In this document: one piece after another, positions 1-64,000 of the stretch
Position numbering within the stretch: the first letter of the stretch is position 1
How the letters are laid out: every line of letters begins with the position of its first letter
Sequence record: PZ386965.1
DNA length: 64,000 nucleotides
Reading direction: 5' to 3' (one strand)
DNA from: a phage
The notes under the pieces: model-generated
Seen by the model: the letters and a program-made list of their open reading frames with translations, nothing else
Told to the model about the DNA's origin: nothing
Databases searched by the model: none
Translations under genes and position numbers: made by a program

Positions 1-73
1 TAATTTCAGGGACAACGAGAAGATGTTGTCCGGTTGAATACTCCGCCATTATAAATCTCCGTGTTTAAAGCAA

Positions 74-81
74 TATAAATA
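74..81 (+). promoter_or_regulatory. T4-type late promoter candidate (TATAAATA)
   Basis: Exact TATAAATA 46 nt upstream of the ATG at 127; SD AAGGA at 113-117. Confidence 0.4.
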
Positions 82-126
82 GGTTTATCAATTTATCTGT
101 TGCTGTATCAAATAAGGATTTAGTAA

Positions 127-843
127 ATGAATTATAACTCAATATACGAAAAGCTTATTACCAATGCTAAATCAAGAAGTTTAGATGGTTATACAGAACG
201 TCATCACATTATACCACAATGTTTAGGTGGAAGTGATGATGCTTCAAACTTAGTAGACTTAACACCAGAAGAACATTATTTGGCACATCAACTGTTGGTA
301 AAAATCTATCCAGATAATGCCTCTTTAATATACGCTGCTCGTATGATGACCATATCATCTCCTAAAGCAGATAGAAGCAAAAACAAATTATTTGGATGGC
401 TTCGTCGTAAGAATCAAGAAGTTCAAAAGAACAAAGAATTCACGGCTGAAACCCGTAAGAAAATGTCCGAGTCTGCAAAAAATAAACCAAAGATTACCTG
501 TCCACATTGTGGTTTAACTGGAACTGAAGGAAACATGCGTCGTTGGCATTTTGATAATTGTAAACAAGGTCCAACGCCTAAAATAGTAAAATTATCTGAT
601 GATGAAAAACAGAGGATAAGTTCTAAACTTAAAACAATAGAGTGGAAACTCCACACATGTGTACACTGTGGTCTAGAAGGAAAAGCTTGCAATATAGTTC
701 CTCATGAGAAAAACTGCAAACTTAATCCTAATAGAATAAAACCTAATGTAACAATAGTGGAATGTCCATACTGCTCTAAAAGTGGTTCTATATCAAATAT
801 GAAAAGATGGCATTTCGATAATTGTAAATATAAGCCTCATTAA
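127..843 (+). CDS. HNH homing endonuclease with three C-terminal zinc-finger-like repeats
   Basis: 238 aa; N-terminal ERHHIIPxxxGG..N..EH..AH HNH signature; three CxxC...(R/K)RWHFDNCK-type repeats; ATG with SD; only plus-strand gene in the early region. Confidence 0.75.
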   Translation: MNYNSIYEKLITNAKSRSLDGYTERHHIIPQCLGGSDDASNLVDLTPEEHYLAHQLLVKIYPDNASLIYAARMMTISSPKADRSKNKLFGWLRRKNQEVQKNKEFTAETRKKMSESAKNKPKITCPHCGLTGTEGNMRRWHFDNCKQGPTPKIVKLSDDEKQRISSKLKTIEWKLHTCVHCGLEGKACNIVPHEKNCKLNPNRIKPNVTIVECPYCSKSGSISNMKRWHFDNCKYKPH

Positions 844-2528
844 GAGGCTTTCATCACAGTAAATCGTCCAACTTTGCTCATTTGAAGATGTTGTCCATAA
901 GCTTGTGGGTCATGGTCTCTGTGACTAATTATAAACACGTTTGCATCGGTTAGAGAGTTAAGAATTGTTGAAATAGCTTTAATACCTTCAGAATCAGTCG
1001 CGGAATCCATGACTTCGTCCATAATTAATGTATTGATTCTAACACCAGAGACCTTTTCAGCAATATCTCGCCATGTAAACAACAATGCGATATCGATACG
1101 TGCCTTTTCACCTTGACTAAATGAAGCATAACTGAACTCTTCACGGCCACGTGATTTTATAGATTCATTGAATTCTTCATCAATAGAAAACACGTAATCA
1201 GCTTCCATGATTTTAAGGTAATGGTTAATCTGCTTGTTGAACAGAGGCACATATTTTTTAATGATAGCACCTTTAATACCAGAATCTTTTAACATATCTG
1301 TGATAATACCACGATGGTATTTTTCAAGAACGATATCTGATTTTGTTTTAATGATTTTATCAAGTTCTTTTTGAAGCAAAGCTATCTCATCGGCATGGTC
1401 GATAAATTCCGCCGAGGCTTGTTCTATTGCAGCTTTAACTTTCTTAGCTTTATCAATAGTGGCAATCATTGCTTGTTTCTTGGTACGAATATCAGATGCA
1501 AGGTCCTGTTTAGTCTTAACATTAGCTCTATATTCGTCCACTAGGACACTCAGATTATCTCTGTGACATGTAAGTTGCTCGAATGAGTGATTACATTCAT
1601 GAAGCTTATCGGTAATCTTAGAGACAATAGGATCACCCTGGTGCAACTGTGATGCACAAGTAGGACATGTACCGCCATCATGATACATCTTAATAACTTT
1701 GTTATATGAGTCAATTTTAGATTTAATCAAGAATGCTTCTTGTCCGATCTTGTTGAATGCCTCAGTAGGGTCTTCGTCAAGAACGATATTAAGTAGACGC
1801 TCATTAGCTTCTTCGATTTCTGCTTTTAATGAACGAGCTTCTTTGGCTAGGTCGTCATACATATTCTGTAGACGCGCTACATTATCACCAGATAATTTCT
1901 TTTGACGTTCGATATTCTCGTTATAAATCTTAATTTGTTGGATAACACCATCTTTCTTGGCATCGAGAACTTGTCCCTGGGAATTAAGTTCTCGAACTTG
2001 AGACTTATTGATTTTATCCATTTCAGCAAGTGTGCCGACTTCTAAAAGGTCTTCGACAAGTTTTCTACGAGCAGGGGTGCTAAGAGCCATGAAAGGGGTA
2101 TACCCTGCCGTCCCAAGCACAACGATCTGTTTAAAAGACGCGTATGACATTCCGATGCTACGTTCAAATTCTTCTTGGAAGTCACGACTGCTGGCAGATT
2201 CATCGAGACGAACACCGTCAACGGAGATTTCGAAAATATTGGGCTTTTGGCCACGTTTAATGAAGTATTTTTTATCATCGAATTCCATCCAAAGCTCAAC
2301 TAAGAGCTCTTTCTTGTTCGTGCTATTAATGATTTGTCCTTTCTTAACATCACGAAATGGTTTACCGAAAAGTCCGAAAGTAATGGCTTCTAACATCGTA
2401 GATTTACCACCGCCATTTTTACCAGTGATTAATGTTTTTTGGACTTTATCTAATTGGATATCAATAGGATTCCCACCTACCGACATGATGTTTTGATAAC
2501 GAACACGATTTAATTTAAATGATTTCAT
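840..2528 (-). CDS. 46: recombination endonuclease subunit gp46 (Rad50/SbcC-like ATPase)
   Basis: 562 aa; Walker A GKNGGGKST; length and sequence match recalled T4 gp46; stop codon overlaps the convergent HNH stop. Confidence 0.93.
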   Translation of the reverse strand: MKSFKLNRVRYQNIMSVGGNPIDIQLDKVQKTLITGKNGGGKSTMLEAITFGLFGKPFRDVKKGQIINSTNKKELLVELWMEFDDKKYFIKRGQKPNIFEISVDGVRLDESASSRDFQEEFERSIGMSYASFKQIVVLGTAGYTPFMALSTPARRKLVEDLLEVGTLAEMDKINKSQVRELNSQGQVLDAKKDGVIQQIKIYNENIERQKKLSGDNVARLQNMYDDLAKEARSLKAEIEEANERLLNIVLDEDPTEAFNKIGQEAFLIKSKIDSYNKVIKMYHDGGTCPTCASQLHQGDPIVSKITDKLHECNHSFEQLTCHRDNLSVLVDEYRANVKTKQDLASDIRTKKQAMIATIDKAKKVKAAIEQASAEFIDHADEIALLQKELDKIIKTKSDIVLEKYHRGIITDMLKDSGIKGAIIKKYVPLFNKQINHYLKIMEADYVFSIDEEFNESIKSRGREEFSYASFSQGEKARIDIALLFTWRDIAEKVSGVRINTLIMDEVMDSATDSEGIKAISTILNSLTDANVFIISHRDHDPQAYGQHLQMSKVGRFTVMKAS

Positions 2529-2764
2529 ATGTATTCTCTTCGAATGAAGTCCTCTACATATTTTAACATGTCATCTCTATCAGCAAAATACTCATCTAGT
2601 TCTGCATACATAACAACACCTGGTGCGTACTCACAGGTAACATACATTGTTCCAAAGAAACGAGGAGTTGTCTCCTCGTAATTCTCAGTCCATTCAACGA
2701 TACCAATATAACCGTCACCAATACTAAATTCGTGACGATGGATTTCATAGTCAGTCTTCGTCAT
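2525..2764 (-). CDS. hypothetical protein (46.1-like position)
   Basis: ORF trimmed to in-frame ATG (MTKTDYEIH) with GAGGA SD 8 nt upstream; overlaps upstream gene by 13 nt. Confidence 0.4.
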   Translation of the reverse strand: MTKTDYEIHRHEFSIGDGYIGIVEWTENYEETTPRFFGTMYVTCEYAPGVVMYAELDEYFADRDDMLKYVEDFIRREYI

Positions 2765-3008
2765 TATACGCATCCTCGATACACGCTTCAGCCATTTTAA
2801 GAATAGAGCCAGGAGTATCATTGTCCATTATATTAAAGCTAAATTCAATAGCCCAGTCGGTACAGACATGAACGGCTTTAACTTCATTGCCTTCAACGCG
2901 TAATGGCTCAATCCAATACTTGATAGTGTTCTCGAATCCATCATCATCTTTAACGTCTATTTCAACTTCAAGCCCGAGCCCAGCATTATTAAATTCATCT
3001 AAAGTCAT
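2751..3008 (-). CDS. hypothetical acidic protein (46.2-like position)
   Basis: 85-aa ORF with ATG start, tightly packed between 47 and 46. Confidence 0.45.
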   Translation of the reverse strand: MTLDEFNNAGLGLEVEIDVKDDDGFENTIKYWIEPLRVEGNEVKAVHVCTDWAIEFSFNIMDNDTPGSILKMAEACIEDAYNDED

Positions 3009-4024
3009 TGTGTTGCCTCAATATAAAGTTCGTTGGAATATTTGACCAGCGCTTCTCTGTCTTCGTCTGAGATATCTGGAATAGCGTCAATATATTCTTT
3101 AATGATATCTTGAAGTGATTTAATCTCGATTTCCTGGTCATCATCAGATTCAACACTGTTATCAACTTTAGAAACCATACGAAGAGAGTGAACTACTTTT
3201 TCAAGTTCAGATTCAAACTTAGTCAACTCTGAATCAATTTCTGATACTATAACACGTACGGCTAGATTAGTATAATCAGAATAATTGATTTTGCCTTTAA
3301 ATGGATAAGTGATTCGTCGATGCCATGTTGTTTCATTAGGAATAAATTCCATACGTTCAACATCAGTGTCAAATACCCAGAATCCACGTGGGTCGTTCTC
3401 GTCACCTGCAGTAAGGGTCCATGGTGTCCCAATATATTTGACGTTAGCAGCTTCAGAGATTGTGTGGAAGTGGCCGGACCAGACTTGTTTATAGGTCTTT
3501 AAGAAATCAGGTTCAAGCCCATGGGACTTCATTCCTTTATAGAAATAAAAGCCGTTCAGTTCCCAGTGACCAACACAATACGCAGCAGAAGAAGTCTTGA
3601 TGTGCTCTAAGATTTCACCTGTATTTTCTTCACACATCCATGGAACGATATCAATCAGACATCCGTCAAAATCTACAGTAGTTGGATGCTCGTAAATAGT
3701 AAAGTTTTCAAATTGAGTTAACAATTCAGAAACAGTGTTAGGTGTTATTGTATTCTTAAACGCCATGTCATGGTTTCCTATCGTGACATGAACGTGAATG
3801 CCTGCTTTAGAAATCATATCAACGATTTCACGATTGAATTCCATTGTACGATGTGTTATTGCTTTACGGACGTCAAACCAATCACCGTACTGAATCCAAG
3901 TTTTAATCCCGTGTTTCTTAGAGTATTCAATTGCTTGTCGAATACCATCACGTTGAATATCTTGAACCCATGGGTCGTCTTGTTTGACTCCGATATGGAA
4001 GTCGCCTAAGTGCAAAATTTTCAT
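3005..4024 (-). CDS. 47: recombination nuclease subunit gp47 (Mre11/SbcD-like phosphoesterase)
   Basis: 339 aa; GDxHxG and GNHD phosphoesterase motifs; matches recalled T4 gp47; GAGGA SD. Confidence 0.93.
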   Translation of the reverse strand: MKILHLGDFHIGVKQDDPWVQDIQRDGIRQAIEYSKKHGIKTWIQYGDWFDVRKAITHRTMEFNREIVDMISKAGIHVHVTIGNHDMAFKNTITPNTVSELLTQFENFTIYEHPTTVDFDGCLIDIVPWMCEENTGEILEHIKTSSAAYCVGHWELNGFYFYKGMKSHGLEPDFLKTYKQVWSGHFHTISEAANVKYIGTPWTLTAGDENDPRGFWVFDTDVERMEFIPNETTWHRRITYPFKGKINYSDYTNLAVRVIVSEIDSELTKFESELEKVVHSLRMVSKVDNSVESDDDQEIEIKSLQDIIKEYIDAIPDISDEDREALVKYSNELYIEATQ

Positions 4025-4070
4025 ATTATTTCCTCATTAGTTAATTCATTCTATCATCCGTTTATAAAGC

Positions 4071-4094
4071 AAAAAAGGAACTCCGAAGAGTTCC
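4071..4094 (-). terminator. intrinsic terminator (GGAACTC-loop-GAGTTCC stem followed by T6 on minus strand)
   Basis: 7-bp GC-containing stem 4077-4094 with U-tract from 4071-4076 on the minus strand, directly after a small ORF. Confidence 0.5.
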
Positions 4095-4267
4095 TATCCA
4101 CATAGTACACCATACAGAGGCTCATTTGAACTTTTAAATCGAATTGGCTTGTATGTAATAGTTCCTTCGGCTTTAGCTTTATCATAAGACTCTTTAAAAC
4201 GTCTCATTCTTTCTGCTTTGCCTTTACGGATTTTATCAAAATTTTCAGAAGTCGGGATGTTCGTCAT
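4094..4267 (-). CDS. small basic protein, 57 aa (below ORF-track cutoff)
   Basis: ATG with GAGGTG SD; MTNIPTSENFDKIRKGKAERMRRFKESYDKAKAEG...; stop abuts terminator. Confidence 0.3.
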   Translation of the reverse strand: MTNIPTSENFDKIRKGKAERMRRFKESYDKAKAEGTITYKPIRFKSSNEPLYGVLCG

Positions 4268-4487
4268 GCATAAGCACCTCTCAGAAAATGCCTAAATCGA
4301 TTTCTCTCATCGTTTCCACCATTTCTTAACTTGAAATGAATCAACCCACACGAGTTGTTTTGGGTCTGCCTTTACAATAGGCGGACAAATTTCTGTAATA
4401 GAACCGTCGTGATATTCCTTTTCGGAAATTTTAACACAAAGAGGACCACCCAATTTAATGGTGAACCCTGCGTTCAGCTTCAGACGT

Positions 4488-4811
4488 TTAAACTTTGTTT
4501 GAACTAGCGCCATTAATGATGTCCTCAATAGCTTGACGAGTAGTAACCCACTGGATTTTAATTAACTTGTCATTATATGGTTGTCGTAGAATATCCCGAG
4601 ATTTCTTAATAGCATATTCGTAAGCTTCGAAGTTGTTTTGAATTGCTGCTTCTTGAGCATGAGCATAAAGACGGTTTAGTTCAAAACGGTTCTTTTTAAG
4701 AATCTTTTCGGATTTTTTACGTGCTTCAGCTTCATTTTTCTTTTGGATTTCTTGTAGCATTTTAGCTACTGCATCTTCTGCTTCTTTATTTTCAATAATC
4801 TCGGTAGTCAT
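4488..4811 (-). CDS. hypothetical protein
   Basis: 107-aa ORF, Lys/Glu-rich helical composition; occupies the position where T4 has a-gt region genes. Confidence 0.4.
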   Translation of the reverse strand: MTTEIIENKEAEDAVAKMLQEIQKKNEAEARKKSEKILKKNRFELNRLYAHAQEAAIQNNFEAYEYAIKKSRDILRQPYNDKLIKIQWVTTRQAIEDIINGASSNKV

Positions 4812-4812
4812 A

Positions 4813-5028
4813 TTATCTCATTAAATTAAAATAAAAACGTCCGTCCTCTTCAATACAGAACTCGTACTCAACTGGAGTCCCATTTATCGAAAATGACACG
4901 TCATGCGGGTTCAAAGGGTCGATGTCAAAATTAATTTTAAATTCTCGACCCAACAGTTTTACCAAATAAGGGATTGCTTCGTCAAAAGGTTCTTCTAAGT
5001 AGTTAGAGATGTCAATTGTCATCCTCAT
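4813..5028 (-). CDS. hypothetical protein
   Basis: ORF trimmed to internal ATG to limit overlap with gp55; start uncertain. Confidence 0.3.
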
Positions 5029-5569
5029 ATAAAAAATCCAAACTAGGCGAATCGCTAACAACTTCCTTCTTTTCAGCCCCAGGAGCTTTATAAGCGGATT
5101 CTTCATAATGCGTCATTTTATCGTAGATGTCTTGAATAAACGTTTCATCTACCAACGCTACCATATCATCGTCATGACTGTCGTAGACATTATGAACGAA
5201 GTAACTATATTTCTTTGCAACTTCCTTACGTTCTTTTTTGATACGTTGGACAAAAGCATTAAAACAAGCTCGAGTTATGTATGCATGTGGGTTATTGTAC
5301 TTAGTTTCGTCGAAATTATGAAGTCCCTTAATAGAGGCTTCAATCCCATCTGCAATCATCTCCTGCTTCCAAGACTGGGTATATCCTGAAAAGTTGAAAC
5401 GTTTGGACAGGCCTTCGGCGATAAGCATAATTGCTAAACCGATGGTATCATTCTGACGAATAATTTTGTTTGGGTCTTTATTATTTAAGAGCTCCTTTTT
5501 CCACTCGATTATAGCGGCGAGAAGCTCTTTATTATTCACATAGTTATTTTTAGGTTTTTGTTCAGTCAT
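5012..5569 (-). CDS. 55: late-transcription sigma factor gp55
   Basis: 185 aa from ATG ([17 protein letters not shown]) with AGAGG SD; matches recalled T4 gp55; ORF-track start is a TTG extension. Confidence 0.9.
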
Positions 5570-5641
5570 AAGTACCTCTTGGCTCAATTCATAGGTCTAT
5601 TATATCATAATATTTAGAGGCCTATCTTAAAGCACGAGATA

Positions 5642-5911
5642 CTATCGGAGCAAACAATACGCCTGGAATACTTTTTCCATTAAACGTTTGAACTCATGTA
5701 TATCAATATAAAGCTCGGTTAATCCAGCTCCATAAAGAAAATCTAAAAAGTTCTCATGTGTTTCGTTATAGTCGCCTTCGTTTAATTGAGATACATGAGT
5801 TTCCCAAAAACCGACACCTTTAACAAATGGAAAATACGTAACTTTCATAAAGTTGTCGACGTAAAATTCGCCCAGCTTTTCTTCAGTTATACTGATTCGA
5901 GTTAATTTCAT
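5642..5911 (-). CDS. hypothetical protein
   Basis: 89-aa ORF in 55.x region. Confidence 0.4.
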   Translation of the reverse strand: MKLTRISITEEKLGEFYVDNFMKVTYFPFVKGVGFWETHVSQLNEGDYNETHENFLDFLYGAGLTELYIDIHEFKRLMEKVFQAYCLLR

Positions 5912-6135
5912 TCTAGTTCCTTTGCCGCTTCAAGAGCAGCATCCAATGAATCAAATTGGTCAACGAAATCAATATTCAACGCATCGTCAACCGTAGCATA
6001 TAACCACCATTGTTTGAATTCGTATTCTAGAATAAATCCAAGCCCTTCAATCTGAGAAAGACCTAGACTATTTGTACCAACTTCGTAACCAGCTAGACGC
6101 AGGTCATTAATCAAAGCTTCTGTTAATACGCTCAT
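5908..6135 (-). CDS. hypothetical acidic protein
   Basis: 75-aa ORF, start overlaps upstream stop. Confidence 0.4.
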   Translation of the reverse strand: MSVLTEALINDLRLAGYEVGTNSLGLSQIEGLGFILEYEFKQWWLYATVDDALNIDFVDQFDSLDAALEAAKELE

Positions 6136-6464
6136 TTTACCGCCTTAACAATTTTCAGGTCAACGAATTTTTTCTTACGTTGATTTTTCATACGACGGAT
6201 AGTCTTTTCAGAGATTTCATGTTTCTGATAAGCTTTAGATTCAACACCAAATGCAGCAACGTCAAATTCAGAAAGAATATATTGTACTAGAATTTCACGA
6301 ATAGAATTACGTCCAATTTTCTGGTCGTGTTTTTGCATGATTTCATAAAGACGGAATTCCCAGGCGTCAAGAACTTGAGGAGTAACAATATTGCCAGATT
6401 CCAGAAGAGCAACAACTTTATCGAAAGCGAAAGAATTAACTACGTTTTTGATTTTAGTAGACAT
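6132..6464 (-). CDS. hypothetical protein
   Basis: Trimmed to ATG (MSTKIKNVV) with GAGGA SD; ORF-track N-terminus overlaps the promoter -10. Confidence 0.45.
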   Translation of the reverse strand: MSTKIKNVVNSFAFDKVVALLESGNIVTPQVLDAWEFRLYEIMQKHDQKIGRNSIREILVQYILSEFDVAAFGVESKAYQKHEISEKTIRRMKNQRKKKFVDLKIVKAVK

Positions 6465-6501
6465 ATTATTTTCCTCGGTTATTTTATTATCCAACGAGAG
6501 A

Positions 6502-6530
6502 ATTATACTCATCTCTCAAGAGTTTGTATA
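6502..6530 (-). promoter_or_regulatory. sigma70-type early promoter with hairpin around -10
   Basis: Minus strand TATACA-N17-TATAAT; GAGAG/CTCTC inverted repeat brackets the -10; near-copy at 36992-37020. Confidence 0.45.
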
Positions 6531-6770
6531 TTATTTTTTAAGCATGAAAAGTAAGTAATTTGTATCACGTGGAGTAATATCAACACCCATATCAAAGATG
6601 CCTTTATAGATTGGGTATTTGTTTTCGGTTGTATCGAAGCTGAAACTATTTCCATCACAACTAACAGTAATAGCATCTGTTAAAATGTCATACTCAATCC
6701 TAACAATTGAATCCCCAATTTTAACGTCGAGGTGTTTTTTGAATTTGATAAAATCTAATTCTTGGGCCAT
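6531..6770 (-). CDS. hypothetical protein
   Basis: 79-aa ORF. Confidence 0.4.
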   Translation of the reverse strand: MAQELDFIKFKKHLDVKIGDSIVRIEYDILTDAITVSCDGNSFSFDTTENKYPIYKGIFDMGVDITPRDTNYLLFMLKK

Positions 6771-6833
6771 GATATTTTCCTCATTTTAAGACGATAGGAA
6801 GATAATAACATGTCTTCCTATCGTTGTACATTA

Positions 6834-7046
6834 TTAACCGAACTTTTTAGCGCCTTTCCAGCCTTCGTACATAACTGCACAAGTCAATAGTACAGCATGT
6901 TGGCATTCTTTGTATTTGTAAATCCAGAACCAGCGTAAGAAGTCTTCATCCTCAACACCATTGAGTTTCATGTTGGCAAAGAATTCGGCACGTTCTTCAC
7001 GAAGCTTTTGCGATAACATAGATTCAGGATTCATTTTATATTCCAT
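6834..7046 (-). CDS. hypothetical protein
   Basis: 70-aa ORF. Confidence 0.4.
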   Translation of the reverse strand: MEYKMNPESMLSQKLREERAEFFANMKLNGVEDEDFLRWFWIYKYKECQHAVLLTCAVMYEGWKGAKKFG

Positions 7047-7165
7047 GCCCCATTTTCATCGATGAACTTAATCCAGTCATTTACAGACCATTTAGTTGTA
7101 TCACCCTTTGGATTAACATTTAAAGTATATAATCCCTGCTTAAAAAGCATTCGTTTGATATTCAT
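7031..7165 (-). CDS. small hypothetical protein (44 aa)
   Basis: Internal ATG with GAGG SD; longer ORF-track version overlaps neighbour. Confidence 0.25.
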   Translation of the reverse strand: MNIKRMLFKQGLYTLNVNPKGDTTKWSVNDWIKFIDENGAWNIK

Positions 7166-7172
7166 AATTTCC

Positions 7173-7466
7173 TCAACTGTAACGATAACATTCGTTAGCT
7201 TTACGTTTGGCTTCAGTATGAGAAGTATTATAATCATACTCTTCTTTACTGTAAACATCTTTTTTCAACTTACGAACTTCTTTGCGGAGTTGTCGATTCA
7301 TTTCATTCTTGACTTCAGAATCAACACCTTTCATACGTTTCCATTTATCTGAGCGGAAGATGTTTTCAACCATGTCTTTGTGGCTAACACCATCAGGAGC
7401 TTTACGCTTACCAAAATAGTCGTAATCGCGAACTTTCAAATCTTTACGACGATATGTTTTACCCAT
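7173..7466 (-). CDS. hypothetical basic protein
   Basis: Trimmed to ATG (MGKTYRRKDLK) with GAGG SD; Lys/Arg-rich. Confidence 0.4.
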   Translation of the reverse strand: MGKTYRRKDLKVRDYDYFGKRKAPDGVSHKDMVENIFRSDKWKRMKGVDSEVKNEMNRQLRKEVRKLKKDVYSKEEYDYNTSHTEAKRKANECYRYS

Positions 7467-7473
7467 AAGTACC

Positions 7474-7722
7474 TCAGAGGTTGATTGATACAATGCGTTT
7501 GATAAAATTCACTTCACTTACTGAAAGGTCTTTAAGACCGATTGATTCTAAACGCTGAGTAAGCGTCAACATCGGGATATAATCCCAATGAGTTTTATTT
7601 GCTTGATAAGTACGAACGCCATTAGCAATTTCAACATGCAAATCTGAAATGGTAACGAATACCAGACGCTCATCATTAACTTTAAGGGTTAGAACAACTT
7701 TCTTTGAATCTAAACTAATCAT
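7474..7722 (-). CDS. hypothetical protein
   Basis: 82-aa ORF. Confidence 0.4.
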   Translation of the reverse strand: MISLDSKKVVLTLKVNDERLVFVTISDLHVEIANGVRTYQANKTHWDYIPMLTLTQRLESIGLKDLSVSEVNFIKRIVSINL

Positions 7723-7901
7723 AGTTTAATTTCCTTCGCGATTGAACAGAAGATACCACGGTCACAAAGCAGTTCACCAATTTCTGGATATTTGATTGAA
7801 CGGTACCAAACATCCAGGCTTGAAATTCTGGTTATCTGTATTGCATTACCGTTGACAGAATAGTACTGGTCAACCTTAATTTCTTTATCTTCAATTGACA
7901 T
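7719..7901 (-). CDS. hypothetical protein
   Basis: Trimmed to ATG (MSIEDKEIK) with GAGGA SD. Confidence 0.4.
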   Translation of the reverse strand: MSIEDKEIKVDQYYSVNGNAIQITRISSLDVWYRSIKYPEIGELLCDRGIFCSIAKEIKL

Positions 7902-8068
7902 TTTGTTTTCCTCTGTGGTAGATGATGCTAATCTTAACATATCTATCGAGGATGTAAACTGTTTTATGAAAATATTTTTGATTTGAGAGGGGCACAAGGA
8001 GATAGTGAAGTGAAGATTCTAATGGATTATATTAGAAATAAGGATAAAGAAGACCAGGCGGCACCTGG

Positions 8069-8392
8069 TCAATCTTCTATGATATCAGAGTCGTATCCTA
8101 ATGAAATCAAGGACTTTTTAAACTCTGCAATATTCTTTTGTTTCTTATCATTTAAAAATATGACAGGATAACGAATATTAAGTGAAGTGAATCCTGCACG
8201 TTTAGCAAGAGATACGATTAAAGGACGATCATATTCAATCTTACCATTATTAGTGAGGACTTTATAAAATGTATAAGGAGCATTGAGCTCCTTTAAAAGT
8301 TTTGTAACGGTATAACATCCTGGACAACGTCCAACTTCTTCAGGGATGCCATAGACTTCAATCTTATTCTTTAAGTTCGAGTTTTGTTCCAC
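8069..8392 (-). CDS. thioredoxin-fold redoxin (NrdH/glutaredoxin-like, CPGC motif)
   Basis: KIEVYGIPEEVGRCPGCYTV redox-active CxxC after beta1; no in-frame ATG near the domain, so GTG start at 8392 is tentative. Confidence 0.5.
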   Translation of the reverse strand: MEQNSNLKNKIEVYGIPEEVGRCPGCYTVTKLLKELNAPYTFYKVLTNNGKIEYDRPLIVSLAKRAGFTSLNIRYPVIFLNDKKQKNIAEFKKSLISLGYDSDIIED

Positions 8393-8675
8393 GAGAAATA
8401 ATTCCTTGGTAAGCCCAATAAGGAGGATTAACAGAATCATCACCAGAATTTTCTTCAGGGAAATAAACCTGGATAACGAAGCCGGATTCATCAAAGGTGA
8501 AATAAGTAGTAGGCAGTTCACCTAACAAATCGGCACGAGCGTTGATTTCTTCGAGGTCTTGTTCACGTCCAGCCCAGAAGCTTGGGTTCAGACTACATTC
8601 ATAGAAATAATAGTCATTACCGAACATATCAAACCCCTTCCAACTCTCTACCACGTACTGCTCAAAACTAATCAT
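8364..8675 (-). CDS. hypothetical protein
   Basis: 103-aa ORF. Confidence 0.4.
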   Translation of the reverse strand: MISFEQYVVESWKGFDMFGNDYYFYECSLNPSFWAGREQDLEEINARADLLGELPTTYFTFDESGFVIQVYFPEENSGDDSVNPPYWAYQGIISRGTKLELKE

Positions 8676-8677
8676 AA

Positions 8678-8893
8678 TTAAGCCTTTTTATCAAGAACAG
8701 AATTCAGTTTGTTAGTAATTTTGTCCAGACGCTCATTGAACTCACTAGAAGATAAGCCCTTTTCTGGAGAAATTAAACTAATCACGAAAAATACACCAGT
8801 AAAAGGAATAAGAAAAATAGCTCCAACTGCCATAAACAAAAAGAACGTTACAGTTGTAAGAAAATCAGCTAAACCTTTACGAAATTTATACAT
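8678..8893 (-). CDS. small membrane protein
   Basis: 71 aa with one long hydrophobic segment. Confidence 0.4.
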   Translation of the reverse strand: MYKFRKGLADFLTTVTFFLFMAVGAIFLIPFTGVFFVISLISPEKGLSSSEFNERLDKITNKLNSVLDKKA

Positions 8894-9004
8894 ATTTACC
8901 CTTAATTAATTAACCAAGCGTTGATAAGCAAACAATATTGCGAATAAAATTCTGGACCAAAATGAAAAATCATATCATTTATAGTGTCCATAATGTAATT
9001 CAAT

Positions 9005-9475
9005 TTAATCATGTTTCCACACCCCATCGGTATTTGACCAAAGTCGCTGATTATCTGATCCTCGCCACAACTTTTTGGTCGGAAGATTTTTCTCATACTT
9101 ACCATCAATAATAACATCAACATATTTAAGCATTTCTAGTTGTTTAATATCTTCAAACTTATATCCTGTCCACAACCAAATGCTTTTACTGGGATAAAGA
9201 TTTTTAATAGTTTGAACCACAGAGTGAATCACATCTCTGTTATCAGGATAGAGAGGGTCACCTCCGGTTATAGTCAATCCTTCTATATAATCATTATTCA
9301 AACATTCAATTAATTGTTCTAGTGTCTCTCCGGTGAATGGAGCACCATTTCTAGCGTTCCATGTTGATTTATTATAACACCCTTCGCATTTATGCAAACA
9401 ACCTGTAACGAAAAGAACGACCCTGCAACCAGGGCCATTAACAAAATCGCAAGGATAAAATCTATCATAATTCAT
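9005..9475 (-). CDS. nrdG: anaerobic ribonucleotide reductase activating protein NrdG
   Basis: 156 aa; CxxxCxxC radical-SAM cluster motif (CLHKCEGC); matches recalled T4 NrdG. Confidence 0.9.
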   Translation of the reverse strand: MNYDRFYPCDFVNGPGCRVVLFVTGCLHKCEGCYNKSTWNARNGAPFTGETLEQLIECLNNDYIEGLTITGGDPLYPDNRDVIHSVVQTIKNLYPSKSIWLWTGYKFEDIKQLEMLKYVDVIIDGKYEKNLPTKKLWRGSDNQRLWSNTDGVWKHD

Positions 9476-11289
9476 TGGTGTTTAACCCTATGCATGATTT
9501 CTTTATTTTTACCGAGATTAAATCCGCGTTCGTTCGGATTTCCAAGATAACCGCATGTTCTTCTTATGGTGTTCATCTTTTTAGGATCAGTTTCTCCACA
9601 AACTGAACAAACAAATCCATTTTCAGTAGGAGTCATTTCATGAGTACTTCCGCATGTAAAACATTTATCCACTGGCATATTAACACCAAAATAATCTAAA
9701 TGTTGCGCAGCATAATCCCAGACAGCCTCAAGTCCCTTTAAATTGTTTTTCATATCTGGAAGTTCAACATAAGAAATGTGACCACCTGTCGCAATGAAAT
9801 GATACGGCGCTTCACGAGAAATCTTTTCAAACGGAGTAATATTTTCTTCTACTGAAACATGGAAACTATTAGTGTACCAGCCTTTATCGGTAACATCTTT
9901 TACGCTTCCATATTTTTCAGTATCAAGTTTACAGAAGCGATAACAAAGGTTTTCAGCAGGAGTAGAATATAAACTAAAAGCAAATCCAGTTCTTTCGGTC
10001 CACTGTTTAAGATGAGCATTCATTTTAGTTAAAATTTCTTGTCCAATATCACGACCAACAAGAATATTCAATTCATGAATACCAATGTATCCTAAAGACA
10101 CTGAACTTCTGCCGTTTTTAAATAACTCAATTATATCGTCATCAGGTTTAAGACGAACCCCGAATGCACCTTCTTGGTAAAGAATAGGAGCAACAGTCGC
10201 TTTAACTCCTTTTAAAGAACTAATTCTACACATCAAGGCTTCAAAACACAGATCCATTCGTTCATTAAATAGCTCAACAAATTTCTGTTCATTGAACTGT
10301 GTTCCAATATAAGAATCTAACGCGATACGAGGAAGATTCAGTGTTACAACACCAAGATTATTACGTCCATCAAGAATTTCATTACCAGTCGAATCTTTCC
10401 ATACGCTCAAGAAACTACGGCAACCCATTGGAGAAACAGGAACTGAAGAACCGGTAATAGCTTTATTATTCTTAACAGAAATAATGTCAGGATACATTCT
10501 TTTGCTTGCACATTCTAACGCAAGTTGTTTAATATCATAGTTTGGATCATCTTTATAAAGATTAACACCTTCTTCAACAAACATAACAAGTTTAGGAAAA
10601 ATAGGAGTTATTCCATCACGACCAAGACCTTTAATGCGGTTTTTAAGAATTGCCTTCTGAATCATTCGTTCAGTCCAGTCGGTTCCTGTTCCAAATGTTA
10701 TAGTAACAAAAGGAGTTTGCCCGTTTGAACTAAAAAGAGTATTTACTTCATATTCATAAGCTTGGAATGCATCGTATACGTCTTTTTCCGTTTTAGATTG
10801 AGCATAATTCAACGCATCAGCGATTTGCCATTTTTCTGCATCCTCAATATGTTTTGCATAGGTGCGTTTAACATAGGGAGAAAGTACTTTATCTACATTA
10901 GCAAAAGTCGTTCCGCCGTATTGATGGGAAGCAACTTGTGCAGTAATTTGTGCCATAATTGCAGTAGCAACACCAATCGATTTAGGCGTTTCGATTTGAG
11001 CATTGCCTAATTTAAAACCATTCTCAAGCATCCCCTTTAAATCGACTAAACAGCAATTAGTAAACGGAAGAGCAGGAGAATAATCAATATCATGCATGTG
11101 GATAATTCCACTTTCATGCGCATTCATAATAAAAGACGGGACCGTATTTTTGGCAATGTGCTTAGACACAATACCAGCCATAAGGTCCCGTTGAGTTGGA
11201 AAAACACGAGAATCTTTATTAGCATTCTCGTTCAAAAGATCTTTATTAGTTTTACGAATTAATCCTTCAATTTCTTTTTCAATTTTCAT
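9472..11289 (-). CDS. nrdD: anaerobic ribonucleoside-triphosphate reductase NrdD (uninterrupted, no intron)
   Basis: 605 aa continuous ORF; C-terminal glycyl-radical motif RRTCGYLG; matches recalled T4 NrdD. Confidence 0.95.
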   Translation of the reverse strand: MKIEKEIEGLIRKTNKDLLNENANKDSRVFPTQRDLMAGIVSKHIAKNTVPSFIMNAHESGIIHMHDIDYSPALPFTNCCLVDLKGMLENGFKLGNAQIETPKSIGVATAIMAQITAQVASHQYGGTTFANVDKVLSPYVKRTYAKHIEDAEKWQIADALNYAQSKTEKDVYDAFQAYEYEVNTLFSSNGQTPFVTITFGTGTDWTERMIQKAILKNRIKGLGRDGITPIFPKLVMFVEEGVNLYKDDPNYDIKQLALECASKRMYPDIISVKNNKAITGSSVPVSPMGCRSFLSVWKDSTGNEILDGRNNLGVVTLNLPRIALDSYIGTQFNEQKFVELFNERMDLCFEALMCRISSLKGVKATVAPILYQEGAFGVRLKPDDDIIELFKNGRSSVSLGYIGIHELNILVGRDIGQEILTKMNAHLKQWTERTGFAFSLYSTPAENLCYRFCKLDTEKYGSVKDVTDKGWYTNSFHVSVEENITPFEKISREAPYHFIATGGHISYVELPDMKNNLKGLEAVWDYAAQHLDYFGVNMPVDKCFTCGSTHEMTPTENGFVCSVCGETDPKKMNTIRRTCGYLGNPNERGFNLGKNKEIMHRVKHQ

Positions 11290-11759
11290 TTTAAACTCTT
11301 TCTAAGCTGCTTTTTGAATGAAGCTATTAATTGTGTTTTAGTATCAGATTCATTATATTCAAATCCTCTTTGAAGCATCTCGGCCATCATTTCCTCTTTA
11401 CCTAGTCTTGAGAACTCTTTAGTTTTGTCTGGAACAAAATTAGGATGGATATTATTATCAGAATAATCTTGTTTCAAATAAGCAAGAAGAGCTTCAAGCC
11501 ATTCTAAGTAGTCAACGTTTTGACCTTTCAAACCGGAACGGTTGAACTTATGCTTCATTTGACCTTCTGCTGCGTTGCACAGATTACAGAGTAATCCACG
11601 AACTCTACCGGCTTTTGGCCCATTTAATTCGTGGTCATGGTCAAGATGGTTACCTTGAACATCAGGGTCTAATTCACGGTGGCAAATAGGACACTTACCG
11701 TTCTGTGCATCATAAAATTTTTGTTTTTCTTCTTTATATTTTGCGCCTGATAATAACAT
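11286..11759 (-). CDS. 49: endonuclease VII (Holliday junction resolvase) gp49
   Basis: 157 aa; zinc-binding CPICHR...HLDHDH...CNLCN; matches recalled T4 endo VII. Confidence 0.95.
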   Translation of the reverse strand: MLLSGAKYKEEKQKFYDAQNGKCPICHRELDPDVQGNHLDHDHELNGPKAGRVRGLLCNLCNAAEGQMKHKFNRSGLKGQNVDYLEWLEALLAYLKQDYSDNNIHPNFVPDKTKEFSRLGKEEMMAEMLQRGFEYNESDTKTQLIASFKKQLRKSLK

Positions 11760-11788
11760 GATAAACCCTTACCTTAAATAGATAAGGG

Positions 11789-11796
11789 TATTTATA
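11789..11796 (-). promoter_or_regulatory. T4-type late promoter (TATAAATA) upstream of gene 49
   Basis: Exact TATAAATA on minus strand 30 nt upstream of the gene 49 ATG; gene 49 is known to have a late promoter in T4. Confidence 0.5.
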
Positions 11797-11798
11797 AT

Positions 11799-11978
11799 TT
11801 AGTAAACGTTATAAAAGTCTCGATGGAAACGCTTATACTGACGAATCATTCTTTTAGTAGGACGAGTTTCTGAAATAATTGAAGTCCTCATATTTGGATT
11901 GTTTGGGGCCCCAATCATAATAAATTTCCAAGATTTTTGACCGTTTGTTCTTTCGCCAAAAAATAACGCAGTTTTCAT
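11799..11978 (-). CDS. small basic protein S1, 59 aa (below ORF-track cutoff)
   Basis: ATG start; MKTALFFGERTNGQKSWKFIMIGAPNNPNMRTSIISETRPTKRMIRQYKRFHRDFYNVY; paralog of 12403..12573. Confidence 0.35.
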   Translation of the reverse strand: MKTALFFGERTNGQKSWKFIMIGAPNNPNMRTSIISETRPTKRMIRQYKRFHRDFYNVY

Positions 11979-11987
11979 AATAAGCCC

Positions 11988-12401
11988 TTAACTTAAACGT
12001 CTTTCTAAATATTCAATGTATTCCGCTGCGGCTTGCATCAGATTGCCTTCATAACCGTCATTATTTTCTTGACCAGCTAATTTAGCTAAAGCATAAGAAA
12101 TACGTTCACCTTCGAATTCGCCAAGTCCACCATCACAAACTACTTGGTCAATTTCTTCGAGTTCGTCTATTGAATGGGATTCCCAGAAGCACCAAAGAGA
12201 AGTATCACGGTCATAGATGCAAAGTTTCTCACCTGTGTTCAACATCACTTCGATAATGCCATGGTCGCCATAACCATCTTCGGTAGTAGTACCAATTACC
12301 TTGATGATTGTTCCTTTCTTTAATTCAGGAAACTTGTCTTGTAGTTCTTCGTCTTCTTTAACAATCTTGAACCATTTACCGCGAGTTTCAGAAATATTCA
12401 T
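11988..12401 (-). CDS. hypothetical protein
   Basis: Trimmed to ATG (MNISETRGKWFK); 137 aa. Confidence 0.45.
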   Translation of the reverse strand: MNISETRGKWFKIVKEDEELQDKFPELKKGTIIKVIGTTTEDGYGDHGIIEVMLNTGEKLCIYDRDTSLWCFWESHSIDELEEIDQVVCDGGLGEFEGERISYALAKLAGQENNDGYEGNLMQAAAEYIEYLERRLS

Positions 12402-12402
12402 A

Positions 12403-12573
12403 TCAATATTCTCTATAAAAGTTACGATGAGAACGTTTAGCTTTGCGAAGCTGACGTTTAGTAGGACGAACTGTAAATGGTTGTCCAGAGAAAAAATTCG
12501 GATCGGTTTTAATAAGCAAACACCAATCATGCTTGCCATTTTTTAATAAACGGTACAATAATTTAACTTGCAT
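12403..12573 (-). CDS. small basic protein S2, 56 aa (paralog of S1)
   Basis: ATG with GAAGAG SD; shares K..W..I....P....RPTKR..R..KR.HR.FY pattern with S1. Confidence 0.35.
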   Translation of the reverse strand: MQVKLLYRLLKNGKHDWCLLIKTDPNFFSGQPFTVRPTKRQLRKAKRSHRNFYREY

Positions 12574-12701
12574 AATAATCTCTTCCCATTTCCATATCAA
12601 TTAATTCATTTATTGAAGGTTCATCATAACATGGTTCTTCGTCGTTGTAAACCGTTTCGACGTCTGGCTCGACAGTCTCCCATCGAGCCGAATACCACGG
12701 T

Positions 12702-13058
12702 TTAACCCCGGAGTTTATTGAGCTCTTCATAATCAATCCAGGATTCTAGCCCTGATGGCAGGTCACATTCAATGTTCCACAGAAGCTCTTCAATGGCTTG
12801 CAGGCGATTATATTCTTCAACGGTAATGGTAACCATTGGTGCAACCGGTTCTGCCTTTTTAACCATCATATCGTTCATCAGGACGTAAAGGTCATCACGA
12901 ACGACAGTGTCGTTCCAACCCCATGATTTGGCTTCGTAAGCTAATGACGAAGGGAGCACATTTAAAACTTCAATAATAGATGGAGATTCAGGACCAAGCT
13001 CTGATACACAAACTTCGTATGCATCTTGGAAATCTTTAAGATTTAATGAATATGTCAT
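12702..13058 (-). CDS. hypothetical protein
   Basis: 118-aa ORF. Confidence 0.45.
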   Translation of the reverse strand: MTYSLNLKDFQDAYEVCVSELGPESPSIIEVLNVLPSSLAYEAKSWGWNDTVVRDDLYVLMNDMMVKKAEPVAPMVTITVEEYNRLQAIEELLWNIECDLPSGLESWIDYEELNKLRG

Positions 13059-13077
13059 TTAAAATATTCTCGCAGTT
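13055..13077. repeat. 23-bp direct repeat copy 1 (TCATTTAAAATATTCTCGCAGTT)
   Basis: Identical to 13370-13392; the pair flanks the single gene 13077..13373. Confidence 0.8.
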
Positions 13078-13373
13078 TATTGTTCTACCCAGGCACAGGA
13101 AACTTCGAAATCAGGACCACCGTATTCCCAGTGATATTCACCAACAGGAATCCAGTCACCGTGCTCGTTTTCTTCGTAGTCTTCAGGTTCAAGACCAACG
13201 AATCGCCATTGAACACCTATGATTCGATTACCCATTAATATACGAAATTCACCCCATGGATTATCGATAGCATATTGGATATCGTTCTTAGCACGAGAAC
13301 ACATTTCTTGATATAACAAAGCTTCTAATTCGCCCTGATCATAAGGGCCCGGGAAAGTTAAATCAATACTCAT
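13077..13373 (-). CDS. hypothetical protein (cassette gene bracketed by direct repeats)
   Basis: 98 aa; ATG overlaps nrdC stop (ATGA). Confidence 0.45.
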   Translation of the reverse strand: MSIDLTFPGPYDQGELEALLYQEMCSRAKNDIQYAIDNPWGEFRILMGNRIIGVQWRFVGLEPEDYEENEHGDWIPVGEYHWEYGGPDFEVSCAWVEQ

Positions 13374-13392
13374 TTAAAATATTCTCGCAGTT
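13370..13392. repeat. 23-bp direct repeat copy 2
   Basis: Identical to 13055-13077; here it encodes the nrdC C-terminus and stop. Confidence 0.8.
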
Positions 13393-13633
13393 GGTCAAAT
13401 CCACCAATATGACTTCCGTCAGGAGCAAATACTTGAGGCATAGTCAATCCAACTTGTGATTCACGTCCAAGCTTAACCAGAAGCTCAGCAATTTTTTCTT
13501 CATCGAATACACCTTTTTCTGGCATAATGTTGATAAATTCAAACGGCTGTTTCTTAACAGTCAGCAATCGTTTCGCATTATCGCAATAAATGCATTTATG
13601 AATAGTAGAGTCATACCCGTACACTTTAAACAT
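13370..13633 (-). CDS. nrdC: thioredoxin NrdC
   Basis: 87 aa from MFKVYGYDS...CIYC; matches recalled T4 thioredoxin; GAAAGG SD. Confidence 0.9.
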   Translation of the reverse strand: MFKVYGYDSTIHKCIYCDNAKRLLTVKKQPFEFINIMPEKGVFDEEKIAELLVKLGRESQVGLTMPQVFAPDGSHIGGFDQLREYFK

Positions 13634-14039
13634 TATTTTTCCTTTCATCGATTAAATATGCAACGCCAAATACAATACATGTAATAAAACCTGTGATACA
13701 GATAGAAACCAACAACACTGTACCAAAGAACCAAATCAAGTTATCTTTAGTAGTTTGTTTGATATCCATCTCACGAATTTCTATAGCTATCGTATCACCT
13801 TTATTCAGAAGCGTATAAAATGACGGTGATACACGCCTGTCAAAAACTCGTCCTTGCTCATCTTTATAGACTGCAATAAATTCTAATTTAGAATATTTTC
13901 CTGTAGATTGGCCTGAGATTAATTCCACTACCTCCACAGGAATTACTTTAGTTTCCATGTAAGTATTCTGGCTGTTCCAAATGAATGGAATAATAGCAAA
14001 AACTAAAGCTGCGATAAAACAACGAAGGCTATATCTCAT
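13626..14039 (-). CDS. membrane protein (two hydrophobic segments)
   Basis: 137 aa; N- and C-terminal hydrophobic stretches. Confidence 0.45.
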   Translation of the reverse strand: MRYSLRCFIAALVFAIIPFIWNSQNTYMETKVIPVEVVELISGQSTGKYSKLEFIAVYKDEQGRVFDRRVSPSFYTLLNKGDTIAIEIREMDIKQTTKDNLIWFFGTVLLVSICITGFITCIVFGVAYLIDERKNNV

Positions 14040-14344
14040 TATAATGTTCTCTCAAATTTGTGGAAGCATTTACGGCATTTCAATTTCAAGTTATCAGTGG
14101 TCCAGTTAACCAGTTGGACTTGGATAGTTCCACATTCCGGGCATGGATGTTTTGCTGCCGATTTGGCAGCATTTTCACGTCGTTCAACCATTTTCATTAT
14201 TTCGTTCCATGCTGGAGGAACGAACTCTTCTTCACCGTGGATTTTATCTCGCTGAACAAATTCAATCTTTGAACTATCGTCAATAAACTTAACCAAGCCA
14301 TGATTAGTGCTCATATCAATATCCTCTAAAAGACGTAGGTTCAT
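14039..14344 (-). CDS. zinc-ribbon protein
   Basis: 101 aa; CPEC...CRKC pair. Confidence 0.45.
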   Translation of the reverse strand: MNLRLLEDIDMSTNHGLVKFIDDSSKIEFVQRDKIHGEEEFVPPAWNEIMKMVERRENAAKSAAKHPCPECGTIQVQLVNWTTDNLKLKCRKCFHKFERTL

Positions 14345-15285
14345 TATAACACCTCAATGGCATTTCGTAAACCGTCCGCTTTCGCATTCAGAGCTTTTAA
14401 CGATTTAGTCTGTTCTTTAATCTGAGCTTCGACTTCTTTCAGACGAGATTTGAGATATTCACGTTCTTCGCTCAGGTTATCAACCTTTTCAACTTTAGGT
14501 TCTTTAGGCTTATACTCGTTAGGATTCTTCAGTTTAATTCGAATTCGAGAACTGAATAACATTGAACCGTTATCTTCGGTTTCGTCGAACATTTCAACAA
14601 CATCCATAGTCTGTAACATCACGCAGAGTTTATAAGACAACGAACGAATAGTTTTGTTGTGCTTATTAATTTCTTCGGCTTTCATGGCACCGAGATTACG
14701 TGAGTAGTAATAAGGAACCTGGATATCAATTGATAATGATGCGTTACCATTACCTGTTGGTTTGAATACTGCAGTAACCCAATCTTTAACATGAACTTTA
14801 TTTGTACGATCATCGCCGCCTGTGAATAATTTACGAGAATGTTTAAAAAGCATATTCACTTGGTTATTGAATTCACAAGCAAATTTATCAGCAAATTTAG
14901 TTTCAGGAATGGTAGATAACCAATCAGCCAAATGAGTCTTTTTAACATCATTAACAATAGTGAATTCAACCAAATCGGTTTTAGATGTCACAGATTTAAT
15001 AAAGCTCGGTTTCATAAAGTTTTTAATGTTATCGCGAGCTACAGTAGAAGATAATAAACGAGAACGTTTGAACCATTGAAGCAGCGTCCCTAATGAATGA
15101 GAATATGCATTTTGAGTATCTTTACAGATATGATTTTCTTGGTCCGTGTATGTACCAAAATCTCGAAGAATACCACTTACTACATCTCGGTGTGGAATAT
15201 CAAATCCTAGTGCACCAGAAGCGCGCTGAGCATGAACGTTAGCGATAAGACCGGCAAAGTATTCAATGTAATGTGAACGTGTCAT
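14344..15285 (-). CDS. hypothetical protein with C-terminal coiled coil
   Basis: 313 aa; ATG with GAGGA SD; preceded by promoter 15314-15342. Confidence 0.5.
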   Translation of the reverse strand: MTRSHYIEYFAGLIANVHAQRASGALGFDIPHRDVVSGILRDFGTYTDQENHICKDTQNAYSHSLGTLLQWFKRSRLLSSTVARDNIKNFMKPSFIKSVTSKTDLVEFTIVNDVKKTHLADWLSTIPETKFADKFACEFNNQVNMLFKHSRKLFTGGDDRTNKVHVKDWVTAVFKPTGNGNASLSIDIQVPYYYSRNLGAMKAEEINKHNKTIRSLSYKLCVMLQTMDVVEMFDETEDNGSMLFSSRIRIKLKNPNEYKPKEPKVEKVDNLSEEREYLKSRLKEVEAQIKEQTKSLKALNAKADGLRNAIEVL

Positions 15286-15313
15286 AATATTTTCCTCTCG
15301 TTAAGATAGAAAG

Positions 15314-15342
15314 ATTATACTCTAACCATCCTTGGTTGTAAA
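15314..15342 (-). promoter_or_regulatory. sigma70-type early promoter (CCAAGGATGG-spacer family)
   Basis: Minus strand TTTACA-N17-TATAAT; spacer contains CCAAGGATGG shared with 16334-16362. Confidence 0.5.
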
Positions 15343-15347
15343 CTGAT

Positions 15348-16307
15348 TTATGATTTTAATGCATTCATTGCGTTAAAAAGTTTAGAGTATTGCAACTGGA
15401 GATTGGTCACCACCTGTTGAGCATCACGAAGCTTAGCTTGTGCCTTATCAAGTTCAGCAGACAGTTGGTCTACAGTAGCCTTGATTTGATTGTAATAATA
15501 ATCTTCAGCCGGAAGAAGGTCATTAGAAACATTTAGTTTTACTGCCGACAGTTTGCACACATTTGGCAAACCTTTAAACATACCAGATTGTGCTGGAGAA
15601 TATGCACCTAGAACCTCTGCATTACCGACTGGTGTTGCTGTAATATTGCCTTCAAACAATGCATTTTCCTTTTTAAGATTTTGATAGTATTCAGAGTCTT
15701 TGTGCCACCATGGTGCAGGAACCTTTTTACCAATAGATACACGAGCTTGGATAGCGATATGGCCCTTATTCTTGATAAGGTCGACAATATTAAGCTCACG
15801 AGAATAAATTGCTTTAATCTGGTGGATATTATCACCTAAAACTTCCAACGCTTGGTGGAATACACGAGCAACGTTATCATTCTTAGGTTTATACGTAAGA
15901 GTGAACTCATTCTCACTGATAACCATGATTTCCAACTTATCGTAAGTATATTTCAAATGTTTCATGTTAATTGCTTGAGGACGAATACGAGAAGCAATGG
16001 CCATCAGATTGTTAAGGTTATTCCGGAACTGCTTAGCGAAATATTGTCCTTCACCGCCAATACAAAAATTACGAAGTTTCTGTTTGGCCAGTAAACGACT
16101 GAACTCGCCATTTTTAATGAACTCTTTAACGGGTGTGTTAGTAACGCATTCAAATTGAGTAAACTTACGAGAATTAATCCCATAATACGAACAGATTTCT
16201 TCAATCTCTTCAGGAGTCTTTACAGGCATACGGATAGGATTAGGTCCTGGGGTATATGCGTTCGAGGTAAATTCTTTGATAAGTTCTCTACGTGTAATAA
16301 AAGCCAT
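15348..16307 (-). CDS. hypothetical protein with C-terminal coiled coil
   Basis: 319 aa; ATG with GAGGA SD. Confidence 0.5.
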   Translation of the reverse strand: MAFITRRELIKEFTSNAYTPGPNPIRMPVKTPEEIEEICSYYGINSRKFTQFECVTNTPVKEFIKNGEFSRLLAKQKLRNFCIGGEGQYFAKQFRNNLNNLMAIASRIRPQAINMKHLKYTYDKLEIMVISENEFTLTYKPKNDNVARVFHQALEVLGDNIHQIKAIYSRELNIVDLIKNKGHIAIQARVSIGKKVPAPWWHKDSEYYQNLKKENALFEGNITATPVGNAEVLGAYSPAQSGMFKGLPNVCKLSAVKLNVSNDLLPAEDYYYNQIKATVDQLSAELDKAQAKLRDAQQVVTNLQLQYSKLFNAMNALKS

Positions 16308-16333
16308 TTTATATTCCTCATGTTGAAAAATTT

Positions 16334-16362
16334 ATTATACTCCAACCATCCTTGGTTGTACA
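16334..16362 (-). promoter_or_regulatory. sigma70-type early promoter (CCAAGGATGG-spacer family)
   Basis: Minus strand TGTACA-N17-TATAAT; near-identical to 15314-15342. Confidence 0.5.
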
Positions 16363-17358
16363 TCATTCCTTAAGAAGTTTTACTACTTGAATAAGATTAG
16401 CTCGTTCTGTTTTATTTTTACCATTTAAGCCTGCTAATCGTGAGATTTCATCGTCAGTCTGTTGAATAGTTACATTAAGTTCGTTAATCAAAGCTTCAAA
16501 GTATTTGATTTGCTCAGCATGTTTTGATTCAAATTTCTGAACCGGAATAACGTCTTGGTTTAGTTCGTCAATAAGGTCTTTAAGAGCATCTTCTTGGTTG
16601 ATATCGTATTCAACTTCTTTTATTTCTTCAACTAGCTCGTCTTTATATCTAACGTCTTTTAGTCCTGGTGCTGGTCCTGAAATCTCTTCTTTAAGAGTAC
16701 AAACATACCCAATACGGTATCCAGTGCCGTCTCGCTTGATATCAACTTCGTCGATAAATCCACAATGTTTGAGACCAGAGCCGATTAGGTCAAAATATCC
16801 TTGACGACGTCCTTCAAACGTTACACGAACTACTAAGACAGTTTTGCCTGCAATCTTTTGAAGCTCACATTTATAAAAGTCAGTTGAACCTGAATAACGT
16901 GGATGAGTTTTAAAGTTCATCTGACGATCTAGGCCCATTTGTAAACGTGCTGTTACGGCCATAAAACGTGTTTGGTTCTCGTTAAGATGAGCAACAATCC
17001 ATTTCAAAGGCATTTTACACTGTTCACGACCGAACAAATCAGTACGTCCTAGATTACGCAGGATGTTGTTAGAGTTAATCATCGACAGAACGTTAAGTTT
17101 ATTCAGCGCGCTGAAGATTCCATCAGCCATTGATTTTCCGTAGCCTTTACACGCTTTAATAAGCGCTCGCGGTAGATTAGTATAGATTTCAGACGGCATA
17201 TGAAAATCAAATTTACTAACCAGTAATTGATGAACTTGGATAGCAATTCGTTCATAATTAAGCGCTCTGCGATCATTATGGTCTTTAAACCACACTTTAA
17301 TCTGTGAAGCACATAAACCGTTAATTTCATGTTTTATCGCATCAGATGTAATGCTCAT
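16363..17358 (-). CDS. hypothetical protein with C-terminal coiled coil
   Basis: 331 aa; ATG with GAGGA SD. Confidence 0.5.
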   Translation of the reverse strand: MSITSDAIKHEINGLCASQIKVWFKDHNDRRALNYERIAIQVHQLLVSKFDFHMPSEIYTNLPRALIKACKGYGKSMADGIFSALNKLNVLSMINSNNILRNLGRTDLFGREQCKMPLKWIVAHLNENQTRFMAVTARLQMGLDRQMNFKTHPRYSGSTDFYKCELQKIAGKTVLVVRVTFEGRRQGYFDLIGSGLKHCGFIDEVDIKRDGTGYRIGYVCTLKEEISGPAPGLKDVRYKDELVEEIKEVEYDINQEDALKDLIDELNQDVIPVQKFESKHAEQIKYFEALINELNVTIQQTDDEISRLAGLNGKNKTERANLIQVVKLLKE

Positions 17359-17420
17359 AACTATTTCCTCAGATTGAATTGGAACTCAAAACCATTATAA
17401 CCCGTCCTTGGGTAAAGCGT

Positions 17421-17948
17421 TTATGCGTGAACCGTCTTTAAACGTTCTTCAAATTTCCGAAGAGTACTAATACGTTCTGCTTTCTGTTTTGTATAGTTTG
17501 CAATACGTTCTGAAGTGAGAGCGTATCGTTCGTTTACTGTTTCTTTCATGAAGTCAGGGATTTCACGAGAAGCTTTAATTTCATCAAACTTGTCGAGTAC
17601 TGCCTGGTCTTCAGCGATTAAATTTTCATACATCTCGATATCTTTCTTGATAAACTCGATATCTTCCTGAGTTACTTTGGATAAACGAGATGCTTTATCC
17701 TTTTTGTACTGCTCGTTAGTTTCACGAGACCAGAATAATGTACGTTTTTTGTTAGTGTTTTTGTAGACTTCCACAATTCCAACTGAATCGATGATAACAA
17801 TCCAATTCCAGCGAGATTTGAAAATCTGACCTCCATCCACAGTAATCTCGTTACCATAAGCAACGTCATTAAAGAACTTGCTCTGTGCTTCAGATTTAAA
17901 TTTACCGTCGTTATAATTTACCAGGTTGAAAATATCTTTAGCGTTCAT
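17421..17948 (-). CDS. hypothetical protein
   Basis: 175 aa; ATG with GGAGG SD. Confidence 0.45.
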   Translation of the reverse strand: MNAKDIFNLVNYNDGKFKSEAQSKFFNDVAYGNEITVDGGQIFKSRWNWIVIIDSVGIVEVYKNTNKKRTLFWSRETNEQYKKDKASRLSKVTQEDIEFIKKDIEMYENLIAEDQAVLDKFDEIKASREIPDFMKETVNERYALTSERIANYTKQKAERISTLRKFEERLKTVHA

Positions 17949-17975
17949 GTTTTACCTCCAGTAGTTGATAGGTCT

Positions 17976-18003
17976 ATAATAACATAACCATAGACCTTGT
18001 AAA
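17976..18003 (-). promoter_or_regulatory. sigma70-type early promoter with stem-loop
   Basis: Minus strand TTTACA-N16-TATTAT with TG extension; AGGTCTAT/ATAGACCT inverted repeat. Confidence 0.45.
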
Positions 18004-18006
18004 CAA

Positions 18007-18294
18007 CTAAAAGAAACTTTTTTCGGTATTTTTTCCACTGAACCAAACAGACTTCGGGATTTTTTGTAATTTTTCAGATTTAAGTTTCTCTTCCTGTTCT
18101 TTCTTATATACACTCTTGTCGTACTGGAGCATCTCTATGGCATTCTTTTGCAAATGATCTAAGGTAATTAAGGCTTTAGTTTTTCCTTTCAAGGAAGAGT
18201 CCTGGCGAACCTCCTCGCTATATTGCATTGTAGAACTAACCATACGATGTGCATAGAGTTCGACTGCGGCTTTAATTTTTTGCATAAAATCCAT
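18007..18294 (-). CDS. hypothetical protein
   Basis: 95-aa ORF. Confidence 0.35.
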   Translation of the reverse strand: MDFMQKIKAAVELYAHRMVSSTMQYSEEVRQDSSLKGKTKALITLDHLQKNAIEMLQYDKSVYKKEQEEKLKSEKLQKIPKSVWFSGKNTEKSFF

Positions 18295-18432
18295 AACATA
18301 TCCTCTTTGATTTGTACATCATTATTTTTAAATATTTCTATGCCCTCAGTAGGTTCCTGGTGTCCTTCTTTGAGGTAAGCCATATGATTATTCATCTTTA
18401 TGGCTTTTGTTACCTCAGAACTTCCTATAAGC

Positions 18433-19413
18433 TTATTTCAGTAAAGTAACTTCCGAGATTTCTTCCCAACCATCTTTATCAGTTGAAATAAAATCTGCTA
18501 CATAAAGAGCCGTACGTAATGATACATTGCGAAGACGAGATACGTTAGCCTTCATCCAGGACAATGCTTTATACGTTTCTGCATCCGTCAGACCACGTTT
18601 CTGCATCATGTCAGTAGATAATATTACATCTTCAACTCGAACCATAATCTCTTCATTAGAGTGTACTCCAAGGTCGAGATACACTGAACGAGATACTAAA
18701 GCTTGAAGGTGTGGAGCAAGTTTCGAACCCCGTTCTAACTCTTTATCGATATCAACGTTTGTAATGAAAACGATAGTACCTTCAAACTCAAATTCTTTAT
18801 CAATACCCTTATCCTCGAGATAAGATGACGCAGTGCTCCAACAAACTTTGCGTTTATCTCCGGTATCTAATGCGGCTTTAAGAAGGTTCAGGATGTCCAT
18901 ATCTGAGAATACGTCAACGTCATCGATTAAGAGAACGCTGTCTGCATCACGGTTGAGCCAAAGTTGTTCGTAAAGGCCAATACCAGAGATTTTACCATTA
19001 ATGCTTTTGTATTTGATGAAACCATTATCATTAGCATTACTAAGTGCTTTATCCAGAGAATACGTCTTACCAATACCAGCTGCACCTGAAATAATGAGTG
19101 AACGAATTTTGCCATCGATAATGCCATTCGTCATCATGTTCATTACTTTAAAGCGTTTGTTGATACGAGTTTTCATATCTTCAGTGCTTTCAACAACTGC
19201 AACTGGTGATGTCTCAACTCCTTCCATTACGATGTCTGATTTGAAGACCCATACTCCACGTTCAGAACCATCAATCATAACGAAAATTTTACCGTCACCT
19301 AAGTGAGAACATTCAGGATTAAGCTTTGCCGGGAACCAGGTCTTTGTGGCAACATAAGAACCAGAGATTTCGTTATTACGATAGATACCTTTTTTGATTT
19401 GAACGTTGAACAT
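18433..19413 (-). CDS. AAA+/P-loop ATPase
   Basis: Walker A GAAGIGKT, Walker B VLLIDDVD, sensor-like FITN; start trimmed to ATG with GGAGA SD. Confidence 0.55.
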   Translation of the reverse strand: MFNVQIKKGIYRNNEISGSYVATKTWFPAKLNPECSHLGDGKIFVMIDGSERGVWVFKSDIVMEGVETSPVAVVESTEDMKTRINKRFKVMNMMTNGIIDGKIRSLIISGAAGIGKTYSLDKALSNANDNGFIKYKSINGKISGIGLYEQLWLNRDADSVLLIDDVDVFSDMDILNLLKAALDTGDKRKVCWSTASSYLEDKGIDKEFEFEGTIVFITNVDIDKELERGSKLAPHLQALVSRSVYLDLGVHSNEEIMVRVEDVILSTDMMQKRGLTDAETYKALSWMKANVSRLRNVSLRTALYVADFISTDKDGWEEISEVTLLK

Positions 19414-19451
19414 TTTATTCTCCAATTTACTCATTTCGTTTCGATAGGTCT

Positions 19452-19479
19452 ATAGTATCATATCCTAAAAGCATGTACA
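19452..19479 (-). promoter_or_regulatory. sigma70-type early promoter
   Basis: Minus strand TGTACA-N16-TACTAT with TG extension; GATAGGTCTATAGTA core. Confidence 0.45.
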
Positions 19480-19531
19480 CTACTTTTTAAAAATATTTTA
19501 ACCCCCTAAAGGGACCCGAAGGTCCCCACAT

Positions 19532-19798
19532 TTACTTATCACACTTAGCAACATAATTAGGCATATCACAGAATACGGAGCGTGTAACTACTCGACCCTT
19601 TGACCATGCTTCAGTTGCTTGTCCGGCCGTGCTATTAATATAGCTTGATTTGATATTCTCAATACCCTGAGAATGTGATGCATTTACCGAACCGTTAGAA
19701 GGCGCAGAAGACTGGTTACCACCAGCTCCTGTACCTGTGGTAGCACCAACAGAGAATGCCATCATTACTGCGAATAAACCAATTACTAATTTTTTCAT
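19532..19798 (-). CDS. small secreted protein (signal peptide)
   Basis: 88 aa; MKKLVIGLFAVMMAFSVGA signal-like N-terminus; Ser/Gly/Asn-rich. Confidence 0.5.
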   Translation of the reverse strand: MKKLVIGLFAVMMAFSVGATTGTGAGGNQSSAPSNGSVNASHSQGIENIKSSYINSTAGQATEAWSKGRVVTRSVFCDMPNYVAKCDK

Positions 19799-19829
19799 AT
19801 TTACCTCAAGTTAATGGTTATTTATCTAC

Positions 19830-20819
19830 TTATTTATAGTAAGAATTATGATTTTCGAGATAGACTTGCTCAAGGAAATCATCCCAGAAACTCATATCTA
19901 CTTTTTGTTGCATACCATTCTTGGCAGCTTGTTCTGACGCATGTTCAACTTGGTCAACGATATCTTCTAGGAATTCTTGTACAGTTTTAAACGTATGTTT
20001 ACCAAGCTTAACATCGAGAATAAATGGAGCATCTTGAAGTGGGTAAACCAGGTCGCCGGTTTTGTAAATTTCCAATAATTGAAGTCCACCACGACATGCA
20101 TGACTCAATGCTTTCCAGTCAATACCTTCGTTAGCTTCTGCCTTACGAGCACGTTCACCATAGTTCTCTTCTAGTTTAACCAGGATGGCATTGAACTCTT
20201 TATTGGTTAACGTGTCTTGGAATTTACGGTCTAACAGATTATAGAATGTTTGCTTACCTGTTTTCTCGTTTTCGGTTTCAACCCACGAAGCAAATTCACC
20301 TACAGGCAGAACATTCTTCATATGTGATAAACGAATTACTGCACCATTATCAAAGTATTGTCCCCATTCATTAGAACGTTTAAGGGCTTGACGAAGAACA
20401 GCCAGTCGAGAACCCTTGACACCGTATTTAGAAGCTTGCTTACGGACATACCCTAAATAAGATTTCATGTTAGTGGTATAGAAACGAGACCTGTTATCTT
20501 GAATATACTTCCATACATCAGGCAAATCAGATTTAACTACTAGACTTGGTGGAGTGTGAAGCATATCTAATGCGACGGTTTCACCATCCGCAGCTAGTTT
20601 AAAGAAATATTTGAGACTATACAACTCATGGTCTACGTCGTCTTTTGTGTTCTTAGAAGATGTGTTATTCGTGTTCTTGCTCATGTGTTCTTTAACGTTA
20701 CCGGTCAAGATATCACGAGCATGAGGGACATAAATTTCTTTAAAATCGACGTCAGATTCAGGAGTAGACGTTCCATAAAGGTGGCTACCAAAGTAGCTTT
20801 TCATAATTGTTTTCATCAT
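19830..20819 (-). CDS. nucleotidyltransferase-fold protein (Pol-beta superfamily signature)
   Basis: 329 aa; FGSHLYGTSTPESDVDF matches [GS]-x10-D-x-D minimal NTase motif; start uncertain among several ATGs. Confidence 0.5.
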   Translation of the reverse strand: MMKTIMKSYFGSHLYGTSTPESDVDFKEIYVPHARDILTGNVKEHMSKNTNNTSSKNTKDDVDHELYSLKYFFKLAADGETVALDMLHTPPSLVVKSDLPDVWKYIQDNRSRFYTTNMKSYLGYVRKQASKYGVKGSRLAVLRQALKRSNEWGQYFDNGAVIRLSHMKNVLPVGEFASWVETENEKTGKQTFYNLLDRKFQDTLTNKEFNAILVKLEENYGERARKAEANEGIDWKALSHACRGGLQLLEIYKTGDLVYPLQDAPFILDVKLGKHTFKTVQEFLEDIVDQVEHASEQAAKNGMQQKVDMSFWDDFLEQVYLENHNSYYK

Positions 20820-21289
20820 TTAGCCTTATATTCAAGAGTAGGACAGACTTTTTCTTTACGAGCTTTAAGGTATTCACCTATTAATGATTTCTTACGTTCA
20901 ATAGGTTCAAGTCCATTTTTAATTCGTTCTTGGTTTTGCGCAATGAGCTCAATTTCTTTATAATATTTTCTGTCGTTATATTTGTCTAATAACCAAGATG
21001 GACCAATTACCGCCCCGACAGCAATAAGAACCATTACTGATATTGTTAAAATGCCTATACCAATTGAAGCAGGAACTAATGTCCATAAACTACTAAAGAC
21101 AAAGAATTTAGTTAAAATTTCTTGGCCAATGATTGCGGCACCTGCTAAAGTTGCAAATCCAACAATTGAAACAGCCAATACCGGAATAAACGTTTTCCAA
21201 AAATAAGCACATAATGTTTTCGGACGATTCCATGTACTATTGAACGTGGCATAAATTTTAAAGTGCCAAGAGTTTTCATTGATAATCAT
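20816..21289 (-). CDS. membrane protein (two TM segments)
   Basis: 157 aa; two long hydrophobic helices; start overlaps NTase stop. Confidence 0.45.
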   Translation of the reverse strand: MIINENSWHFKIYATFNSTWNRPKTLCAYFWKTFIPVLAVSIVGFATLAGAAIIGQEILTKFFVFSSLWTLVPASIGIGILTISVMVLIAVGAVIGPSWLLDKYNDRKYYKEIELIAQNQERIKNGLEPIERKKSLIGEYLKARKEKVCPTLEYKAK

Positions 21290-21298
21290 AATAATTCC

Positions 21299-21829
21299 TT
21301 ATTTCAAAGTCGGGATAATAGAATCGAGATAAGCTTTAAGAGCAACTGCTTCATCTTTGTCTAATGTAATGATATGTTGACGAAGGTCGTCAATTTGACG
21401 AATAACTACAACATCACCGTCTTCATAAGAAGGATTAACGCTCAGGACTGTTGTATAGTCAGGGTTGTCCTGATTTGTAATAAAAGCATTACGACATTTA
21501 GCCCATTGAAGTTTGGCCTTTTTGGCTGTTTCAGATTCCATGAATTCTTTCACTTTAGCGACGAATGTTTTCCAATTATTAATAGAAAAACATTCGTCTT
21601 CTGTTTCGATATTAACCCCACTATAAAGTCCGTGATAAAAACGAACTTGAAGGTCTTCATCAATGTTAATTACAGATGCATGGCCTGGTGGATTGAGTTT
21701 CAAAATCTTGTCCAGTTCCATAGGAAGAATAGTAACAGCATCATCTTCTTGCGTCAGAACGTAAGCATAACCGCGTTTTTCAATACATAAATCACCAAAC
21801 AATTCAGTTGTTTCAATTACAGTTTTCAT
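21299..21829 (-). CDS. hypothetical protein
   Basis: Trimmed to ATG (MKTVIETTE), 1 nt after upstream stop. Confidence 0.5.
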   Translation of the reverse strand: MKTVIETTELFGDLCIEKRGYAYVLTQEDDAVTILPMELDKILKLNPPGHASVINIDEDLQVRFYHGLYSGVNIETEDECFSINNWKTFVAKVKEFMESETAKKAKLQWAKCRNAFITNQDNPDYTTVLSVNPSYEDGDVVVIRQIDDLRQHIITLDKDEAVALKAYLDSIIPTLK

Positions 21830-21830
21830 A

Positions 21831-22010
21831 TTATTCACCAATTAAAGTTTCAACAAAATTCACCAAAGCATTCTGGCAAGCGTCAACCTGATTTTCATAA
21901 AAGTCTCCGTTATCATTTACCGCATGATAAGCTACATCATTCAAATCTGAATCGGCTTCACGTAAGTCATGGATAAGGTCCATCAATTTATTAGCTTGTT
22001 CACGGGTCAT
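21831..22010 (-). CDS. small acidic protein, 59 aa (below ORF-track cutoff)
   Basis: ATG start; MTREQANKLMDLIHDLREADSDLND...; stop 1 nt before next ATG. Confidence 0.3.
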   Translation of the reverse strand: MTREQANKLMDLIHDLREADSDLNDVAYHAVNDNGDFYENQVDACQNALVNFVETLIGE

Positions 22011-22145
22011 TTTACCATACTCGTTTCAATAAGATTCACTATGCCGTTTACCATGTTATAAGTAAACATCGGATAATTGTATTGTACTACAACATAAGCG
22101 ATAAGCAAAAGTTTCATTTTGTTCTCCGTTCGTTTTGATAGGACT

Positions 22146-22174
22146 ACTATAACATAGTCCTATCAAGTTGTAAA
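22146..22174 (-). promoter_or_regulatory. early promoter within 28-bp palindromic promoter-stem-loop element
   Basis: Minus strand TTTACA-N17-TATAGT; perfect 10-bp inverted repeat GATAGGACTA/TAGTCCTATC (22137-22164) spans the -10. Confidence 0.5.
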
Positions 22175-22384
22175 CTACCGATTGTGTTTTAAATGTTGAT
22201 AAAGTTCTTCAACTTGTTTAGGGTCCAAAACAATTAAGTCATTTTCTTGACGAAGATAAATCCATCCCTTATCCCCAGGGCCATTTTTACAAAACATCAC
22301 CGTCGTCATATCGTCATCTTCAGCGCTTTCAGGTAAAAGTTCAAGTACACCATCTTCAGATTTTCCAGTATAATCGTAAAGCAT
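22175..22384 (-). CDS. hypothetical acidic protein
   Basis: Trimmed to ATG (MLYDYTGK) with GAGGA SD. Confidence 0.4.
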   Translation of the reverse strand: MLYDYTGKSEDGVLELLPESAEDDDMTTVMFCKNGPGDKGWIYLRQENDLIVLDPKQVEELYQHLKHNR

Positions 22385-22391
22385 AATATCC

Positions 22392-22571
22392 TCACATAAT
22401 CTCGTTAACATACATTTGCAATTCGGTGTGCGTATCAGCCATCTTTTTCATAGCTCTGTTAATGTCGATGTCTCCATCTTCGCAACCATGAGCATTTTCC
22501 CAATCAGATACCGCATTAGCGTACTCTTCAATCAAAAACATTAACTTAGAAATTTTTTCTTTACGTGACAT
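22392..22571 (-). CDS. hypothetical protein
   Basis: Trimmed to ATG (MSRKEKISK) with AGGAG SD. Confidence 0.4.
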   Translation of the reverse strand: MSRKEKISKLMFLIEEYANAVSDWENAHGCEDGDIDINRAMKKMADTHTELQMYVNEIM

Positions 22572-22598
22572 AACGTTCTCCTCTAGTAAGTAAGGTCT

Positions 22599-22627
22599 AC
22601 TATAACACAACCTGAGGAAAAGTAAAC
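22599..22627 (-). promoter_or_regulatory. sigma70-type early promoter
   Basis: Minus strand GTTTAC/-10 TATAGT with 16-17 nt spacer, immediately downstream of terminator. Confidence 0.45.
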
Positions 22628-22638
22628 TGCTAAATGCC

Positions 22639-22666
22639 AAAAAGCCCCAACCTTTCGGAAGGGGCT
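22639..22666 (-). terminator. intrinsic terminator after rI
   Basis: GC-rich hairpin AGCCCC...GGGGCT followed by T5 on minus strand; same hairpin sequence recurs at 38916-38944. Confidence 0.6.
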
Positions 22667-22672
22667 ATTAAA

Positions 22673-22975
22673 TTAGATAGATGTAGGCTCTAATTTTATT
22701 TTCATGAACTCAGCAAATTGTCTGGCGGTTTTTATGCCTTGTTCATGACATTCAAATGCATCATCACAGGGACTATTTTTGTAATGCTTTGCCATATACT
22801 TATAGAATTTTTCAGAATTCTCGACATTTTGAATTTCAAACAAAGTATATACGTTTTTAATCCCTGATTCCATAAAGTTATCAAAATATGGGTCGATATG
22901 TGCAGTACCAACGATAGGAGTTGTTGCTGCAAAAAACCCCAGCATCGCTATGACAGCTATCGCTCTTAAGGCCAT
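22673..22975 (-). CDS. rI: lysis inhibition regulator rI (periplasmic)
   Basis: 100 aa; signal-anchor N-terminus; DPYFDNFMESGIK... matches recalled T4 RI; AGGAGG SD. Confidence 0.85.
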   Translation of the reverse strand: MALRAIAVIAMLGFFAATTPIVGTAHIDPYFDNFMESGIKNVYTLFEIQNVENSEKFYKYMAKHYKNSPCDDAFECHEQGIKTARQFAEFMKIKLEPTSI

Positions 22976-22987
22976 ATAGGCCTCCTG

Positions 22988-23200
22988 TTAATTTTGGCCA
23001 GTATTTATTTTTCGCCTTTGGACGGCCTTAACATCTGTGAGGTATTTTTCCAGCTTGCGCTTGCGTGTATAATCAGCTTTAGAACCAGTTTGACGGATAT
23101 CCTCATTTAAATGAGAAATAGAATGTCCTAATTCTCTTCGGATTTCATCCAATTGGGTTACAGTAAGATTACGAAGTTGTCTTTCGTTTAATTGCTGCAT
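22988..23200 (-). CDS. hypothetical protein (rI.1 position)
   Basis: 70-aa basic helical ORF between rI and tk. Confidence 0.5.
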
Positions 23201-23227
23201 ATATACCTCTTGGTTAGATATTAGTAT

Positions 23228-23809
23228 TTATAACAACCCTGTCAAATCATTCCAATGCTTCCGGCATAATGACACGTATCTATCAGTATCACCAATTTCA
23301 ATTTGACTGCCATCTGTAATTGGAAGTCCGTCTTCCGTGACTCTAGCTACCATTGTGGCCTTTTTACCACAATGACAGACACCTTTAAGTTCAACAAGCT
23401 TATCGGCAATAGCCATTAATGCTTGAGAACCTTCAAATAGATTACCTTTAAAATCTGTTCGTAGTCCATATGCCATTACTGGCACATTGTATACGTCAAC
23501 AATACGACTAAGTTGATACACCTTTTCAGTAGTTAAGAACTGAGCTTCGTCAACAAATACACAATGAATATCCTTTTGTGCTGCAGCCCATTTATAGAAT
23601 TCAAAGATGTCCATGTCTTTTGTAATTATATTGGCATCCTGACGAATACCAATACGAGAGACTATTTCACCTTTTGAATCACGAGTATCAATAGCCGGTT
23701 TAAGAACTAATACACCCATGCCACGTTCTTTATAGTTATGTGCAGCAGTAAGTAATGAAGCAGACTTACCGGCATTCATAGCGGCATATGTAAAAATTAA
23801 ACTAGCCAT
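23228..23809 (-). CDS. tk: thymidine kinase
   Basis: 193 aa; P-loop YAAMNAGKS; zinc ribbon CHCGKKA...C; matches recalled T4 Tk. Confidence 0.95.
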   Translation of the reverse strand: MASLIFTYAAMNAGKSASLLTAAHNYKERGMGVLVLKPAIDTRDSKGEIVSRIGIRQDANIITKDMDIFEFYKWAAAQKDIHCVFVDEAQFLTTEKVYQLSRIVDVYNVPVMAYGLRTDFKGNLFEGSQALMAIADKLVELKGVCHCGKKATMVARVTEDGLPITDGSQIEIGDTDRYVSLCRKHWNDLTGLL

Positions 23810-23818
23810 AAGAGTCCC

Positions 23819-24001
23819 TTATAGTGAATTCACGTAGTCAATGAGTTCTTGTTCTTTCCTGTCAAATGATTCCATCAATGCGTGATATTCTTCGTCCGTC
23901 AAAGGAGCATATTCATCGTACGCATTGGTGGCTGCTTGTTCATCCAATAGGTCATGGATAAGTTCGAACAGTTTAGCTTTCTCTTCTTTAGTTAATTTCA
24001 T
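23819..24001 (-). CDS. hypothetical acidic protein
   Basis: 60-aa ORF. Confidence 0.4.
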   Translation of the reverse strand: MKLTKEEKAKLFELIHDLLDEQAATNAYDEYAPLTDEEYHALMESFDRKEQELIDYVNSL

Positions 24002-24210
24002 TTAGGTTCACCTTCTTTAACGAAATCTGGGTAAGGGTAAAATCCTGAGTAAAATCCTTCACCTTTATGATTGCTACAACCTTTGTTCGAACAGTAACAC
24101 CAATAATCAAAATCACAAGCCATTTCGTCATTGCATAAAGCAAAAACTACAGGCCATTCGCATTTTTCGCATTTAGCACCTGTAAGAATTTTTGTTTGGC
24201 TCATAACCAT
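23998..24210 (-). CDS. cysteine-rich small protein
   Basis: 70 aa with about 10 Cys (CEKCEW...CNDEMACDFDYWCYCSNKGC). Confidence 0.4.
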   Translation of the reverse strand: MVMSQTKILTGAKCEKCEWPVVFALCNDEMACDFDYWCYCSNKGCSNHKGEGFYSGFYPYPDFVKEGEPK

Positions 24211-24428
24211 GTCACCTTTAAGCAGTATTCTTCTACATGCTGTTTACGACCTTTCTTATCAATAAAGGTATATTCAACGAATGTTCCAATGTAGTCTTTA
24301 TCTACGTCATGTGGACTATTAATTGGACATTTAGTACGACAAATGCGTTCCCATTGACGAATAATTACTGCTTTATTTTTAGGATCAAACGGATGTGGGT
24401 AATGCACATTCATAATAATGGTTCCCAA
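24201..24428 (-). CDS. hypothetical protein
   Basis: 75-aa ORF. Confidence 0.4.
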   Translation of the reverse strand: MGTIIMNVHYPHPFDPKNKAVIIRQWERICRTKCPINSPHDVDKDYIGTFVEYTFIDKKGRKQHVEEYCLKVTWL

Positions 24429-24877
24429 TCAACAATCACAATTTCTAGTTTAGTGGAATATGTATCAAGAATTTCTTCAATGATATCCCAGTTTCCACCA
24501 CCTATACCTGCACCAATTCTTGGCATATAAATTACAGGCTTTGTTATCTTATTTTTTCCGAATTCATTTAATTCTATTATACAATTCATTAAAGCATAGT
24601 ACTCAAAATTAGGTCCCGGCTCAAACTGTGTATAAAGATTAAAGCAATAAGCTTTATGGGTCTTAAAATATTTTTCATAAACCGAATAAGTCCCGAGTTT
24701 AGACTCATCTCCGAATTCGGTTTGAAGTTTATCGGCTTCTAAAATTTTTGGATAAGCCTTTGCCAATTGACCTGCTACACCGGCGCCCATTGTATGAAAA
24801 CAATTGCACCCATGAGCAATATTATTACCTTTAGAAAACAGGGCGATATTGTCGCCCTTGATATAGTTTTTAATCAC
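24410..24877 (-). CDS. macrodomain-like protein (putative ADP-ribose binding/hydrolase)
   Basis: 155 aa; N-terminal GxNxxHGCNC..MGAGVAG and C-terminal RIGAGIGGGNW glycine-rich motifs resemble macrodomain diphosphate-binding loops. Confidence 0.5.
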   Translation of the reverse strand: MIKNYIKGDNIALFSKGNNIAHGCNCFHTMGAGVAGQLAKAYPKILEADKLQTEFGDESKLGTYSVYEKYFKTHKAYCFNLYTQFEPGPNFEYYALMNCIIELNEFGKNKITKPVIYMPRIGAGIGGGNWDIIEEILDTYSTKLEIVIVDWEPLL

Positions 24878-25217
24878 TTGCTACAAGTCCTCTAGTATAA
24901 GAGTCAACTAGACGGTCCACCATAGAATTGCATGCTGCCTTATCTTTAGGTTCCGCCACCGAGCATTCTAATATTTGCCATTTTTTATAGTATCTTTTAA
25001 TTAAAGTAGACGCCTTGAACCTACTAGACGCCCCATCTTTTTCTCCGTCTTTATATGCATATAACAATTTTTGTGAAAAATCTACTTTACACTCTTGACT
25101 TTTACCACAATAATCAGACGCCGTTCTGTTTGTATACTCCGTTACATCAGTATATGTAGTATTAGCAAGAGCGTTAAATGAAACCAAGCCAACTATTAAA
25201 GCCAACATTTTGGTCAT
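24870..25217 (-). CDS. secreted protein (signal peptide)
   Basis: 115 aa; MTKMLALIVGLVSFNALA signal peptide; several Cys. Confidence 0.5.
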   Translation of the reverse strand: MTKMLALIVGLVSFNALANTTYTDVTEYTNRTASDYCGKSQECKVDFSQKLLYAYKDGEKDGASSRFKASTLIKRYYKKWQILECSVAEPKDKAACNSMVDRLVDSYTRGLVASD

Positions 25218-25756
25218 TCTTTTATTTCCAGTAGTTTATTTGATTTAAGGTAATTAGCCTTTTCTAGGACTTCAGAAGCATATTTACTTCCAGCACTTGT
25301 CTTCCATCCCGCATTATATGAGGATATAGCTTTTCTTATATCCCCGTTATGTATATTTAACCAATAAGAAAATTCGATATAAGCCCATCTGGTTGAATTA
25401 GACCGCTTAGATAGCATTTTCTTAATTTGGGCATCAGACATATTATAACCAAGCTGGTTAATTCTTGCCCTCATTGTTGGTAGATAATTTTGGAACATTC
25501 CATACGCATGGTGACCTTTCTTATCTTTAAGATTAATACCGGCAGATGATTCCTGCCATAGTATTGCGGCCATTATGTATCCAAGTCCTTTCTTATGCAT
25601 ATTTTCATGCGTTTTAAATTTTCCATCCTTAGAAAACTGTTCCCCAAACTGATAAGCATAATTCAAGTTATCGAGTTGGACATTACTAAAAGTATGCTCG
25701 GAGCTATGTGCTGATAATGAAAGAGCAAATAGACCAGCGAGTAGTGCTTTTCTCAT
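25214..25756 (-). CDS. secreted lytic transglycosylase-like protein (SLT domain)
   Basis: 180 aa; signal peptide; AILWQESS catalytic Glu-Ser and SSYNAGW motifs typical of SLT family. Confidence 0.65.
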   Translation of the reverse strand: MRKALLAGLFALSLSAHSSEHTFSNVQLDNLNYAYQFGEQFSKDGKFKTHENMHKKGLGYIMAAILWQESSAGINLKDKKGHHAYGMFQNYLPTMRARINQLGYNMSDAQIKKMLSKRSNSTRWAYIEFSYWLNIHNGDIRKAISSYNAGWKTSAGSKYASEVLEKANYLKSNKLLEIKE

Positions 25757-25764
25757 GTTTACCT

Positions 25765-26223
25765 CTAGATTTTAATCACTGCTTTAGAAGCTTTTCCTGG
25801 TAGTCGTTTATTGTTAATAATAGCCATTCTGCATTGAAGAGTCTTCATTTTGAATGCTGGATTTTCGCGACAAACTGTAAGTCCTAACCAAAGATTTCCA
25901 TCAGTTATTTCTAAACGGCCTGGGCGATATTCGACACCTTCGACAAAATCTTCATCAACATCTGGACGTGCCGGCATTGATAAAAATTCTGCAACTTCTT
26001 TAACATGATTTTTTACTTTACGAAATAATTCAAAAACGTAATTCTCATCTATTTCTCTCTGGATGGCACGATCTAAGAGATGTTGAGAATACTTGATATG
26101 AAAGCCCGGTAGTCCAAGAGACTTTGCAGCATCTTTTATACTGGCATTTATTTTGCGGAACTCCGTTTCAAAGATTCGACGGAGTTTATTGCGGCGGATA
26201 AAAACGTCTGAATTGATAGTCAT
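25765..26223 (-). CDS. regB: endoribonuclease RegB
   Basis: 152 aa; MTINSDVFIRRNKLRR...YSQHLLDRAIQREIDE matches recalled T4 RegB; GGAGA SD. Confidence 0.9.
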   Translation of the reverse strand: MTINSDVFIRRNKLRRIFETEFRKINASIKDAAKSLGLPGFHIKYSQHLLDRAIQREIDENYVFELFRKVKNHVKEVAEFLSMPARPDVDEDFVEGVEYRPGRLEITDGNLWLGLTVCRENPAFKMKTLQCRMAIINNKRLPGKASKAVIKI

Positions 26224-26251
26224 TTTGATTTCTCCTCTAGTTGACAGGTCT

Positions 26252-26280
26252 ATAGTAACACAACTAGAGGAGAAGTAAAC
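26252..26280 (-). promoter_or_regulatory. sigma70-type early promoter with 12-bp inverted repeat
   Basis: Minus strand GTTTAC-N16-TACTAT; CTCCTCTAGTTG/CAACTAGAGGAG inverted repeat flanks the -10. Confidence 0.5.
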
Positions 26281-26579
26281 TACTCTTTGAAAGGAATTAA
26301 CTTTTTAACTGCTTTAGATACTTCGTCACGAACCTGGTGGAAGTTCTTGAGCTGTTCAAGGCGTTGTTCGTAATACGCAATCTCATCTTCTTCAAGACAA
26401 TCGTCAGCGTCTTCTTTCAGATATGCCTTGTACTCATTAAAGAGGGCCCATAGGCGATTCTCAAAGTCATCAAGGCTTTGAATTTTCTTGTGCTTCGGAA
26501 CAAGGCCAAAAGGATTGCTTTCAGTTATGCGTCGAGATGCTTCATAATGAGTTCCAAAGCCTGATAGGATTTGAGCCAT
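26280..26579 (-). CDS. hypothetical protein (vs.3-like position)
   Basis: Trimmed to ATG (MAQILSGF); 99 aa. Confidence 0.45.
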
Positions 26580-26824
26580 TAGTATTTTTCCTCTGGTTGA
26601 AATACCGCACGACAAGCCCACATACTAGCTTCCTTTAGGCGTTCTTTAGCACAGTTCAATTGGGACAAAGCCGTCAGAGCTTCAGGAGTATTTGCTGATA
26701 ATGCTTCTTCTGCCAGGGCGTCTAGAATAAGTCCTAAACGAACTTCGGCATCTTTAATAGCGTTCACTTTACCGATTTTATCATCGGTATGCGGCTTGTA
26801 GCCTTTGATGTCTTCAATCGACAT
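26579..26824 (-). CDS. hypothetical helical protein (vs.4-like position)
   Basis: Trimmed to ATG ([12 protein letters not shown]) with GAGGAA SD; 81 aa. Confidence 0.45.
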
Positions 26825-27038
26825 AAGGAATTTCCTCATCTGTGGCAAGGTCATATTCGACCAATTGGATAGGCTCATTAATACCATATCCACGTACAGT
26901 GATATCAGTTGTCGGATAGTTTCCAGTAATATCACCCATTCTAAATGCTTCAATGAATGATTGCTCGCCTGAGCAACTAAACCAGGCGGCAAAACATTTT
27001 AAAACATCTTCAGACCCTTCTATAATCAATTTAGTCAT
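26814..27038 (-). CDS. hypothetical acidic protein
   Basis: 74-aa ORF; start overlaps upstream stop. Confidence 0.45.
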   Translation of the reverse strand: MTKLIIEGSEDVLKCFAAWFSCSGEQSFIEAFRMGDITGNYPTTDITVRGYGINEPIQLVEYDLATDEEIPYVD

Positions 27039-27400
27039 TATAGACTCTCGGTAAAGGTACGAGCGATAACGTCGCGCTGCTGTTCCGGAGTCAGAGAGTT
27101 AAAGCGAACTGCATAACCGGATACACGGATGGTCAGCTGCGGATATTTTTCCGGATGCTTAACTGCATCTTCCAGAGTTTCACGACGCAGAACGTTAACG
27201 TTCAGGTGCTGACCACCTTCAATTTTAACTTTAGGTTGATGTTCAATTTCAATTTCACGAGCATTCAAACCGTAGAAAATTTCTGGATCTACAATAGCGT
27301 CTTCTTTAAAAGTCTTAGAGACAATAATCCGGGCTTGAGTACCGTCTTCAAAATAAATAGTGCCTTTATGTTCACCTTCAAGAATTTGATATGCTTTCAT
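27038..27400 (-). CDS. autonomous glycyl-radical cofactor (GrcA/YfiD-like)
   Basis: 120 aa; C-terminal ...[32 protein letters not shown] identical in pattern to E. coli GrcA glycyl-radical domain. Confidence 0.85.
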
Positions 27401-27406
27401 ATAACC

Positions 27407-27715
27407 TCAATTAGAAAATAAATTTATCCAAGTTTTTTCTTTAATCAAAAATGGGTCGGAATTAAACGCCATTAAACTTTGGGTGATTAATCCTTTAAAT
27501 GGCCCATCAATAAATTCCATTTTGAAATGCGGAATACTAGTCATCAACCGTGCATTAGGAGCGGTACAAAGAACCTGCTGCCCTGCGAACGGACCTTTAG
27601 TCAAACGGTATCGTTTAGGTTTAAAATGGTAAATCTCATAATTTTCTACAAGTGCCCTTTTATTGCATACTGGACTGTTATAACAATATTCAAAAACTTC
27701 AATAGTTGTCATCAT
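27407..27715 (-). CDS. hypothetical protein
   Basis: Trimmed to ATG overlapping upstream stop (ATGA). Confidence 0.4.
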   Translation of the reverse strand: MMTTIEVFEYCYNSPVCNKRALVENYEIYHFKPKRYRLTKGPFAGQQVLCTAPNARLMTSIPHFKMEFIDGPFKGLITQSLMAFNSDPFLIKEKTWINLFSN

Positions 27716-28251
27716 TGCATTCCAATCACAAAAAATTGAGGACGAGCAATACCACCGATGCAATATTTGCTTTTGCAACAGTGTTGGACTGTTTTAATAT
27801 GGATGTCGTAAATCTTATCCATATCAGGAGCTTTAATAGGCTCGTCAATTATGTACAGAATACGAGAAAGTGTTAATCCACGGAATTTATGTCCTTCATT
27901 ACCAATAAAACTACGGACAGAATCAGTAAATAAACGGAATCGAATATCATCGCTAGAATATCGAGAAAATTCTTTTTCAATGTTGCCAGCAGAAATTTTA
28001 GCATAAGCTGAAGTATTAGAAAGAACAATAACCGTTCCGCCATCATACAACCAATTAGCAGCAAAATTAGTCACAGCAATTGATTTACCTGATTGTCGGC
28101 CGCCGTCTAAACGAAGTGTACAGTACTGCTTGAGTACGTCTTCAAATGGTGGGACATAACCGTTCTTACAAATTTCTTCTACTCTAGCATCAGAATGGTG
28201 TGTAAAAGCATTCATCAGGGATAGATAAGGTCCAGTTAAAAATGTTCTCAT
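27712..28251 (-). CDS. P-loop-containing protein
   Basis: Trimmed to ATG (MRTFLTGPYL); GGRQSGKS Walker-A-like motif; ORF-track start is GTG. Confidence 0.45.
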   Translation of the reverse strand: MRTFLTGPYLSLMNAFTHHSDARVEEICKNGYVPPFEDVLKQYCTLRLDGGRQSGKSIAVTNFAANWLYDGGTVIVLSNTSAYAKISAGNIEKEFSRYSSDDIRFRLFTDSVRSFIGNEGHKFRGLTLSRILYIIDEPIKAPDMDKIYDIHIKTVQHCCKSKYCIGGIARPQFFVIGMQ

Positions 28252-28423
28252 ATTATTTCTCTTAAGGTTTGGGCCATTCCGTGGCACATGTTAGGTCCTT
28301 CGACTCGCTATGTAAACCCATTACCGCATTGCGCTCGACCTTATTACAGGTTGGAAAAGGTACATCACTCAGAGGACTCGACGTTCATGAGGAGAGGTTG
28401 CGTTTCCCTTTATTAGGCAAGAA

Positions 28424-28753
28424 TTATACTCTAGGCTTTTGAGCTTGTTTGGTATTGGATTCCCATGCGGCTTTGGTAATTTTGTTAGCGGCATAACCAA
28501 AGGCATTAGATAGAACACCTTTAGAGTTGAATACATCCAATCCAATAAGTACACCGGCTGCGTTAAATTTAGGAGCAAAGTACGCATTAGTTTTAGAAAG
28601 AGCTTTTTTCAATTCAGGGTCTTGAACCAAGCCATCAAAAACGCCTTTACTATTTACTTTATATGTTACTTTGGGATTCTTACCTTCTTCGATAGCAGCT
28701 TTCTGTTCCGCAGATAATGTAACTTCAGTGATAAACTCCTGATATGTTTTCAT
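28424..28753 (-). CDS. internal protein (capsid-targeting sequence MKTYQEFITE)
   Basis: 109 aa; N-terminal MKTYQEFI..E leader typical of T4 IPI/IPII/IPIII precursors processed by the gp21 prohead protease. Confidence 0.6.
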   Translation of the reverse strand: MKTYQEFITEVTLSAEQKAAIEEGKNPKVTYKVNSKGVFDGLVQDPELKKALSKTNAYFAPKFNAAGVLIGLDVFNSKGVLSNAFGYAANKITKAAWESNTKQAQKPRV

Positions 28754-28778
28754 TTTGTTCCTATTGTTTTAATTTATG

Positions 28779-29093
28779 TTATTCTTTAGGGAAGTTTTTA
28801 GAGTATGCATCATAAAGTTTATTACCAATACGACGGAAGACTTTAGCTGCAAAACGGTTTTCAGGGTTTTTAATCATGATTTGCATCATGTAAGTTCCTG
28901 CATCCGAAAGAGCTTCTTCATAGTACCCATTAATTTCTTTAAGAGTCCTACGTTTACCACCAGGACCGTCAACAGTAATTTTCCATTTACCTGTAGAAGT
29001 GCGGCTCGGTGGCTCAACTTGTTCAATCCAAATATAACCACCTTCAACGCGTTGGTTGGCGGATTCTGCAATAAATTCTTTATACGTTTTCAT
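28779..29093 (-). CDS. internal protein (capsid-targeting sequence MKTYKEFIAE)
   Basis: 104 aa; CTS leader; own early promoter at 29125-29154. Confidence 0.6.
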   Translation of the reverse strand: MKTYKEFIAESANQRVEGGYIWIEQVEPPSRTSTGKWKITVDGPGGKRRTLKEINGYYEEALSDAGTYMMQIMIKNPENRFAAKVFRRIGNKLYDAYSKNFPKE

Positions 29094-29124
29094 TTTTTGT
29101 TTCCTTGTTTGTTTTGATAGAGTA

Positions 29125-29154
29125 ATTATACCATATTAATACTTAAGCGTAAAC
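29125..29154 (-). promoter_or_regulatory. sigma70-type early promoter
   Basis: Minus strand GTTTACG-N17-TATAAT upstream of internal-protein gene. Confidence 0.5.
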
Positions 29155-29157
29155 AAT

Positions 29158-29418
29158 TTAAGCTTTACCTCCAGAAATAATTCCGAAGTTGTTAAAATCG
29201 TATCCAATATCGTCAACATCTACTTTAGGACTTACTACAACATAAGCAATTTCACTACGTTTTGCATAGGTGTTGATTTCTTTACCATCGCCACCTAAGA
29301 AAGAATACCCATTACGTTTTAATGAGCCAAAGTCTTCCGCATCACCAATGAAAGCTTTAACTTTAAATTTGGGGTCTTTGGCATCTGCTTCAATGATAAA
29401 TTCTTGATACATTTTCAT
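29158..29418 (-). CDS. internal protein (capsid-targeting sequence MKMYQEFIIE)
   Basis: Trimmed to ATG with AAGGA SD; 86 aa. Confidence 0.55.
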   Translation of the reverse strand: MKMYQEFIIEADAKDPKFKVKAFIGDAEDFGSLKRNGYSFLGGDGKEINTYAKRSEIAYVVVSPKVDVDDIGYDFNNFGIISGGKA

Positions 29419-29425
29419 TTTTTCC

Positions 29426-29839
29426 TTAGTAAATTGATTTACCATAGTATTTGTACCAAGACGGCCGTTGAGCAATTTTTTCATCTAAGCGTGCTTGACT
29501 TATCGCAATGGACGCTTCGGACGGGACGTAATTATTACGAAATTCTACAGGAATGTCGGAAATATCCTGGACAGTCGTGTCCTTGATTTTGAAACCACGT
29601 TTCAAGCATTCAGCGATTAGCTCGATTTGACGTAAACGTAAAAATTCGAGTTTGTCGTAAAAGAATGTTACGTGACCTGTGCCTAAGATAAATGTTGGAG
29701 AGATTTTAAAATCCTTTACACGTTTACCGTTTTGAACATGTTTACGGACTGCACCAAATACGCGTGGTAATTCACGATACTCGGCCATAAGATGTTGGTC
29801 GGCCAGTTCAGAAACAAGTGTTAAATTGATACGGGTCAT
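29426..29839 (-). CDS. denV: endonuclease V (pyrimidine-dimer DNA glycosylase) DenV
   Basis: 137 aa from [29 protein letters not shown]; matches recalled T4 DenV. Confidence 0.95.
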
Positions 29840-29866
29840 AATTTCCTCCAAGTAGTTGATGAATGT

Positions 29867-29896
29867 ATAGTATCAAAACTCTTGGAGGAAGTAAAC
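29867..29896 (-). promoter_or_regulatory. sigma70-type early promoter upstream of denV
   Basis: Minus strand GTTTAC-N18-TACTAT. Confidence 0.4.
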
Positions 29897-29897
29897 A

Positions 29898-30179
29898 CTA
29901 TTTTTCTGAAGCGCCTGAAATATATTTTTCAAGACGTTGTTTCATCAGCGAGCCGTTCTTAGCAATTTCTTCCGGTTTATCGCACATGCGCAACAATGCT
30001 TCAAGCTTAACGATATCACTGGTACGTTCAAATTTGCGAGTATCTATCTTACTAGCAAGTTCAGAAATACGTGCTAATAGACTTTCAGCTTCAACCAAAG
30101 CTGCACCTAGCTTAGTTGCAAATGTGTCAGTAGCTTCGTTAAGAATAGATTCTGATAAAAATTCACTATATGTTTTCAT
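29898..30179 (-). CDS. internal protein (capsid-targeting sequence [10 protein letters not shown])
   Basis: Trimmed to ATG; start codon overlaps lysozyme stop (ATGA); 93 aa. Confidence 0.55.
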
Positions 30180-30664
30180 ATATACGCTTTCCAAGTTCCT
30201 GTTTTAAATGTTGAGATTACGCGTTTCGCTCGATTAGGTGTCTGACGATACCATTTAGATTGGGCTAGATTTACTGCCGCCTCGTCCCAACGTTTCTGTT
30301 GAAGCATACGAAGAGAATTAGTAAAACCGGCAACGCCTGCTACACCCATTTGGAAGACCATATTGATCAATGCACATCGACGAACCGCATCTAAAGAATC
30401 ATATACCGGTTTAAGTTTAGCATTACCCAAGATTCCTCGAACGGCTTTATCAACGTCTTCATTAAATAGCTTTTCAGCCTCATCAAGGGTAATTGTACCG
30501 TTGCATTTACGACCGATCATTCTGTCAAGTTCAGCTTTAGCTACGGCTAAAGACGGGTTCTTTGTTACTAAATGGCCTATGCCAATCGTCCAAAAGCCTT
30601 CAGTGTCTTTATATAAAGTCAGTCTAAGACCTTCGTCATTACGAAGCATTTCAAATATATTCAT
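30176..30664 (-). CDS. e: lysozyme (endolysin, T4 e type)
   Basis: 162 aa from [32 protein letters not shown]; catalytic E11/D20/T26 context conserved; matches recalled T4 lysozyme. Confidence 0.95.
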
Positions 30665-30666
30665 AA

Positions 30667-30690
30667 TACCTCCCACGTTTATAGGAGGTA
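30667..30690 (-). promoter_or_regulatory. RBS-sequestering hairpin of gene e with embedded late-promoter-like sequence
   Basis: Perfect 7-bp stem TACCTCC/GGAGGTA with 10-nt loop; the GGAGG SD of e lies in the 3' arm; AATAAATA and TATAAACG late-promoter-like octamers overlap the 5' arm and loop. Confidence 0.6.
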
Positions 30691-30698
30691 TTTATTAC

Positions 30699-31157
30699 TT
30701 ATAGGATGGTAGTGAGCACCTTATATAACGATTTGCCCATTACATATTCCCATTGAGAAGGTTTAATTAAAGCGAATGCATCAAATTCAGGAATCTGACG
30801 TCCGTCTGGGAATGTATGATAGGAATTACAAACACTGTTTCTGAATTGCTCGTGCTCTACAGGGATGGTATATAGGAACAGATGAATATTCTTATTGTCT
30901 GAGTAATGATGTTCACCTAGGTCTTTCAGGAAGGCAGGGTCATATTGTGTAAACCCAGTTTCTTCTTCGCATTCACGAATAGCGGCTTCGATAGGAGATT
31001 CACCTGGCTCGACACGGCCTTTAGGAATATCCCACCGATGAGCTAAAGAACCTTTAGGACGAGAACCAGTTACACGCCCCATGAATAATTCTTTATCTTC
31101 GGTAAGGAAAATAATACCGGCTGATAGTTCTTTCACTTTATTTTTCTTACTCATCAT
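30699..31157 (-). CDS. nudE: Nudix hydrolase NudE
   Basis: 152 aa; Nudix box GRVEPGESPIEAAIRECEEETGF. Confidence 0.85.
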   Translation of the reverse strand: MMSKKNKVKELSAGIIFLTEDKELFMGRVTGSRPKGSLAHRWDIPKGRVEPGESPIEAAIRECEEETGFTQYDPAFLKDLGEHHYSDNKNIHLFLYTIPVEHEQFRNSVCNSYHTFPDGRQIPEFDAFALIKPSQWEYVMGKSLYKVLTTIL

Positions 31158-31383
31158 CTCGGTCCCATGATTTAGCCATTAATTCGGACATAAATTCTTC
31201 AATGCGCGTTTCTTTAGATGGACTTTCACTATTAGAGACCGCAAGTTTGTAATCTGCAATAGGACAGAACATATCAAGGTCCGTATTAAGGTCGTCTTTG
31301 ATTTTTTCTTCTGACACATCTTTATCGTATGTGTACAGATAACTATCACATGATTCTGATTTAATGTAAATTGCTATACTCAT
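31147..31383 (-). CDS. hypothetical acidic protein
   Basis: Trimmed to ATG (MSIAIYIKSE) overlapping upstream stop. Confidence 0.4.
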   Translation of the reverse strand: MSIAIYIKSESCDSYLYTYDKDVSEEKIKDDLNTDLDMFCPIADYKLAVSNSESPSKETRIEEFMSELMAKSWDRDDE

Positions 31384-31871
31384 CTCAAATTCCTGCATTC
31401 GGTAATAAAACGTTCAACTTCATTATTCTTGGCCTTTATCTTGTCTTTACGTTCCTGTAAACTACTTTTAACAAGATTAATAATGATGGCGGCGGTACCG
31501 CCGCCAATGATGCCACCAACAACACTTATGATACTAGATGCTAATAAGATAGCAATAATATCAACAAAACCGAAAGAACTCACCTTAGTACTGAAAAACC
31601 ATACCGACGGTACAAATATAATCCATCCTGTTATCCATTGGCACTTATTGAAAAACTTTTCAAGCTCAGCTTGAGTTGTTCGTATTACTTCATCGATAGG
31701 TTGATATCCATTAATGTATCTGTTCACGATAATACCTGCTGGCTGGTCGATTTTAAATTCTTGGCAAATACGTTTCACTAAGTAGGATGGACATCCTGTC
31801 CAATCTACTGAATAGTATGAAATACCTTCGTTGCCATCGTCTATATTAGACCAATATGTTTTGTTAATCAT
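31380..31871 (-). CDS. membrane protein with C-terminal ERFITECR motif
   Basis: 163 aa; two hydrophobic helices including Gly-rich IISVVGGIIGGGTAAIIINL; ends ...ERFITECRNLR. Confidence 0.45.
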   Translation of the reverse strand: MINKTYWSNIDDGNEGISYYSVDWTGCPSYLVKRICQEFKIDQPAGIIVNRYINGYQPIDEVIRTTQAELEKFFNKCQWITGWIIFVPSVWFFSTKVSSFGFVDIIAILLASSIISVVGGIIGGGTAAIIINLVKSSLQERKDKIKAKNNEVERFITECRNLR

Positions 31872-32557
31872 TACCAGCCTTCCATAGGGAATTCTAGATA
31901 AACTTGAGCGTTGACACGAATTTCATTGGTAATCTTTTTAACTCGGTCTGTATTACGAGATACACGTCCGAACCAACGCCATCCATTACTAATTGCACGA
32001 GAACCAGTGTGCCATGTTTGCCAATCAAACTGAAGAAGAGTACGGTCTGGAGCTTCCCATTTCTCTAGTTCACCTTTTTCAATTTTTTCGAGGACTTCTT
32101 TGTGCCACTGGCGATAGATAAGTTCGCCATCAGGAATCTGACTGAACTCTGCAGTTCCTGTTGCAAAATGAGTAGGACACACGTCAGCGTTAACAAGACC
32201 AAGAATATGTTCAGAATGGTAACGAGGGTTATCATAGTCAGGTTGTCCTGCAGTAATAAAGTGTTGGCCGACTGGAATATCAGGGCGAGGAACATCGTCA
32301 TGGTGGTATCCAGGAATAGCAGGATACCAACCAGGCATAAGCATATGAACACGTGAATCGAATACTACTTCATTAGTGTTCCAGTCATCAGGCAGATTCA
32401 TGATGAAAGAACGAGTGATAGGACCGCCGTTATCAAAAGCAAACTTCAGGTTGCAGTTGAAGAACATAGGCTCATTTTTAATTTTATCATTACTGATACG
32501 GCCAGCGAAACCACCTACTGCACGAGCTTGACTATTAAACACTTTAGAACTATTCAT
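31871..32557 (-). CDS. hypothetical protein
   Basis: 228 aa; His/Asp-rich central region (HHDDVP, HSEH). Confidence 0.5.
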   Translation of the reverse strand: MNSSKVFNSQARAVGGFAGRISNDKIKNEPMFFNCNLKFAFDNGGPITRSFIMNLPDDWNTNEVVFDSRVHMLMPGWYPAIPGYHHDDVPRPDIPVGQHFITAGQPDYDNPRYHSEHILGLVNADVCPTHFATGTAEFSQIPDGELIYRQWHKEVLEKIEKGELEKWEAPDRTLLQFDWQTWHTGSRAISNGWRWFGRVSRNTDRVKKITNEIRVNAQVYLEFPMEGW

Positions 32558-32558
32558 A

Positions 32559-32864
32559 TTATTTTCCTCGACATTCTTTAATGAAATTTTCTAGATTGGT
32601 AGATTCAATAGCTTTTTTACGAGCTTCAGCGTGTTCTTCTTCAGTTAATCTACGTTTAAACTTGACCCAAACATTATGGTCGAAACCTGTTGTCGCGTAT
32701 AATAACAGAGCACCAACGAATAACAAAAACGGTGATAAAAATACACAACCAGGAACACCATCCATATCGTAAGCCTTTTGTAATACTGCAACAGAAAGAG
32801 CTGCGTAAAAAGGTGATGCAAATATTGTTAAAAGACCAATTCGGTTGGTTTCGCCTAATTTCAT
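32559..32864 (-). CDS. membrane protein with C-terminal ENFIKECR motif
   Basis: 101 aa; two TM segments; ends ...LENFIKECRGK; ATG with GAGGAG SD. Confidence 0.45.
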   Translation of the reverse strand: MKLGETNRIGLLTIFASPFYAALSVAVLQKAYDMDGVPGCVFLSPFLLFVGALLLYATTGFDHNVWVKFKRRLTEEEHAEARKKAIESTNLENFIKECRGK

Positions 32865-32892
32865 AATATTCTCCTCATGTTTTAATAGGACT

Positions 32893-32921
32893 ACTATAAC
32901 ATAGTCCTATCTTGTTGTAAA
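32893..32921 (-). promoter_or_regulatory. early promoter within 28-bp palindromic promoter-stem-loop element
   Basis: Same element as 22137-22164 (ATAGGACTACTATAACATAGTCCTATC); TTTACA-N17-TATAGT. Confidence 0.5.
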
Positions 32922-32934
32922 CAGTTTTGTGAAG

Positions 32935-33891
32935 TTATTTGAAAGGTTTTACCATATGAAAATTTTGTTTGAAACGCTTGACGTAATCGTCGTGTCCTAA
33001 GCTTTGATACATACTTACTACTTTGCCATAGTTCTCCCAGGCATACTCACGGAACCAGCCTGATGTGATTGAAGTACAGACCTTTTCTAATGCCATCATA
33101 AAACTATCACGAGGATGGATTTCAAAGCCATTAGGAATCTGAGAACGTTCTAATGCTAGTACACATGATTCTTCGTATACGCCGGCCAATTTGACCATTT
33201 CCGGTAATGATTCGAACTTCTCGCGTGAGGTCATGACTTCAGAACCATCTTTCATATAAAATGTATACGCTGGACGGTCTGTTAGTGCAATGGCTTCGTG
33301 AATAGTATCATGGTCATACGTATAGATGTCATCTTTAAAGAATGCGCTTTTAGAAGTGTCAAGAACCGGGTGAGCATAGTTCAAGGTTTCTTTCTGGCGT
33401 TTCAGCATAATTTCAGTAAGTTCATCGTCCAGTGTAACACCTTTACCACGAAGATACTGAATATGGTTCATAGTCTTTAAAAAGAATGGATTATTTTTCT
33501 TGAAACGATGAGACATCTTAATTGCAAGACACATCTCAGGAGTTGCCCAGTAAAACCCGTTCAAACGGTCTTTAGTCAAATTTTTCTTGGCGTATTTTAA
33601 AAGGTCATAAGAAGACGTGAAATCTTCAGGAGTGAGTTCACCGACTAATTCACGGACATTAGTGATTGCCGGAACAATGTATGCTTCAAAATGAGTTTCG
33701 CGTCCGTTATGGAAGCATTTGAAAACTTGGACATCAGGGTTATCTTGGTGAACATATACACCCATCATTTGATTTTTGAATACATTCCAAGAACCTTGGT
33801 CCGCAATAAAGTCCCAATCACTATTTTTGATAGCGCTAGAATCAATAAGGCCGTGATAGTGAAGTGCACGAGAACCAATAACCAACATCAT
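32935..33891 (-). CDS. hypothetical protein
   Basis: 318-aa ORF. Confidence 0.5.
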   Translation of the reverse strand: MMLVIGSRALHYHGLIDSSAIKNSDWDFIADQGSWNVFKNQMMGVYVHQDNPDVQVFKCFHNGRETHFEAYIVPAITNVRELVGELTPEDFTSSYDLLKYAKKNLTKDRLNGFYWATPEMCLAIKMSHRFKKNNPFFLKTMNHIQYLRGKGVTLDDELTEIMLKRQKETLNYAHPVLDTSKSAFFKDDIYTYDHDTIHEAIALTDRPAYTFYMKDGSEVMTSREKFESLPEMVKLAGVYEESCVLALERSQIPNGFEIHPRDSFMMALEKVCTSITSGWFREYAWENYGKVVSMYQSLGHDDYVKRFKQNFHMVKPFK

Positions 33892-33916
33892 AATAATTTC
33901 CTCGAATTTAGATTAC

Positions 33917-34168
33917 TTAAATTTCGCGACATGCGATATTATATTCATCCCAGAGGTCGTCATGTGAAGCCTCTACCAATGGAACGATTGTGCCGTTTAT
34001 GTCTTCATTATAAGGGCAAATTGTACAGTGCGCATCTTCGAATCGGATGCCTTTGTGTTCAGATTTTTTATAACGCATATCGAATATCTTTGCAAACTTT
34101 TCACGAGTAATAGTTTTAGCAACTACTTCGGTTCCGATACTTTCGTAATAAATCATTGTAGACTCCAT
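33917..34168 (-). CDS. hypothetical protein
   Basis: 83-aa ORF; CTIC...C pair. Confidence 0.4.
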   Translation of the reverse strand: MESTMIYYESIGTEVVAKTITREKFAKIFDMRYKKSEHKGIRFEDAHCTICPYNEDINGTIVPLVEASHDDLWDEYNIACREI

Positions 34169-34184
34169 TTAATTTGATAGGACT

Positions 34185-34213
34185 ACTATAACATAGCCCT
34201 ATCTTGTTGTAAA
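34185..34213 (-). promoter_or_regulatory. early promoter within 28-bp palindromic promoter-stem-loop element (1 mismatch)
   Basis: GATAGGACTACTATAACATAGCCCTATC; TTTACA-N17-TATAGT. Confidence 0.5.
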
Positions 34214-34218
34214 CTGTT

Positions 34219-34416
34219 TTAGCAAGAATAACTAGATGATACCCAGCCTTGAACAGTAATACTATTATTTGATAACGAGATTGCGTCCTGGAGATTAAGA
34301 CCTGCGTTATCTTCAATCCACAATGTAACTTCTTCACGCTCTTCGGTTGCAATCTGGAACAGGTTTTCTAGGGCAGCTACTGCTGTACGTACAGCACAAT
34401 CTAATTCACGAGACAT
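34219..34416 (-). CDS. small protein, C-terminal GWVSSSYSC (paralog family member 3)
   Basis: 65 aa; shares terminal G-x-W-V-S-S-S-x-x-C with the two genes upstream. Confidence 0.45.
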   Translation of the reverse strand: MSRELDCAVRTAVAALENLFQIATEEREEVTLWIEDNAGLNLQDAISLSNNSITVQGWVSSSYSC

Positions 34417-34425
34417 ATGATTTCC

Positions 34426-34698
34426 TTAACAAGTGTGAGAAGATGCAACCCAACCGCCATCTTCAAGGCTCAAGTTGTAGTCGTATTGGTAAACATCGGC
34501 CCATTCAGCATAACCGTTTTTTGTACAACGTTCAAGATCGGCTTTAAGATGTCCTGGCGAATGATAGGTTCCACCCATGCCATAAGCTGGATACAAGTCG
34601 AATGTTGTGTTTTGTTTATCAGCAATTTCTTTGGCAGCCTCAATAGCTGCATAGATTTTTGCTACGGCTTCAGCCAGTTCGGTTTGTTCTTTAGACAT
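34426..34698 (-). CDS. small protein, C-terminal GGWVASSHTC (paralog family member 2)
   Basis: 90 aa; MSK start; YPAYGMGGTY core; terminal Cys. Confidence 0.45.
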   Translation of the reverse strand: MSKEQTELAEAVAKIYAAIEAAKEIADKQNTTFDLYPAYGMGGTYHSPGHLKADLERCTKNGYAEWADVYQYDYNLSLEDGGWVASSHTC

Positions 34699-34707
34699 AA
34701 TGATTCC

Positions 34708-35013
34708 TTAGCACAACGCAGAAGACGAAACCCAAGCACCTTCAGTAATAACGTAACCATTACCTTCACGCTTAACGTCGCCACCATTATTTTCAATTTC
34801 ATTTTTCATCCACTGGGATACGATTTCACCCTTAGGATAATAAGTACGACCGCTACCATAATCACCTACAGAAAACGATACAGCGTATTGGTCTGCGATC
34901 TTTGTTGCTTCTTCTTCGATACGTTCAGCTTGATTCAGAAGTTTATAAATTGCATCTGAAGCGGATTTGGCATCATTAAACTCTGGTACTTTAATTTCAA
35001 TAATCTTACTCAT
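34708..35013 (-). CDS. small protein, C-terminal GAWVSSSALC (paralog family member 1)
   Basis: 101 aa; MSK start; DYGSGRTYYPKGE core; terminal Cys. Confidence 0.45.
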   Translation of the reverse strand: MSKIIEIKVPEFNDAKSASDAIYKLLNQAERIEEEATKIADQYAVSFSVGDYGSGRTYYPKGEIVSQWMKNEIENNGGDVKREGNGYVITEGAWVSSSALC

Positions 35014-35369
35014 TTTCTACATTCCTTAATAAAGTTTTCGATTGTTTCATTTTCACGTCTAGCTAGGAGTTCATTATAACTAATCATTTGAGAAGCGTAA
35101 ACCTTTTTATTTTTCTTGTTATGGTTTATAAAATCGTAGTAAAAATAGACTACAGTACAAAAGGATGCTATTGATGCAAAGGCTTGGGTATACCGTAAGT
35201 CCTGCCATTGGTCTGTGAATCCACCGGTGTTACCTATAAATCCTAACACAACGCCATCAATAAGAAATCCAACTAATCCAAAGGCAAATCCCATGCCAAT
35301 ACTCATAATAAAAATTAGAATGTTCTCGCCAAGAGAAGGCCATACGGTTAAGAGTTGAGGCTTTTGCAT
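35010..35369 (-). CDS. membrane protein with C-terminal ENFIKECR motif
   Basis: 119 aa; multiple TM segments; ends ...ETIENFIKECRK; stop overlaps next ATG. Confidence 0.45.
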   Translation of the reverse strand: MQKPQLLTVWPSLGENILIFIMSIGMGFAFGLVGFLIDGVVLGFIGNTGGFTDQWQDLRYTQAFASIASFCTVVYFYYDFINHNKKNKKVYASQMISYNELLARRENETIENFIKECRK

Positions 35370-35773
35370 CTTATTTCCTTAACGAATTCCATAGCTTCTT
35401 CATATTCATACTTTTTAACAGCTTCAACATACTGAGCTTGGGCTTTTGCGCACTGAACTTTCCACTCGCGAACTCGAGCTCTGTGATGACGGCCTTGGTG
35501 CCAATATCCTGCCCAATTAATAGGCATTAATAAAAACGGTACAATAAGTGGTGCGACGAACATTAATGAAAACGCTGCATCAGACGATATAACTTTATTG
35601 GAATCTAAAATAGCTCCTATAATCATAAAGATTAAAAATGCTAAAGCTAAAATAGGGCCAAATAGTACTTCGTTTGGGATTAATTTACGTTTGTATTCGT
35701 ATGCCCAGGGCTTAATTGGCATGTACAGGGTTGGCTTTGACATATTCTCTACATTCCATAATAAATTGCTCAA
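35348..35773 (-). CDS. membrane protein with C-terminal EFVKEIRCK motif
   Basis: 141 aa; two TM segments; His/Arg-rich cytoplasmic loop. Confidence 0.45.
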   Translation of the reverse strand: MSNLLWNVENMSKPTLYMPIKPWAYEYKRKLIPNEVLFGPILALAFLIFMIIGAILDSNKVISSDAAFSLMFVAPLIVPFLLMPINWAGYWHQGRHHRARVREWKVQCAKAQAQYVEAVKKYEYEEAMEFVKEIRCKSLNS

Positions 35774-36308
35774 GGATTAAATTGTTAGTGAAATTAGGAC
35801 TAACAACCATAGTTTCATAAAGCGCATCAATAGCACTTAAAGCATCAACTCTTTTAAGCAAAGGCTTGCCTTCATACATAGTTTCAGAATCGATGATTAA
35901 CGTAAAGTAATATTTTTTATTATCGACTAGAACTTCTGTATCGATATAAAACATATTAGACCTCAGAAGCTTATCTCTAAAACCATAATAATCTTCTGAA
36001 CGTTCGCTGATATATTCCCATTCAGTGTTTAAACAACAAACAGACCATGTAGGAGCAACGAAATCAGTGAATCTAATATCATGGTCTGCAACTAGTTTAG
36101 CAATAGCTCCGATATCATGAATCATAATACCTGGGGCTAATAAAGATTTTCGGCGATTTGCGTATTCAGTTGTCTCATAAGAAGCTGACCAGTACCATTT
36201 ACGTCCAGTTGCAACATATCGTAATGAATCAACTAAAGACGTAGGTGGATTTACCTTATCTCGGAACTCTTCGAACATTGAGTCAATATCATTATTTTGG
36301 TTTCGCAT
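35712..36308 (-). CDS. hypothetical protein with EQFIMECR motif
   Basis: Trimmed to ATG (MRNQNNDIDS) with AGGAG SD; soluble; motif 8 aa from C-terminus. Confidence 0.45.
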   Translation of the reverse strand: MRNQNNDIDSMFEEFRDKVNPPTSLVDSLRYVATGRKWYWSASYETTEYANRRKSLLAPGIMIHDIGAIAKLVADHDIRFTDFVAPTWSVCCLNTEWEYISERSEDYYGFRDKLLRSNMFYIDTEVLVDNKKYYFTLIIDSETMYEGKPLLKRVDALSAIDALYETMVVSPNFTNNLILEQFIMECREYVKANPVHAN

Positions 36309-36326
36309 GTTAACTCCTTTATTATC

Positions 36327-36349
36327 CAAAAGGAGGACCGGAGTCCTCC
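36327..36349 (-). terminator. intrinsic terminator candidate
   Basis: 7-bp stem GGAGGAC/GTCCTCC with 4-nt loop followed by T4 on minus strand, just after stop of 36358..36951. Confidence 0.45.
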
Positions 36350-36357
36350 GTATTATT

Positions 36358-36951
36358 TTATTTCAAAGAGTTAATATATTCTTGTACATCAGCAGAAGTG
36401 GTTTCGACACCGGCTGGAGTACCATTGAACGTTTCAACACGAGTCAGAGTGTCTTCGATATCAACCTTGGTCAGTGCAGCAATTTCGATCACATCATCGG
36501 CCGTAGAGATACCAAGGGCATTGGCTGCTCGAGTTTCGCGGATGTATTCAAGTTTGATTGCCAGATTCTGACGAGCATCGTCAAGTTCAACCACCTTACG
36601 AGCAATTTCAATTCGCATAGCGGCATAACCGTCAGCTTTTGTATTAAGTTGTTCGGCAGTTCGACGATACAGAAGACCAAGCTTAGCATGCATGGTAACA
36701 TCTTGTCCTTCAGCCAGGAGCTTACGAATTTCACGTTCCTTAGAAGCGGCTTGCTTGTTCTTTTCATTAACAAGTTCGCGAATACGTTTTTCTTCATTAA
36801 TAGATTTAACAGAAGCCGTTTTTAGTTCTTTGATTTGGGTAATCAACTTATCTGCGGCTGCGTTATACTGTTCTTCGACAGTCAGATTTTTAGCCATAGC
36901 AGTACCCAGTTTAGTGCGGATGAATTCAACAAGTTTCTTCAGTGTGTTCAT
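36358..36951 (-). CDS. coiled-coil protein
   Basis: Trimmed to ATG ([10 protein letters not shown]); 197 aa, heptad-rich Ala/Glu/Lys/Arg composition. Confidence 0.45.
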
Positions 36952-36991
36952 ATTATTACCTTTCAATTGGTGGTTTATTATCCATGAGAGC

Positions 36992-37020
36992 ATTATACTC
37001 TGCTCTCAAGAGTTTGTACA
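36992..37020 (-). promoter_or_regulatory. sigma70-type early promoter with hairpin around -10
   Basis: Minus strand TGTACA-N17-TATAAT; GAGAGC/GCTCTC inverted repeat; near-copy of 6502-6530. Confidence 0.45.
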
Positions 37021-37021
37021 C

Positions 37022-37270
37022 TTATTTGTACGAATTAATAATCTCTTCCATTTTATCCAGAACATGGATATCGATTATACGAGGAAGTGCCGAAAGATTA
37101 GAACCGTCGAAAGATTTAAGGTCTTCCAAAATAATATTTTCAATGGCCTTTAAAGCTTCCGCAGATTCTGATGCAGAATTAAATTCAGGAATTTCTCCAA
37201 AAAGACGTAAGAATGAACCAAAGTATTCTGCGGCGATTTCTTTAGCTTGTTCGATATCAGACTTAAACAT
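37022..37270 (-). CDS. hypothetical acidic protein
   Basis: Trimmed to ATG (MFKSDIEQAK) with GAGGA SD; ORF-track start overlaps promoter. Confidence 0.4.
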   Translation of the reverse strand: MFKSDIEQAKEIAAEYFGSFLRLFGEIPEFNSASESAEALKAIENIILEDLKSFDGSNLSALPRIIDIHVLDKMEEIINSYK

Positions 37271-37298
37271 TTTGTTTTCCTCATTTGTTGGTGGAGTA

Positions 37299-37327
37299 AT
37301 CATATCACCATCCTTGGCGTTTGTACA
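37299..37327 (-). promoter_or_regulatory. sigma70-type early promoter (CCAAGGATGG-spacer family)
   Basis: Minus strand TGTACA-N17-TATGAT; spacer contains CGCCAAGGATGG. Confidence 0.4.
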
Positions 37328-37555
37328 TTATTTTTTAATCAAGTTGACATAAAATTCTGCATCTTCAGGGTGCATGCCTTCGCAGTATTCTTCAACCATG
37401 AACTTCTTAACAGCTTCATAAGGACCGCTCAGATTAAGTTCAGTTGTCCAGAACTTGGAATCTTGAACCGAATCGATACGAACTTCAGGGTGTCGGTTGC
37501 GAATAACTTCTTCGGTGTATTCATAATCAACTACATCAATACTAACTTTAGCCAT
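37328..37555 (-). CDS. hypothetical acidic protein
   Basis: 75-aa ORF with ATG. Confidence 0.4.
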   Translation of the reverse strand: MAKVSIDVVDYEYTEEVIRNRHPEVRIDSVQDSKFWTTELNLSGPYEAVKKFMVEEYCEGMHPEDAEFYVNLIKK

Positions 37556-37601
37556 TTTGTTTTCCTCTTGATTTGATGTGATTACTATAACATAAACTTA
37601 C

Positions 37602-37766
37602 TTAGATGTAAATTATTTCAACGTCACCTTTAGCTGCTTTATAACCTTCAGCCCAAGATACAACAGAGTTTTTATCTGAGGATTCAAATTCAGGCATTGG
37701 ACTTTCACCAATATTCACACAGTATGTTTCTTCATTTTCATCGAACCAAATAATTAAAGTAGTCAT
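37602..37766 (-). CDS. small hypothetical protein
   Basis: Trimmed to ATG (MTTLIIWFDENEE) with GAGGAG SD; ORF-track extension overlaps promoter. Confidence 0.4.
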   Translation of the reverse strand: MTTLIIWFDENEETYCVNIGESPMPEFESSDKNSVVSWAEGYKAAKGDVEIIYI

Positions 37767-37796
37767 TTTGTTTACTCCTCTGTAGTTGATAAGTCT

Positions 37797-37825
37797 ATAG
37801 TAACACCGTCCTTGGTGTTTGTACA
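37797..37825 (-). promoter_or_regulatory. sigma70-type early promoter (CCAAGGACGG-spacer family)
   Basis: Minus strand TGTACA-N17-TACTAT; spacer contains CACCAAGGACGG. Confidence 0.45.
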
Positions 37826-37835
37826 TCATTTATTT

Positions 37836-38141
37836 TTAATTTTTCCAACTTAACAACTTGTAGTGTCCTTCATTCGTACGAGGTTTATCCCAAGAAATAC
37901 TAATATATGATTCGCCATCAATAGAAGTCGCCGGGTTTTTCTCTACTGTAAGACCTTCACTTTCCAGCCATTCAATAGTATTTGCGCATAAATCGGAAGA
38001 ACACCTCATCGGAAACTGGCAAGATTTTTCACCTTTAGCTGCAGTGTTATACATCTTTTCTAAAATACGCTTTTGCACGTTTTTAAAAATAGTTTCAGCA
38101 GATTCTTCAGATTTTTTATTCAGTTCAGTGTAAAGACTCAT
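37836..38141 (-). CDS. hypothetical protein
   Basis: 101 aa; ATG with GAGGA SD. Confidence 0.4.
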   Translation of the reverse strand: MSLYTELNKKSEESAETIFKNVQKRILEKMYNTAAKGEKSCQFPMRCSSDLCANTIEWLESEGLTVEKNPATSIDGESYISISWDKPRTNEGHYKLLSWKN

Positions 38142-38169
38142 AACATTTTCCTCATGTTTTGATAGGTCT

Positions 38170-38198
38170 ATAGTAACACATCTATGGAAGAAGTAAAC
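38170..38198 (-). promoter_or_regulatory. sigma70-type early promoter
   Basis: Minus strand GTTTACT-N16-TACTAT; GATAGGTCTATAGTAACAC core shared with 26252 and 19452 elements. Confidence 0.45.
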
Positions 38199-38250
38199 AA
38201 CTTTTTCAGTAAGTTATAGACCCCCTAATGGGGACCGAAGTCCCCATTCT

Positions 38251-38871
38251 TTACTTACGAGTTTTTGCATACTGAGCAGCGTCAGCAGCCAAACGACCTG
38301 CCTGACGAAGTTTTTCTTTAATCTCATCATGAAGTGGTTGAGTATACTTCAAACCTTCGATAGTCAAATAAAGACGATAAAGGTCTGGGGTGTCAAGGTT
38401 GTTGATATGTTGGCCATTACGAAGAATATTGAATTCACGAACGAGTGAAGATGTATCAGATTCAATATCACGAACAAGCGAAGATAGTTGTTTATATTTT
38501 TTTTCCAGGCTAGAAGTATCAAACTTAAGAGCAGGAGCTTTAGGAGCTGCTTTTACTTCCGGCTTAGGCTCAGGTTTTGCTTTAGGGGTCGCAGGTTTAG
38601 GAATGGTAGGAGCAGGTTTTACTTTAGGCGAACCAGATTTAGCAGAAACACCACCACTAACAATATCTTTGAATGCTTTAGAAGCTCTGTAATATTCTTT
38701 TTGGCTGGAAGTGTCGATACCATACATGGCTTGAACGTTTTTGAAAAACTCTGTACTAGTTTTTGTACCAGAAATAGCATCGTAAGCAGCTTGCCATTTC
38801 TCTTTTGTCATGCGTACACCGGCTTCGGTGATTACTTCCGTTTCGGCTAAAAATTCATTAAAAGTATACAT
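38251..38871 (-). CDS. internal-protein-like protein with CTS-like leader (MYTFNEFLAETE) and Pro/Lys-rich linker
   Basis: 206 aa; AAGGA SD; KPAPTIPKPATPKAKPEPKPEVKAAPKAPA low-complexity linker; late promoter 36 nt upstream. Confidence 0.5.
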   Translation of the reverse strand: MYTFNEFLAETEVITEAGVRMTKEKWQAAYDAISGTKTSTEFFKNVQAMYGIDTSSQKEYYRASKAFKDIVSGGVSAKSGSPKVKPAPTIPKPATPKAKPEPKPEVKAAPKAPALKFDTSSLEKKYKQLSSLVRDIESDTSSLVREFNILRNGQHINNLDTPDLYRLYLTIEGLKYTQPLHDEIKEKLRQAGRLAADAAQYAKTRK

Positions 38872-38906
38872 TGATGGTCCTTAGAAAGTAGGTTTATTGT
38901 TTACTA

Positions 38907-38914
38907 TATTTATA
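38907..38914 (-). promoter_or_regulatory. T4-type late promoter (TATAAATA)
   Basis: Exact TATAAATA on minus strand between terminator and the 206-aa CTS gene. Confidence 0.45.
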
Positions 38915-38915
38915 C

Positions 38916-38944
38916 AAAAAAGCCCCAACCTTTCGGAAGGGGCT
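38916..38944 (-). terminator. intrinsic terminator after tRNA/stable-RNA cluster
   Basis: Same AGCCCC...GGGGCT hairpin as 22639-22666, followed by T5-6 on minus strand. Confidence 0.55.
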
Positions 38945-38986
38945 TTATACCTTGTTGGGGTTTCCACCTACTAGGTAAGTGTTTGT

Positions 38987-39078
38987 ACGAAACGCCGGGA
39001 TTTGAACCCGGTTATTAAGTAGTTGACGCTACTCAATATTTTTAAAAGGCCATATCTCGACCATATCCGAACGTTCCG
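38987..39078 (-). ncRNA. tRNA-like stable RNA (perfect 7-bp acceptor stem and T-arm, non-canonical core)
   Basis: 5' CGGAACG pairs with 3' CGTTTCG; T-arm CCGGG-TTCAAAT-CCCGG; D and anticodon arms do not fold canonically; could correspond to T4 species 1/2 RNA. Confidence 0.35.
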
Positions 39079-39246
39079 TCAAAAACGCTACTCGGCTTAC
39101 GGCAAAGATATTTCCTCGAATCGTTAATTAGGTGCGCCGTTTCTGCTGTGATGTAAGGGGATATTAACAAATCGTAAAGATTTATTAAGACCAGTCCTTA
39201 CTCAGGGAACATCAGTCCGACGACTTGCCGGTAGCGACCCGGCTTC

Positions 39247-39591
39247 TTATTTTGGCATATCATCAATTTGCTCTCGACGCCGACGCCATAGATTAATCGC
39301 TTCATAAACACATTCAGCATTTGGTATATGGCGACAATAGTATAGTGATTCGCGTTTCTGGAACCGATGTTGTAATGGAATTTCGTTTAAAAGGTCTTTA
39401 CGGTCAAAGTATTCAAAACTAGTTAACCCGGAACGGTTTTTAAGAAACTTCCAATGTCCGAATTCATTTTTAAAATAAACGTAATCAGCGTGTTGATATA
39501 ACGAATTAATCAACCGGTCGGAAATAACTGTATCTTGTTCGTTAAAATAAAACGTTAAATCATGAACTACTAAGTAAACATTACCTTTCAT
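39247..39591 (-). CDS. hypothetical protein (tRNA-region ORF)
   Basis: Trimmed to ATG (MKGNVYLVVHD) with GAGGAAAA SD; ORF-track extension would overlap tRNA-Arg. Confidence 0.4.
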   Translation of the reverse strand: MKGNVYLVVHDLTFYFNEQDTVISDRLINSLYQHADYVYFKNEFGHWKFLKNRSGLTSFEYFDRKDLLNEIPLQHRFQKRESLYYCRHIPNAECVYEAINLWRRRREQIDDMPK

Positions 39592-39609
39592 ATTTTCCTC
39601 ACTTAAAGT

Positions 39610-39686
<77 letters not shown>

Positions 39687-39692
39687 AATATA

Positions 39693-39766
39693 TGACCCAG
39701 ACCAGATTCGAACTGGTAACCTTTCCCTTATGAGGGGACTGCTGCTAACCATTGAGCTACAGGGCC
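39693..39766 (-). tRNA. tRNA with CAU anticodon (Met or lysidine-type Ile)
   Basis: Manual fold: acceptor 6/7 bp, T-arm ACCAG-UUCGAAU-CUGGU, anticodon loop CUCAUAA; D-stem only 3 bp; no encoded CCA. Confidence 0.6.
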
Positions 39767-39862
39767 TAAATAACTTTCTATTATGAAAGGCACTTGAGGG
39801 AGCACCTTTGGTAATAGAGGGTAGATTAATAATAACACATAATTCTTAAAGCAAATTACGTT

Positions 39863-40153
39863 TTACCGTACCATATTAATGTAGTTATATTCAATGCAAC
39901 GTAATTTCAAAGGGTTCTTGAAAATATCATATTCAAGAGGGCCTGATTCAGTTTCAATAAAGAAATCAAAGTTCACACTATTAAATTTGCGGTCTTCCCA
40001 AAGTAATTTAACCTGTGAAGATGAACGGTCGACGTAAACCTTTTCAACCTCAAAGTTAGTCAGAATACCGTAGTCATCGACTAGTGCTTTAGCTGCACGT
40101 CGGTCACTTTCATATCCATTCTCAACGGATTTTACCTTAGCATAAAGAATCAT
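39863..40153 (-). CDS. hypothetical protein
   Basis: 96-aa ORF with ATG. Confidence 0.4.
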   Translation of the reverse strand: MILYAKVKSVENGYESDRRAAKALVDDYGILTNFEVEKVYVDRSSSQVKLLWEDRKFNSVNFDFFIETESGPLEYDIFKNPLKLRCIEYNYINMVR

Positions 40154-40512
40154 GAATGTTCCACCACTTCGAAGGTATGAGCATCAACAATATGATACCA
40201 GTCAAAATTTTCTTCTGCGTTTTTATAAATTTCGCGAAGAGCATCCACAGTTTTTCCTGTAGCAACAAGGTCGTCAATACCACCAAGAGGATAACAGTCA
40301 TAACCAGCAAACAGAAGGAAATTAATAGTTTCTGTAGGTTCTGGATGCAGTGTACCATTGTCATCGACTACTTCAAAGAACATATAACCAGGCGATTTAG
40401 TTTTAATCCAAGCCCATGCTTGAGCCGCTGAATCAAATGGTCTGCGTATCAAACGACAATCAGTGTCTTTAGAAGGATTTGCTTCAAAATCCGCATATAC
40501 ATGATATTTCAT
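40150..40512 (-). CDS. hypothetical protein
   Basis: 120-aa ORF with ATG; start overlaps upstream stop. Confidence 0.45.
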   Translation of the reverse strand: MKYHVYADFEANPSKDTDCRLIRRPFDSAAQAWAWIKTKSPGYMFFEVVDDNGTLHPEPTETINFLLFAGYDCYPLGGIDDLVATGKTVDALREIYKNAEENFDWYHIVDAHTFEVVEHS

Positions 40513-40719
40513 TTACTCACCTTTTGCAATTTTATCCATAACGATAGCGATTAAGCCGATTAGAAATGCTACTACCAATGAGATAGAATTTTCGGTTGTT
40601 GTCAGTAGTCCGCAAATGAATCCTACAAACATCGAAAAACTAAAAGCCATTGAAGCAATTACTACAGCAACATTACGAATCAGTTCAGCGCGTTTCATTT
40701 TATTTCTCCATTTACTCAT
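40513..40719 (-). CDS. small membrane protein
   Basis: 68 aa; two TM segments. Confidence 0.4.
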   Translation of the reverse strand: MSKWRNKMKRAELIRNVAVVIASMAFSFSMFVGFICGLLTTTENSISLVVAFLIGLIAIVMDKIAKGE

Positions 40720-40735
40720 TTGTTTTGATAGGACT

Positions 40736-40764
40736 ACTATAACATAGTCCTATCGGCATGTAAA
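40736..40764 (-). promoter_or_regulatory. early promoter within 28-bp palindromic promoter-stem-loop element
   Basis: Exact copy of GATAGGACTACTATAACATAGTCCTATC; TTTACA-N17-TATAGT. Confidence 0.5.
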
Positions 40765-40768
40765 CTAC

Positions 40769-41056
40769 TTACAGAAGAGTTTTTGCAATAATTTTAAGTT
40801 GAGCTACAGAAATATGCTTAGCTTTAAACAGTGCGGTCTCTTCAGCCGGAGAGATAACAATAGTAGCGCCATCTTTCTTAGCAGACCATCCATCCCCTAA
40901 GTAAACAGTACCTTTTACTTCTTCGCCGTCAACCAGACTAATCATTGGTTTACCCTCACGGCCTTTGTTTGCTTTAATAACTTCGGAAGTAAGGGTTGCT
41001 TCGGTCAGAGTAGAAACGTTAGCAACAGGTGATATAAATTCTTTATAGGTTTTCAT
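40769..41056 (-). CDS. internal protein I-like (capsid-targeting sequence MKTYKEFI)
   Basis: 95 aa; CTS leader; position between tRNA region and 57B matches T4 ipI. Confidence 0.6.
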   Translation of the reverse strand: MKTYKEFISPVANVSTLTEATLTSEVIKANKGREGKPMISLVDGEEVKGTVYLGDGWSAKKDGATIVISPAEETALFKAKHISVAQLKIIAKTLL

Positions 41057-41090
41057 TTTATTTCCTTGAGGTTGTTTATTTGATAGGATG

Positions 41091-41120
41091 ATAGTAACAC
41101 ACCATCATCCTTATGTAAAC
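41091..41120 (-). promoter_or_regulatory. sigma70-type early promoter with stem-loop
   Basis: Minus strand GTTTACA-N17-TACTAT; GGATGAT/ATCATCC inverted repeat. Confidence 0.45.
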
Positions 41121-41133
41121 CATTTTGTGAAAA

Positions 41134-41819
<686 letters not shown>

Positions 41820-41823
41820 TTTA

Positions 41824-42558
41824 TTACCTTAAGATTGTTTCAATTTTAGAATAAAGCTCTTCTAAAGAGCCGTCGTTTGTAATAACTAAATCGCCTTCTT
41901 CAATAGGCAACCCAGCTTCTGTAATATGTTTATCAGTGGATTCCGTACCAGAGCGAACCACATGAATAACTGTAGCACCCATCGCTCTAGCGGTTTCCAT
42001 TTCATGGACTTGGCGTGTATCGGTTACAACATAGTAATCGAAATCACTTCCAATATAATCCATATAATTTAATGCAAAAAGTTTAACCCAATACATACGG
42101 TCAAATAAATTAACGACAACATCCGTACCGAGGGCTTGCATAAGACGGCGGATTGACCATGTGTCGTTGATATTATTTATAGCTTCACGCAGGGCTTCAT
42201 ATGGTTTAATATCTAGATACGAATATCCACCTTCTAACGATGATAATACTTTAACATTATTAATTGGTAAATATTGACTTTGTAAATAAATTAACGCTTC
42301 TTCCAATAATTCAATAACATCCAACTTATTGAGATTTAATGGCGTTTCACGGTCGTATCCAATGCCTTCAAAGTATTCGTATTTCAACTCTGTGAATACA
42401 TCAGGATTTTCAGCATGCCTACGTCCCCAGGCTATTGCTAGAGCGTCTTTAATCGGATATGCCAATTGGTATTTTACGGATTTAAAGTTTGAATTGATGT
42501 AATCAGCAGTAGTGTCTTTACCACTACGTTTGATGCCGCTTAAAAAGATTAGCTCCAT
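41824..42558 (-). CDS. 1: deoxynucleoside monophosphate kinase gp1
   Basis: 244 aa; P-loop GIKRSGKDT; position and length as T4 gene 1. Confidence 0.9.
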   Translation of the reverse strand: MELIFLSGIKRSGKDTTADYINSNFKSVKYQLAYPIKDALAIAWGRRHAENPDVFTELKYEYFEGIGYDRETPLNLNKLDVIELLEEALIYLQSQYLPINNVKVLSSLEGGYSYLDIKPYEALREAINNINDTWSIRRLMQALGTDVVVNLFDRMYWVKLFALNYMDYIGSDFDYYVVTDTRQVHEMETARAMGATVIHVVRSGTESTDKHITEAGLPIEEGDLVITNDGSLEELYSKIETILR

Positions 42559-42611
42559 AGGTTTTCCTCATATAATTTATGAGTGATTATAACATACGGA
42601 GCTAGAAGCGA

Positions 42612-43196
42612 TTATCGCAAGGAAGGGTGTCTAGAAATGGATTTAGATTCGACTGCTTGACGTGGTTGTTGAGATACAATGACTTCGCCATCCTTTTCTA
42701 TCGTCATATACGCGTAGTGAATAGTTGCTACGCACGTAACGGCAGGGTCAGAGTCTTCAGTGTAACTAAATTCAATTTCACTCAAATCAGAAATCCATGG
42801 TTTATAGAAATTTGCCGTCAAAACTACTTCGGTCTTATTGTTGTTTAAAATGTGCAAAGTAACAAACTCAGGACCATCTGAGTGGGCCGTATTATGTCCG
42901 GTTATATAGTTATTAGTGCTGAGCATCCATTTATACATGTTCATCCAGGACGTCATGTCTTCATCAACTATAAATCGTACAACAAAAGGGTCATATTCAA
43001 ATGTGGTGCCTGCACGCATTGCACGTCCTAACCCCATTGTGCCTGTCACAGTTTCAACAACAGGAATTCTCACACCTGGCAATGGTGCCGTTTGGGCATT
43101 GAGCACAAAACCTGAAGTTCGTGTACTATCCGGGATATCCACAACAAAGTTTGTTATATTTGTTTGGTTAAAAATCTGTCTCGCTGGACGAGTCAT
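42612..43196 (-). CDS. 3: tail completion / sheath stabiliser gp3
   Basis: Trimmed to ATG (MTRPARQ) with GAGGTG SD; gene order 1-3-2-4 as in T4. Confidence 0.75.
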   Translation of the reverse strand: MTRPARQIFNQTNITNFVVDIPDSTRTSGFVLNAQTAPLPGVRIPVVETVTGTMGLGRAMRAGTTFEYDPFVVRFIVDEDMTSWMNMYKWMLSTNNYITGHNTAHSDGPEFVTLHILNNNKTEVVLTANFYKPWISDLSEIEFSYTEDSDPAVTCVATIHYAYMTIEKDGEVIVSQQPRQAVESKSISRHPSLR

Positions 43197-43298
43197 AAGC
43201 ACCTCAAAAACGCTTTAATAAAAATGCAGTATAATGGTTTTAGGTCTCTTCCATTAATCCGGTTCAACAGAATATCAGAAGAACGGAAGAGAATAGAA

Positions 43299-44120
43299 TT
43301 AAGATTTCCAAACAGTATTCGCGGAGAAACGTTTTCCTTTTGACATAAACTGCTGAGTAGGTAACATGATTATGTTAGCCCAGTCTTTAGGAGCTATTTC
43401 TGTTATTGTTCCTCTAATGTGGCCTGGCAGGTATGCTTTAATCATTTTGTCAGCACCTTGAAATCCTTTCACCTTGCTCCAGTCTATCTTCAACTTCGTG
43501 TTATTAGTAATAGTAGTTGTGCTAGCATATTGCTTCAGCAATTCTTCAAGAAACTGTTGTCGTGCTTTAGGTGGGATATAGTGCAAGTTTAACCCATACA
43601 TCAAATTATGTTTACCCAATCCTAAATAAATAATCAAAGGATATCTGTCCCAATACGGCAGAGTATCTTTATGTTTAGCATCATACACGTAAGTATAAAT
43701 TTTGCCTGGCGTAGGCTTGACTACTTTATGACCTTTTACACTTTTCTTAATTGTTTCAACAAACCACTTAGATGATTTGTTGTTTACTGCTGCGCCTTCA
43801 TTTCTAATCTTTTCTCGTATTGAACTGCGAAACGAGTTTATCATCAGAAGTTGACGTTCTTGCTTATTAAGTTTATTTTTAGGTTTAGATTCAAGCGTTT
43901 CAATTTTCTGTGCAGTCTTAATAGATGATGCATATCTAGACATTGCAGATGTAAACGACGAGTATTTTATTCCTTTTGATTCTGCAAATGCTTTTGCAGT
44001 GATTCCTTTCTCTTTAGCTTTCTTGTATTCTAATCCTATCTCAATCCATTTTCTTTCATTCATAGACTGAGCAATCTTAGGGGCTTGTACGCCTTCAGAT
44101 ATAATTTGGAATATGCTCAT
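43299..44120 (-). CDS. 2: DNA end-protector protein gp2
   Basis: 273 aa; length and position as T4 gp2. Confidence 0.8.
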
Positions 44121-44767
44121 TCAACTTTCCTCATTTTACAATTATCACCATGCCAACGTTTATAAGGCGCAGGTTTACATTCTATACCGCAGTATTGGCA
44201 TATCTTATTAGGAGTATTTAAGTATCCTAATCTCATGTTTTCCTTTTCTTCAGGAGTTCTATTTCGTCCCGTAAGAGTATTTTTTATTTTGTCTCTAATC
44301 TCTTTAGGCATTATCCTGCCTCGGCCTGCTTTACCTATTTTAGCTTTATGCTCTTCGGATAATTTCTTACCCTTCTTAGCTAAACTCATTTTCTTTTTAG
44401 ATTCTTCGGAAATAGGACCTAATTTTCTACCTCTGGATGAATCGCCTATTCTTTTTCGCACATCAATAGAACGGCCTCGTCCTCCCTTTCCTCCTAGGTC
44501 TATATTATATGTATCTTCTCTATCCACAAAAGATTGATCAACTAATTCTGCTTCCTTTTGGAAAGCCATTTCTTCATTTAGTAATTCGTCACCGGTATCA
44601 TACACATATAATACTTCTTTTACAAAATTATCTAATCCGTATTTAGCATGGGCTTTTAAGATAATTTTACCTGTTCCTTTATAAGAATCATCCGGGTTAT
44701 TAGTTTTATGAACACCTATATAAATTTTATTATTTACGATGTTAGTTATTTTATATACAGTATACAT
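44117..44767 (-). CDS. GIY-YIG homing endonuclease (seg-like) with C-terminal zinc-finger module
   Basis: 216 aa; N-terminal [16 protein letters not shown] (GIY...YIG) with conserved R and E; C-terminal CQYCG...KRWHGDNCK module shared with the HNH gene at 127-843; wedged between genes 2 and 4 with overlapping stops and starts. Confidence 0.75.
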
Positions 44768-44768
44768 A

Positions 44769-45218
44769 TCATCCCTTATATCCTAAACGACGTAAACCGT
44801 CTTCTGTGAGAATTCTGAATTTAATATTTCTTTTAGCCGCTAATGCTGACGCAGCTTTCCATTTGTCGCAGTTCACAGACCACACGTAGATCTCGTTCAT
44901 ATAACGTTTCTTTGCTGCAGTAGTAAGATTTGCAGGCTTAATAGGCGGTTGAGTTTCTTTCTTTGGTTTTATTTCTACAAAAAACTCTTGACCTGATGCA
45001 TCTTTCATCCATATGTCCATATAGTATCGACGTTTCTTACCTTCTGCGTTACAGAAATATGGAATTACTGCTGTTTCACTACCCCATGCAATAATTTCTG
45101 GATTTTTATCTAACCATTCGAAAAAGAATTTTTCCCAGTTTGAACGATACGTTATTTTGGTATGGTCTCCACGGTATTTTTTTAAATTTTTCGGGACCCA
45201 TTTACCAGAGTAGGCCAT
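44769..45218 (-). CDS. 4: head completion protein gp4
   Basis: 149 aa from MAYSGKWVPKNLKKYRGD with AAGGAGG SD; ORF-track N-terminal extension rejected. Confidence 0.85.
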   Translation of the reverse strand: MAYSGKWVPKNLKKYRGDHTKITYRSNWEKFFFEWLDKNPEIIAWGSETAVIPYFCNAEGKKRRYYMDIWMKDASGQEFFVEIKPKKETQPPIKPANLTTAAKKRYMNEIYVWSVNCDKWKAASALAAKRNIKFRILTEDGLRRLGYKG

Positions 45219-45229
45219 GTTGTCCTCCT

Positions 45230-45237
45230 TATAAATA
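45230..45237 (+). promoter_or_regulatory. T4-type late promoter (TATAAATA) for gene 53 operon
   Basis: Exact TATAAATA on plus strand 43 nt upstream of gene 53 start. Confidence 0.5.
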
Positions 45238-45244
45238 GTATTAT

Positions 45245-45252
45245 TATTTATA
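45245..45252 (-). promoter_or_regulatory. T4-type late promoter (TATAAATA) for gene 4
   Basis: Exact TATAAATA on minus strand 27 nt upstream of gene 4 ATG; divergent from the gene 53 promoter. Confidence 0.5.
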
Positions 45253-45279
45253 CCAATTTCATATTGGAAGGAGACTATC

Positions 45280-45855
45280 TTGTTATTTACATTCTTCGAC
45301 CCAATAGGATATAGTGCTAAAACAGTTGATAAGAATGCACCTACTATTCCTATGACAGACATATTTCGTAACTATAAAGAGTACTTTAAGCGTGTGGCTG
45401 CCAATTATAGATTACGTTCTTATTACATTAAAGGCTCTCCACGTCCTGAAGAACTAGCAAACATAATTTATGGCAACCCGCAATTATACTGGGTTCTTTT
45501 GATGTGCAACGATAACTACGACCCGTATTATGGTTGGATTACATCTCAGGAAGCAGCGTATCAAGCGTCTATTCAGAAATATGCAAATGCTGGTGGAGAC
45601 CAAATTCTTTACCATATTAACGAGAACCGTGAGAAATTTTACAATTTAGTTTCATATCCGGATGAGCCTTTAGTGTGGTATGATAAAGGTGATGAAGCTC
45701 GTAAGTATCCACAATATAAAGGACCTTTAGCTGCAGTAGATACTTATGAAGCGGCAGTATTAGATAATGAAAAACTTCGTAAAATAAAAATTGTTGCAAA
45801 AGAAGATATAAACTCGTTTATTACTGATTTGATTCGTGAGATGGAGATTGCATAA
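45280..45855 (+). CDS. 53: baseplate wedge protein gp53
   Basis: 191 aa; begins at a TTG codon with AAGGAG SD 6 nt upstream (no in-frame ATG upstream); position before gene 5. Confidence 0.8.
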   Translation: MLFTFFDPIGYSAKTVDKNAPTIPMTDIFRNYKEYFKRVAANYRLRSYYIKGSPRPEELANIIYGNPQLYWVLLMCNDNYDPYYGWITSQEAAYQASIQKYANAGGDQILYHINENREKFYNLVSYPDEPLVWYDKGDEARKYPQYKGPLAAVDTYEAAVLDNEKLRKIKIVAKEDINSFITDLIREMEIA

Positions 45856-47588
45856 TGGAAATGATTAGCAGTAGCCTTAATTGGTTCGTGGGTGTTGTCG
45901 AGGACAGAATGGACCCATTAAAACAAGGACGAGTTCGAGTTCGAGTCGTTGGTCTTCATCCGGCACAGAGAGCACAAGGTGATGTACAAGGTATTCCTAC
46001 AGAAAAACTTCCATGGATGACTGTTATTCAACCTATTACGTCTGCGTCAATGTCAGGTATTGGTGGTTCTGTTACAGGTCCTGTTGAAGGAACTCGAGTA
46101 TATGGTCATTTCTTAGACAAATGGAAAACAAACGGGATTGTACTTGGTACATACGGCGGGATTGTACGTGAAAAGCCTAATAGACTTGAAGGTTTTTCTG
46201 ACCCTACAGGTCAATATCCACGACGTTTAGGTAATGATACGAACGTATTAAACCAAGGTGGTGAAGCTGGTTATTATTCAAACTCTAACGTAATTCAAGA
46301 TAACAACTTGGATTATGGTATAAACCCAGATGATACAGATTTAGCAAATATTCCAGAAGATGACGACCCTAATTTTACAATAACAGAAATGTTACGTCGT
46401 GACGAAGGTCTTCGTGATAAAGTGTATTGGGACCATCTCGGGTATCCTACAGTAGGTATTGGACACCTTATCGTAATGGAAAAGACCCGAGATATGTCTC
46501 GAATTAATAAATTGTTATCCGATCAAGTAGGGCGTGAAGTAACAGGAAATCCCGGGACTATTACATTAGAAGAAGCAACAGCGTTATTTGAGAAAGACCT
46601 TGCTAAGATGCAGAAAGACATTCGTTCTAATTCTAAAGTAGGTCCTGTTTATGCTAAAATGAACAGGTCTCGCCAAATGGCATTAGAAAACATGTGTTTC
46701 CAAATGGGCGTTGGTGGTGTAGCAAAATTCAATACTATGCTTAAAGCAATGGCCACAGGTGATTGGAAAACAGCATACAAATCTGGGCGTGATTCATTAT
46801 GGTTCCAACAGACTAAAGGTCGTGCTTCACGCGTAACAACAATTATTTTAACTGGTAACATGGAATCGTACGGTGTTCCTGTTAAAACACCACCTTCACC
46901 AGGAGTCGGTGCCGATTTAGTTACTAGAAATACCGATTCAGAAGACCCGGCCGGTCCTCCTGTTCCATTAGATTCACGTATCCTTTTTAAAGAACCGGAA
47001 TCAAGTTATCGCGGTGAGTATCCATACGTTCATGCTATGGAAACAGAAAGTGGTCATATCCAAGAATTTGACGATACTCCAGGTAATGAACGTTATCGAT
47101 TAGTTCATCCAACAGGGTCATATGAGGAAGTTTCTCCGTCTGGGCGTCGTACTCGTAAAACTGTAGAAGACCTTTTTGACATCACTAATGGTGATGGGAA
47201 CTTCTTGATTTCCGGTGATAAACTTGTTAACGTTGGTGCTAATGAAATATATTATAACATGGCAGACCGCCTCCATCAAATAGACGGCAATGACACAATC
47301 TTTATTCGTGGTAACCAAACTAAAACTGTTGAAGGCGATGGAACTCTTTACGTTAAGGGCAATATCAAAATAGTTGTTGACGGAAATGCAGATATTCTTG
47401 TTAAAGGTGATGCTAAAACTCAGGTTGAAGGGAACCATGATTACACCGTCAACGGAAACGTTAAATGGACTGTTAATGGTAATGTTGATATGACTGTTGC
47501 CGGGGATTGGGCAGAAACGATGTCCACAATGAGCTCAGTAGCTTCAGGACAATACACTGTTGACGGATCTCGTATTGATATTGGGTAA
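45855..47588 (+). CDS. 5: baseplate hub / cell-puncturing tail lysozyme gp5
   Basis: 577 aa; N-terminal OB domain, central lysozyme domain (DEGLRDKVYWDHLGYPTVGIGHL), C-terminal beta-helix VxGxxxxx repeats. Confidence 0.95.
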   Translation: MEMISSSLNWFVGVVEDRMDPLKQGRVRVRVVGLHPAQRAQGDVQGIPTEKLPWMTVIQPITSASMSGIGGSVTGPVEGTRVYGHFLDKWKTNGIVLGTYGGIVREKPNRLEGFSDPTGQYPRRLGNDTNVLNQGGEAGYYSNSNVIQDNNLDYGINPDDTDLANIPEDDDPNFTITEMLRRDEGLRDKVYWDHLGYPTVGIGHLIVMEKTRDMSRINKLLSDQVGREVTGNPGTITLEEATALFEKDLAKMQKDIRSNSKVGPVYAKMNRSRQMALENMCFQMGVGGVAKFNTMLKAMATGDWKTAYKSGRDSLWFQQTKGRASRVTTIILTGNMESYGVPVKTPPSPGVGADLVTRNTDSEDPAGPPVPLDSRILFKEPESSYRGEYPYVHAMETESGHIQEFDDTPGNERYRLVHPTGSYEEVSPSGRRTRKTVEDLFDITNGDGNFLISGDKLVNVGANEIYYNMADRLHQIDGNDTIFIRGNQTKTVEGDGTLYVKGNIKIVVDGNADILVKGDAKTQVEGNHDYTVNGNVKWTVNGNVDMTVAGDWAETMSTMSSVASGQYTVDGSRIDIG

Positions 47589-47591
47589 TAT

Positions 47592-48107
47592 ATGGCACAA
47601 ATACTTCCTTTAAATACCGACTTAGGAGAAGACATGGAAGGGGCGTCTATTGACGTCCTTTTTACTCCACAGTTAGAAACAACCGAAACTTTAGTGTCAA
47701 TAAATATAACAGATTATGAACCGACACAAGGCATTACGGTAGATGGTAATCGTTTATATGGAACATATGAAAGTGTGTTTAGCTTTTCTTCGGATGCATT
47801 GAAATACCGATTAAATGATGATTTTGAAACCGCATCTTCATGGGATGATTTACCGAAAGATGAATCCACACAGTTATATTTGTGGAGAGCTCCTCAGAAT
47901 CTTCGTAAAGTGTTTAGTTATACGGTTGAAATGATTTATAACTACCAAGAAGAAAGTTCATCAGGCGGCACAAGAAGTGACTCTGGTACAGAACCTCCAC
48001 CGGCTCCAGTACAAAAAACTCTTACTAAGGTTTATACAAAAACTATAGTAGGAAATTGGAGCAAATGGGCACAACAATTACGAAACTATGTTTATATGAG
48101 GCCATAA
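47592..48107 (+). CDS. 5.1: hypothetical protein gp5.1
   Basis: 171-aa ORF immediately after gene 5. Confidence 0.6.
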
Positions 48108-48109
48108 AA

Positions 48110-48403
48110 ATGTCTGGCTTAAGTTACGACCAGTGCGTTACAACAGGTCATGAAGCATGGCCTCCTACGGTAATTAACGCTTCTCAATCTAAAGTATTCA
48201 CCGGTGGTATTCCTGTTCTTGTAGCAGGAGACCAAATAACACCTCATACAGAAATTAAAAAACCATACGAGACTCATGGAGGTGTTACTGAACCTCGTAC
48301 ATCTAAAGTATACGTCACCGGTAAAAAGGCCGTTCAAATGGCTGACCCAATTTCATGCGGGGATACTGTTTCTCAGGCCTCGTCAAAAGTCTTTATAAAA
48401 TAG
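48110..48403 (+). CDS. 5.4: PAAR-repeat spike tip protein gp5.4
   Basis: 97 aa from [19 protein letters not shown]; matches recalled T4 gp5.4. Confidence 0.85.
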
Positions 48404-48411
48404 GAATTAAA

Positions 48412-50385
48412 ATGGCAAACACTCCTGTAAATTATCAATTAACCCGAACAGCGAATGCTATTCCCGAGATTTTTATCGGGGGCACATTTGCCGAAATCAA
48501 ACAAAACATTATCGAATGGCTCCACGGGCAGAATGAATTTCTTGATTATGATTTTGAAGGTTCACGCTTAAACGTATTGTGCGACCTTTTAGCATATAAC
48601 ACTCTTTACATCCAACAGTTCAGTAATAGTGCAGTGTATGAAAGTTTTATGCGTACGGCAAACTTGCGTAGTTCTGTTGTACAAGCGGCTCAAGATAACG
48701 GATATCTGCCTTCATCTAAATCAGCAGCACAAACAGAAATTATGCTCACATGTACGGATGCATTAAATAGAAACTATATCACCATTCCACGTGGCACTCG
48801 TTTCTTAGCATACGCTAAAGATACTTCTGTTAACCCGTATAACTTTGTTTCTACTGAAGATGTCATTGTAGTTAAAGACAAAAATAATCAATATTTCCCA
48901 CGTCTTCGATTAGCTCAGGGTCGTATTGTTCGCACTGAATTAACATTTGATAAATTAAAACCTATCATTATTCGTGATAAGAACATTGACCGTAATTTGG
49001 TTAAGTTGTATGTTGACGGGGCAGAATGGATTAACTGGACTCGTAAGTCGATGGTTCACGCCGGTTCTACATCAACAATCTATTATATGCGTGAAACTGT
49101 TGATGGTAACACCGAATTTTATTTTGGTGAAGGCGAAATCTCTATTAACACATCAGAGGGTGCGTTAACATCTAACTATATTGGTGGCCTTAAACCTGTT
49201 CAGGGTTCTAAAATCGTAATTGAGTATATTTCTACTAATGGTGCAGATGCTAACGGAGCTGTAGGATTTTCTTATGCTGATACATTAGCTAATATCACGG
49301 TAATCGATATTAACGAGAACCCTAGCAATAACCCAGACTTTGTTGGGGCTGACGGTGGTGGTGACCCTGAAGATATTGAACGTATCCGCGAATTAGGCAC
49401 AATTAAACGCGAAACTCAACAACGTTGTGTAACCGCTTCCGACTATGACACATTCGTTTCTGAGCGGTTTGGTTCTATTATTCAAGCAGTTCAAACATTC
49501 ACAGATTCATCTAAACCAGGGTACGCATATATTGCCGCTAAGCCTAAATCTGGATTGTATTTGACTTCTGTCCAACGTGATGATATCAAAAATTATTTGA
49601 ATGATTATAACTTAGGGACTATTACACCTGTTGTTATTTCGCCTGATTATTTGTTTATCAAAATGAATATCAAAGTTACATACGCGTTGAATAAACTTCA
49701 AGAATCAGAGCAATACCTTGAAGGACAGATTATTAATAAAATTGACCGTTATTATATCGAAGATGTAGAAATTTTTAACTCATCGTTTGCAAAATCTAAA
49801 ATGCTAACTTATGTCGATGATGCAGATATTTCTATTATTGGTTCTTCGGCTACTATTCAAATGGTTCGCGAAGTACAGAACTTTTATAAAACGCCTGAGG
49901 CCGGTATTAAATACAATAATCAGATTAAAGATAGATCGATGGAATCTAATATATTCTCGTTTGATTCACACAGACCTAATCCAGAAAATGCAAACGAAAC
50001 TATTAAATACGGCGTTCGCATAGTATCTTCTGACCGTAATGACCGTGGCATAGGTCAAGTTATTATTGGTCCATTTGCAGACGGTGATGTTGTTGAAAAC
50101 GAAAATATACAACCTTATACAGGTAATGATTTTAATAAACTTGCTGTTACTGACGGACGAAACAAATACTATTCAATTGGTGAAGTGAATTATCCTGCCG
50201 ATTCGATTTATTGGAACATTGCTAAAATTGACCTCACTTCAGACCGTTTTGAAGTTCAAACAATTGAACTTTATTCCGACCCTGCAGATGATATTATTTT
50301 TACAAAGGATGGTTCTTTAATCGTATTTGAAAATGACTTACGTCCTCAGTACTTAACTATAGATTTGGAGCCTATTTCACAATGA
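48412..50385 (+). CDS. 6: baseplate wedge protein gp6
   Basis: 657 aa from MANTPVNYQLTRTANAIPEIF; ORF-track extension rejected. Confidence 0.9.
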   Translation: MANTPVNYQLTRTANAIPEIFIGGTFAEIKQNIIEWLHGQNEFLDYDFEGSRLNVLCDLLAYNTLYIQQFSNSAVYESFMRTANLRSSVVQAAQDNGYLPSSKSAAQTEIMLTCTDALNRNYITIPRGTRFLAYAKDTSVNPYNFVSTEDVIVVKDKNNQYFPRLRLAQGRIVRTELTFDKLKPIIIRDKNIDRNLVKLYVDGAEWINWTRKSMVHAGSTSTIYYMRETVDGNTEFYFGEGEISINTSEGALTSNYIGGLKPVQGSKIVIEYISTNGADANGAVGFSYADTLANITVIDINENPSNNPDFVGADGGGDPEDIERIRELGTIKRETQQRCVTASDYDTFVSERFGSIIQAVQTFTDSSKPGYAYIAAKPKSGLYLTSVQRDDIKNYLNDYNLGTITPVVISPDYLFIKMNIKVTYALNKLQESEQYLEGQIINKIDRYYIEDVEIFNSSFAKSKMLTYVDDADISIIGSSATIQMVREVQNFYKTPEAGIKYNNQIKDRSMESNIFSFDSHRPNPENANETIKYGVRIVSSDRNDRGIGQVIIGPFADGDVVENENIQPYTGNDFNKLAVTDGRNKYYSIGEVNYPADSIYWNIAKIDLTSDRFEVQTIELYSDPADDIIFTKDGSLIVFENDLRPQYLTIDLEPISQ

Positions 50386-53300
50386 CAGTAAAAGCGCCAG
50401 CAGTCACAAGTCTCAGAATATCCAAGTTGTCCGCTAACCAAGTTCAAATACGCTGGGATGACGTTGGTGCTAATTTCTACTATTTCGTAGAAATCGCTGA
50501 GACTAAAACGGCAGACGGGGAAACAATTCCTCCTGCCAGCTACAGATGGATAAATTTAGGATATACTCCTAATAGCAACTGGTTCGAAAGTAGCTTAGAC
50601 CCATTAACTTCTTATATTATTCGTGTATCAACTGCCGCTGAAGGCTTCGAGAGATCTGATTGGGTATATACCGAAATATTTGAATCATTTCAGACTAACG
50701 CGTATACATTTCAACATATGATTGAAATGCAATTGGCTAACACTTTTATTAGAGAAAAATTTACAAATAACAACACGGCTTATGTCGATTTTAATAACGA
50801 CACTATAATGGCAGCTCTAATGAATGAATCGTTCCAATTTAGCCCTGCTTATGCGGATATTTCATCTATTAAAAATTTCATTATTGGCGAAAATGAGTAT
50901 CATGAAATTCAAGGTTCGATTCAACAGGTGTGTCATGATATAAACCGTGTTTATTTGATGGAATCTGAAGGAATTCTTTATTTGTTTGAACGGTATCAGC
51001 CTGTGGTTAAAGTCTCTAATGATAAGGGACAAACCTGGAAATCGGTTAAATTGTTTAATGACCGTGTAGGGTACCCTGTATCAAGAACAGTGTATTACCA
51101 AACAGGTTATACCACGTATGTTCTTGGGTATGATAAATTATTTTACGGCCGTAAATCAACTGACGTTCGTTGGTCTGCTGATGATGTGAGATTTAGTTCT
51201 CAAGATATAACATTTGCTAAAATTGGTGACCAGTTAAATTTAGGATTTGATGTAGAAATATTTGGTAACTACGCATCATTACCTGCTAACGTATCACGTA
51301 TTGCAGAAGCTATCGTTTGCAACGACGATTATGTATACGTTGCTGCTCGAGATAAAGTTCGTTTTATTAAAACTAGCAATGCCCCTATTGATTCAGACCC
51401 GTTATCTCCGACATATTCCGAACGTTTGTTTGAACAAGAAACATTTAACATCACAGGTAACCCTAAGGCAGTTTGCTATAAAATGGATTCTGTTGGCGGT
51501 AAAATATTTGCACTGATTATCGGCGAAGTTGTTAATCTTAATGACGACCCGAGGACCACTCCTATTGTTGATTCTGCTGATAAGGGCGTTTACGTTCTAG
51601 ACCATGATGCTGGCACATTTAAACGTGTGTTTGGTAATACTGAAGAAGAACGCCGTCGTATTGAACCTGGGTACACCAGTATGTCTACTGATGGTGTTGA
51701 GTTATCTATTTCATCTAGTAATTTTAAATTTCTAGAATCGGATATTGTTGATGACCCAAAAACACAAATCAAGTACGGTTTAATCGGTGCTGTTAAATAT
51801 GAGTATCCTCGCGAATGGTTGGCTGATAAACATTATCATATGATGGCATTTATTTCAACTGAAGACTCTCAATGGGAATCGTTCACTCCCCAACCAATGG
51901 AATACTACGCTGAGCCATTCTTTAGTTATTCTAGAAAGTCTGGTACTCGTTGTTGGATTAATAACTCGGACAAGGCCGTTGTAATTTATTCTGATTTACT
52001 TTACACTAAGGTTATTGAGAATCATCCACTTAGTTCTTCAGACCGTGAAGTTCATGAATATTGGAAGGACGGTGACTGTACAATAGTGATGCCTAACGTG
52101 GATTTCACCGGATTTAAAAAATATGCATCCGGCATGATTTTCTATAAATCATCGGGTGAGATTATTTCTTATTATGATTTTAGTTATCGTGTTAGAGATA
52201 ATGTTTCTATAATTTGGAAGCCTACTAATATATTCTTAACAGCATCGTTACAAAACCAAGAAAAAGATACCACATGGACTCCTGTAGAAGAGAACGGCAT
52301 TGCGGACCCAGATTTACGACCATTGCTCACTACAATGATGCCGGAGTCTTATCTTTTAGATAATACAAACTTCGAAGCATTCTGCGAGGCTTATATTCAG
52401 TATCTTTCTGACGGTTATGGGACCCATTATAACAACCTTTTGAATCTTATTAAAAATCAATATCCGCGAGAAGAACATGCGTGGGAATATTTATGGTCTG
52501 AGATTTATAAACGAAACATTTACTTAAACGCCGAAAAACGCGATTTAGTGTCTCGTTTCTTTGAATCAAGAAGTTATGACTTCTATTCAACTAAAGGAAC
52601 TGAAGCGTCATATAAATTCTTGTTTAAAGTGCTTTATAATGAAGATGTTGAAATTGAAATTGAATCTAGTTCCGGGACCGAATATGATATCATCATTGAA
52701 TCTGATTCGTTGACAGAAGATTTGGTCGGACAAACCATATACACCGCTACAGGACGTTGTAATGTGACGTATATCGAGAGAAGTTACTCTAAAGGTAAAT
52801 TACAATGGACTGTAACAATTCACAACCTCTTAGGTCGTTTAATCCAAGGACAGGAAGTTAAAGCTGAAAGACTCCCGGGTTTTGAAGGTGAAATTGTTCG
52901 TGGTATTAAAGGTAAAGAGCTTTCTCAGAACAACATCGATTACATAAATCGTGGTAGAGCATACTACGTAATGAAGATTAAATCTAAACTTCCATCATCT
53001 CGTTGGAAATCAGACGTATTACGTTTTGTTCATCCGGTTGGATTTGGATTTATCGCAATTACCCTTCTCACAATGTTTATTAACACCGGATTAACACTTA
53101 AACATGTTGAAACCATTATTAATAAATACAAAAACTATAAGTGGGATTCTGGATTACCGACTAAATATGCAGACCGAGTGGCTAAATTAGACCCACAAGG
53201 AAATGTTGAGTTTGACCCTATTACAGGTAAAGCGATATATGAAATAGGCCCTATGGCCGGTCAAGATTATCCATTGCCTGAAGATTATAACGCTGAAAAC

Positions 53301-53480
53301 AATAACTCCATATTTCAAGGTCAACTTCCATCGGAACGACGTAAACTGATGAGCCCATTATTTGATGCGTCCGGAACAACATTCTCTAGATTTAGAGATT
53401 TGGTTGAACAACGGTTAATCGATAATGTAGGAAATCCAAGAGACCCCGTGAATCCACCACAGGTTAAATTAGATGAATGA
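50382..53480 (+). CDS. 7: baseplate wedge initiator gp7
   Basis: 1032 aa, same length as T4 gp7; start overlaps gene 6 stop. Confidence 0.9.
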   Translation: MTVKAPAVTSLRISKLSANQVQIRWDDVGANFYYFVEIAETKTADGETIPPASYRWINLGYTPNSNWFESSLDPLTSYIIRVSTAAEGFERSDWVYTEIFESFQTNAYTFQHMIEMQLANTFIREKFTNNNTAYVDFNNDTIMAALMNESFQFSPAYADISSIKNFIIGENEYHEIQGSIQQVCHDINRVYLMESEGILYLFERYQPVVKVSNDKGQTWKSVKLFNDRVGYPVSRTVYYQTGYTTYVLGYDKLFYGRKSTDVRWSADDVRFSSQDITFAKIGDQLNLGFDVEIFGNYASLPANVSRIAEAIVCNDDYVYVAARDKVRFIKTSNAPIDSDPLSPTYSERLFEQETFNITGNPKAVCYKMDSVGGKIFALIIGEVVNLNDDPRTTPIVDSADKGVYVLDHDAGTFKRVFGNTEEERRRIEPGYTSMSTDGVELSISSSNFKFLESDIVDDPKTQIKYGLIGAVKYEYPREWLADKHYHMMAFISTEDSQWESFTPQPMEYYAEPFFSYSRKSGTRCWINNSDKAVVIYSDLLYTKVIENHPLSSSDREVHEYWKDGDCTIVMPNVDFTGFKKYASGMIFYKSSGEIISYYDFSYRVRDNVSIIWKPTNIFLTASLQNQEKDTTWTPVEENGIADPDLRPLLTTMMPESYLLDNTNFEAFCEAYIQYLSDGYGTHYNNLLNLIKNQYPREEHAWEYLWSEIYKRNIYLNAEKRDLVSRFFESRSYDFYSTKGTEASYKFLFKVLYNEDVEIEIESSSGTEYDIIIESDSLTEDLVGQTIYTATGRCNVTYIERSYSKGKLQWTVTIHNLLGRLIQGQEVKAERLPGFEGEIVRGIKGKELSQNNIDYINRGRAYYVMKIKSKLPSSRWKSDVLRFVHPVGFGFIAITLLTMFINTGLTLKHVETIINKYKNYKWDSGLPTKYADRVAKLDPQGNVEFDPITGKAIYEIGPMAGQDYPLPEDYNAENNNSIFQGQLPSERRKLMSPLFDASGTTFSRFRDLVEQRLIDNVGNPRDPVNPPQVKLDE

Positions 53481-54477
53481 TTCAAGTGTTATCTATCGTG
53501 CAATAGTTACATCAAAATTTAGAACAGAGAAAATGCTGAATTTTTATAATTCGGTTGGGGATGGAGATGATAAGAACTCCATTTATATTACGTTTGGGCG
53601 TTCAGAGCCTTGGGCGTCAAATGAAAATGAGGTGGGCTTCGCCCCACCTTATCCTACAGATTCTGTTCTTGGTGTTACTGATATGTGGACCCATATGATG
53701 GGTACCGTTAAAGTTTTACCTTCAATGTTAGATTCTGTTATTCCTAGGCGTGATTGGGGAGATGTGCGATATCCAGACCCTTACACGTTTAGAATTAACG
53801 ATATAGTCGCATGTAATACTGCTCCATACAACGCGACAGAAGTTGGAGCCGGTTGGTTAATTTACCGTTGTTTAGACGTCCCTGACGTAGGGCTCTGTTC
53901 AATAGAATCTTTAGATAATAAAGATGAATGTCTTAAATTAGGTGGTAAATGGACCCCGTCTGTTCGTTCTATGTCTCCTCCTGAAGGCAGAGGCGATGCT
54001 AATGGGGTTATCGAAACCGGTGATGGATATATTTGGGAATACCTTTATGAGATTCCTGCCGATGTGTCAATTAACCGTTGCACTAATGAATATCTTGTAG
54101 TTCCATGGCCGGAAGAAATTAAAGAAGACCCTACGCGTTGGGGATACGAAAATAACTTAACTTGGCAACAAGATGACTACGGCTTGATTTACCGTGTTAA
54201 AGCCAATACGATGCGGTTTAAAGCATATTTTGATTCTGTTTATTTCCCTGAGGCAGCTTTGCCTGGTAACAAGGGTTTTAGACAGATATCAATTATCACA
54301 AACCCATTAGAAGCTAAGAAAAATCCAAATGACCCTAATGTTAAAGCAGAAAAGGATTATTACGACCCTAGAGACCTGCAACGTCATTCAGGTGAAATGA
54401 TTTATATGGAAAACCGACCACCTGTTATTATGGCAATGGACCAAACAGAAGAAATTAACATTTTGTTTATGTTTTAA
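53473..54477 (+). CDS. 8: baseplate wedge protein gp8
   Basis: 334 aa, same length as T4 gp8. Confidence 0.9.
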   Translation: MNDSSVIYRAIVTSKFRTEKMLNFYNSVGDGDDKNSIYITFGRSEPWASNENEVGFAPPYPTDSVLGVTDMWTHMMGTVKVLPSMLDSVIPRRDWGDVRYPDPYTFRINDIVACNTAPYNATEVGAGWLIYRCLDVPDVGLCSIESLDNKDECLKLGGKWTPSVRSMSPPEGRGDANGVIETGDGYIWEYLYEIPADVSINRCTNEYLVVPWPEEIKEDPTRWGYENNLTWQQDDYGLIYRVKANTMRFKAYFDSVYFPEAALPGNKGFRQISIITNPLEAKKNPNDPNVKAEKDYYDPRDLQRHSGEMIYMENRPPVIMAMDQTEEINILFMF

Positions 54478-54480
54478 TTA

Positions 54481-54504
54481 GGGAGCCTTCGGGCTCCCAT
54501 TTTT
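54481..54504 (+). terminator. intrinsic terminator after gene 8
   Basis: GGGAGCC-TTCG-GGCTCCC hairpin followed by ATTTTT. Confidence 0.65.
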
Positions 54505-54509
54505 GTATC

Positions 54510-54517
54510 TATAAATA
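54510..54517 (+). promoter_or_regulatory. T4-type late promoter (TATAAATA) for gene 9
   Basis: Exact TATAAATA 33 nt upstream of gene 9 ATG, just after terminator. Confidence 0.55.
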
Positions 54518-54549
54518 GAATATAATATCGGACAACAAAAGGCAGAATT

Positions 54550-55422
54550 ATGGCATTTTTTAAGCAAACTCCTAAACAATTAATCGATACCGGCGAAATT
54601 GGTAATGCCTCAACAGGCGATATCTTATTCGACGGTGGTAATAAAATAAATGACGATATCAATGCTATTTACAATGCATTTGGCGATCAACGTAAAATGG
54701 CCGTAGCAGATGGAACCGGACCTACAGGTCAAACTATTCATGCCACAGGTTATTATCAAAAAGGAAAGGCAGCCGATTATCAAACTCCTATTAAACCAGG
54801 CACTATGCATGATATTGATGCTTCTGATGGTGGTGTGATTGTTATTATTGACCGTCCTGAATTAGGTGACTCTGTAGAATTCATAAACTCTAATGGGTCT
54901 ATTTCTGTTAACAATCCTTTAAGTATCCAAGTAACCGATGGTTCGATTAAAGGTGTTCTTAATAATCTTGTTATTTCCACACCTTATACCCATGTTGTTC
55001 TTCGTTGTGTTGAAATTAATGGGCCAACTTCAGTATGGAATTATTCTACTGATAGCATGTTTGGACAGAAAGAATCTCCTGTTGATGGGACTTGGAGTCT
55101 TACAGGAAACACAGTTTCTATTCCTCTGTTTTATCGCACGGATTATAACATGGCTAAATTGCTTGTTACATGCCAATCTGCTGACGGTAGAAAAATAAAA
55201 ACATGCGAAATAAATATTCTAATAGATACAATTAACTCAGAAGTTCTTTCTACCGAATTTGCAGTAATGCGAGTTGGTAATGTGGATGAAACAGACGAGA
55301 TTGCTAATATTAGCTTTAGTATTATTAACAACTTTGCTACTATGACGATTACATCCGATATTATTGGATTACGTTCAGCAGTTAAAATTATCTCAACTCA
55401 GAAAATTGGGGTCGCTCAATAA
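54550..55422 (+). CDS. 9: baseplate protein gp9 (long tail fibre socket)
   Basis: 290 aa; position and length as T4 gp9. Confidence 0.85.
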   Translation: MAFFKQTPKQLIDTGEIGNASTGDILFDGGNKINDDINAIYNAFGDQRKMAVADGTGPTGQTIHATGYYQKGKAADYQTPIKPGTMHDIDASDGGVIVIIDRPELGDSVEFINSNGSISVNNPLSIQVTDGSIKGVLNNLVISTPYTHVVLRCVEINGPTSVWNYSTDSMFGQKESPVDGTWSLTGNTVSIPLFYRTDYNMAKLLVTCQSADGRKIKTCEINILIDTINSEVLSTEFAVMRVGNVDETDEIANISFSIINNFATMTITSDIIGLRSAVKIISTQKIGVAQ

Positions 55423-57227
55423 TGAAACAAAATATTAAAATTGGTAACGTCGTTGATGACGGACAAGGCGATTACCTTCGTCGAGGTGGTGAAAAGATAA
55501 ATGAGAACTTTGACGAAATCTATTATGAATTAGGTGATGGTGAAGTTCCTTATGCCGCCGGCGCATGGAAGACTTATGATGCGGCTGATGGTCTTAATCT
55601 TAATGCTGCTTGGGGTAAATCTTATGCAATTAATACTACTTCTGGACGAGTTTCAGTAAATCTTCCTAAAGGGACAATTGCAGACTATAATAAAGTTATT
55701 CGTGCTCGTGACGTATTTGCAACTTGGAACATTAACCCTGTTACTTTAATTCCGGCAAACGGAGACACGATTAAAGGTTCTTCATCTCCGGTAGAAATTA
55801 ACGTCCAGTTCTCTGATTTAGAATTAGTTTATTGTGCTCCTGGACGTTGGGAATACATCAAGAACAAACAAATTGATAAAATAGTTAGCTCTGACATTAG
55901 TAATGTTGCTCGTAGAGAATATCTGGTTGAAACCCAAGGTCAGACCGATTTCATGGATGTTTTTAACGGGACATCTTATAACGTTAACAACATTCGCGTA
56001 AAACATCGTGGCAACGAATTGTATTATGGCGATGTATTCAGTGATAATAGTGATTTTGGTTCACCAGGCGATAATCCTGGTGAACTGGTTGCACTTGATG
56101 GATTTAATATTAGATTACGCCAACCATGTAACGTTGGGGATACTGTACAAATTGAGACATTCCTAGATGGTGTTTCTCAGTGGCGTAGTTCATATACTCG
56201 TCGCCAAGTTCGCATTTTAGATAGTAAATTGACCGCTAAAAAGTCTATTGACGGAAGTATTTACGTCACTGATTTGAGTACGTTCAGGTCTATTCCATTT
56301 ACAGCATTTGGTATTAACCCTACAGAACCACCTAACCCGAATTCATTAGAAGTTCGCTTCAATGGTATTCTCCAAGAATTAGCTGGTACTGTTGGAACTC
56401 CTATTTTCCGTTGTGAAGGTGTGGATGCTGATTCTGAAGAGTCATGCACTAATCTCGGTGGGACGTGGACTCAATCGTATACAGATTATGCGATTGAATA
56501 TACTGATAATATCCCTAGCGCAATTCTATTTGACCGTCAATTTGAAGACCAAGACATTATTACCATCACATGGTTTAATAACGATTTAGGAACTCTTCTT
56601 GAAATGGAAGAAATCCTTGATGTCGCTGATGAGAAATATGTTTCTCAAGGGTCTAACATTGAAATTACTGGTGACGTTGCATTAACTGATTTCGATAAAA
56701 TTGGATGGCCTAATGTAGAACCTGTTCCTAAGTATGAACGTGAATTCTCGACTATCTCAGCAATATTTGATACAATTTATCCTGTCGGGACTATTTACGA
56801 AAATGCGGTTAACCCTAATAATCCGGCCACTTATTTAGGTTTTGGTTCGTGGAAAATTTGGGGACAAGGCAAAGTATTAGCCGGTTGGAATGATGACGCA
56901 TCGGATCCTAATTTTGCATTAAATAATAATGACCTTGACATCAATGGTAACCCTACTCATACCGCAGGTGGTACCGTTGGTGTAACAACTATCACATTAG
57001 AAAATGCTGATTTACCAGCTACACAAACCGATGAAAAGGTTCTTATTTCTGATGATAATGGTACAGTAATTATAGGCGGTTGTCAATATGACCCAGATGC
57101 AGAAGGTCCTATTTACACTAAATATCGTGAAGACCATGCAAAGACTAATGGATCTCATGTTCCAGCACGTTCTATAACTAATATTCAGCCATCTATAACT
57201 GTATACCGTTGGGTAAGGATTGCATAA
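55422..57227 (+). CDS. 10: baseplate wedge / short-tail-fibre attachment protein gp10
   Basis: 601 aa; position and length as T4 gp10. Confidence 0.9.
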
Positions 57228-57886
57228 TGACTGTACTTAATACAAAGGCGGGAGTTATTTCCCGTCATGCTGATTTTTTGAATTACAGAAAAAATCCAGC
57301 TCAAATCGATGTTTTAAACAACCAAGCTGTAGGTTCCGTGACTATTTCTCAGTTAGCTCGCGGTTTTTATGATGCTAACGTAGAATCTGCAATAAATGAT
57401 GTCCATAATATGGCACGAGCTGATATTGGTACTGTTGTCACAAACACTTCAGGCGTATCGCCTGAAGGTGCAGCACAAGTTGATTATTGGACTTTTTCCG
57501 GTGATGTTCTCGACGATACTTTGGACACTGGAACGCCAGTCGTTATTAACGTATTTGGACTTGCCGTTAAAGCAACAATCGGTATGACTGATAACGAATT
57601 AACGGCACAAGTTCGTATAGCTTTACAAGAGGCCATTGCTAATCAAATCGCTATTTCTTCTTATAAAGACCATCCAACTGAAGGTAATAAACTTCAGGTG
57701 ACATATTTAGATAACCAACGTCATGTGTTGCCAACATATGCTTCGTTTGGTGTAACAATTTCGCAAGAAATTTTGTCTGAAGCAAAATCCGGATACGGAA
57801 CATGGAATTTATTGGGTGCCCAAACGGTTACTCTTGATAACCATGATACTCCTACCGTTTTCTACCACTTTGTGAGAGCCTCATGA
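57227..57886 (+). CDS. 11: baseplate wedge protein gp11
   Basis: 219 aa from [18 protein letters not shown]; ATG overlaps gene 10 stop (TAATG). Confidence 0.9.
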
Positions 57887-59466
57887 GTAATAACAATACA
57901 TACCAACACGTTTCAAACGAATCCATTTACGTTGAATTCGACCCTACGGGGACGAATTTTCCAGATACAGTCACTAATGTCCAAGCCGCATTAGCTGCTA
58001 TTTCTCCTTCAGGTGTTAATGGTGTACCGGAAGCAACAACTACTACACCAGGAATTATTCAAATAGCTACTCCACAAGAAGTTATTGATGGATTAGATAA
58101 TAATAAAGCTGTTACTCCAGCATCACTGAATGCTCGTCTACAATATCCTAATGCAACCGAAACTCAATATGGCTTAACTCGTTATGCTACTGAAGATGAA
58201 GCAGTAACCGGAACTATTGACGATGCATCAATTACTCCGCTTAAATTGAATCAAAAAATAGACAATGTATTTCAGACAAAAGTGTCAACAGAAGCAACAA
58301 ATGGTGTAATTAAAATTTCAACTTCTGCTGCCGCATTAGCTGGTTCTGATGATACAACGGCAATGACTCCGTTAAAAACGCAACAATTAGCAATTAAACT
58401 TATTTCACAAATTGCTCCAAATAATAGTGACGCCACCGAATCTATTACAGGTGTTGTTCGTTTGGCTACAGTTGCTCAAGCACAACAAGGCACCCTGCGT
58501 GAAGGCTATGCAATTTCGCCTTATACCTTTATGAATTCAGTAGCATCAGAAACTAATAAAGGCGTCGTTAAACTAGGGACACAGACTGAAGTAAATAGTA
58601 ACAACTCTTCAGTTGTAGTGACCGGCGCAACATTAAACGGGCGTGGGGCTACAACTTCTTTACGTGGAGTTGTTCGTTTAACTACACAAGCGGGTAGCCA
58701 ATCAGGTGGTGATGGTTCTTCTGCTCTTGCTTGGAATGCTGATGTTATCCACCAACGAGGCGGACAAACTATTAATGGCACACTTCGCATTAATAATACG
58801 TTGACGGTTGGTTCTGGCGGCGCTAATATAACTGGTAATGTCAATATGACAGGTGGTTATATTCAAGGCAATCGTATTGTGACTCAAAATGAATTAGACC
58901 GAATTCTTCCAGTTGGCGCTATTACAATGTGGGCTGCAGATAGTTTACCGAGTTCCGACTGGCGCTTCTGTCACGGTGGGACTGTTTCTGCTTCAGAATG
59001 TCCAGTATATGCTTCCAGAATTGGGACACGATATGGTGGTAGTTCTTCTAACCCAGGCTTGCCTGATATGCGTGGATTATTTGTTCGTGGCTCAGGTCGT
59101 GGCTCTCACTTAACAAATCCAAATGTTAATGGTAATGACCAGTTTGGTAAGCCTAGATTAGGTGTAGGTTGTACTGGTGGATATGTTGGTGAAGTACAGA
59201 AACAACAGATGTCTTATCATAAACACGCTGGCGGATTTGGTGAGCATGATGATTCTGGAGCATTCGGTAATACCCGTAGATCAAATTTTGTTGGTACACG
59301 TAAAGGACTTGACTGGGATAACCGTTCATACTTCACCAATGACGGATATGAAATTGACCCGGCATCACAACGAAATTCCAAATATACATTAAATCGTCCT
59401 GAATTAATTGGAAATGAAACACGCCCATGGAACATTTCTTTAAACTATATCATTAAGGTAAAATAA
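57883..59466 (+). CDS. 12: short tail fibre protein gp12
   Basis: 527 aa, same length as T4 gp12; N-terminal repeat-rich shaft and C-terminal receptor-binding region with HxH-like motifs. Confidence 0.9.
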
Positions 59467-60914
59467 TGGCTGATATATCTCTGGTAGATTTACCATATGT
59501 TGACGGCCCGCCAGACGCGGGTCAGAGTCGTATTGAATGGATTAAAAACGATGAAGAAATAACAGGTGCCGACACAAAATACGGTTCTGAAGGTGTAATG
59601 AACCGTCCTATTGTTGAAGTTCAACGTAACGTAGAAGCGTTAGATGTTAATATTAAAACTATAGCATCTTCTTTGAATACGGCCAATGAAGATATCAAAG
59701 TTATTCAAGGTATTTTAGATGTTTCTGGGGATGTTGATGCTCTTGCACAGATAGGCCAGAACACCCAAGATATCGATGTCATTAAAGTCACAGTTCAAAC
59801 TCATGCCAGTGAATTGAATGATTTGAATGAACATATTGATGCGAATACTGATGATATTGGTGTTTATAATCAGGAAACAGATTCAGTTTATAGAACGGTT
59901 CGTAATGACCTGCTTTGGATTAAAAATGAATTAGGACAATATACTGGTCAAGATATTAATGGGGTTCCTACTCCAGGAAATGATAGCACTGGTATGAAAC
60001 GCCGTATTATGACTAATAGCTCCGTAATTGTTGACCACGGCGTTCGATTAACTGATTTAGAAACTAAATTTGCTGATTCTGACGTCGGCTCTTTAACTAT
60101 TGAAGTCGAACGCTTACGCGAAGAAATGGGACCTCGTACTTCTTTCACTACTCCAGTGTTTAGTCGTCTTTCCGGTATTGATTTAACCTTGTCGCGTCAA
60201 AATGCTGACTTGGACGGCATTAAACAGTCTATTGGATATCCTAATACGACTTCTATTATTACTACCACTAATGCAAATAGTTCAGCAATAAATGACATTA
60301 ATCTTGAGCTCAATCAATCAGGTGGTATTAAACCTCGTTTGACTACAGTAGAAACTGCCATTGGCGCTGATGATTTGCCTACTACAATCCAAGGTCGTAT
60401 TAAACTCAATACTGATGCTATCGGAGCATTGAACACTGTTGTCGGCTCTGATTCTTCGTCAGGATTGCGTTTTAATGTGTCATGGTTAAATAACGTAGTT
60501 GGTGTTGACGCTTCAGGTGGGAAACCGGAACCAGCCGGCTCTTTGCTTTATCGTACTCGAGAGCTTGAAGGAACTATCAGTGGGATGAGTAATGACATTC
60601 AGAACATTCAAACTGATGTTGGGACTACTACCACAGGAATTAAGGGTTCTGTAAACACATTAAATACTCTTATAAATGGCACCAACCCAAATGGTTCGAC
60701 TGTTGAAGAACGCGGTATATTGCCTACAGTTAAAAGTCATGATACGACAATTAATAGTTTAACTTCTAGAATTGCTACTCTTGAAACTGATTTGGCCGCT
60801 GCAGAAGCTGAAATCCAAACTCTTAAGGAAGCTGGATATATTGAAGATGCTCCTTCAGACGGTAAATTCTATGTTCGCAAAGATGGTGCATGGGTTGAAC
60901 TTCCTACAGCTTAA
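59466..60914 (+). CDS. wac: fibritin (whisker antigen control, neck whiskers)
   Basis: 482 aa coiled-coil; C-terminal foldon-like GYIEDAPSDGKFYVRKDGAWVELPTA. Confidence 0.9.
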   Translation: MADISLVDLPYVDGPPDAGQSRIEWIKNDEEITGADTKYGSEGVMNRPIVEVQRNVEALDVNIKTIASSLNTANEDIKVIQGILDVSGDVDALAQIGQNTQDIDVIKVTVQTHASELNDLNEHIDANTDDIGVYNQETDSVYRTVRNDLLWIKNELGQYTGQDINGVPTPGNDSTGMKRRIMTNSSVIVDHGVRLTDLETKFADSDVGSLTIEVERLREEMGPRTSFTTPVFSRLSGIDLTLSRQNADLDGIKQSIGYPNTTSIITTTNANSSAINDINLELNQSGGIKPRLTTVETAIGADDLPTTIQGRIKLNTDAIGALNTVVGSDSSSGLRFNVSWLNNVVGVDASGGKPEPAGSLLYRTRELEGTISGMSNDIQNIQTDVGTTTTGIKGSVNTLNTLINGTNPNGSTVEERGILPTVKSHDTTINSLTSRIATLETDLAAAEAEIQTLKEAGYIEDAPSDGKFYVRKDGAWVELPTA

Positions 60915-60946
60915 TGAAAAGGGCCTTCGGGCCCTAAAGGATTTAT

Positions 60947-61873
60947 ATGTCAGGTTATAATGCACAAAACCCTAAAGAATTAAAGGACGTAATATTACGT
61001 CGTTTAGGCGCTCCTATTGTAAATGTTGAATTAACTACAGACCAAATTTATGATTGTATTTCACGAGCGTTAGAACTTTATGGCGAATACCATTTTGACG
61101 GGTTGAATAAAGGTTTCCATGTATTTTTTGTTGATGACGAAGAAAAATACCGTCACGGCGTATTTGATATGCGTGGTTCTAATGTATTTGCTGTAACAAG
61201 AATTATAAGAACAAATGTTGGCTCTATTACTTCAATGGATGGTAATGCAACTTATCCATGGTTCACTGATTTCCTTTTAGGAATGGCAGGTGTTTCAGGT
61301 GGTATGGGTAGTAATTGTGGTAAATTCTACGGACCGAACGCTTTTGGCGCTGACCTCGGGTATTATTCTCAATTAGTATCTTATATGGGTATGCTTCAAG
61401 ATATGATTGCTCCTATTCCGGATTTTTGGTTTAACTCTGCAAACGAGCAATTAAAAGTAATGGGTAACTTTAGACAGAAAGATGTCATTATCGTTGAATC
61501 GTACGTTCGCTCTTATATCGAGACCCATAAGATGGTAGGAAATACAGTAGGGTACGGTCAGGTAGGTCCTCGTGATTCATGGTCTATTTCTGAACGTTAT
61601 GATAATCCGGACCATAATTTGGTCGGACGACGAGTTGGTGAAGATCCTGCAACTAAACAAGGCGCATATAACAACCGCTGGGTTAAAGATTATGCAACTG
61701 CATTAGCTAAAGAGCTTAATGGACAAATTCTTGCTAAACATCAAGGTATGATGTTACCGGGTGGCGTCACTGTTGATGGTGTTCGATTAATTGAAGAAGC
61801 TCGTTTAGAGAAAGAAGCTTTACGAGAAGAGTTATATTTACTGGACCCTCCTGCAGGTATTTTGGTAGGTTAA
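60947..61873 (+). CDS. 13: neck protein gp13
   Basis: 308 aa; position and length as T4 gp13. Confidence 0.85.
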
Positions 61874-61874
61874 T

Positions 61875-62639
61875 ATGGCAACTTATGATAAAAATCTTTT
61901 CGCCAAACTAGAAAATCGTGGTGGGTATTCTCAGACAAATGAGACCGAAATCCTCAATCCATTTGTCAATTTTAATAACTATGAGAATAGTCAGACATTA
62001 GCCGATGTTCTAGTGGCAGAAAGCATACAGATGCGCGGTATTGAATGTTTTTATGTTCCACGTGAATATGTTGCCGTGGACCTTATCTTTGGTGAGGACC
62101 TTAAAAATAAATTTACTAAAGCATGGAAATTTGCTGCATATCTGAACTCTTTTGAAGGTTATGAAGGAGCGAAATCGTTCTTCAGCAACTTCGGAATGCA
62201 AGTTCAAGACGAAGTTACATTATCTATTAACCCGGGTCTTTTCAAACACCAGGTCAACAATCAGGAGCCTAAGGAAGGTGATTTAATATACTTCCCAATG
62301 GACAACAGTTTGTTTGAGATTAACTGGGTTGAACCATATGACCCATTCTATCAAGTAGGTAAAAATGCGATTCGTAAAATTACTGCAGGCAAGTTTATTT
62401 ACTCTGGTGAAGAAATCAATCCGGTGCTTCAGAAAAATGAAGGTATCAATATACCTGAATTTAGTGACTTGGAACTTAACCCTGTTAGAAATCTTGACGG
62501 TATCCATGACATTAATATCGATGAATATTCTGAAGTTGAGCAAATCAATTCAGAGGCAAGTGAATACGTTGAGCCGTATGTAGTAGTTAACAACCGTGGT
62601 AGACAAAATTCACCATTTGATGATGGGTTTATGAATTAA
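61875..62639 (+). CDS. 14: neck protein gp14
   Basis: 254 aa; position and length as T4 gp14. Confidence 0.85.
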
Positions 62640-62688
62640 TAAATAGATAAGATAAAGCAAACACCGGTCGAAAGGCCGGTTAGGAGAA

Positions 62689-63513
62689 ATGATGTTTGGT
62701 TATTTTTACAACTCGTCGTTCAGGCGATATATCACAATGATGGGCGATTTGTTTTCAAATATCCAAGTTAACCGTCAATTGTCTACAGGCAATAAATTAA
62801 TTAGAGTTCCTATTACGTATGCATCTAAAGAGCACTTTATGATGAAACTTAATAAATGGACCTCTATAAACTCACAAGAAGATGTGGCTAAAGTCGAAAC
62901 TATTCTACCACGTATAAATCTCCAAATGGTAGATTTCGTTTATAACCCAACGTTTAAAACGAATATATTGAATAACTCTCTTTTGAGTAAATCGACTAAG
63001 GATATTGTAGACCAATACAACCCATCACCAATTAAAATGATTTTTGAACTGAGCATCTTTACTCGTTATGAAGATGATATGTTCCAAATCGTTGAGCAAA
63101 TTATTCCATATTTTCAGCCGCATTTTAATACGACTATGATTGAGCAATATGGGCAGGATATTCCATTTGAAAGGGATATTAAAGTCGTATGGATGGCAGC
63201 AGCAATGGATGAACAAATAGACGGCGATAATTTATCTCGTCGACGTTTAGAGTGGTCATTAACATTTGAAGTAAATGGATGGATGTATCCTCCGGTAGGC
63301 GCAGCTGAAGGCCTTATTAAAACGACTTATCTTGATTTTCATGCTAATGAACGAGACCTTCAAACAGCCGCCAGTGTTTTTGAATCAGTTGATACAGAAA
63401 TTAAACCGAGAGACGTTGAAGCACAAGATTGGAATGGCGAAGTTGAACAAACTTATACTCATGATATTCCAATCCCGACTCCACCAACCCCTCCTGGTCC
63501 TAGAAAACAATAA
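62689..63513 (+). CDS. 15: tail sheath stabiliser / tail terminator gp15
   Basis: 274 aa (possibly from second Met); MFGYFYNSSFRRY; position as T4 gp15. Confidence 0.85.
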   Translation: MMFGYFYNSSFRRYITMMGDLFSNIQVNRQLSTGNKLIRVPITYASKEHFMMKLNKWTSINSQEDVAKVETILPRINLQMVDFVYNPTFKTNILNNSLLSKSTKDIVDQYNPSPIKMIFELSIFTRYEDDMFQIVEQIIPYFQPHFNTTMIEQYGQDIPFERDIKVVWMAAAMDEQIDGDNLSRRRLEWSLTFEVNGWMYPPVGAAEGLIKTTYLDFHANERDLQTAASVFESVDTEIKPRDVEAQDWNGEVEQTYTHDIPIPTPPTPPGPRKQ

Positions 63514-63522
63514 GAGGTAAAT

Positions 63523-64000
63523 ATGGAAGGTCTAGATATTAATAAGCTTTTAGATATCTCTGACCTCCCTGGAATATCTGGGGAGGAAGTAGAGGTATAT
63601 GCTCCTTTACAATTGGTGGAAGTTCAGAGTAATCCTCAAAACCGCACCCCGGATTTGGAAGATGACTATAGCGTTGTTCGTAAGAATATGCACTTCCAAC
63701 AACAAATGTTAATGGACGCTGCCAAGATTTTTCTTGAGACGGCTAAAAATGCCGATTCTCCTCGTCACATGGAAGTATTTGCAACTCTTATGGGGCAAAT
63801 GACTACGACGAACAAAGAAATACTGAAGCTTCATAAAGATATGAAAGAAATCACATCTGAACAGGTTGGCACTAAAAGTACTGCTCCATCTAGTCAGATG
63901 AATATCCAAAATGCTACAGTGTTCATGGGCTCTCCAACAGAATTAATGGAAGAAGTAGGAGATGCTTACGAGGCTCAAGAAGCTCGTGAGAAGGTGATTA
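63523..64000 (+). CDS. 16: terminase small subunit gp16 (3' partial, runs off window)
   Basis: ATG at 63523 with GAGG SD; [22 protein letters not shown]...; ORF continues past window end. Confidence 0.8.

Follow-up and report, generated by a model that had tools for sequence, protein, structure and literature searches.

Two questions are raised by the junction of genes 45.2 and 46 in this phage: what is encoded by the one gene that runs against its early-region neighbours, and how did that gene come to lie there? The 64,000-nucleotide stretch of DNA that we analyzed (record PZ386965.1, here called the window) belongs to a Mosigvirus (RB69-like T-even) genome. An intact open reading frame with an ATG start, encoding 238 amino acids, occupies positions 127-843 on the plus strand. 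It is convergent with gene 46 (840-2528, minus strand), which encodes the SbcC/Rad50-like recombination nuclease subunit (phrog_77 at 3.7e-192). On its other side, the 5' end of gene 45.2 (1-49, minus strand), recognized from the 45.2 annotation in phages a20, F2 and HX01 and from the junction sequences, leaves the window. The stop codon of the open reading frame is TAA at 841-843 and that of gene 46 reads TTA at 840-842 in plus-strand letters, so that both lie within TTAA at 840-843, an overlap already noticed in the preliminary description of this DNA.

A coding gene and its protein family

The preliminary description had also called this the only plus-strand gene in the early region, which we can confirm for open reading frames of at least 80 amino acids. 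All other plus-strand frames of this size between 844 and 45351 overlap a minus-strand frame. No PHROG match was found for any of the nine tested in the early region, and in the five cases out of nine in which the overlapping minus-strand frame was tested as well, that frame had a match. We therefore rejected these plus-strand frames as genes. AT-rich phage DNA gives many such shadow frames, and with nine spurious-looking examples nearby, the frame at 127-843 might itself have been a mis-called antisense gene with coincidental motifs. However, it is the sole open reading frame of its interval, where the opposite strand codes for nothing, and relatives lack it as a whole. The protein matches phrog_655 ("homing endonuclease") at 3.4e-66 and can be aligned along its whole length with T4 MobE (34% identity at 99% coverage, E 3e-35); it has 2909 homologues at E-values up to 1e-5 and a confident AF2 model (pLDDT 87). 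Together, these results refute a chance frame.

The gene was described as free-standing, and this also holds. It is intergenic between 45.2 and 46, and an Rfam scan of the window found two tRNAs only and no intron at the gene, so we rejected a group I intron context.

Curated domain models remain below their thresholds for this protein. Pfam HNH scores 15.3 bits (cut-off 21.4) and HNH_5 15.9 (cut-off 27.5), all Pfam zinc-finger models fall below the curated cut-offs, and NCBIfam yields nothing above its cut-off and only a weak IscB match. The family assignment therefore rests on PHROGs and on the homology to MobE. In the PDB, neither sequence nor profile searches went beyond marginal matches, among them profile alignments (E ~ 0.02) to HNH motifs in a group II intron maturase (6me0) and in EcoKMcrA (6ghc).

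The HNH motif itself is clear, as had been claimed. It spans amino acids 24-54 (ERHHIIPQCLGGSDDASNLVDLTPEEHYLAH; 196-288, plus strand), is supported by conserved residues and profile alignment, and reads E24-R-H26-H27...N41...H50. Among 26 homologues, down to 43% identity, H26, H27, N41, H50 and H54 are invariant. In the AF2 model, strands 24-27 and 42-45 and helix 47-60 surround the motif. Judged from these sequence features, the protein is a MobE-family HNH endonuclease with a predicted N-terminal beta-beta-alpha-metal nuclease domain. It would presumably act as a nuclease, by a nick or a double-strand break. Downstream, alignment to T4 MobE places a single NUMOD3-like motif at amino acids 106-120 (FTAETRKKMSESAKN; 442-486, plus strand), opposite the first xEETRxKMS repeat of MobE. 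Pfam finds NUMOD3 (PF07460) in many homologues and does not find it in the protein itself.

A motif scan places three C-x2-C...H-x3-C modules in the C-terminal part, at amino acids 125-145, 178-197 and 213-233. Finger 1 (499-561, plus strand) is C125-x2-C128-x12-H141-x3-C145 and ends in RWHFDNC; finger 2 (658-717, plus strand) is C178-x2-C181-x11-H193-x3-C197 with the variant ending IVPHEKNC; finger 3 (763-825, plus strand) is C213-x2-C216-x12-H229-x3-C233 and again ends in RWHFDNC. Three tandem modules had been claimed, each with RWHFDNCK. The number stands, but this ending is found only in the first and third modules, while the middle one has IVPHEKNCK. All three fingers are modeled by AF2 as a beta-hairpin followed by a helix (for finger 1, hairpin 122-133 and helix 134-144). 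In the same 26 homologues, all four ligands of finger 2 and the ligands of finger 3 never vary, and conservation is 90% or more at those of finger 1. Invariant catalytic residues together with conserved zinc ligands indicate selection on function.

Fingers of this type have been studied in I-TevIII, where the motif CX2CX12-13HX3C binds zinc and is required for DNA binding (PMC1865063). With spacers of x12, x11 and x12, the middle finger lies one residue below the range published for I-TevIII (PMC1865063). Finger 2 is homologous to the first I-TevIII finger, and finger 3 to the C-terminal fingers of I-TevIII and T4 MobE; fingers 2-3 and the tandem fingers of Bp7 I-TevIII share 44% identity over 90 amino acids (E 1e-14).

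Borders and distribution of the cassette

In a blastn comparison with HX01, positions 1-44 and 851-3000 of the window align, and 45-850 stands in place of L003 2545-2611. The borders 44|45 and 850|851 thus delimit an element of 806 bp that replaces a 67-bp segment between 45.2 and 46. Comparison of six to seven carriers with five genomes lacking the gene placed all fixed differences inside 45-850. In the flanks, neither fixed differences nor immunity substitutions nor a signature of co-conversion were seen in the 12 genomes compared, a small sample, and the target site can therefore not be placed from sequence. No cargo gene travels with the cassette in the carrier/non-carrier comparison. A 13-nt direct repeat (19-31 and 884-896) might have marked the insertion, but we rejected this reading. 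Its copies code for GQHL, one in gp45.2 and the other in gp46, it is also found in empty-site genomes and in T4 (10-11 of 13 positions), and its variants show no association with the presence of the gene.

Among about 157 Mosigvirus records at 90-99% identity, 14 carry the gene (about 9%), with an intact open reading frame in all carriers; in the remaining records the span is 739 bp shorter. HX01 has an empty junction. T4 has no gene between 45.2 (33058-33246) and 46 (33302-34984), as the preliminary description had stated, and for RB69 a complete lack of homing endonuclease genes (HEGs) was reported (PMC2993671, Table 5). We made the comparison of the junction with T4 and relatives that had been proposed, and the gene is not shared by all close relatives. 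The 67 bp in empty sites are unrelated to the cassette, homologous to the T4 arrangement and missing in carriers. Since this arrangement, a promoter-like sequence and a hairpin, is common to T4 and HX01, the empty site is the ancestral state.

The same site is occupied, in the same orientation, in Dhakavirus IME281 (66% identity), Tequatrovirus fFiEco06 and RB32 (59%), Pseudotevenvirus leB (44.5%), Klebsiella phages (47%) and two metagenomic contigs, and Tequatrovirus RB68 also carries a homologue at 45.2/46. In total, the clade found at this site comprises 171 phage records from at least five T4-like genera. P0029, which is more distantly related, is found between nrdA and nrdB, the site of MobE. 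The preliminary description had spoken of a "lineage-specific mobile insertion". Mobility is well supported, as presence varies among Mosigvirus genomes that are 97-99% identical, the borders are sharp and the homology to MobE extends over the full length. With same-site homologues in at least five genera, however, the insertion is not lineage-specific; it is sporadic and tied to one site.

We focused in particular on the segment 590-810, which extends from the linker through finger 2 into the beginning of finger 3. Here the gene differs by about 50% from the other Mosigvirus alleles, while elsewhere its identity to them is about 99%. A 5.5-kb comparison with phage a20 shows 189 mismatches, of which 110 fall inside the segment. 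At the DNA level, the segment was found only in OZ035759.1, an unannotated record that shares the allele at 100% identity. Over 193-1085 (893 nt), the window does not differ from OZ035759.1 at any position, versus about 1.5% difference in the flanks, which suggests that this tract was transferred recently. A tblastn search of the phage collection for a donor of 590-810 gave at best 47% identity for any other protein, and a word-indexed search with the C-terminal 96 amino acids against 5.8 billion proteins returned two weak matches. A full-length search identified the metagenomic protein P0005, from a distant lineage, which has the same cassette type. As a tentative and rather unlikely idea, the swap might represent natural retargeting, with alleles at this site exchanging DNA-binding modules. 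Such exchange would change which variants of the 45.2/46 junction are cut, and it would enable an allele to invade or displace sites resistant to another.

The distribution could also reflect ancestry and deletion, if an inactive, stranded HEG had invaded once and was then inherited vertically with occasional loss. The small share of carriers among close relatives and flanks devoid of co-conversion-type fixed differences would fit such a history, as would the many T4 HEGs without demonstrated activity (even for MobE, cutting in vitro was not demonstrated; PMC2790892). However, we consider it unlikely. No carrier has a broken frame, and the catalytic and finger residues of the protein are conserved as described above. 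Empty sites bear no deletion scars; instead, they hold the T4-like 67 bp that carriers lack. Moreover, the same cassette is present in ESCO47 next to a much more diverged flank, the same site is used in five genera, and the difference-free tract of 893 nt suggests recent transfer.

Putative expression signals and proposed route of spread

Together, the above observations make it likely that 45-850 is a free-standing T-even HEG cassette of the "Mob" type, spreading by homing into empty 45.2/46 sites. How the gene might be expressed, and how its neighbours accommodate it, can be read in part from the cassette ends.

A late-promoter-like sequence upstream of the gene had been noted, and it is indeed present. 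The T4-type box TATAAATA matches exactly at 74-81 (plus strand), with 45 nt between box and ATG. The octamer is found 9 times in the AT-rich window versus 7.8 expected, that is, at chance frequency, and all three plus-strand copies lie directly upstream of plus-strand gene starts. The box is kept upstream of the same-site homologues in IME281, fFiEco06 and the P0011 contig, and two other same-site homologues have CATAAATA or CTAAATA in its place. The gene for the late sigma factor gp55 is located in the window at 5012-5569. By position and conservation, the box may serve as a late promoter. A Shine-Dalgarno sequence, AAGGA (114-118, plus strand), 8 nt before the ATG, is kept in homologues as AAGGA or AGGA.

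A middle-promoter-like sequence lies back-to-back with the late box on the minus strand (48-73), as seen by comparison with HX01 and T4. It consists of a MotA-box-like TTGCTTTA at 73-66, a 12-nt spacer and TATAAT at 53-48, judged against the general consensus of T4 middle promoters. Its -10 element overlaps the ATG of 45.2 (49-47). In HX01 and T4 the same arrangement of box and -10 element is followed by a 5'UTR of about 20-30 nt, which is missing in the window. The start codon and ribosome binding site of 45.2 come from the element, and the protein begins MAEYST here versus MEYST in genomes without the gene. At the other end, the last three codons of gene 46 (843-851, KAS) are also contributed by the element, and gp46 ends in GRFTVMKAS here versus GRFTVMTVS in HX01, at equal length.

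RNA folding predicts a hairpin, AAGCCTC-ATTAA-GAGGCTT, at 832-850. Its loop contains both stop codons, and its right arm ends at the element border. The predicted energies are -12.8 kcal/mol for the plus strand (z -4.5) and -15.4 kcal/mol for the minus strand (z -5.6). The same stem is present in a20, IME281 and the P0005 and P0011 contigs, with no covariation in the stem. Because the stem is doubly coding, its conservation is no proof of a role at the RNA level, which we nevertheless regard as plausible.

We propose the following course of events. Late in infection, the HEG would be transcribed from its own putative gp55-type late promoter at 74-81, in the direction of late genes and antisense to the surrounding early and middle genes. 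The array of three CCHC fingers would give sequence-specific DNA binding. During co-infection, the enzyme would nick or cut the empty 45.2/46 junction of a relative, at or beside the junction itself. The T4 recombination machinery would then repair the lesion from the HEG-carrying template, so that the 806-bp cassette would be copied in, with end-points of the exchange set by homologous sequence on either side, at the 3' end of gene 46 and at the 5' end of 45.2. Genomes already carrying the cassette would be immune, because the 67-bp segment that it replaces is gone. The insertion would be tolerable to the host genome, as the gp46 C-terminus keeps its length and 45.2 receives a new start codon and ribosome binding site, and the hairpin over the convergent stops may stop or stabilise both transcripts.

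A nuclease of this kind could alternatively be retained mainly for the benefit of the phage, by marker exclusion or by local recombination or amplification, with self-spread being secondary. T-even HEGs do cause marker exclusion, and SegB promotes amplification of anti-defence loci according to a recent report (PMC13096335). The site is also suggestive, as it lies between essential genes for recombination (46/47) and replication (45/44/62) and linked alleles would therefore hitchhike, and the family has been kept at 45.2/46 across genera. Yet this explanation invokes no separate mechanism, since it relies on the same site-specific cutting and repair, and the low frequency in close relatives argues against a strong benefit. 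The cassette also brings no cargo gene with it. We think it improbable as the main reason for retention, and spread by homing into empty sites remains our preferred reading.

The value of these results is mostly one of tidiness, in that a selfish element in Mosigvirus receives a correct label and exact borders. The type phage of the genus, RB69, had been reported as HEG-free. In addition, the clade at this site is a clean natural system for studying how free-standing HEGs are targeted, with carrier and non-carrier phages that are 97-99% identical, borders exact to the base, and two alleles whose only difference is a zinc-finger segment. The results further point to a recombination hot-spot beside the gp46/47 and gp45/44/62 genes, which should be anticipated when therapeutic T-even phages are built or compared.

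Comparison with known systems

The annotation as such is not new, since records of relatives already name a homing or "intron-like" endonuclease (a20, F2, NHEP10, NRG-P0074 and RB32). In the literature that we searched, no description of the HEG at 45.2/46 and no characterization of its clade was found. The same-site homologues in GenBank (for example a20_170, "homing endonuclease", and F2 KMC05_gp056) have the locus and orientation seen here; the RB32 gene is labelled "putative site-specific intron-like DNA endonuclease" and that of leB "Mob-like HNH homing endonuclease". They share with our gene an architecture of 237-239 amino acids and three fingers, at 44-81% identity. Unlike the annotated alleles, the gene in the window has a different finger-2 segment (590-810), with about 50% DNA divergence from the Mosigvirus ones.

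The HNH endonuclease of the nrdB intron in RB3 and Bp7, I-TevIII, has homologous tandem C-terminal CCHC fingers of the same ligand-spacing class. However, I-TevIII is intron-encoded with two fingers, whereas the gene studied here is free-standing with three, and the catalytic domains have no detectable similarity. I-TevIII dimerises and makes a double-strand break.

The closest parallel is T4 MobE. Both proteins have an HNH domain of the form MNYxxIY...ExHHIIPxCxGGxDDxxNLVxLT...EH (about 55% identity in the first 60 amino acids), a NUMOD3-type ETRxKMS motif and a C-terminal CPHC...RWH(F/Y)DxCK zinc finger, and both genes are free-standing, intergenic between conserved T-even genes and sporadic among relatives. 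Experiments with MobE revealed preferential inheritance and a strand-specific nick in T2 nrdB that depends on the HNH motif, but cutting in vitro could not be demonstrated (PMC2790892), so that the family may act by a nick or by a double-strand break. The two differ in site (45.2/46 versus nrdA/nrdB) and in architecture, with three fingers and one NUMOD3-like motif here versus one finger and about four NUMOD3 repeats in MobE. Our gene runs opposite to its neighbours and has a late-promoter-like box to itself, whereas mobE lacks a promoter and is transcribed together with nrdA (PMC2790892). On this comparison of sequences and sites, the HEG at 45.2/46 belongs to a paralogous, and by prediction differently targeted, clade and is not MobE itself.

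The endonuclease gene and its product

The plus-strand ORF at 127-843 (ATG start, 238 aa) converges with gene 46 (840-2528, minus strand; phrog_77, SbcC-like, 3.7e-192), and both stop codons lie inside the TTAA at 840-843, as stated in the preliminary description. The accompanying claim, that this is the only plus-strand gene in the early region, was also borne out. Between 844 and 45351, every other plus-strand ORF of at least 80 aa overlaps a minus-strand ORF; none of the nine plus-strand ORFs tested there had a PHROG match, and in five of these nine cases the minus-strand ORF opposite was tested too and had one. The identities of gene 47 (3005-4024), the late sigma factor gene gp55 (5012-5569), the NrdD gene and the plus-strand baseplate genes from 45352 were confirmed. 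Two adjacent minus-strand tRNA genes (39613-39686 and 39693-39766) are the sole Rfam matches in the window. Two adjacent small minus-strand ORFs (34426-34698 and 34708-35013) both match the C-terminal part of phrog_899, a family of unknown function, which may reflect duplication in tandem or the splitting of one gene.

The protein falls into the PHROGs family phrog_655 "homing endonuclease" (3.4e-66) and aligns end to end with MobE, the T4 endonuclease at nrdA/nrdB (34% identity, E 3e-35). It scored 15.3 bits against Pfam HNH, under the cut-off of 21.4, and an NCBIfam search gave no useful match. The HNH motif noted earlier is present: the N-terminal 60 residues contain ExHHIIPxCxGGxDDxxNLVxLTxxEH, and H26, H27, N41 and H50 do not vary among 26 aligned homologues (down to 43% identity). 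The profile of this alignment reaches, weakly (E ~0.02), HNH motifs in EcoKMcrA and in a group II intron maturase. A single NUMOD3-like motif, ETRKKMS, is located C-terminal to the HNH region.

Three zinc-finger modules were found, their ligands spaced almost identically (C125-x2-C128-x12-H141-x3-C145, C178-x2-C181-x11-H193-x3-C197 and C213-x2-C216-x12-H229-x3-C233). Their number agrees with the preliminary description, but the RWHFDNCK ending attributed to all three is present only in fingers 1 and 3, and finger 2 reads IVPHEKNCK. Over 90 aa, fingers 2-3 share 44% identity (E 1e-14) with the tandem fingers of I-TevIII, an endonuclease encoded in the nrdB intron; the I-TevIII fingers have the pattern CX2CX12-13HX3C, bind zinc and are needed for DNA binding (PMC1865063). 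An AlphaFold model built from the 26-sequence alignment was confident (pLDDT 87), with an N-terminal beta-beta-alpha unit followed by three beta-hairpin-plus-helix fingers; PDB searches with the whole chain returned nothing informative.

Insertion boundaries and distribution

In T4, gene 45.2 (33058-33246) is directly followed by gene 46 (33302-34984), without an endonuclease gene, in line with the preliminary description. Only a short spacer is present at this junction in the non-carrier HX01 and in most Mosigvirus records; some Tequatrovirus phages carry the gene. The HX01 alignment covers window positions 1-44 and 851-3000, with 806 bp (45-850) in the window versus 67 bp in HX01. Comparing 6-7 carriers (the window, OZ035759.1, a20, F2, NRG-P0074, ESCO47, 348Ecol098PP) with five non-carriers (HX01, LH01, JK36, ATK47, mar007P3), we found all fixed differences within 45-850, and polymorphisms outside this interval were common to both groups. 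The edges of the element are inside coding sequence: gp46 ends in …GRFTVMKAS-stop in carriers versus …GRFTVMTVS-stop, at equal length, in non-carriers, and gp45.2 starts with MAEYST… versus MEYST…. Judged from these alignments, the cassette is an insertion with edges readable to the base. The reverse scenario, an empty site left as a deletion scar, was rejected, because the empty site contains a separate hairpin (z -4.5 in HX01, -5.0 in T4) and a MotA-box/-10 promoter-like sequence in a T4-like arrangement; the empty state is therefore the ancestral one.

The cassette is flanked by two exact copies of a 13-nt direct repeat, GAAGATGTTGTCC (19-31 and 884-896), which codes for G-Q-H-L at the N-terminus of gp45.2 and in the C-terminal region of gp46. 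The repeat is also found in empty-site Mosigvirus genomes (0-1 mismatch) and, with 10-11 of 13 positions, in T4. As it shows no linkage to carrier status, it is probably a coding coincidence.

Window positions 1-3000 matched 270 phage records by megablast (best match OZ035759.1, 98.7%), about 157 of them at 90-99% identity and assigned to Mosigvirus, the RB69-like T-even phages. The gene occurs in 14 of these approximately 157 close records, corresponding to 12 distinct genomes (ST0 and F2 twice each). RB69, the type Mosigvirus, reportedly has no homing endonuclease genes at all (PMC2993671, Table 5). The same junction is occupied in the same orientation in Dhakavirus (IME281, Bp7; 66% identity), Tequatrovirus (fFiEco06, RB32, RB68; about 59%), Klebsiella and Enterobacter T4-like phages (RCIP0009, PMBT1; 44-48%), the Cronobacter Pseudotevenvirus leB (44.5%) and metagenomic contigs (P0005, 77%; P0011, 62%). 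There was one copy per record in 171 records (E<=1e-60), and P0029, a more distant homologue, lies between nrdA and nrdB, i.e., at the MobE site. The constant site and patchy occurrence across lineages make this a site-specific Mob-family clade that is not private to one lineage, with a distribution as predicted for a homing element. Of the proposed lineage-specific mobile insertion, the mobile insertion thus stands, but the lineage specificity does not.

Some carriers have a second HNH/homing endonuclease gene directly upstream of gene 46 (F2, 5015-5875; NRG-P0074, 5044-5898), where the window holds 46.1 (DUF5487, ~2525-2764), suggesting that the 46 region is a target of more than one mobile endonuclease.

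Candidate expression signals

A late-promoter-type box, TATAAATA, is present as an octamer match at 74-81 on the plus strand, and the ATG follows a Shine-Dalgarno sequence, AAGGA (114-118, plus strand), at a distance of 8 nt. The box had been noted in the preliminary description; the octamer alone is not significant, with 9 matches versus 7.8 expected in the AT-rich window, but box and 5'UTR block, (T)TATC…GTATCAAATAAGGA, are kept upstream of the homologues that occupy this site in other genera, with slight degeneracy in leB and the P0005 contig. The three plus-strand copies (74, 45230, 54510) are each located just upstream of a plus-strand gene. Taking together the conserved box, the gp55 gene in the window and the orientation of the endonuclease gene in the late-gene direction, late-promoter use can reasonably be inferred. 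Between box and start, the block (T)TATC…GC.GTATCAAATAAGGA is conserved in the window (82-126, with an additional TTTATC repeat) and, across genera, in the homologous 5'UTRs of the related sequences L005, L006, L007, L017 and L018. The block might act as an operator or mask the RBS, for which I-TevI and Aeh1 mobE are reported precedents.

The minus strand carries, at 48-73, a sequence resembling a middle promoter (TTGCTTTA, a 12-nt spacer, TATAAT) that stands back to back with the late box; its TATAAT -10 shares bases with the start codon of 45.2 (49-47). In HX01 and T4, box and -10 are arranged in the same way, and a 5'UTR of 20-30 nt that includes a Shine-Dalgarno sequence comes after them. 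This 5'UTR is absent in the window, so a transcript from the 48-73 element would lack the 45.2 AUG in carriers. The Tequatrovirus carrier fFiEco06 is without the middle-promoter-like sequence altogether.

At the 3' end of the gene, AAGCCTC-ATTAA-GAGGCTT (832-850) gives a strong hairpin on either strand (z -4.5 and -5.6), and this hairpin is also present in a20, IME281 and the two metagenomic lineages. Since both arms are coding and covariation is absent, a role as terminator or stabiliser is only a guess.

Mosaic allele, likely mechanism and comparison with MobE

Except for 590-810, the cassette is about 98-99% identical to those of other carrier Mosigvirus. These 220 bp (linker, finger 2 and start of finger 3) contain ~110 differences, i.e., about 50% divergence. 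At the DNA level the segment is found only in OZ035759.1, and its best other protein match in the phage collection is at most 47%. A similar cassette type (…WKxHTCxHCGLxGKACNIxPHEKxCKxNPNRIK…) is present in P0005, at the same site of a different T4-like contig. By these comparisons, the window allele is a recombinant within the site-46 clade; the finger-segment swap is the only mildly novel thread.

I-TevIII uses its zinc fingers for DNA binding and, as a dimer, breaks both DNA strands. MobE introduces an HNH-dependent nick in T2 nrdB, which leads to co-conversion (PMC2790892). A mechanism is proposed by analogy with these two enzymes and from the features described above: the site-46 endonuclease would be made late in infection, use its finger array to bind the 45.2/46 junction, empty in a co-infecting relative, and nick or cut there; recombinational repair would then copy the cassette in, via homology in 46 and 45.2. 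Since no substitutions outside 45-850 distinguish the carriers, their immunity is most simply explained by a recognition site in or across the 67 bp replaced by the cassette.

Two observations fit recent movement. In ESCO47, the cassette, with unchanged boundaries, adjoins a left flank (rpbA/45.2, 1900-2545) that is strongly diverged, its private substitutions numbering in the dozens. Window 193-1085 and OZ035759.1 2693-3585 have 0 differences over 893 nt, versus ~1.5% in the surrounding 5 kb; this stretch, which takes in the greater part of the endonuclease gene together with the final 235 nt of gene 46, is a possible recent conversion tract.

Together, the original observation is confirmed and its interpretation supported, with corrections on two points: the sequence of the middle finger, and the occurrence, which is patchy across genera rather than lineage-specific. 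The element is of a known kind, with a mosaic allele. Several relatives' records already carry a homing endonuclease label (in RB32, "putative site-specific intron-like DNA endonuclease"), and no paper describing a 45.2/46 endonuclease site was found in the literature searched. The site-46 gene differs from mobE in having its own late-promoter-like box, whereas mobE has no promoter and is co-transcribed with nrdA (PMC2790892).

Follow-up and report, generated by a model that had tools for sequence, protein, structure and literature searches.

Two small basic DUF7279 paralogs bracket a pin homolog upstream of gene 49 in a T-even phage genome

The region between gene 49 and nrdC of a T-even phage raises the question of why two short reading frames for related, highly basic proteins should lie on either side of a gene for a PinA-type Lon protease inhibitor, and whether these frames are genes at all. 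The window, the complete 64,000-nucleotide stretch of phage DNA analyzed here (record PZ386965.1), carries the two frames, which we call S1 (11799-11978) and S2 (12403-12573), on the minus strand. Each begins with an ATG, at the position where a preliminary description had placed it.

The segment from 11286 to 13648 shares 93-96% identity with Mosigvirus (RB69-like T-even) genomes such as ATK47, phiC120 and WFL6982, and all of its genes are on the minus strand. From nrdC (13370-13648) the order continues with an unnamed ORF (13077-13373), a second unnamed ORF of 118 aa (12702-13058), and a 57 aa homolog of gene 49.1 (12563-12736; pI 4.05) that matches PHROG 2382 and is annotated as gp49.1 in ATK47 and RB69. 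S2 follows, then pin (11988-12401), which encodes a 137 aa PinA-type Lon protease inhibitor homolog of pI 4.4 (PF10465, E=8e-49; PHROG 2167), then S1, an intergenic stretch with a late promoter and a hairpin (11761-11798), gene 49 for endonuclease VII (11286-11759), and nrdD (9472-11289), all likewise on the minus strand. The early report that S1 and S2 flank a gene at 11988-12401 between endonuclease VII and nrdC is borne out, and that gene is pin. Spacing is tight: S2 shares 11 nt with the end of gene 49.1 and stops 1 nt short of the pin ATG, and S1 is the final gene ahead of the gene-49 hairpin. The C-terminal half of the ORF at 12702-13058, which is equivalent to RB69ORF091c and RB32ORF081c, matches PHROG 3402, 'antitoxin from a toxin-antitoxin system' (E=1e-32). 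Together with pin, this match suggests a small host-takeover or counter-defence neighborhood.

Translation of S1 gives a protein of 59 aa, 7.2 kDa and pI 11.0. S2, read from the ATG at 12573, gives 56 aa, 6.9 kDa and pI 10.8; the ORF lister had started it at a TTG at 12600, for 65 aa. The Shine-Dalgarno sequence claimed for S2 is present as GGGAAGAG (12580-12587), six nt 5' of the ATG, and S1 has AAGGG (11985-11989) at the same distance. The two proteins, described from the outset as small, highly basic paralogs, are genuinely so: pairwise BLASTP aligns them over their full length with a single 3-residue gap and 20/59 identities (34%, E=8e-11). In a six-frame search of the 64-kb window S1 and S2 each matched the other at E~8e-8, the next best match having E=0.075, and this search together with an HMM scan of all window ORFs found no further DUF7279 copy elsewhere in the window. 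At the level of sequence, the similarity is far beyond chance. The shared motif that had been proposed holds in part. Its C-terminal portion, RPTKR..R..KR.HR.FY, is exact in both proteins, whereas the N-terminal portion is only approximate, as it needs the 3-residue gap and S2 has L/I at the I of the motif.

The family itself is not new. Against the 53-position model of Pfam DUF7279 (PF23945, gathering threshold 24.5 bits), S1 scores 49.1 bits (residues 10-56, model 4-53) and S2 scores 50.3 bits (residues 7-53, model 1-53), while both match PHROG 3272 (59 positions) at 1-59/59, with E=2.3e-28 for S1 and E=3.8e-26 for S2. S1 has a 100% identical counterpart in phage LH01, a hypothetical protein, and its orthologs are RB69ORF087c, RB32ORF078c and JS98 orf76. 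By tblastn, 356 phage records contain S1-like genes and 404 contain S2-like genes; all are T-even phages of enterobacteria. A word-indexed homolog search with S1 returned only 3 near-identical clusters. Because an exhaustive HMMER search of 1.84 billion representative proteins with an S1/S2 profile found only three true relatives, we regard the DUF7279 family as confined to the T-even phage group. One further profile match, a 1685-aa ankyrin-repeat protein (P0004), was spurious and arose from its 16 'NG...ADPN' repeats. Distant relatives of 54 aa with the pattern ...PTKPTKAQIRRRKKW.R..W.Y follow pin in some other T4-like genomes (L021, L024 and L035). In the 44 IMG/VR loci and the reference genomes, every S match lies between gene 49.1 or pin and gene 49. 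S1 and S2 are like the named members of DUF7279 and PHROG 3272 from T-even coliphages in size, in their position upstream of gene 49 and in host range, and show no difference in kind from them. They are thus rediscovered members of a hypothetical family that is already catalogued as DUF7279 and PHROG 3272. The consulted DUF7279 records do not state that two diverged copies bracket pin, or that the tail of the family recurs in T4 PinA. A literature search with incomplete coverage returned no mention of DUF7279 or of a chimeric origin of the PinA tail, which does not in itself establish novelty. Its one match, to 'ORF087c', was to a different phage's gene and was discarded.

The proposal that annotation had missed both genes applies to some records only: the ATK47 RefSeq record lacks both, but other records annotate S1 and S2. 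S2 is obscured in the window, where an ORF at 11988-12539 (183 aa, minus strand) consists of pin plus a spurious 46-codon 5' extension that runs across S2 in another frame. The same over-extension hides S2 in the 'protease inhibitor' protein clusters P0028 (184 aa) and P0031 (180 aa). The practical value of the result is therefore better annotation, in which S1 and S2 are called and the extension of pin over S2 is stopped.

The pattern of substitution indicates that the two frames are under purifying selection, and therefore that S1 and S2 encode proteins. For S1 orthologs of Mosigvirus, Tequatrovirus and Dhakavirus dN/dS is 0.08-0.26, with synonymous sites near saturation, comparable to the 0.06-0.12 of the neighboring gp49. 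For S2 compared with a diverged metagenomic copy (L053) it is 0.12, and that copy carries an in-frame one-codon insertion. Different codons are used at 8/20 of the residues that are identical between S1 and S2, and indels in the comparisons of S1 and S2 are multiples of three only. Loss of the reading frame in related phages had been named as the observation that would count against coding; the frame is instead conserved.

What the proteins do was approached through a predicted fold. An AlphaFold2 model of S, built from a 4-sequence alignment and of moderate confidence only (mean pLDDT 77.7), places strands at residues 2-9, 15-24 and 27-36 and a helix at 42-58, from which the fold would be a beta-meander of three strands with an amphipathic C-terminal helix as its cap. 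In a helical-wheel projection one face consists of M44, I45, Y48, F51, H52, F55, Y56 and Y59 and presumably packs on the sheet. The exposed face opposite consists of K42, R43, R46, R50 and R53, five residues that S1 and S2 have in common; K49 and H52 lie on the flanks of the aromatic face. K42, R46, K49, R50, H52 and R53 are invariant in our alignment (A1). The distant relatives of the L021 type also keep K42, R46, K49, R50 (as K) and R53, and H52 is kept in the T-even members. That exposed basic residues are conserved argues for a binding surface for a polyanion. Of the candidate ligands we infer that nucleic acid is the most likely and an acidic protein less so, although the basic surface could equally bind acidic Pin (pI 4.4) or gp49.1 (pI 4.05).

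The preliminary description had suggested nucleic-acid or ribosome binding from composition. Searches of PDB profiles, BFVD, NCBIfam and PADLOC returned no structural or profile match of S to a nucleic-acid-binding or ribosome-binding family. The PDB sequence-profile matches were designed-repeat artefacts only and were rejected, the best BFVD structural matches were uncharacterised 54-aa proteins of the T4-like phages S16 and Merlin, NCBIfam gave no match to S1 or S2, and PADLOC gave none at E <= 1 and no toxin-antitoxin family match. Sso7d/Cren7 and the AP2/Tn916-integrase N-terminal fold are small basic beta-sheet-plus-helix nucleic-acid binders. The S proteins resemble them by analogy only, at ~7 kDa, pI ~11 and with a beta-sheet capped by a C-terminal helix, and no significant similarity was found between S1 or S2 and the known small nucleic-acid-binding folds (Sso7d, AP2/Tn916 Int-N, ribosomal proteins). 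Our best guess from sequence and model, offered with low confidence, is that S1 and S2 are polyanion-binding, probably nucleic-acid-binding, early accessory proteins.

The reading that we prefer joins this guess to the history of the locus. S1 and S2 are protein-coding accessory genes, ancient paralogs of the T-even-specific DUF7279 family on the same strand as nrdC, 49.1 and pin, and are probably expressed early and co-transcribed with the nrdC-49.1-pin cluster. The exposed basic helix face would bind a polyanion, and the two copies would be functionally redundant, each being dispensable. Their conserved 3' ends are short direct repeats on either side of pin, and through microhomology-mediated recombination at or near these ends pin has been lost, or joined to an S tail, more than once. 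As a whole, coding paralogs, polyanion binding, redundancy and recombination together, we hold this reading tentatively and judge it to fall slightly short of an even chance. The S1 and S2 ORFs themselves are ordinary, and the by-products of their history are of more interest.

The history was followed in 44 IMG/VR loci around gene 49 and in the reference genomes, all annotated with small HMMs; counts of architectures are from these sampled loci and from BLAST summaries. The interval between 49.1 and gene 49 is a variable cassette with fixed borders, the end of 49.1 on the left and the hairpin and late promoter on the right, and gene 49.1 is present in nearly all surveyed loci. The order S2-pin(137)-S1 is found in the window, in RB69 and in an IMG/VR contig (L008). 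ST0 and phiE142 have one chimeric S and no pin, T4 and its relatives have pin alone in a form of 161 codons with a tail, and RB32 and L013 have pin(161) followed by S. Dhakavirus genomes have pinC-pinN-S, pinC-S or S alone, the three loci with the distant relatives have pin and then a distant S, and more distant genera have pin only or nothing. The split pin of Dhakavirus is permuted. In JS98 (L006, 1529-2004; also L015, L018 and L019) the C-terminal helical part comes first (orf78, ending ...FSDEAF) and the N-terminal beta domain second (orf77), and several JS98 relatives keep the C-terminal piece only, or none.

The recombination junctions can be read directly in the DNA. An alignment of the DNA of the window, ST0 and phiE142 shows that the ST0/phiE142 gene is identical to window S2 up to ...CATCGTAACTTTTATA and then to the window S1 end from ACTTTTATAACGTTTACTAA. 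This S2::S1 chimera corresponds to a 604-nt deletion between 9-nt repeats that removed pin. The repeat, ACTTTTATA, lies on the minus strand in the S2 tail at 12414-12422 (codons N-F-Y-R, the left-hand crossover) and in the S1 tail at 11810-11818 (codons D-F-Y-N, the right-hand crossover), and the S2::S1 junction is present in 70 phage records (about 70 Mosigvirus). In a Logan contig (L052), S2 precedes a fusion of pin to the nine C-terminal residues of S1 (...YLERRFHRDFYNVY), and the crossover is at CGTTT. Two independent ENA metagenomes (L053 and L054) carry an in-frame S2::pin fusion in which one T has been lost (TATTGATATG to TATGATATG), and in both of these S1 has been wholly removed. At 11978-11990 in the window pin and S1 are in the same frame, one TAA and three codons apart (...RRLS-stop-GLIMKT...); an in-frame pin::S fusion therefore needs only a deletion of a multiple of three. 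Deletion and gene fusion through microhomology in T-even phages have left a clear natural record at this locus.

In the hyperplastic regions of T4-type genomes, modular shuffling is mediated by PeSLs (Arbiol et al. 2010, PMC2839356; Comeau et al. 2014, PMC4122927). The present case is similar in that short repeats flanking a non-essential gene mediate its loss or exchange among closely related T4-type genomes. PeSLs, however, are intergenic cassettes of a promoter and a stem-loop, whereas the repeats here are the coding 3' ends of paralogs, and unlike PeSL cassettes the crossovers here are at microhomologies of 5-10 nt (up to ~50 nt in RB32). Promoter-like sites in the region number 11 against 8.0 +/- 2.9 expected, which is not above chance, and the scan found no terminator-like site at the cassette borders. 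We rejected a PeSL cassette on the grounds that the repeats are coding and that promoter-like sites are at background level.

A fusion of this kind is the source of the T4 PinA tail. Neither S1 nor S2 matches the Pin domain (PF10465, Inhibitor_I24), their only hit being PF23945, and they are unlike PinA in that S is strongly basic and PinA acidic. The 137 aa Pin of the window ends ...YLERRLS-stop and lacks the C-terminal tail of T4 PinA. Pins of many genera end ...LExQLxFSDxAF-stop, and the 148-aa Pins of Tequatrovirus end ...SFSDRAF. The 161-aa PinA of T4 and RB32 ends ...SFSD(R/Q)MI(Q/R)QYKRLHQMFYNT, and in RB32, which has both the fused tail and a full S gene (L005, 1479-2177), the PinA tail is identical at 15/16 residues to the end of the S gene 40 nt downstream (MIRQYKRLHRMFYNT). 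The last 16 residues of T4 PinA (P07068, 161 aa, Inhibitor_I24; RMIQQYKRLHQMFYNT) are homologous to the S tail in both protein and DNA. Just before the S gene of RB32 is a 22-nt repeat of the pin end (AACTCAAAATTCTTTTTCTGAC), followed by ...AGGACATTTTAATG. This repeat preserves the ancestral junction, ...SFSDRTF-stop, with a stop that overlaps the S start codon. T4 matches the RB32 pin end at the left and the RB32 S end and hairpin at the right; T4 therefore lacks the body of S and has kept only the tail, fused to pin. The PinA of T4 (L003, 4898-5383) and of RB32 is thus chimeric, and the source of its last 16 residues is the C-terminal helix of a DUF7279 protein. The T4 form may derive from an RB32-like ancestor in which a deletion joined the two tails, or it may have come first. 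Removal of the last 8-10 residues of T4 PinA reportedly abolishes inhibition. To our knowledge T4 PinA is the only Pin that has been studied biochemically, and the published PinA biochemistry used the chimeric form. The textbook Lon inhibitor is a chimera with a DUF7279-derived tail, and natural tail-less Pins offer a comparison.

These fusions raise an alternative, that the S proteins act in the Pin pathway, with a portable C-terminal basic-aromatic helix that contacts Lon or Pin, and serve as auxiliary Lon modulators or decoy substrates; T4 PinA would have captured this helix through gene fusion. S genes always adjoin pin or occupy the pin slot. The last 16 residues of T4/RB32 PinA match the RB32 S tail at 15/16 positions where the ancestral Pin ends ...FSDxAF, a second, independent fusion of pin to the S1 tail exists (P0034, from L052), and the S2::pin fusion (P0033) comes from two separate metagenomes. 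The last two are evidence of the Rosetta-stone type. The tail is also predicted to extend the long C-terminal helix of Pin, but in the AlphaFold2 model of the 161-aa PinA this extension is of low confidence (pLDDT ~50-57). Chance fusions are, however, to be expected in a deletion-prone locus, where about one third of deletions are in frame. In addition, S occurs without pin in ~70 Mosigvirus records and in L017, and Pin does without S or a tail in many T4-like genera and in its forms of 148 aa and 137 aa. The occurrence of each without the other therefore argues for a pin-independent activity of S. Some T4-type Pins have Asn in place of the otherwise invariant tail His, which points to a relaxation of constraint there. 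On balance we consider a role of S in the Pin pathway speculative and unlikely. The fuller proposal, that the DUF7279 helix is a portable Lon-engaging module, that S1 and S2 belong to an anti-proteolysis toolkit and that PinA owes part of its activity to the captured tail, seems to us quite unlikely. If it were true, S1 and S2 would be unrecognised members of the anti-proteolysis and counter-defence toolkit of T-even phages, and the tail-less Pins (137 and 148 aa) would either depend on S supplied in trans or differ in behavior.

The acidic protein gp49.1 offers a second possible partner; S would be the basic and gp49.1 the acidic member of a two-component complex such as a neutralising pair. 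Gene 49.1 lies immediately upstream of S and overlaps it in the window (S2), in ST0 (the chimeric S) and in L017, and the 11-nt overlap with S2 means that translation may be coupled; the C-terminal half of the neighboring gene, moreover, matches the antitoxin-annotated PHROG. Against this, stop and start codons usually overlap in T-even genomes, S1 does not adjoin 49.1, pin comes after 49.1 and S is absent in T4 and in many other genera, and no PADLOC or toxin-antitoxin family match was found. This pairing is distinctly improbable in our view, and polyanion binding by redundant accessory proteins remains the reading that we prefer.

The right border of the cassette has signals of its own. The S1 stop is directly followed by the T4 late-promoter consensus TATAAATA (11789-11796). 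Next to it is a 7-bp hairpin with arms at 11765-11771 and 11783-11789, the downstream arm of which holds the gene-49 Shine-Dalgarno sequence AAGGG. The hairpin region, 11761-11798, is annotated as a terminator in ATK47 and WFL6982 and is nearly identical in T4. We take the hairpin to be the known arrangement in which translation of gene 49 is reportedly masked on long early transcripts. All deletion variants keep this border, and in each a stop codon lies upstream, no more than ~12 nt from the hairpin. The abutting of the S1 stop on the late promoter and hairpin, the retention of the border in every deletion variant, and the frequent loss or possible frameshifting of S copies might be taken to mean that the S ORFs are non-functional and that conservation reflects DNA or RNA signals (the gene-49 promoter and hairpin, or recombination sites) with incidental frames, but this is very improbable and largely refuted by the substitution pattern, as in three genera dN/dS stays far below 1 along the entire frame, synonymous codon differences occur at residues conserved between S1 and S2, only in-frame indels are found, S2 keeps the same protein motif 600 nt from gene 49, and the alternative frame across S2 is a database artefact.

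The two apparent frameshifts are both in homopolymers. The window has an A6 run at 12539-12544 (minus strand, S2 codons 10-12) where RB69 (L004, ~1930) has A7. This change frameshifts the RB69 copy of S2, and therefore only a 38-aa remnant is annotated there, as RB69ORF089c, beside the S1 ortholog RB69ORF087c. In L008 (~3300), S1 has T7 in place of T6, which frameshifts that copy. These are either slippage-prone sites or sequencing errors, and since +1 homopolymer changes could be sequencing errors we do not count them as proof of pseudogenisation. The frequent loss of S, together with these possibly frameshifted copies, means that any function of S is conditional.

Two further observations concern the neighboring sequence. 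Compared with RB69 (L004) the segment 11286-11978 contains a sharp mosaic boundary, with dS=0.06 in gene 49 and dS=0.53 in the adjoining S1. The nrdD gene is uninterrupted here, with 605 codons; T4 nrdD has a group I intron with I-TevII.

Follow-up and report, generated by a model that had tools for sequence, protein, structure and literature searches.

A 23-bp repeat of the nrdC gene end brackets a gp49.3-family gene in RB69-like phages and is probably the scar of an unequal crossover

The closest described counterparts of the locus analysed here are the cassettes of T4-type phages in which an ORFan gene is paired with a PeSL (Arbiol et al. 2010, PMC2839356; Comeau et al. 2014, PMC4122927). 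PeSLs are intergenic motifs made up of an early promoter and a stem-loop, they occur in many copies per genome and they render each cassette transcriptionally autonomous (PMC2839356, PMC4122927). The DNA that we studied, a 64-kb stretch referred to below as the window, belongs to an RB69-like T4-type phage of the genus Mosigvirus, and the variable gene downstream of its nrdC gene resembles the PeSL cassettes in several respects. Each involves lone small accessory genes that lie in a hyperplastic part of a T4-type genome between short direct repeats; both are present in some close relatives and absent from others, and in both the proposed driver is phage homologous recombination acting on short homology. 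Unlike a PeSL, however, the 23-mer at the nrdC locus is a unique duplicate of the 3' coding end of nrdC, is confined to a single locus, contains neither a promoter nor a hairpin and leaves the cassette to read-through transcription. Specifically, we found that: (i) the repeat does not include the T4-type early promoter consensus (GTTTAC ... TAtaaT); (ii) no G+C-rich stem-loop or terminator-like hairpin is adjacent to it; and (iii) it is not dispersed, there being two copies in 64 kb, one of which is nrdC coding sequence. The defining features of a PeSL are therefore absent, because neither copy has a promoter, terminator or hairpin.

Other systems share some aspects of this arrangement. In T4, precise deletions arise between direct repeats of approximately 10-25 bp that are separated by a few hundred bp, and duplications arise by unequal exchange. 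Singer and Westlye reportedly described such deletions and duplications between short direct repeats in the T4 rII region in 1988. Whereas those cases were laboratory mutations in one gene, the polymorphism at nrdC is natural and long-lived, and its repeat carries a translation start signal. Boundary or 'linker' sequences are said to have entered the modular theory of lambdoid evolution through Susskind and Botstein in 1978 and through later lambdoid comparisons. Like the lambdoid linkers, the nrdC repeat is a short conserved sequence at a gene boundary where divergent modules are exchanged, and the nrdC end with its ATGA is found before at least five genes. It differs from them in occurring in another phage group and in having a second copy whose origin lies in one identifiable duplication. 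The likeliest prior description of boundary polymorphisms in T-even phages is reportedly that of Repoila et al., from 1994. Finally, morons, at least as they are summarised in PMC2839356 (after Hendrix et al. 2000), carry their own promoter and terminator and are often antisense. The 98-aa gene considered here is like a moron in being one extra gene between two resident genes, presumably placed there by illegitimate recombination, but it lacks a promoter and terminator of its own, is co-oriented with its neighbours and is translationally linked to them. The nrdC locus clearly adds a new example to a known kind of plasticity in phage genomes and does not represent a novel type of element.

The repeats and the cassette

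The best match to the region is Shigella phage SHSML-52-1 (97.5%). All genes of the region are on the minus strand, and their order along transcription is nrdC.7, nrdC, the 98-aa gene, the 118-aa gene, 49.1, a 56-aa DUF7279 gene, pin, a 59-aa DUF7279 gene and gene 49 (endonuclease VII). The features that matter for what follows are these:

13370..13633, minus strand: nrdC, a phage glutaredoxin/thioredoxin of 87 aa from MFKVYGY (phrog_22 thioredoxin domain; annotated as nrdC in RB69, T4 and others)
13370..13392, minus strand: R1, the native 23-mer copy, consisting of the nrdC 3' end and the stop/start overlap
13077..13373, minus strand: the 98-aa gp49.3-family gene, the variable cassette (phrog_4203, E=1e-46)
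13055..13077, minus strand: R2, the duplicated nrdC 3' end, between the stop of the 98-aa gene and the start of the 118-aa gene
13055..13369 (equivalently 13078-13392), minus strand: the 315-bp unit that some genomes have and others lack, made up of 292 bp and one copy of the repeat (from allele spans and alignment)
12702..13058, minus strand: the 118-aa downstream gene (phrog_11244; equivalent to RB69ORF092c + ORF091c)
12563..12736, minus strand: a gp49.1 homologue, the conserved right-hand anchor of the variable segment

The 23-mer TCATTTAAAATATTCTCGCAGTT, which reads AACTGCGAGAATATTTTAAATGA on the strand of the genes, has exactly two copies in the window (13055-13077 and 13370-13392), both of them perfect, as a sequence-only reading of this DNA had claimed. 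The spacing from R1 to R2 is 315 bp. No third copy was found in the window, even with three mismatches allowed, and the 23-mer is the sole perfect direct repeat of at least 23 nt in the window whose copies are no more than 3 kb apart. Such a match appeared in none of 100 dinucleotide-preserving shuffles and none is expected by chance. An assembly artefact is excluded by the recurrence of the repeat, at the same positions, in 13 of the 13 other cassette-bearing genomes examined.

R1 comprises the last two bases of a Gln codon, nrdC codons 82-87 (LREYFK), the TGA stop and the overlapping ATG of the 98-aa ORF. The sequence-only reading had described the upstream copy as the nrdC C-terminus with a stop/start overlap, which is correct when 'upstream' is taken along transcription, the genes being on the minus strand. 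In R2, the first base is the final A of the TAA stop of the 98-aa gene, and the last four bases, ATGA, are the start codon of the 118-aa ORF and the first base of its second codon. The same reading had called the downstream copy intergenic and the source of the ATG context of the following gene; R2 does supply the start of the 118-aa gene, but it is almost, not strictly, intergenic, given its overlap with the last base of TAA and with ATGA. The start region of the 118-aa gene is thus R2 in the window and the nrdC 3' end itself in genomes with an empty site. The GAG found in both R1 and R2 is annotated as a ribosome-binding site in the record of phage Mizar. The nrdC genes of T4, of Moon-like phages and of all Mosigviruses share the LREYFK* end with its ATGA overlap, so that R1 is native and R2 must be the copy.

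A promoter/terminator scan, folding and a search of Rfam revealed no promoter, terminator, hairpin or RNA family in either copy. The scan of the cassette was at background level with nothing at the repeats; on the coding strand no promoter-like site lies over either copy, and the 23-mer is devoid of -35/-10 hexamers. Folding of the 23-mer gave 0 kcal/mol (unstructured), and the 91-nt contexts of the two copies folded no better than shuffles (z = +0.85 and +0.22). There is also no inverted repeat, and there are no terminal inverted repeats, at the locus. Two candidates were rejected on these grounds: an RNA element, for which Rfam gave a chance-level miRNA match alone and no structure was seen, and a cassette with its own promoter or terminator. 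As promoter, terminator, hairpin and RNA family are all absent from the repeat, the cassette depends on read-through transcription and on an inherited start region.

The 98-aa protein is 42% identical to T4 gp49.3 (1e-17, tblastn) and its gene lies directly downstream of nrdC, so that both homology to T4 and position place it in the gp49.3 family. Consistent with this assignment, a BLASTp match to gp49.3 is noted for the 98-aa homologue in the Mizar record, and in T4 nrdC is followed directly by 49.3 with an ATGA overlap as here. The nearest relatives outside Mosigvirus are in Citrobacter Moon-like phages (63-64% identical). We found no Pfam domain and no PDB relative for the 98-aa protein, whose PHROG family is of unknown function; for the 118-aa protein there is likewise nothing in Pfam or PDB and its PHROGs families are of unknown function, the PHROGs label on its C-terminal half being 'antitoxin'. 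Subtypes of the cassette differ by 19 synonymous versus 5 non-synonymous nucleotide differences, with 3 amino-acid changes, and on this basis the 98-aa ORF is a real gene under purifying selection.

Presence and absence among relatives

The 315-bp unit has two cleanly separated states among GenBank phages, with 57 filled records and about 74 exact empty sites. The 98-aa gene was found at ≥90% identity in 57 phage records, and an equal number of records cover the full query of nrdC, cassette and 118-aa gene; the cassette is therefore found only at the nrdC locus (57/57). In IMG/VR, queries with the 98-aa protein and with a 20-mer gave 4 loci each, and the survey was therefore made on GenBank phages.

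We searched for empty sites with an artificial version of the window from which the cassette had been removed. Empty alleles matched this query as one block of exactly 1386 bp, filled alleles matched it as two blocks spanning exactly 1701 bp (1386 + 315), and filled and empty genomes were interleaved when ordered by similarity. The two states thus differ by exactly the repeat plus the insert, the empty alleles have one copy, and of the two copies in filled alleles one is the native sequence of a neighbouring gene and the other an out-of-context duplicate, which is the pattern of a direct-repeat indel. Alignment with RB69 and PhAPEC2 illustrates the point: in both, the homologue of the downstream gene follows nrdC with nothing between the two and with a single 23-mer at the junction, which makes these exact empty sites. 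A single copy is also what we found in mar005p1, NHEP29 and other empty genomes, and in RB69, PhAPEC2 and 8 further sampled genomes nrdC is joined through one 23-mer to either the 118-aa gene or a divergent 111-aa allele, which stands in its place in some phages. The sequence-only reading had proposed that relatives might show empty sites with one repeat copy, and such sites exist in RB69 and about 70 other records. Our comparison identifies the 98-aa gp49.3-family gene as dispensable.

Junction-specific searches gave approximate counts for the haplotypes of 43 (filled, 118-aa gene), 14 (filled, 111-aa gene), 53 (empty, 118-aa gene) and 21 (empty, 111-aa gene), figures in which RefSeq/GenBank duplicates are counted, as are twelve LF82 isolates that are nearly clonal.

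Origin and age of the duplication

The explanation that we favor, with a probability of roughly 0.75, is that the 23-bp repeat is the scar of one unequal illegitimate crossover, that this event is old and that the scar later acted as a patch of short homology. Our reasoning starts from the two junctions. R2 is nrdC coding sequence joined to the downstream gene and, therefore, an empty-type junction between nrdC and that gene existed first. T4 also has nrdC joined to 49.3 with an ATGA, so that the left junction reflects ordinary synteny and novelty is confined to the right one. Because a piece of nrdC travelled with the downstream gene, the sequence itself reveals which way the founding event went. 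Judged from these alleles, the repeats appear to be the product of gene gain and not its cause, and they would not represent a pre-existing mobility site. This bears on the earlier proposal that the cassette is gained and lost through the repeats: the presence/absence unit is real, but the original gain would not have been mediated by repeats, R2 being a piece of nrdC attached to the downstream gene.

In the model, the parents would have been two collinear T4-like genomes that crossed off-register. One of them would have had a gp49.3-type gene immediately after nrdC, the order seen in T4; in the other, that place would have been taken by the 118- or 111-aa gene, the order seen in RB69 and PhAPEC2. 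On the side of the first parent the joint would come immediately after the 49.3-type stop codon, and on the side of the second it would come 23 nt short of the nrdC end; the recombinant would have kept an intact nrdC, an intact 98-aa gene and, ahead of the downstream ATG, 19 nt of nrdC-derived sequence that would provide a GAG Shine-Dalgarno and an AU-rich spacer. We infer a single founding crossover. Only joints that kept a start region would have given a phage still expressing the downstream gene, and this joint may have survived because of selection for that expression. Afterwards the 23-bp patch would have served the general recombination system of the phage as short homology: at least one later exchange within the 23-mer would have put the cassette ahead of the 111-aa gene, and recombination between R1 and R2, if it is ongoing, would precisely delete the cassette and restore the empty site. 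According to Singer et al. 1982, as summarised in PMC2839356, T4 recombination works on patches of homology of <50 bp.

Some aspects of the founding event deserve comment. No donor genome with nrdC, this 98-aa gene and then something else was found among the available sequences, and the homologues outside the genus are too distant (see above) to serve; the founding cross is therefore reconstructed and not observed. In Moon-like phages the gene after the 49.3 homologue is akin to the C-terminal half of the 118-aa gene. The order of 49.3 and then a 118-like gene may thus predate the scar, in which case the history would be more complex, with a loss and then a re-gain. The joint falls exactly at the stop codon with no extra bases, which is unusually neat for a random illegitimate event. 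We saw no obvious microhomology at the joint, and a shared CAA that we considered for this role was rejected as it does not fit the observed sequence.

With regard to age, R2 carries one or two substitutions in 7 of the 14 filled genomes examined (ACCTGCGAGAATATTTTAAATGA or ACCTGCGAGAAAATTTTAAATGA). The drifted form of R2 in other filled genomes can be written ACCTGCGAGAA[T/A]ATTTTAAATGA, and R2 of the subtype-II genomes that have the 118-aa gene starts ACCTGCGAGAAAATTTT. R2 is non-coding, and its changes would be non-synonymous in nrdC, where they would convert Gln to His and Tyr to Asn; they were never seen in R1, in which we found a synonymous CTG/CTA polymorphism in filled and empty genomes alike. 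In addition, subtypes of the cassette are 6-10% apart, compared with 3-4% in the flanks. The drift of R2 and the divergence of the cassette show that the duplication is old within Mosigvirus. We rejected a fresh duplication in view of this divergence in other genomes, and the perfect identity of the two copies in the window does not point to a recent event.

Later exchange, rival explanations and other indels

All four combinations of a present or absent cassette with the 118- or 111-aa gene exist. The 118- and 111-aa genes diverge from the first base past ATGA and their 5' ends are unalignable. In LF82-9, the cassette is identical to that of the window (292/292), R2 is perfect and the gene that follows is the 111-aa gene, 418/423 identical to that of PhAPEC2. 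Given the existence of four haplotypes, there has been at least one exchange beyond the founding one with a breakpoint inside the 23-mer. This extra exchange could have been either an unequal crossover between R2 of a filled genome and the single copy of an empty one, or an independent deletion between R1 and R2. Mizar and TH12 are further independent phages with both the cassette and the 111-aa gene, their cassettes being of subtype II and of a III-like mosaic type. Their R2 is nrdC-type, unlike the drifted R2 that these subtypes have before the 118-aa gene, so the R2 variant tracks the downstream gene rather than the cassette subtype, which a simple crossover model does not predict. The breakpoints in Mizar and TH12 fall in the 15 nt between the last subtype-specific site of the cassette and position 2 of R2. 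Over the three independent lineages of this haplotype the breakpoints lie within ≤38 nt at R2, which is suggestive of clustering there, although three lineages are too few for statistics.

The flanking haplotypes do not sort by allele state. RB69 (empty) and p000v (filled) have 0 differences over 270 nt of left flank, and FP43 (filled) and mar005p1 (empty) have 2 differences over 400 nt of right flank. This pattern fits pervasive recombination and neither proves nor excludes recurrent deletion. The flanks are 95-97% identical, and ordinary homologous recombination in nrdC and the downstream genes would be enough to move the cassette. No pair of genomes otherwise identical and differing only by the cassette was found in the survey. 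Loss of the cassette through recombination between R1 and R2 is plausible, and present-day empty sites may simply be the older state.

The strongest of the alternatives, which we regard as possible but doubtful, reverses this history: the filled state would be ancestral in Mosigvirus, and all or most empty sites would be recurrent R1/R2 deletions produced by recombination or replication slippage. Consistent with this idea, the order nrdC, 49.3, 118-like resembles the synteny of T4 and Moon, near-identical flanks are common to empty and filled alleles (RB69/p000v and FP43/mar005p1) and empty sites are known for both types of downstream gene. There is also a parallel for repeat-mediated deletion 600 bp away, where pin has been deleted in SHSML-52-1 and phiE142 by crossover between its two flanking DUF7279 paralogues. 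However, pervasive homologous recombination explains the common flanks equally well, and R2 could be created only from an empty-type junction of nrdC with the 118-aa gene, so that at least one empty genome predates the filled allele. Moreover, deletions derived from subtype II should often leave C at position 2 and A at position 12 in nrdC, which was the case in 0 of 10 empty alleles; selection could nevertheless purge these R2-type bases from nrdC, where both are non-synonymous.

A second alternative gives the junction a role of its own. In its broader form, which strikes us as rather unlikely, the nrdC 3' end with ATGA would be a recurrent, selectively favoured docking junction, a promoter-less and translation-coupled counterpart of the PeSL at which genes are repeatedly captured and exchanged. 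If this were true, gene gain in operon-embedded regions of phage genomes could be expected to leave duplications of a gene end and start as a general, predictable signature. In its stricter form, which seems to us slightly less likely again, the 23-mer would be a dedicated, pre-existing motif for recombination or docking, analogous to a promoter-less PeSL or an integron attC, and the 98-aa gene would be mobile, excising and integrating through recombination between such motifs, which is close to what the sequence-only reading had in mind. The strict form would account for empty sites with exactly one copy, for the clustering of breakpoints at R2 in three independent lineages and for the presence of the nrdC end and ATGA before at least five unrelated genes across phages (the 98-, 118-, 111-, 71- and 55-aa genes). 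It would also account for MM02, in which a second junction duplication is found at the same boundary: the TTYAAATGATTGA junction is duplicated there, with one copy on each side of a 55-aa ORF inserted between nrdC and 49.3. The variety of genes after the nrdC end, the MM02 duplication and the clustered breakpoints are hints in favour of the broader form as well. Against it, R1 is ordinary conserved nrdC coding sequence, the 23-mer is found nowhere else in the window and its IMG/VR matches are only at nrdC ends, and the cassette is restricted to the nrdC locus. Hairpin, promoter, recombinase and inverted repeat are all absent, and selection alone predicts boundaries at gene ends.

It is very improbable that the repeat is a target-site duplication or another footprint of a transposon, homing endonuclease or other selfish element. 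The direct repeats do bracket a single inserted ORF, and Seg-like homing endonuclease genes are found in the window (44117-44767) and, in the annotations of VR7 and DK-13, beside 49.3. However, the 98-aa protein has no nuclease domain (GIY-YIG, HNH or LAGLIDADG) and no transposase or integrase domain, and it belongs to a conserved family that holds the same position in T4; there is no transposase gene, terminal inverted repeats are lacking, and at 23 bp the duplication exceeds the usual length of target-site duplications by far. A chance match or assembly artefact, in favour of which only the AT-rich composition of the sequence can be cited, is negligible in the face of the shuffling result and of the same structure in 57 GenBank records from many laboratories.

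Reviews of T4-related genomes have remarked that junctions of imported DNA bear no recognisable mobile-element signatures and offer few clues to the agents of transfer (PMC2993671). Read as the scar of an old unequal crossover, the nrdC locus would be an unusually legible example of such a junction and would partly answer that remark: many sequenced phages have the empty state and many others the filled one, and the scar has been re-used as a crossover point at least once. The locus also illustrates a constraint on gene gain in a co-transcribed, translationally coupled string of genes, in which a stop and the next start region have to be kept. The 315-bp difference in PCR product size could serve as a natural assay for short-homology recombination in RB69-like phages. 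The current picture of genome plasticity in T4-type phages is unchanged by these results.

Collinear comparison of 48 kb of the window with RB69 revealed six clean single-gene indels, of which the 98-aa cassette, flanked by the 23-nt nrdC tail, is one. A second, RB69ORF102c, is flanked by a 19-nt PeSL-like repeat, and a third, RB69ORF156c beside ipI, by a 16-nt repeat that covers the start of the gene (MKTY...). The remaining three have just 5-6 nt of microhomology each. Elsewhere the window contains about nine PeSL-like motifs, each an early promoter in which a hairpin of 9-10 bp is embedded. Short gene-boundary repeats of several origins are, on this comparison, the common currency of indels in these genomes, in agreement with the published view that T4 recombination needs small patches of homology (PMC2839356). 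Small indels are also seen in RB69 near the nrdC event.

Breakpoints at R2 and the gene after the cassette

The downstream copy of the 23-bp repeat, R2, varies between phages and, based on a comparison of the cassette 3' end together with R2, its variant tracks the downstream gene rather than the cassette subtype (Mizar, locus L027; TH12, L028; FP43 and p000v, L019 and L023; phiC120, L020). An nrdC-type R2 precedes the 111-aa gene, and a drifted R2 (ACC..A) precedes the 118-aa gene in both subtype II and subtype III. This co-segregation of the R2 variant with the downstream gene puts two breakpoints, independent of each other, within the 15 nt that precede R2 position 2. The cassette gene contains a palindrome, GGGCCCGGG (window 13345-13353), within its 5' end and ~17 nt away from R1 (the native nrdC 3' end); in subtype-II cassettes the palindrome is broken and reads CCCTGGCCC. 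GGGC/GCCC motifs have been reported at deletion endpoints in T4 (Mosig et al. 1998, as cited in PMC2839356).

The gene downstream of the cassette is itself modular: its N-terminal half varies, and its C-terminal half is conserved and carries an antitoxin-like label in PHROGs. The gene orders of relatives are as follows: (i) Moon-like phages (L008-L010, 2277-2954) have the order nrdC, 69-aa gene, 49.3-like gene and 66-aa gene, the last being kin to the C-terminal half of the 118-aa gene; (ii) Ec2-ASingh-type phages (L004, 1828-2216), which are without 49.3, have nrdC followed by a 71-aa and a 69-aa gene, and the 69-aa gene is the same C-terminal module as in the 118-aa gene; and (iii) among the loci compared, including L030, one IMG/VR contig has the 71- and 69-aa ORFs joined into one. 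The RB69 annotation (L001, 1828-2185) splits its copy of the 118-aa gene into ORF092c and ORF091c, owing to a 1-nt insertion that sets this copy apart from those of all other genomes; the copy is either a pseudogene with a frameshift or the product of an error in early sequencing.

Related events in MM02 and at pin

In phage MM02 (L005, 1810-2035) a 55-aa ORF with a hydrophobic-looking product has been inserted after nrdC, ahead of a 49.3 gene of T4-like type. The nrdC/49.3 junction is duplicated on its two sides, reading TTCAAATGATTGA where nrdC ends and TTTAAATGATTGA where the ORF ends, and a third, partial junction copy, ATGATAGAATTAA, follows TTTAAATGATTGA at the start of 49.3. MM02 thus has a boundary duplication of the same kind as the nrdC cassette, at the same boundary.

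The Lon protease inhibitor gene pin lies between two small paralogues that share a 56-nt stretch of 73% identity.

Paralogues around pin in the window
11799-11978: DUF7279 paralogue, one side of pin
11988-12401: pin
12403-12573: DUF7279 paralogue, other side of pin

SHSML-52-1 and phiE142 (loci L002, 2628-2800, and L007, 3301-3480) lack pin as well as most of the second paralogue, and retain one hybrid small ORF whose joint falls within ACTTTTATA, common to both paralogues. This is a second repeat-mediated deletion, of ~604 bp. Only 600 bp separate this deletion from the nrdC cassette.

Promoter motifs, gene starts and other inserts

The window's minus strand has ~9 copies of an early promoter of T4 type (GTTTAC ... 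TATAGT) in which a hairpin of 9-10 bp is embedded (such as GATAGGACTA..TAGTCCTATC). A Shine-Dalgarno sequence and an ATG come after every copy, which makes these PeSL-like (promoter-early stem-loop) motifs.

PeSL-like motifs in the window
Near 17961, 19437, 22131, 32880, 34172, 37782, 38155, 40721 and 41076, minus strand

The motif at 19437-19461 marks the empty site for RB69ORF102c, an RB69-specific gene of 278 bp, which in RB69 has a 19-nt direct repeat on both sides. A conserved 5' end, ATGAAAACATATCAGGAGTTTATC (MKTYQEFI...), is common to four tandem small genes (window 28724-30179 and ~41034-41100); it probably encodes the leader that targets T-even internal proteins to the capsid. The 16-nt repeat flanking RB69ORF156c, a 373-bp RB69-specific gene near ipI, covers a gene start of this type. 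Another single-gene unit may be bracketed by a 27-nt direct repeat (15314-15340 and 16334-16360; 96% identity, 1020 bp spacing). Upstream of nrdC.3, this repeat overlaps with a strong promoter-like site (TTTACA-17-TATAAT).

RB69 is also without a 216-aa ORF located between gene 2 and gene 4 (44117-44767, minus strand). Given its weak GIY-YIG SegE and NUMOD3 matches, this ORF probably encodes a free-standing homing endonuclease that is Seg-like. Three further inserts have just 5-6 nt of microhomology at their junctions.

Window-specific inserts relative to RB69
19534-19832: 302 bp
24009-24420: 415 bp
37027-37319: 306 bp

What the first reader, a model, noticed from the sequence alone, without database searches (positions are those of the whole stretch)
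15314..37825. Second early-promoter family with a conserved CCAAGGA(T/C)GG spacer
Promoters at 15314-15342, 16334-16362, 37299-37327 and 37797-37825 share the spacer core CCAAGGA(T/C)GG between a TGTACA/TTTACA -35 and the -10. A fifth copy at 17394-17422 keeps the CCAAGGACGG core but has lost 6 nt of spacer, so it may be inactive. Spacer sequence is not normally constrained in sigma70 promoters, so its conservation suggests a binding site for a phage or host factor, or recent duplication.
Basis: seen in the sequence. Interest (0 to 1): 0.4.

Follow-up and report, generated by a model that had tools for sequence, protein, structure and literature searches.

The report
Early promoters with embedded conserved hairpin
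Five intergenic promoters of this RB69-like T4-type phage carry a small conserved hairpin between their -35 and -10 boxes, a known kind of promoter/stem-loop cassette (PeSL) at which related phages have gained or lost whole genes by recombination.

Summary
CCAAGGAYGG occurs exactly 5 times, all on the minus strand and all intergenic, against 0.11 expected by chance. The window is a Mosigvirus (RB69-like T4-type phage).

The conserved "spacer" is a short hairpin with a 4-7 bp stem and an A-AGGA-N loop. Across 17 distinct variants from Mosig-, Tequatro- (including T4 and T2), Dhaka- and Jiaodavirus the stem covaries (AU/UA/GC/CG/GU at one position; covariation 0.48 vs 0.13 shuffled, 0/500), while the loop stays constant.

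The anatomy matches published PeSL cassettes (Arbiol 2010; Comeau 2014): a sigma70-like early promoter with a stem-loop between -35 and -10.

Four independent gene gains or losses in relatives have junctions inside or next to these elements:
- FL31 lacks the gene between S1 and S2.
- moha has an extra ORF at S2.
- The g37022 cassette is absent from most relatives.
- g37602 is absent from two relatives.

The "defective" fifth copy has MotA-box geometry (GCTTTA-N13-TATAAT), so it is more likely a middle promoter than a dead early one.

A factor site fixed in the promoter is disfavoured, because the core shifts 3 nt relative to -10 and the covariation implies intrastrand pairing. The hairpin's own function is inferred, not shown. 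Verdict: new member of a known kind, moderate interest.

The parts
15314..15342 (-). S1: early promoter TTTACA-N17-TATAAT upstream of the nrdC.3-like gene (14344-15285). The embedded hairpin AACCA-AGGA-TGGTT lies at 15324-15337.
   Evidence: RB69 ortholog is Pe:51019. Orthologs carry ATCCA/TGGAT in Dhakavirus and AGCCA/TGGCT in T4/T2.
16334..16362 (-). S2: early promoter TGTACA-N17-TATAAT upstream of the DUF7235 gene (15348-16307). The hairpin CAACCA-AGGA-TGGTTG lies at 16343-16358.
   Evidence: MFE structure is this hairpin. RB69 ortholog is Pe:52042.
17394..17422 (-). S5: MotA-box-like aaaCGCTTTA (17413-17422), hairpin ACCC-AAGGAC-GGGT (17400-17413) and -10 TATAAT (17394-17399), upstream of the nrdC.6-like gene (16363-17358). 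No sigma70 -35 at 16-18 nt. Candidate middle promoter ('PmSL'-like).
   Evidence: The SA79RD record annotates the ortholog as a T4-type middle promoter. It is not in the RB69 Pe/Pm lists.
37299..37327 (-). S3: early promoter TGTACA-N17-TATGAT with TGn, upstream of the accessory gene g37022. The hairpin CGCCA-AGGA-TGGTG (one G.U pair) lies at 37306-37319. Its 3' arm TGGTG can alternatively pair with CACCA in the leader.
   Evidence: The site is absent, together with g37022, from most Mosigviruses.
37797..37825 (-). S4: early promoter TGTACA-N17-TACTAT with TGn, upstream of g37602 (RB69ORF145c-like). The hairpin ACACC-AAGGAC-GGTGT lies at 37803-37818.
   Evidence: RB69 ortholog is Pe:72567. Tequatrovirus SH7 ortholog is ACACCA-AGGA-TGGTGT.
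15348..16307 (-). Gene cassette (319 aa, DUF7235, nrdC.5-like) bracketed by S2 and S1. It is missing from phage FL31 (JM17 shows the same ~70% coverage in two pieces but was not inspected).
   Evidence: the FL31 junction is the S2 upstream part fused to the S1 leader; Pfam.
37022..37270 (-). Accessory 82-aa gene carried between S3 and the next promoter (36992-37020). Only 8 Escherichia-phage records hold it at >=95% identity.
36992..37020 (-). Partner early promoter TGTACA-AAC...TATAAT with an inverted repeat spanning the -10 (GAGAGC...GCTCTC). It shares TGTACAAAC with S3, and that shared stretch is the junction of the g37022 cassette.
37602..37766 (-). 54-aa gene between S4 and the frd.3 promoter (37584-37612). 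It is missing from IMG/VR contig 2974739009 and from phage CAU_ECP01, where an S4-type promoter is fused to the frd.3 leader.

Best explanation
The five sites are PeSL-type composite regulatory cassettes of a T4-type phage. Each packs a promoter and a short stem-loop into a ~60-nt gap between a stop codon and the next ribosome-binding site. Four are sigma70 early promoters; S5 is probably MotA-dependent.

The conserved 'spacer' is the stem-loop: a 4-7 bp stem with an A-AGGA-N loop. It lies upstream of the cassette's own transcription start. It is therefore absent from RNA started at that promoter and present only in RNA reading through from the promoter upstream. The spacer is the one part of a promoter free to encode such a structure.

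Shown here:
- Promoter geometry.
- The stem is under selection for pairing across four genera.
- The near-identical cassettes have served as crossover points at which whole genes were gained or lost in natural relatives.

Inferred:
- The selected structure is an RNA hairpin acting on read-through transcripts (attenuation, processing or 3'-end protection).
- Sequence identity between copies in one genome is maintained by recombination or gene conversion on top of that selection.
For: **Promoter anatomy and location.**. Orthologs of S1, S2 and S4 are published predicted early promoters in RB69.

**Pairing is selected.** On 17 distinct variants, 81.5% of cells pair against 61.4% when shuffled (0/500). 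The covariation score is 0.482 against 0.127 (0/500), and slid controls give 0.01-0.16. Pairs 5-18, 6-17 and 7-16 are never unpaired, and one position shows AU, CG, GU, GC and UA.

**Compensatory changes at orthologous sites.**
- Upstream of nrdC.3: AACCA/TGGTT (Mosigvirus), ATCCA/TGGAT (Dhakavirus), AGCCA/TGGCT (T4, T2). The core is kept although the nrdC.3 protein is only ~55% identical.
- Downstream of alt: ACGCCA/TGGTGT (FB) against ATCACA/TGTGAT (KP179).
- T4 gene 60/rIIA.1: TTTACT-TTACCACAAGGATGTGG-TATAAT.

**General property of this phage.** Embedded inverted repeats characterise its 24 early promoters (mean best stem 5.9 vs 4.3 shuffled, 0/200). They fall into the two positional classes that the PeSL paper calls commonest: between -35 and -10, or overlapping the -10 (PMC2839356).

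**Recombination at the elements.**
- The FL31 junction is the S2 flank, -35 and spacer fused to the S1 leader, and the 1020-bp cassette is missing.
- moha has the reciprocal chimera plus an inserted 66-aa ORF.
- The g37022 cassette junction lies in the shared TGTACAAAC.
- g37602 is lost in two genomes, with the junction in the leader.

**Other.** The flanking genes are not paralogs. PmSL, the Mot-box version, is a described variant (PMC4122927).
Against: - The hairpins are thermodynamically weak (-5 to -10 kcal/mol for 51-nt contexts; z-scores -1.75 to +0.65).
- None is followed by a U-run and none is called terminator-like. SA79RD's terminator predictions do not include them. So the 'effective terminator' property shown for RB49 PeSLs is unsupported here.
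- The 17 variants are not phylogenetically independent. Most were found by similarity to the core, so loop conservation is partly an ascertainment effect. Gene-based retrieval gave the same picture.
- No transcript mapping exists for these sites. Nothing here shows that the hairpin acts in RNA rather than in single-stranded DNA. Wobble pairs do not decide the strand: the G.U in S3 favours the sense strand, while the A.C in S4/S5 would be G.U on the antisense strand.
- S5 is not in the published RB69 middle-promoter list.
Confidence: 0.72

Rival explanations
1. One reading: the conserved spacer is a duplex-DNA binding site for a phage or host protein that modulates these particular promoters, for example shut-off of a subset of early promoters.
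For: - The centre CAAGGA is nearly invariant across 17 variants.
- The mechanism that shuts off T4 early promoters is still unknown (PMC2988021).
- The element always sits inside a promoter.
Against: - The core shifts by 3 nt relative to -10 and -35 between S1/S2 and S3/S4, and it sits in a 13-nt MotA-type spacer in S5. A factor could therefore not hold a fixed geometry to RNA polymerase.
- The arms change by compensatory double substitutions. A protein reading duplex DNA would not select for that.
- The centre is asymmetric, so it is not a dimer operator.
Confidence: 0.1
2. Neutral homology only: the copies are recent duplicates or gene-conversion tracts with no function beyond being promoters, and the inverted repeat is incidental.
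For: - S1 and S2 are 27/29 identical.
- Chimeric S1/S2 elements in FL31 and moha show that sequence is exchanged between copies.
- Hairpin stability is not above shuffled controls.
Against: - The element is conserved at orthologous loci across Mosig-, Tequatro-, Dhaka- and Jiaodavirus, where the adjacent protein is down to ~55% identical.
- Stem positions vary only in compensatory fashion (0/500 shuffles).
- In L024 the stem and the -10 have decayed together.
- The flanking genes are unrelated.
Confidence: 0.08
3. The hairpin is a specific RNA processing signal. It displays an unpaired GGA in its loop to the phage endoribonuclease RegB (with or without ribosomal protein S1) or another RNase. 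Read-through transcripts are then cut between cistrons, while transcripts started at the cassette's own promoter, which lack the hairpin, escape.
For: - regB is encoded in the window (25765-26223, Pfam REGB_T4, E=1.9e-69).
- RegB cuts GG*AG/U in early intergenic regions.
[quoted passage not shown] That matches CCA[AGGA]UGG.
- The loop is more conserved than the stem.
Against: - The fourth base is U, C or A at orthologous sites, whereas RegB sites are GGAG or GGAU.
- The A-rich 3' context of strong sites (GGAGRAYARAA) is absent.
- Secondary structure is generally reported to protect against RegB.
- No cleavage data exist for these sites.
Confidence: 0.12
4. The hairpin is a transcription terminator or attenuator for upstream transcription, the function demonstrated for RB49/phi1 PeSL stem-loops.
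For: - The location immediately after a stop codon and the PeSL precedent (PMC2839356).
- Every site has an upstream promoter with no other predicted terminator in between.
Against: - Stems are 4-7 bp with weak energies and no U-tract. None passes a lenient terminator scan.
- WebGeSTer/TransTermHP annotations in SA79RD skip all of these sites.
Confidence: 0.12

Closest known systems
PeSL (promoter-early stem-loop) cassettes of T4-type phages (Arbiol et al. 2010, PMC2839356; Comeau et al. 2014, PMC4122927)
   Same: [quoted passage not shown]
- A strong sigma70-like early promoter (TTTACW-N17-TAYWAT in the T-even group).
- A stem-loop placed between -35 and -10 or overlapping the -10.
- Clustering in hyperplastic regions.
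- Gene indels whose junctions lie in the cassettes.
   Different: - The stem is short and not G/C-tract based: RB49 has Gn-loop-Cn, and PST/T4 was described as AGNA-loop-TCNT.
- Here AGGA is the loop, and it is conserved across genera while the stem covaries.
- No terminator-like features.
- In the parts of those two papers that I read, PeSLs were not described for the RB69/Mosigvirus group.
PmSL (promoter-middle stem-loop; Comeau et al. 2014) / T4 MotA-dependent middle promoters
   Same: S5 has a MotA-box-like aaaCGCTTTA, 13 nt, then TATAAT, with the stem-loop in between. RB69 encodes MotA (PMC1524935).
   Different: - C replaces T before GCTT.
- It is not in the published RB69 Pm list.
- PmSLs were described in vibriophage nt-1, not in T-even coliphages.
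RegB endoribonuclease target sites (GGAG/U in early intergenic regions)
   Same: An intergenic early-region location, an unpaired GGA, and regB present in the genome.
   Different: The fourth base is not constrained to G/U. There is no A-rich downstream context. The site is in a hairpin far (~45 nt) from the SD.
Rho-independent terminators
   Same: A hairpin directly downstream of a stop codon.
   Different: No U-tract and a weak stem. It fails the terminator scan.

Membership tests
PeSL cassette | Sigma70-like early promoter (-35/-10, ~17-nt spacer) in the correct orientation upstream of an ORF | tested here: met
   S1-S4 are TTTACA/TGTACA-N17-TATAAT/TATGAT/TACTAT. RB69 orthologs are in the published Pe list. 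S5 fails this feature (11-nt spacing to TTTACC).
PeSL cassette | Stem-loop inside the cassette, typically between -35 and -10 or overlapping the -10 | tested here: met
   The hairpin lies wholly within the spacer. Pairing is supported by covariation on 17 variants. Embedded inverted repeats are enriched in all 24 early promoters.
PeSL cassette | Occupies the whole intergenic gap: stop codon / AT-rich region - promoter - SD - ATG | tested here: met
   The flanks show stop codons 0-8 nt before the -35 and SD+ATG 30-40 nt after the -10. The region upstream of S1, S3 and S4 is A/T-rich; upstream of S2 it is less so.
PeSL cassette | Located in hyperplastic regions and associated with indels; recombination junctions in the cassette | tested here: met
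   nrdC.x and e.6-frd.3 regions. Junctions: FL31 deletion, moha insertion, g37022 cassette, g37602 loss.
PeSL cassette | Stem-loop acts as an effective transcription terminator/attenuator | tested here: inconclusive
   Only sequence proxies were available: weak energies, no U-tract and no terminator call. Function needs an experiment.
PeSL cassette | Formation of mini-circles by recombination between neighbouring cassettes | not testable with these tools
   Needs inverse PCR on infected cells. The FL31 and moha chimeras are consistent with excision and integration products.
T4-type middle (MotA/AsiA) promoter, for S5 | MotA box (a/t)(a/t)(a/t)TGCTT(t/c)A centred at -30, 11-13 nt before TAnnnT | tested here: inconclusive
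   aaaCGCTTTA-N13-TATAAT is a 9/10 match with spacing in range. It is annotated as a middle promoter in SA79RD but absent from the RB69 Pm list. MotA dependence is untestable here.
RegB cleavage site | GGAG (rarely GGAU), unpaired, with an A-rich 3' context GGAGRAYARAA | tested here: not met
   The loop is GGAU/GGAC/GGAA and is followed by GG, not an A-rich tract. Only 'unpaired GGA with the 4th base constrained' fits.
Intrinsic terminator | G+C-rich stem of >=5 bp followed by a U-run | tested here: not met
   No terminator-like call at any of the five sites on either strand.
Rfam RNA families | Match at gathering threshold | tested here: not met
   Only two tRNAs in the whole window.

The most novel reading that the evidence does not exclude
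The A-AGGA-N hairpin is a dedicated, sequence-specific RNA signal shared by T-even phages, including T4 at rIIA.1 and nrdC.3. It is hidden in promoter spacers so that it marks only read-through transcripts. A phage or host RNA-binding protein or RNase (RegB/S1 is the obvious candidate) recognises the loop. The phage could then treat RNA that has read through from an upstream gene differently from RNA started at the local promoter. That would be a layer of early-gene control not described for T4.
Probability: 0.15. Interest if true: 0.65.

Novelty: new member of a known kind. Interest (0 to 1): 0.35.

Why it matters
It shows that the 'unconstrained' spacer of these promoters is constrained because it doubles as a structured element. 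It also extends PeSL cassettes to the RB69/Mosigvirus group, with unusually clean natural examples of reciprocal gene gain and loss at the cassettes. For phage engineering and annotation, these 29-nt elements mark the natural break points of accessory-gene modules.

The loop-conserved, stem-covarying hairpin is present in T4 itself. A specific RNA-level role could therefore be tested directly in the best-developed phage genetic system.

Tried and rejected
- **Paralogy of flanking genes** as the source of the repeat: BLASTP found none.
- **Thermodynamic significance:** z-scores were not significant, so I relied on covariation instead.
- **IMG/VR retrieval by four proteins** gave only 2-6 loci each. 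I switched to the GenBank phage collection.
- **Rfam:** nothing but tRNAs.
- **Literature search for the motif string:** only unrelated primer hits. A search for T4 TSS/RNA-seq maps found none for T4 or RB69.
- **Miller et al. 2003 T4 genome review** (PMC150520) is not held.
- **The T4 reference record AF158101** has no regulatory features at the nrdC.4/nrdC.3 gap.
- **Mini-ORF reading** of AAGG-ATG-GTT-AGA-GTA-TAA was rejected, because S4 and S5 have ACG in place of ATG.
- **Restriction-site reading** (CCWWGG = StyI) was considered and dropped, having no support beyond the match.
- **Antisense-strand terminator reading:** the + strand hairpins are not followed by an adequate T-run.
- **Homologs of g37022 in Klebsiella phages** do not carry this hairpin. 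KPV15 has a G4/C4 stem spanning the -10 instead. So the hairpin promoter did not simply travel with that gene from those phages.

Full report
**1. What the window is**

The region matches Mosigvirus genomes (RB69-like T4-type phages) at 95-97% identity. The five sites lie on the minus strand in two early, accessory-gene-rich regions. S1, S2 and S5 are in the nrdC.2-nrdC.8 block. S3 and S4 are in the e.6-frd.3 block.

**2.

Read on the minus strand, the sites are:

| Site | Sequence |
|---|---|
| S1 | TTTACA-A-CCAAGGATGG-TTAGAG-TATAAT |
| S2 | TGTACA-A-CCAAGGATGG-TTGGAG-TATAAT |
| S3 | TGTACA-AACG-CCAAGGATGG-TGA-TATGAT |
| S4 | TGTACA-AACA-CCAAGGACGG-TGT-TACTAT |
| S5 | aaaCGCTTTAC-CCAAGGACGG-GT-TATAAT |

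- The exact core occurs five times against 0.11 expected. All copies are on the transcribed strand of the flanking genes.
- A covariance model built later finds exactly these five sites in the window (25.7-28.5 bits; the next hit scores 16.1).
- An independent consensus scan calls S1, S2 and S3 promoter-like and calls no terminator at any site.
- The RB69 orthologs of S1, S2 and S4 are already in the published list of predicted early promoters (Pe:51019, Pe:52042, Pe:72567). The promoters themselves are therefore not new.

**3. What the conserved spacer really is**

The core is the centre of an inverted repeat whose outer arms differ between copies but stay complementary:

- AACCA/TGGTT (S1)
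- CAACCA/TGGTTG (S2)
- CGCCA/TGGTG (S3)
- ACACC/GGTGT (S4)
- ACCC/GGGT (S5)

The core is not phase-locked to the promoter. It ends 6, 6, 3, 3 and 2 nt before the -10. The flanking genes are not detectable paralogs, and similarity stops at the edges of the ~29-nt element.

Related phages supply further stems with the same loop:

| Locus | Phage (genus) | Hairpin |
|---|---|---|
| Upstream of nrdC.3/4 | IME08, JS98 (Dhakavirus) | ATCCA-AGGA-TGGAT |
| Upstream of nrdC.3 | T4, T2 and ~500 Tequatrovirus records | AGCCA-AGGA-TGGCT |
| S4 ortholog | SH7 (Tequatrovirus) | ACACCA-AGGA-TGGTGT |
| Downstream of alt | FB (Dhakavirus) | ACGCCA-AGGA-TGGTGT |
| Downstream of alt | KP179 (Jiaodavirus) | ATCACA-AGGA-TGTGAT |
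| rnlA/alc gap | EP32B (Mosigvirus) | ACACCA-AGGA-TGGTGT |
| Gene 60/rIIA.1 gap | T4 | TTTACT-TTACCACAAGGATGTGG-TATAAT |

I aligned the 17 distinct variants and counted pairs on the stem.

- 81.5% of cells pair, against 61.4% in shuffles (0/500).
- The covariation score is 0.482 against 0.127 (0/500). Slid registers give 0.01-0.16.
- The four inner pairs are essentially never broken. The single break is in L024, a copy whose -10 has also decayed.
- One position shows AU, CG, GU, GC and UA.
- The nominal closing pair A.Y is not maintained: U, C or A occur even at orthologous sites. The loop is effectively A-AGGA-N.

Most variants were found by similarity to the core, which biases loop conservation. 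It does not bias toward compensatory arm changes. Gene-based retrieval gave the same result, including T4/T2, whose nrdC.3 protein is only ~55% identical to the window's.

**4. Context in this genome**

Among 24 early-promoter candidates, embedded inverted repeats are much longer than in shuffled controls. The mean best Watson-Crick stem is 5.9 against 4.3, and no shuffle of 200 reaches that.

Most repeats span the -10, for example GATAGGACT-N10-AGTCCTATC at four promoters and a 12-bp stem at 6802-6830. S1, S2 and S4 form the in-spacer class. [quoted passage not shown]

**5. The elements are recombination joints**

- **FL31** lacks the 960-nt gene between S2 and S1. Its single intergenic region is the S2 upstream flank, -35 and spacer fused after TATAAT to the S1 leader. 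JM17 shows the same ~70% coverage in two pieces but I did not inspect it.
- **moha** carries the reciprocal chimera at the S2 position. It has an S1-type upstream flank, including a duplicated fragment of the nrdC.5 3' end, joined to the S2 leader. A 66-aa membrane-protein ORF is inserted alongside.
- **The 82-aa gene g37022, together with S3,** is present in only 8 Escherichia-phage records. Where it is absent, the junction falls in the TGTACAAAC shared by S3 and the promoter at 36992-37020.
- **The 54-aa gene g37602** is missing from IMG/VR contig 2974739009 and from CAU_ECP01. In both, an S4-type promoter is fused to the frd.3 leader.

The crossover points are not at one fixed nucleotide. 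This favours general homologous recombination on short identity over a site-specific enzyme.

**6. The fifth copy**

S5 has no sigma70 -35 at 16-18 nt. It reads aaaCGCTTTA-N13-TATAAT, which fits the T4/RB69 middle-promoter consensus (a/t)3TGCTTtA-N11-13-TAtaAT at 9 of 10 box positions. The SA79RD record annotates it as a middle promoter, and Mot-box stem-loop cassettes (PmSL) are a described variant. It is not in Nolan's RB69 Pm list, so this stays a moderately supported reading. The element is conserved in every Mosigvirus examined, which argues against a decaying relic.

**7. Mechanism**

Shown:
- Promoter geometry.
- A stem under selection for pairing.
- Recombination at the cassettes.

Inferred:
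- By geometry the whole hairpin lies upstream of its own promoter's start site. It can therefore exist only in RNA arriving from the upstream promoter.
- Each site has such an upstream promoter, with no predicted terminator in between.
- In these ~60-nt intergenic gaps the spacer is the only place where an intercistronic hairpin can be encoded without damaging the -35, -10 or SD.

What the hairpin does in that RNA is not established.
- It does not look like an intrinsic terminator: energies are weak and there is no U-run.
- A RegB-type processing role is attractive. regB is in the window, and RegB cleaves unpaired GGA with a constrained fourth base. Against this, the fourth base is not conserved and the A-rich context is missing.
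- A duplex-DNA factor site is disfavoured by the 3-nt phase shift and by the compensatory arm changes.

**8. Comparison and novelty**

The sites meet the structural and evolutionary criteria of PeSL cassettes. The terminator and mini-circle criteria could not be tested.

I found no description of PeSLs in the RB69 group, nor of an AGGA-loop hairpin family, in the papers read or by string search. I could not see the figures of those papers. Some T4/PST copies may already appear there.

I therefore rate this as a new member of a known kind. The open and possibly novel sub-question is why the loop is conserved across genera.

Noticed in passing
window 32893-32921, 34185-34213, 22146-22174, 40736-40764 (minus strand): Four early promoters share a 9-12 bp inverted repeat that brackets the -10 box (..GATAGGACTAtgttatagTAGTCCTATC..).
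   Followed up: partly
window 6802-6830 and 17976-18003 (minus strand): Two more early promoters have long perfect inverted repeats spanning the -10: ACGATAGGAAGA...TCTTCCTATCGT (12 bp) and AGGTCTAT...ATAGACCT (8 bp).
   Followed up: partly
window 37299-37327 and leader to ~37290: In S3 the 3' arm TGGTG can pair either with the upstream CGCCA (spacer hairpin) or with CACCA in the leader (spanning the -10). This suggests two mutually exclusive structures in read-through RNA.
   Followed up: no
window 25765-26223 (minus strand): This is the regB endoribonuclease gene (Pfam REGB_T4, E=1.9e-69). Its own SD is GGAG, as in T4, where RegB autoregulates. The near-copy CTAAGGATGG at 25623-25632 lies inside the neighbouring 180-aa ORF (25214-25756), which has a weak sub-threshold match to the SLT domain.
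   Followed up: partly
window 39613-39686 and 39693-39766 (minus strand): Two adjacent tRNA genes (Rfam tRNA, 71 and 54 bits). They correspond to the tRNA-Arg/tRNA-Met pair annotated in relatives.
   Followed up: no
window 36332-36349: The perfect palindromic hairpin GGAGGACCGGAGTCCTCC is flagged as terminator-like on both strands. It may be a bidirectional terminator near the start of the e.x block.
   Followed up: no
L035 (phage moha) 2189-2389: A 66-aa predicted membrane protein ORF (moha_89) is inserted at the S2 position, with a duplicated fragment of the nrdC.5 3' end next to it.
   Followed up: partly
L016 (Klebsiella phage phiA85) ~601-633; L020 (KPV15) ~445-480: Jiaodavirus promoters carry other embedded palindromes in the same frame. 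phiA85 has TGTACA-AGCTCGCGAGCT-GGTGA-TACTAT. KPV15 has GGGGAGTTATAATGAACTCCCC spanning the -10, which is RB49-like.
   Followed up: no
L024 (IMG/VR 2974742932) ~345-375: In this Tequatrovirus-like contig the nrdC.3 element has a broken stem (GCCAAGGATAGC) and a degraded -10 (TACAAA) together. It looks like a decaying copy.
   Followed up: no
window 15348-16307: The nrdC.5-like gene is a full-length DUF7235 protein (E=7.8e-118). Several GenBank records label the whole nrdC.x block 'thioredoxin', which looks like annotation carry-over from nrdC.
   Followed up: no
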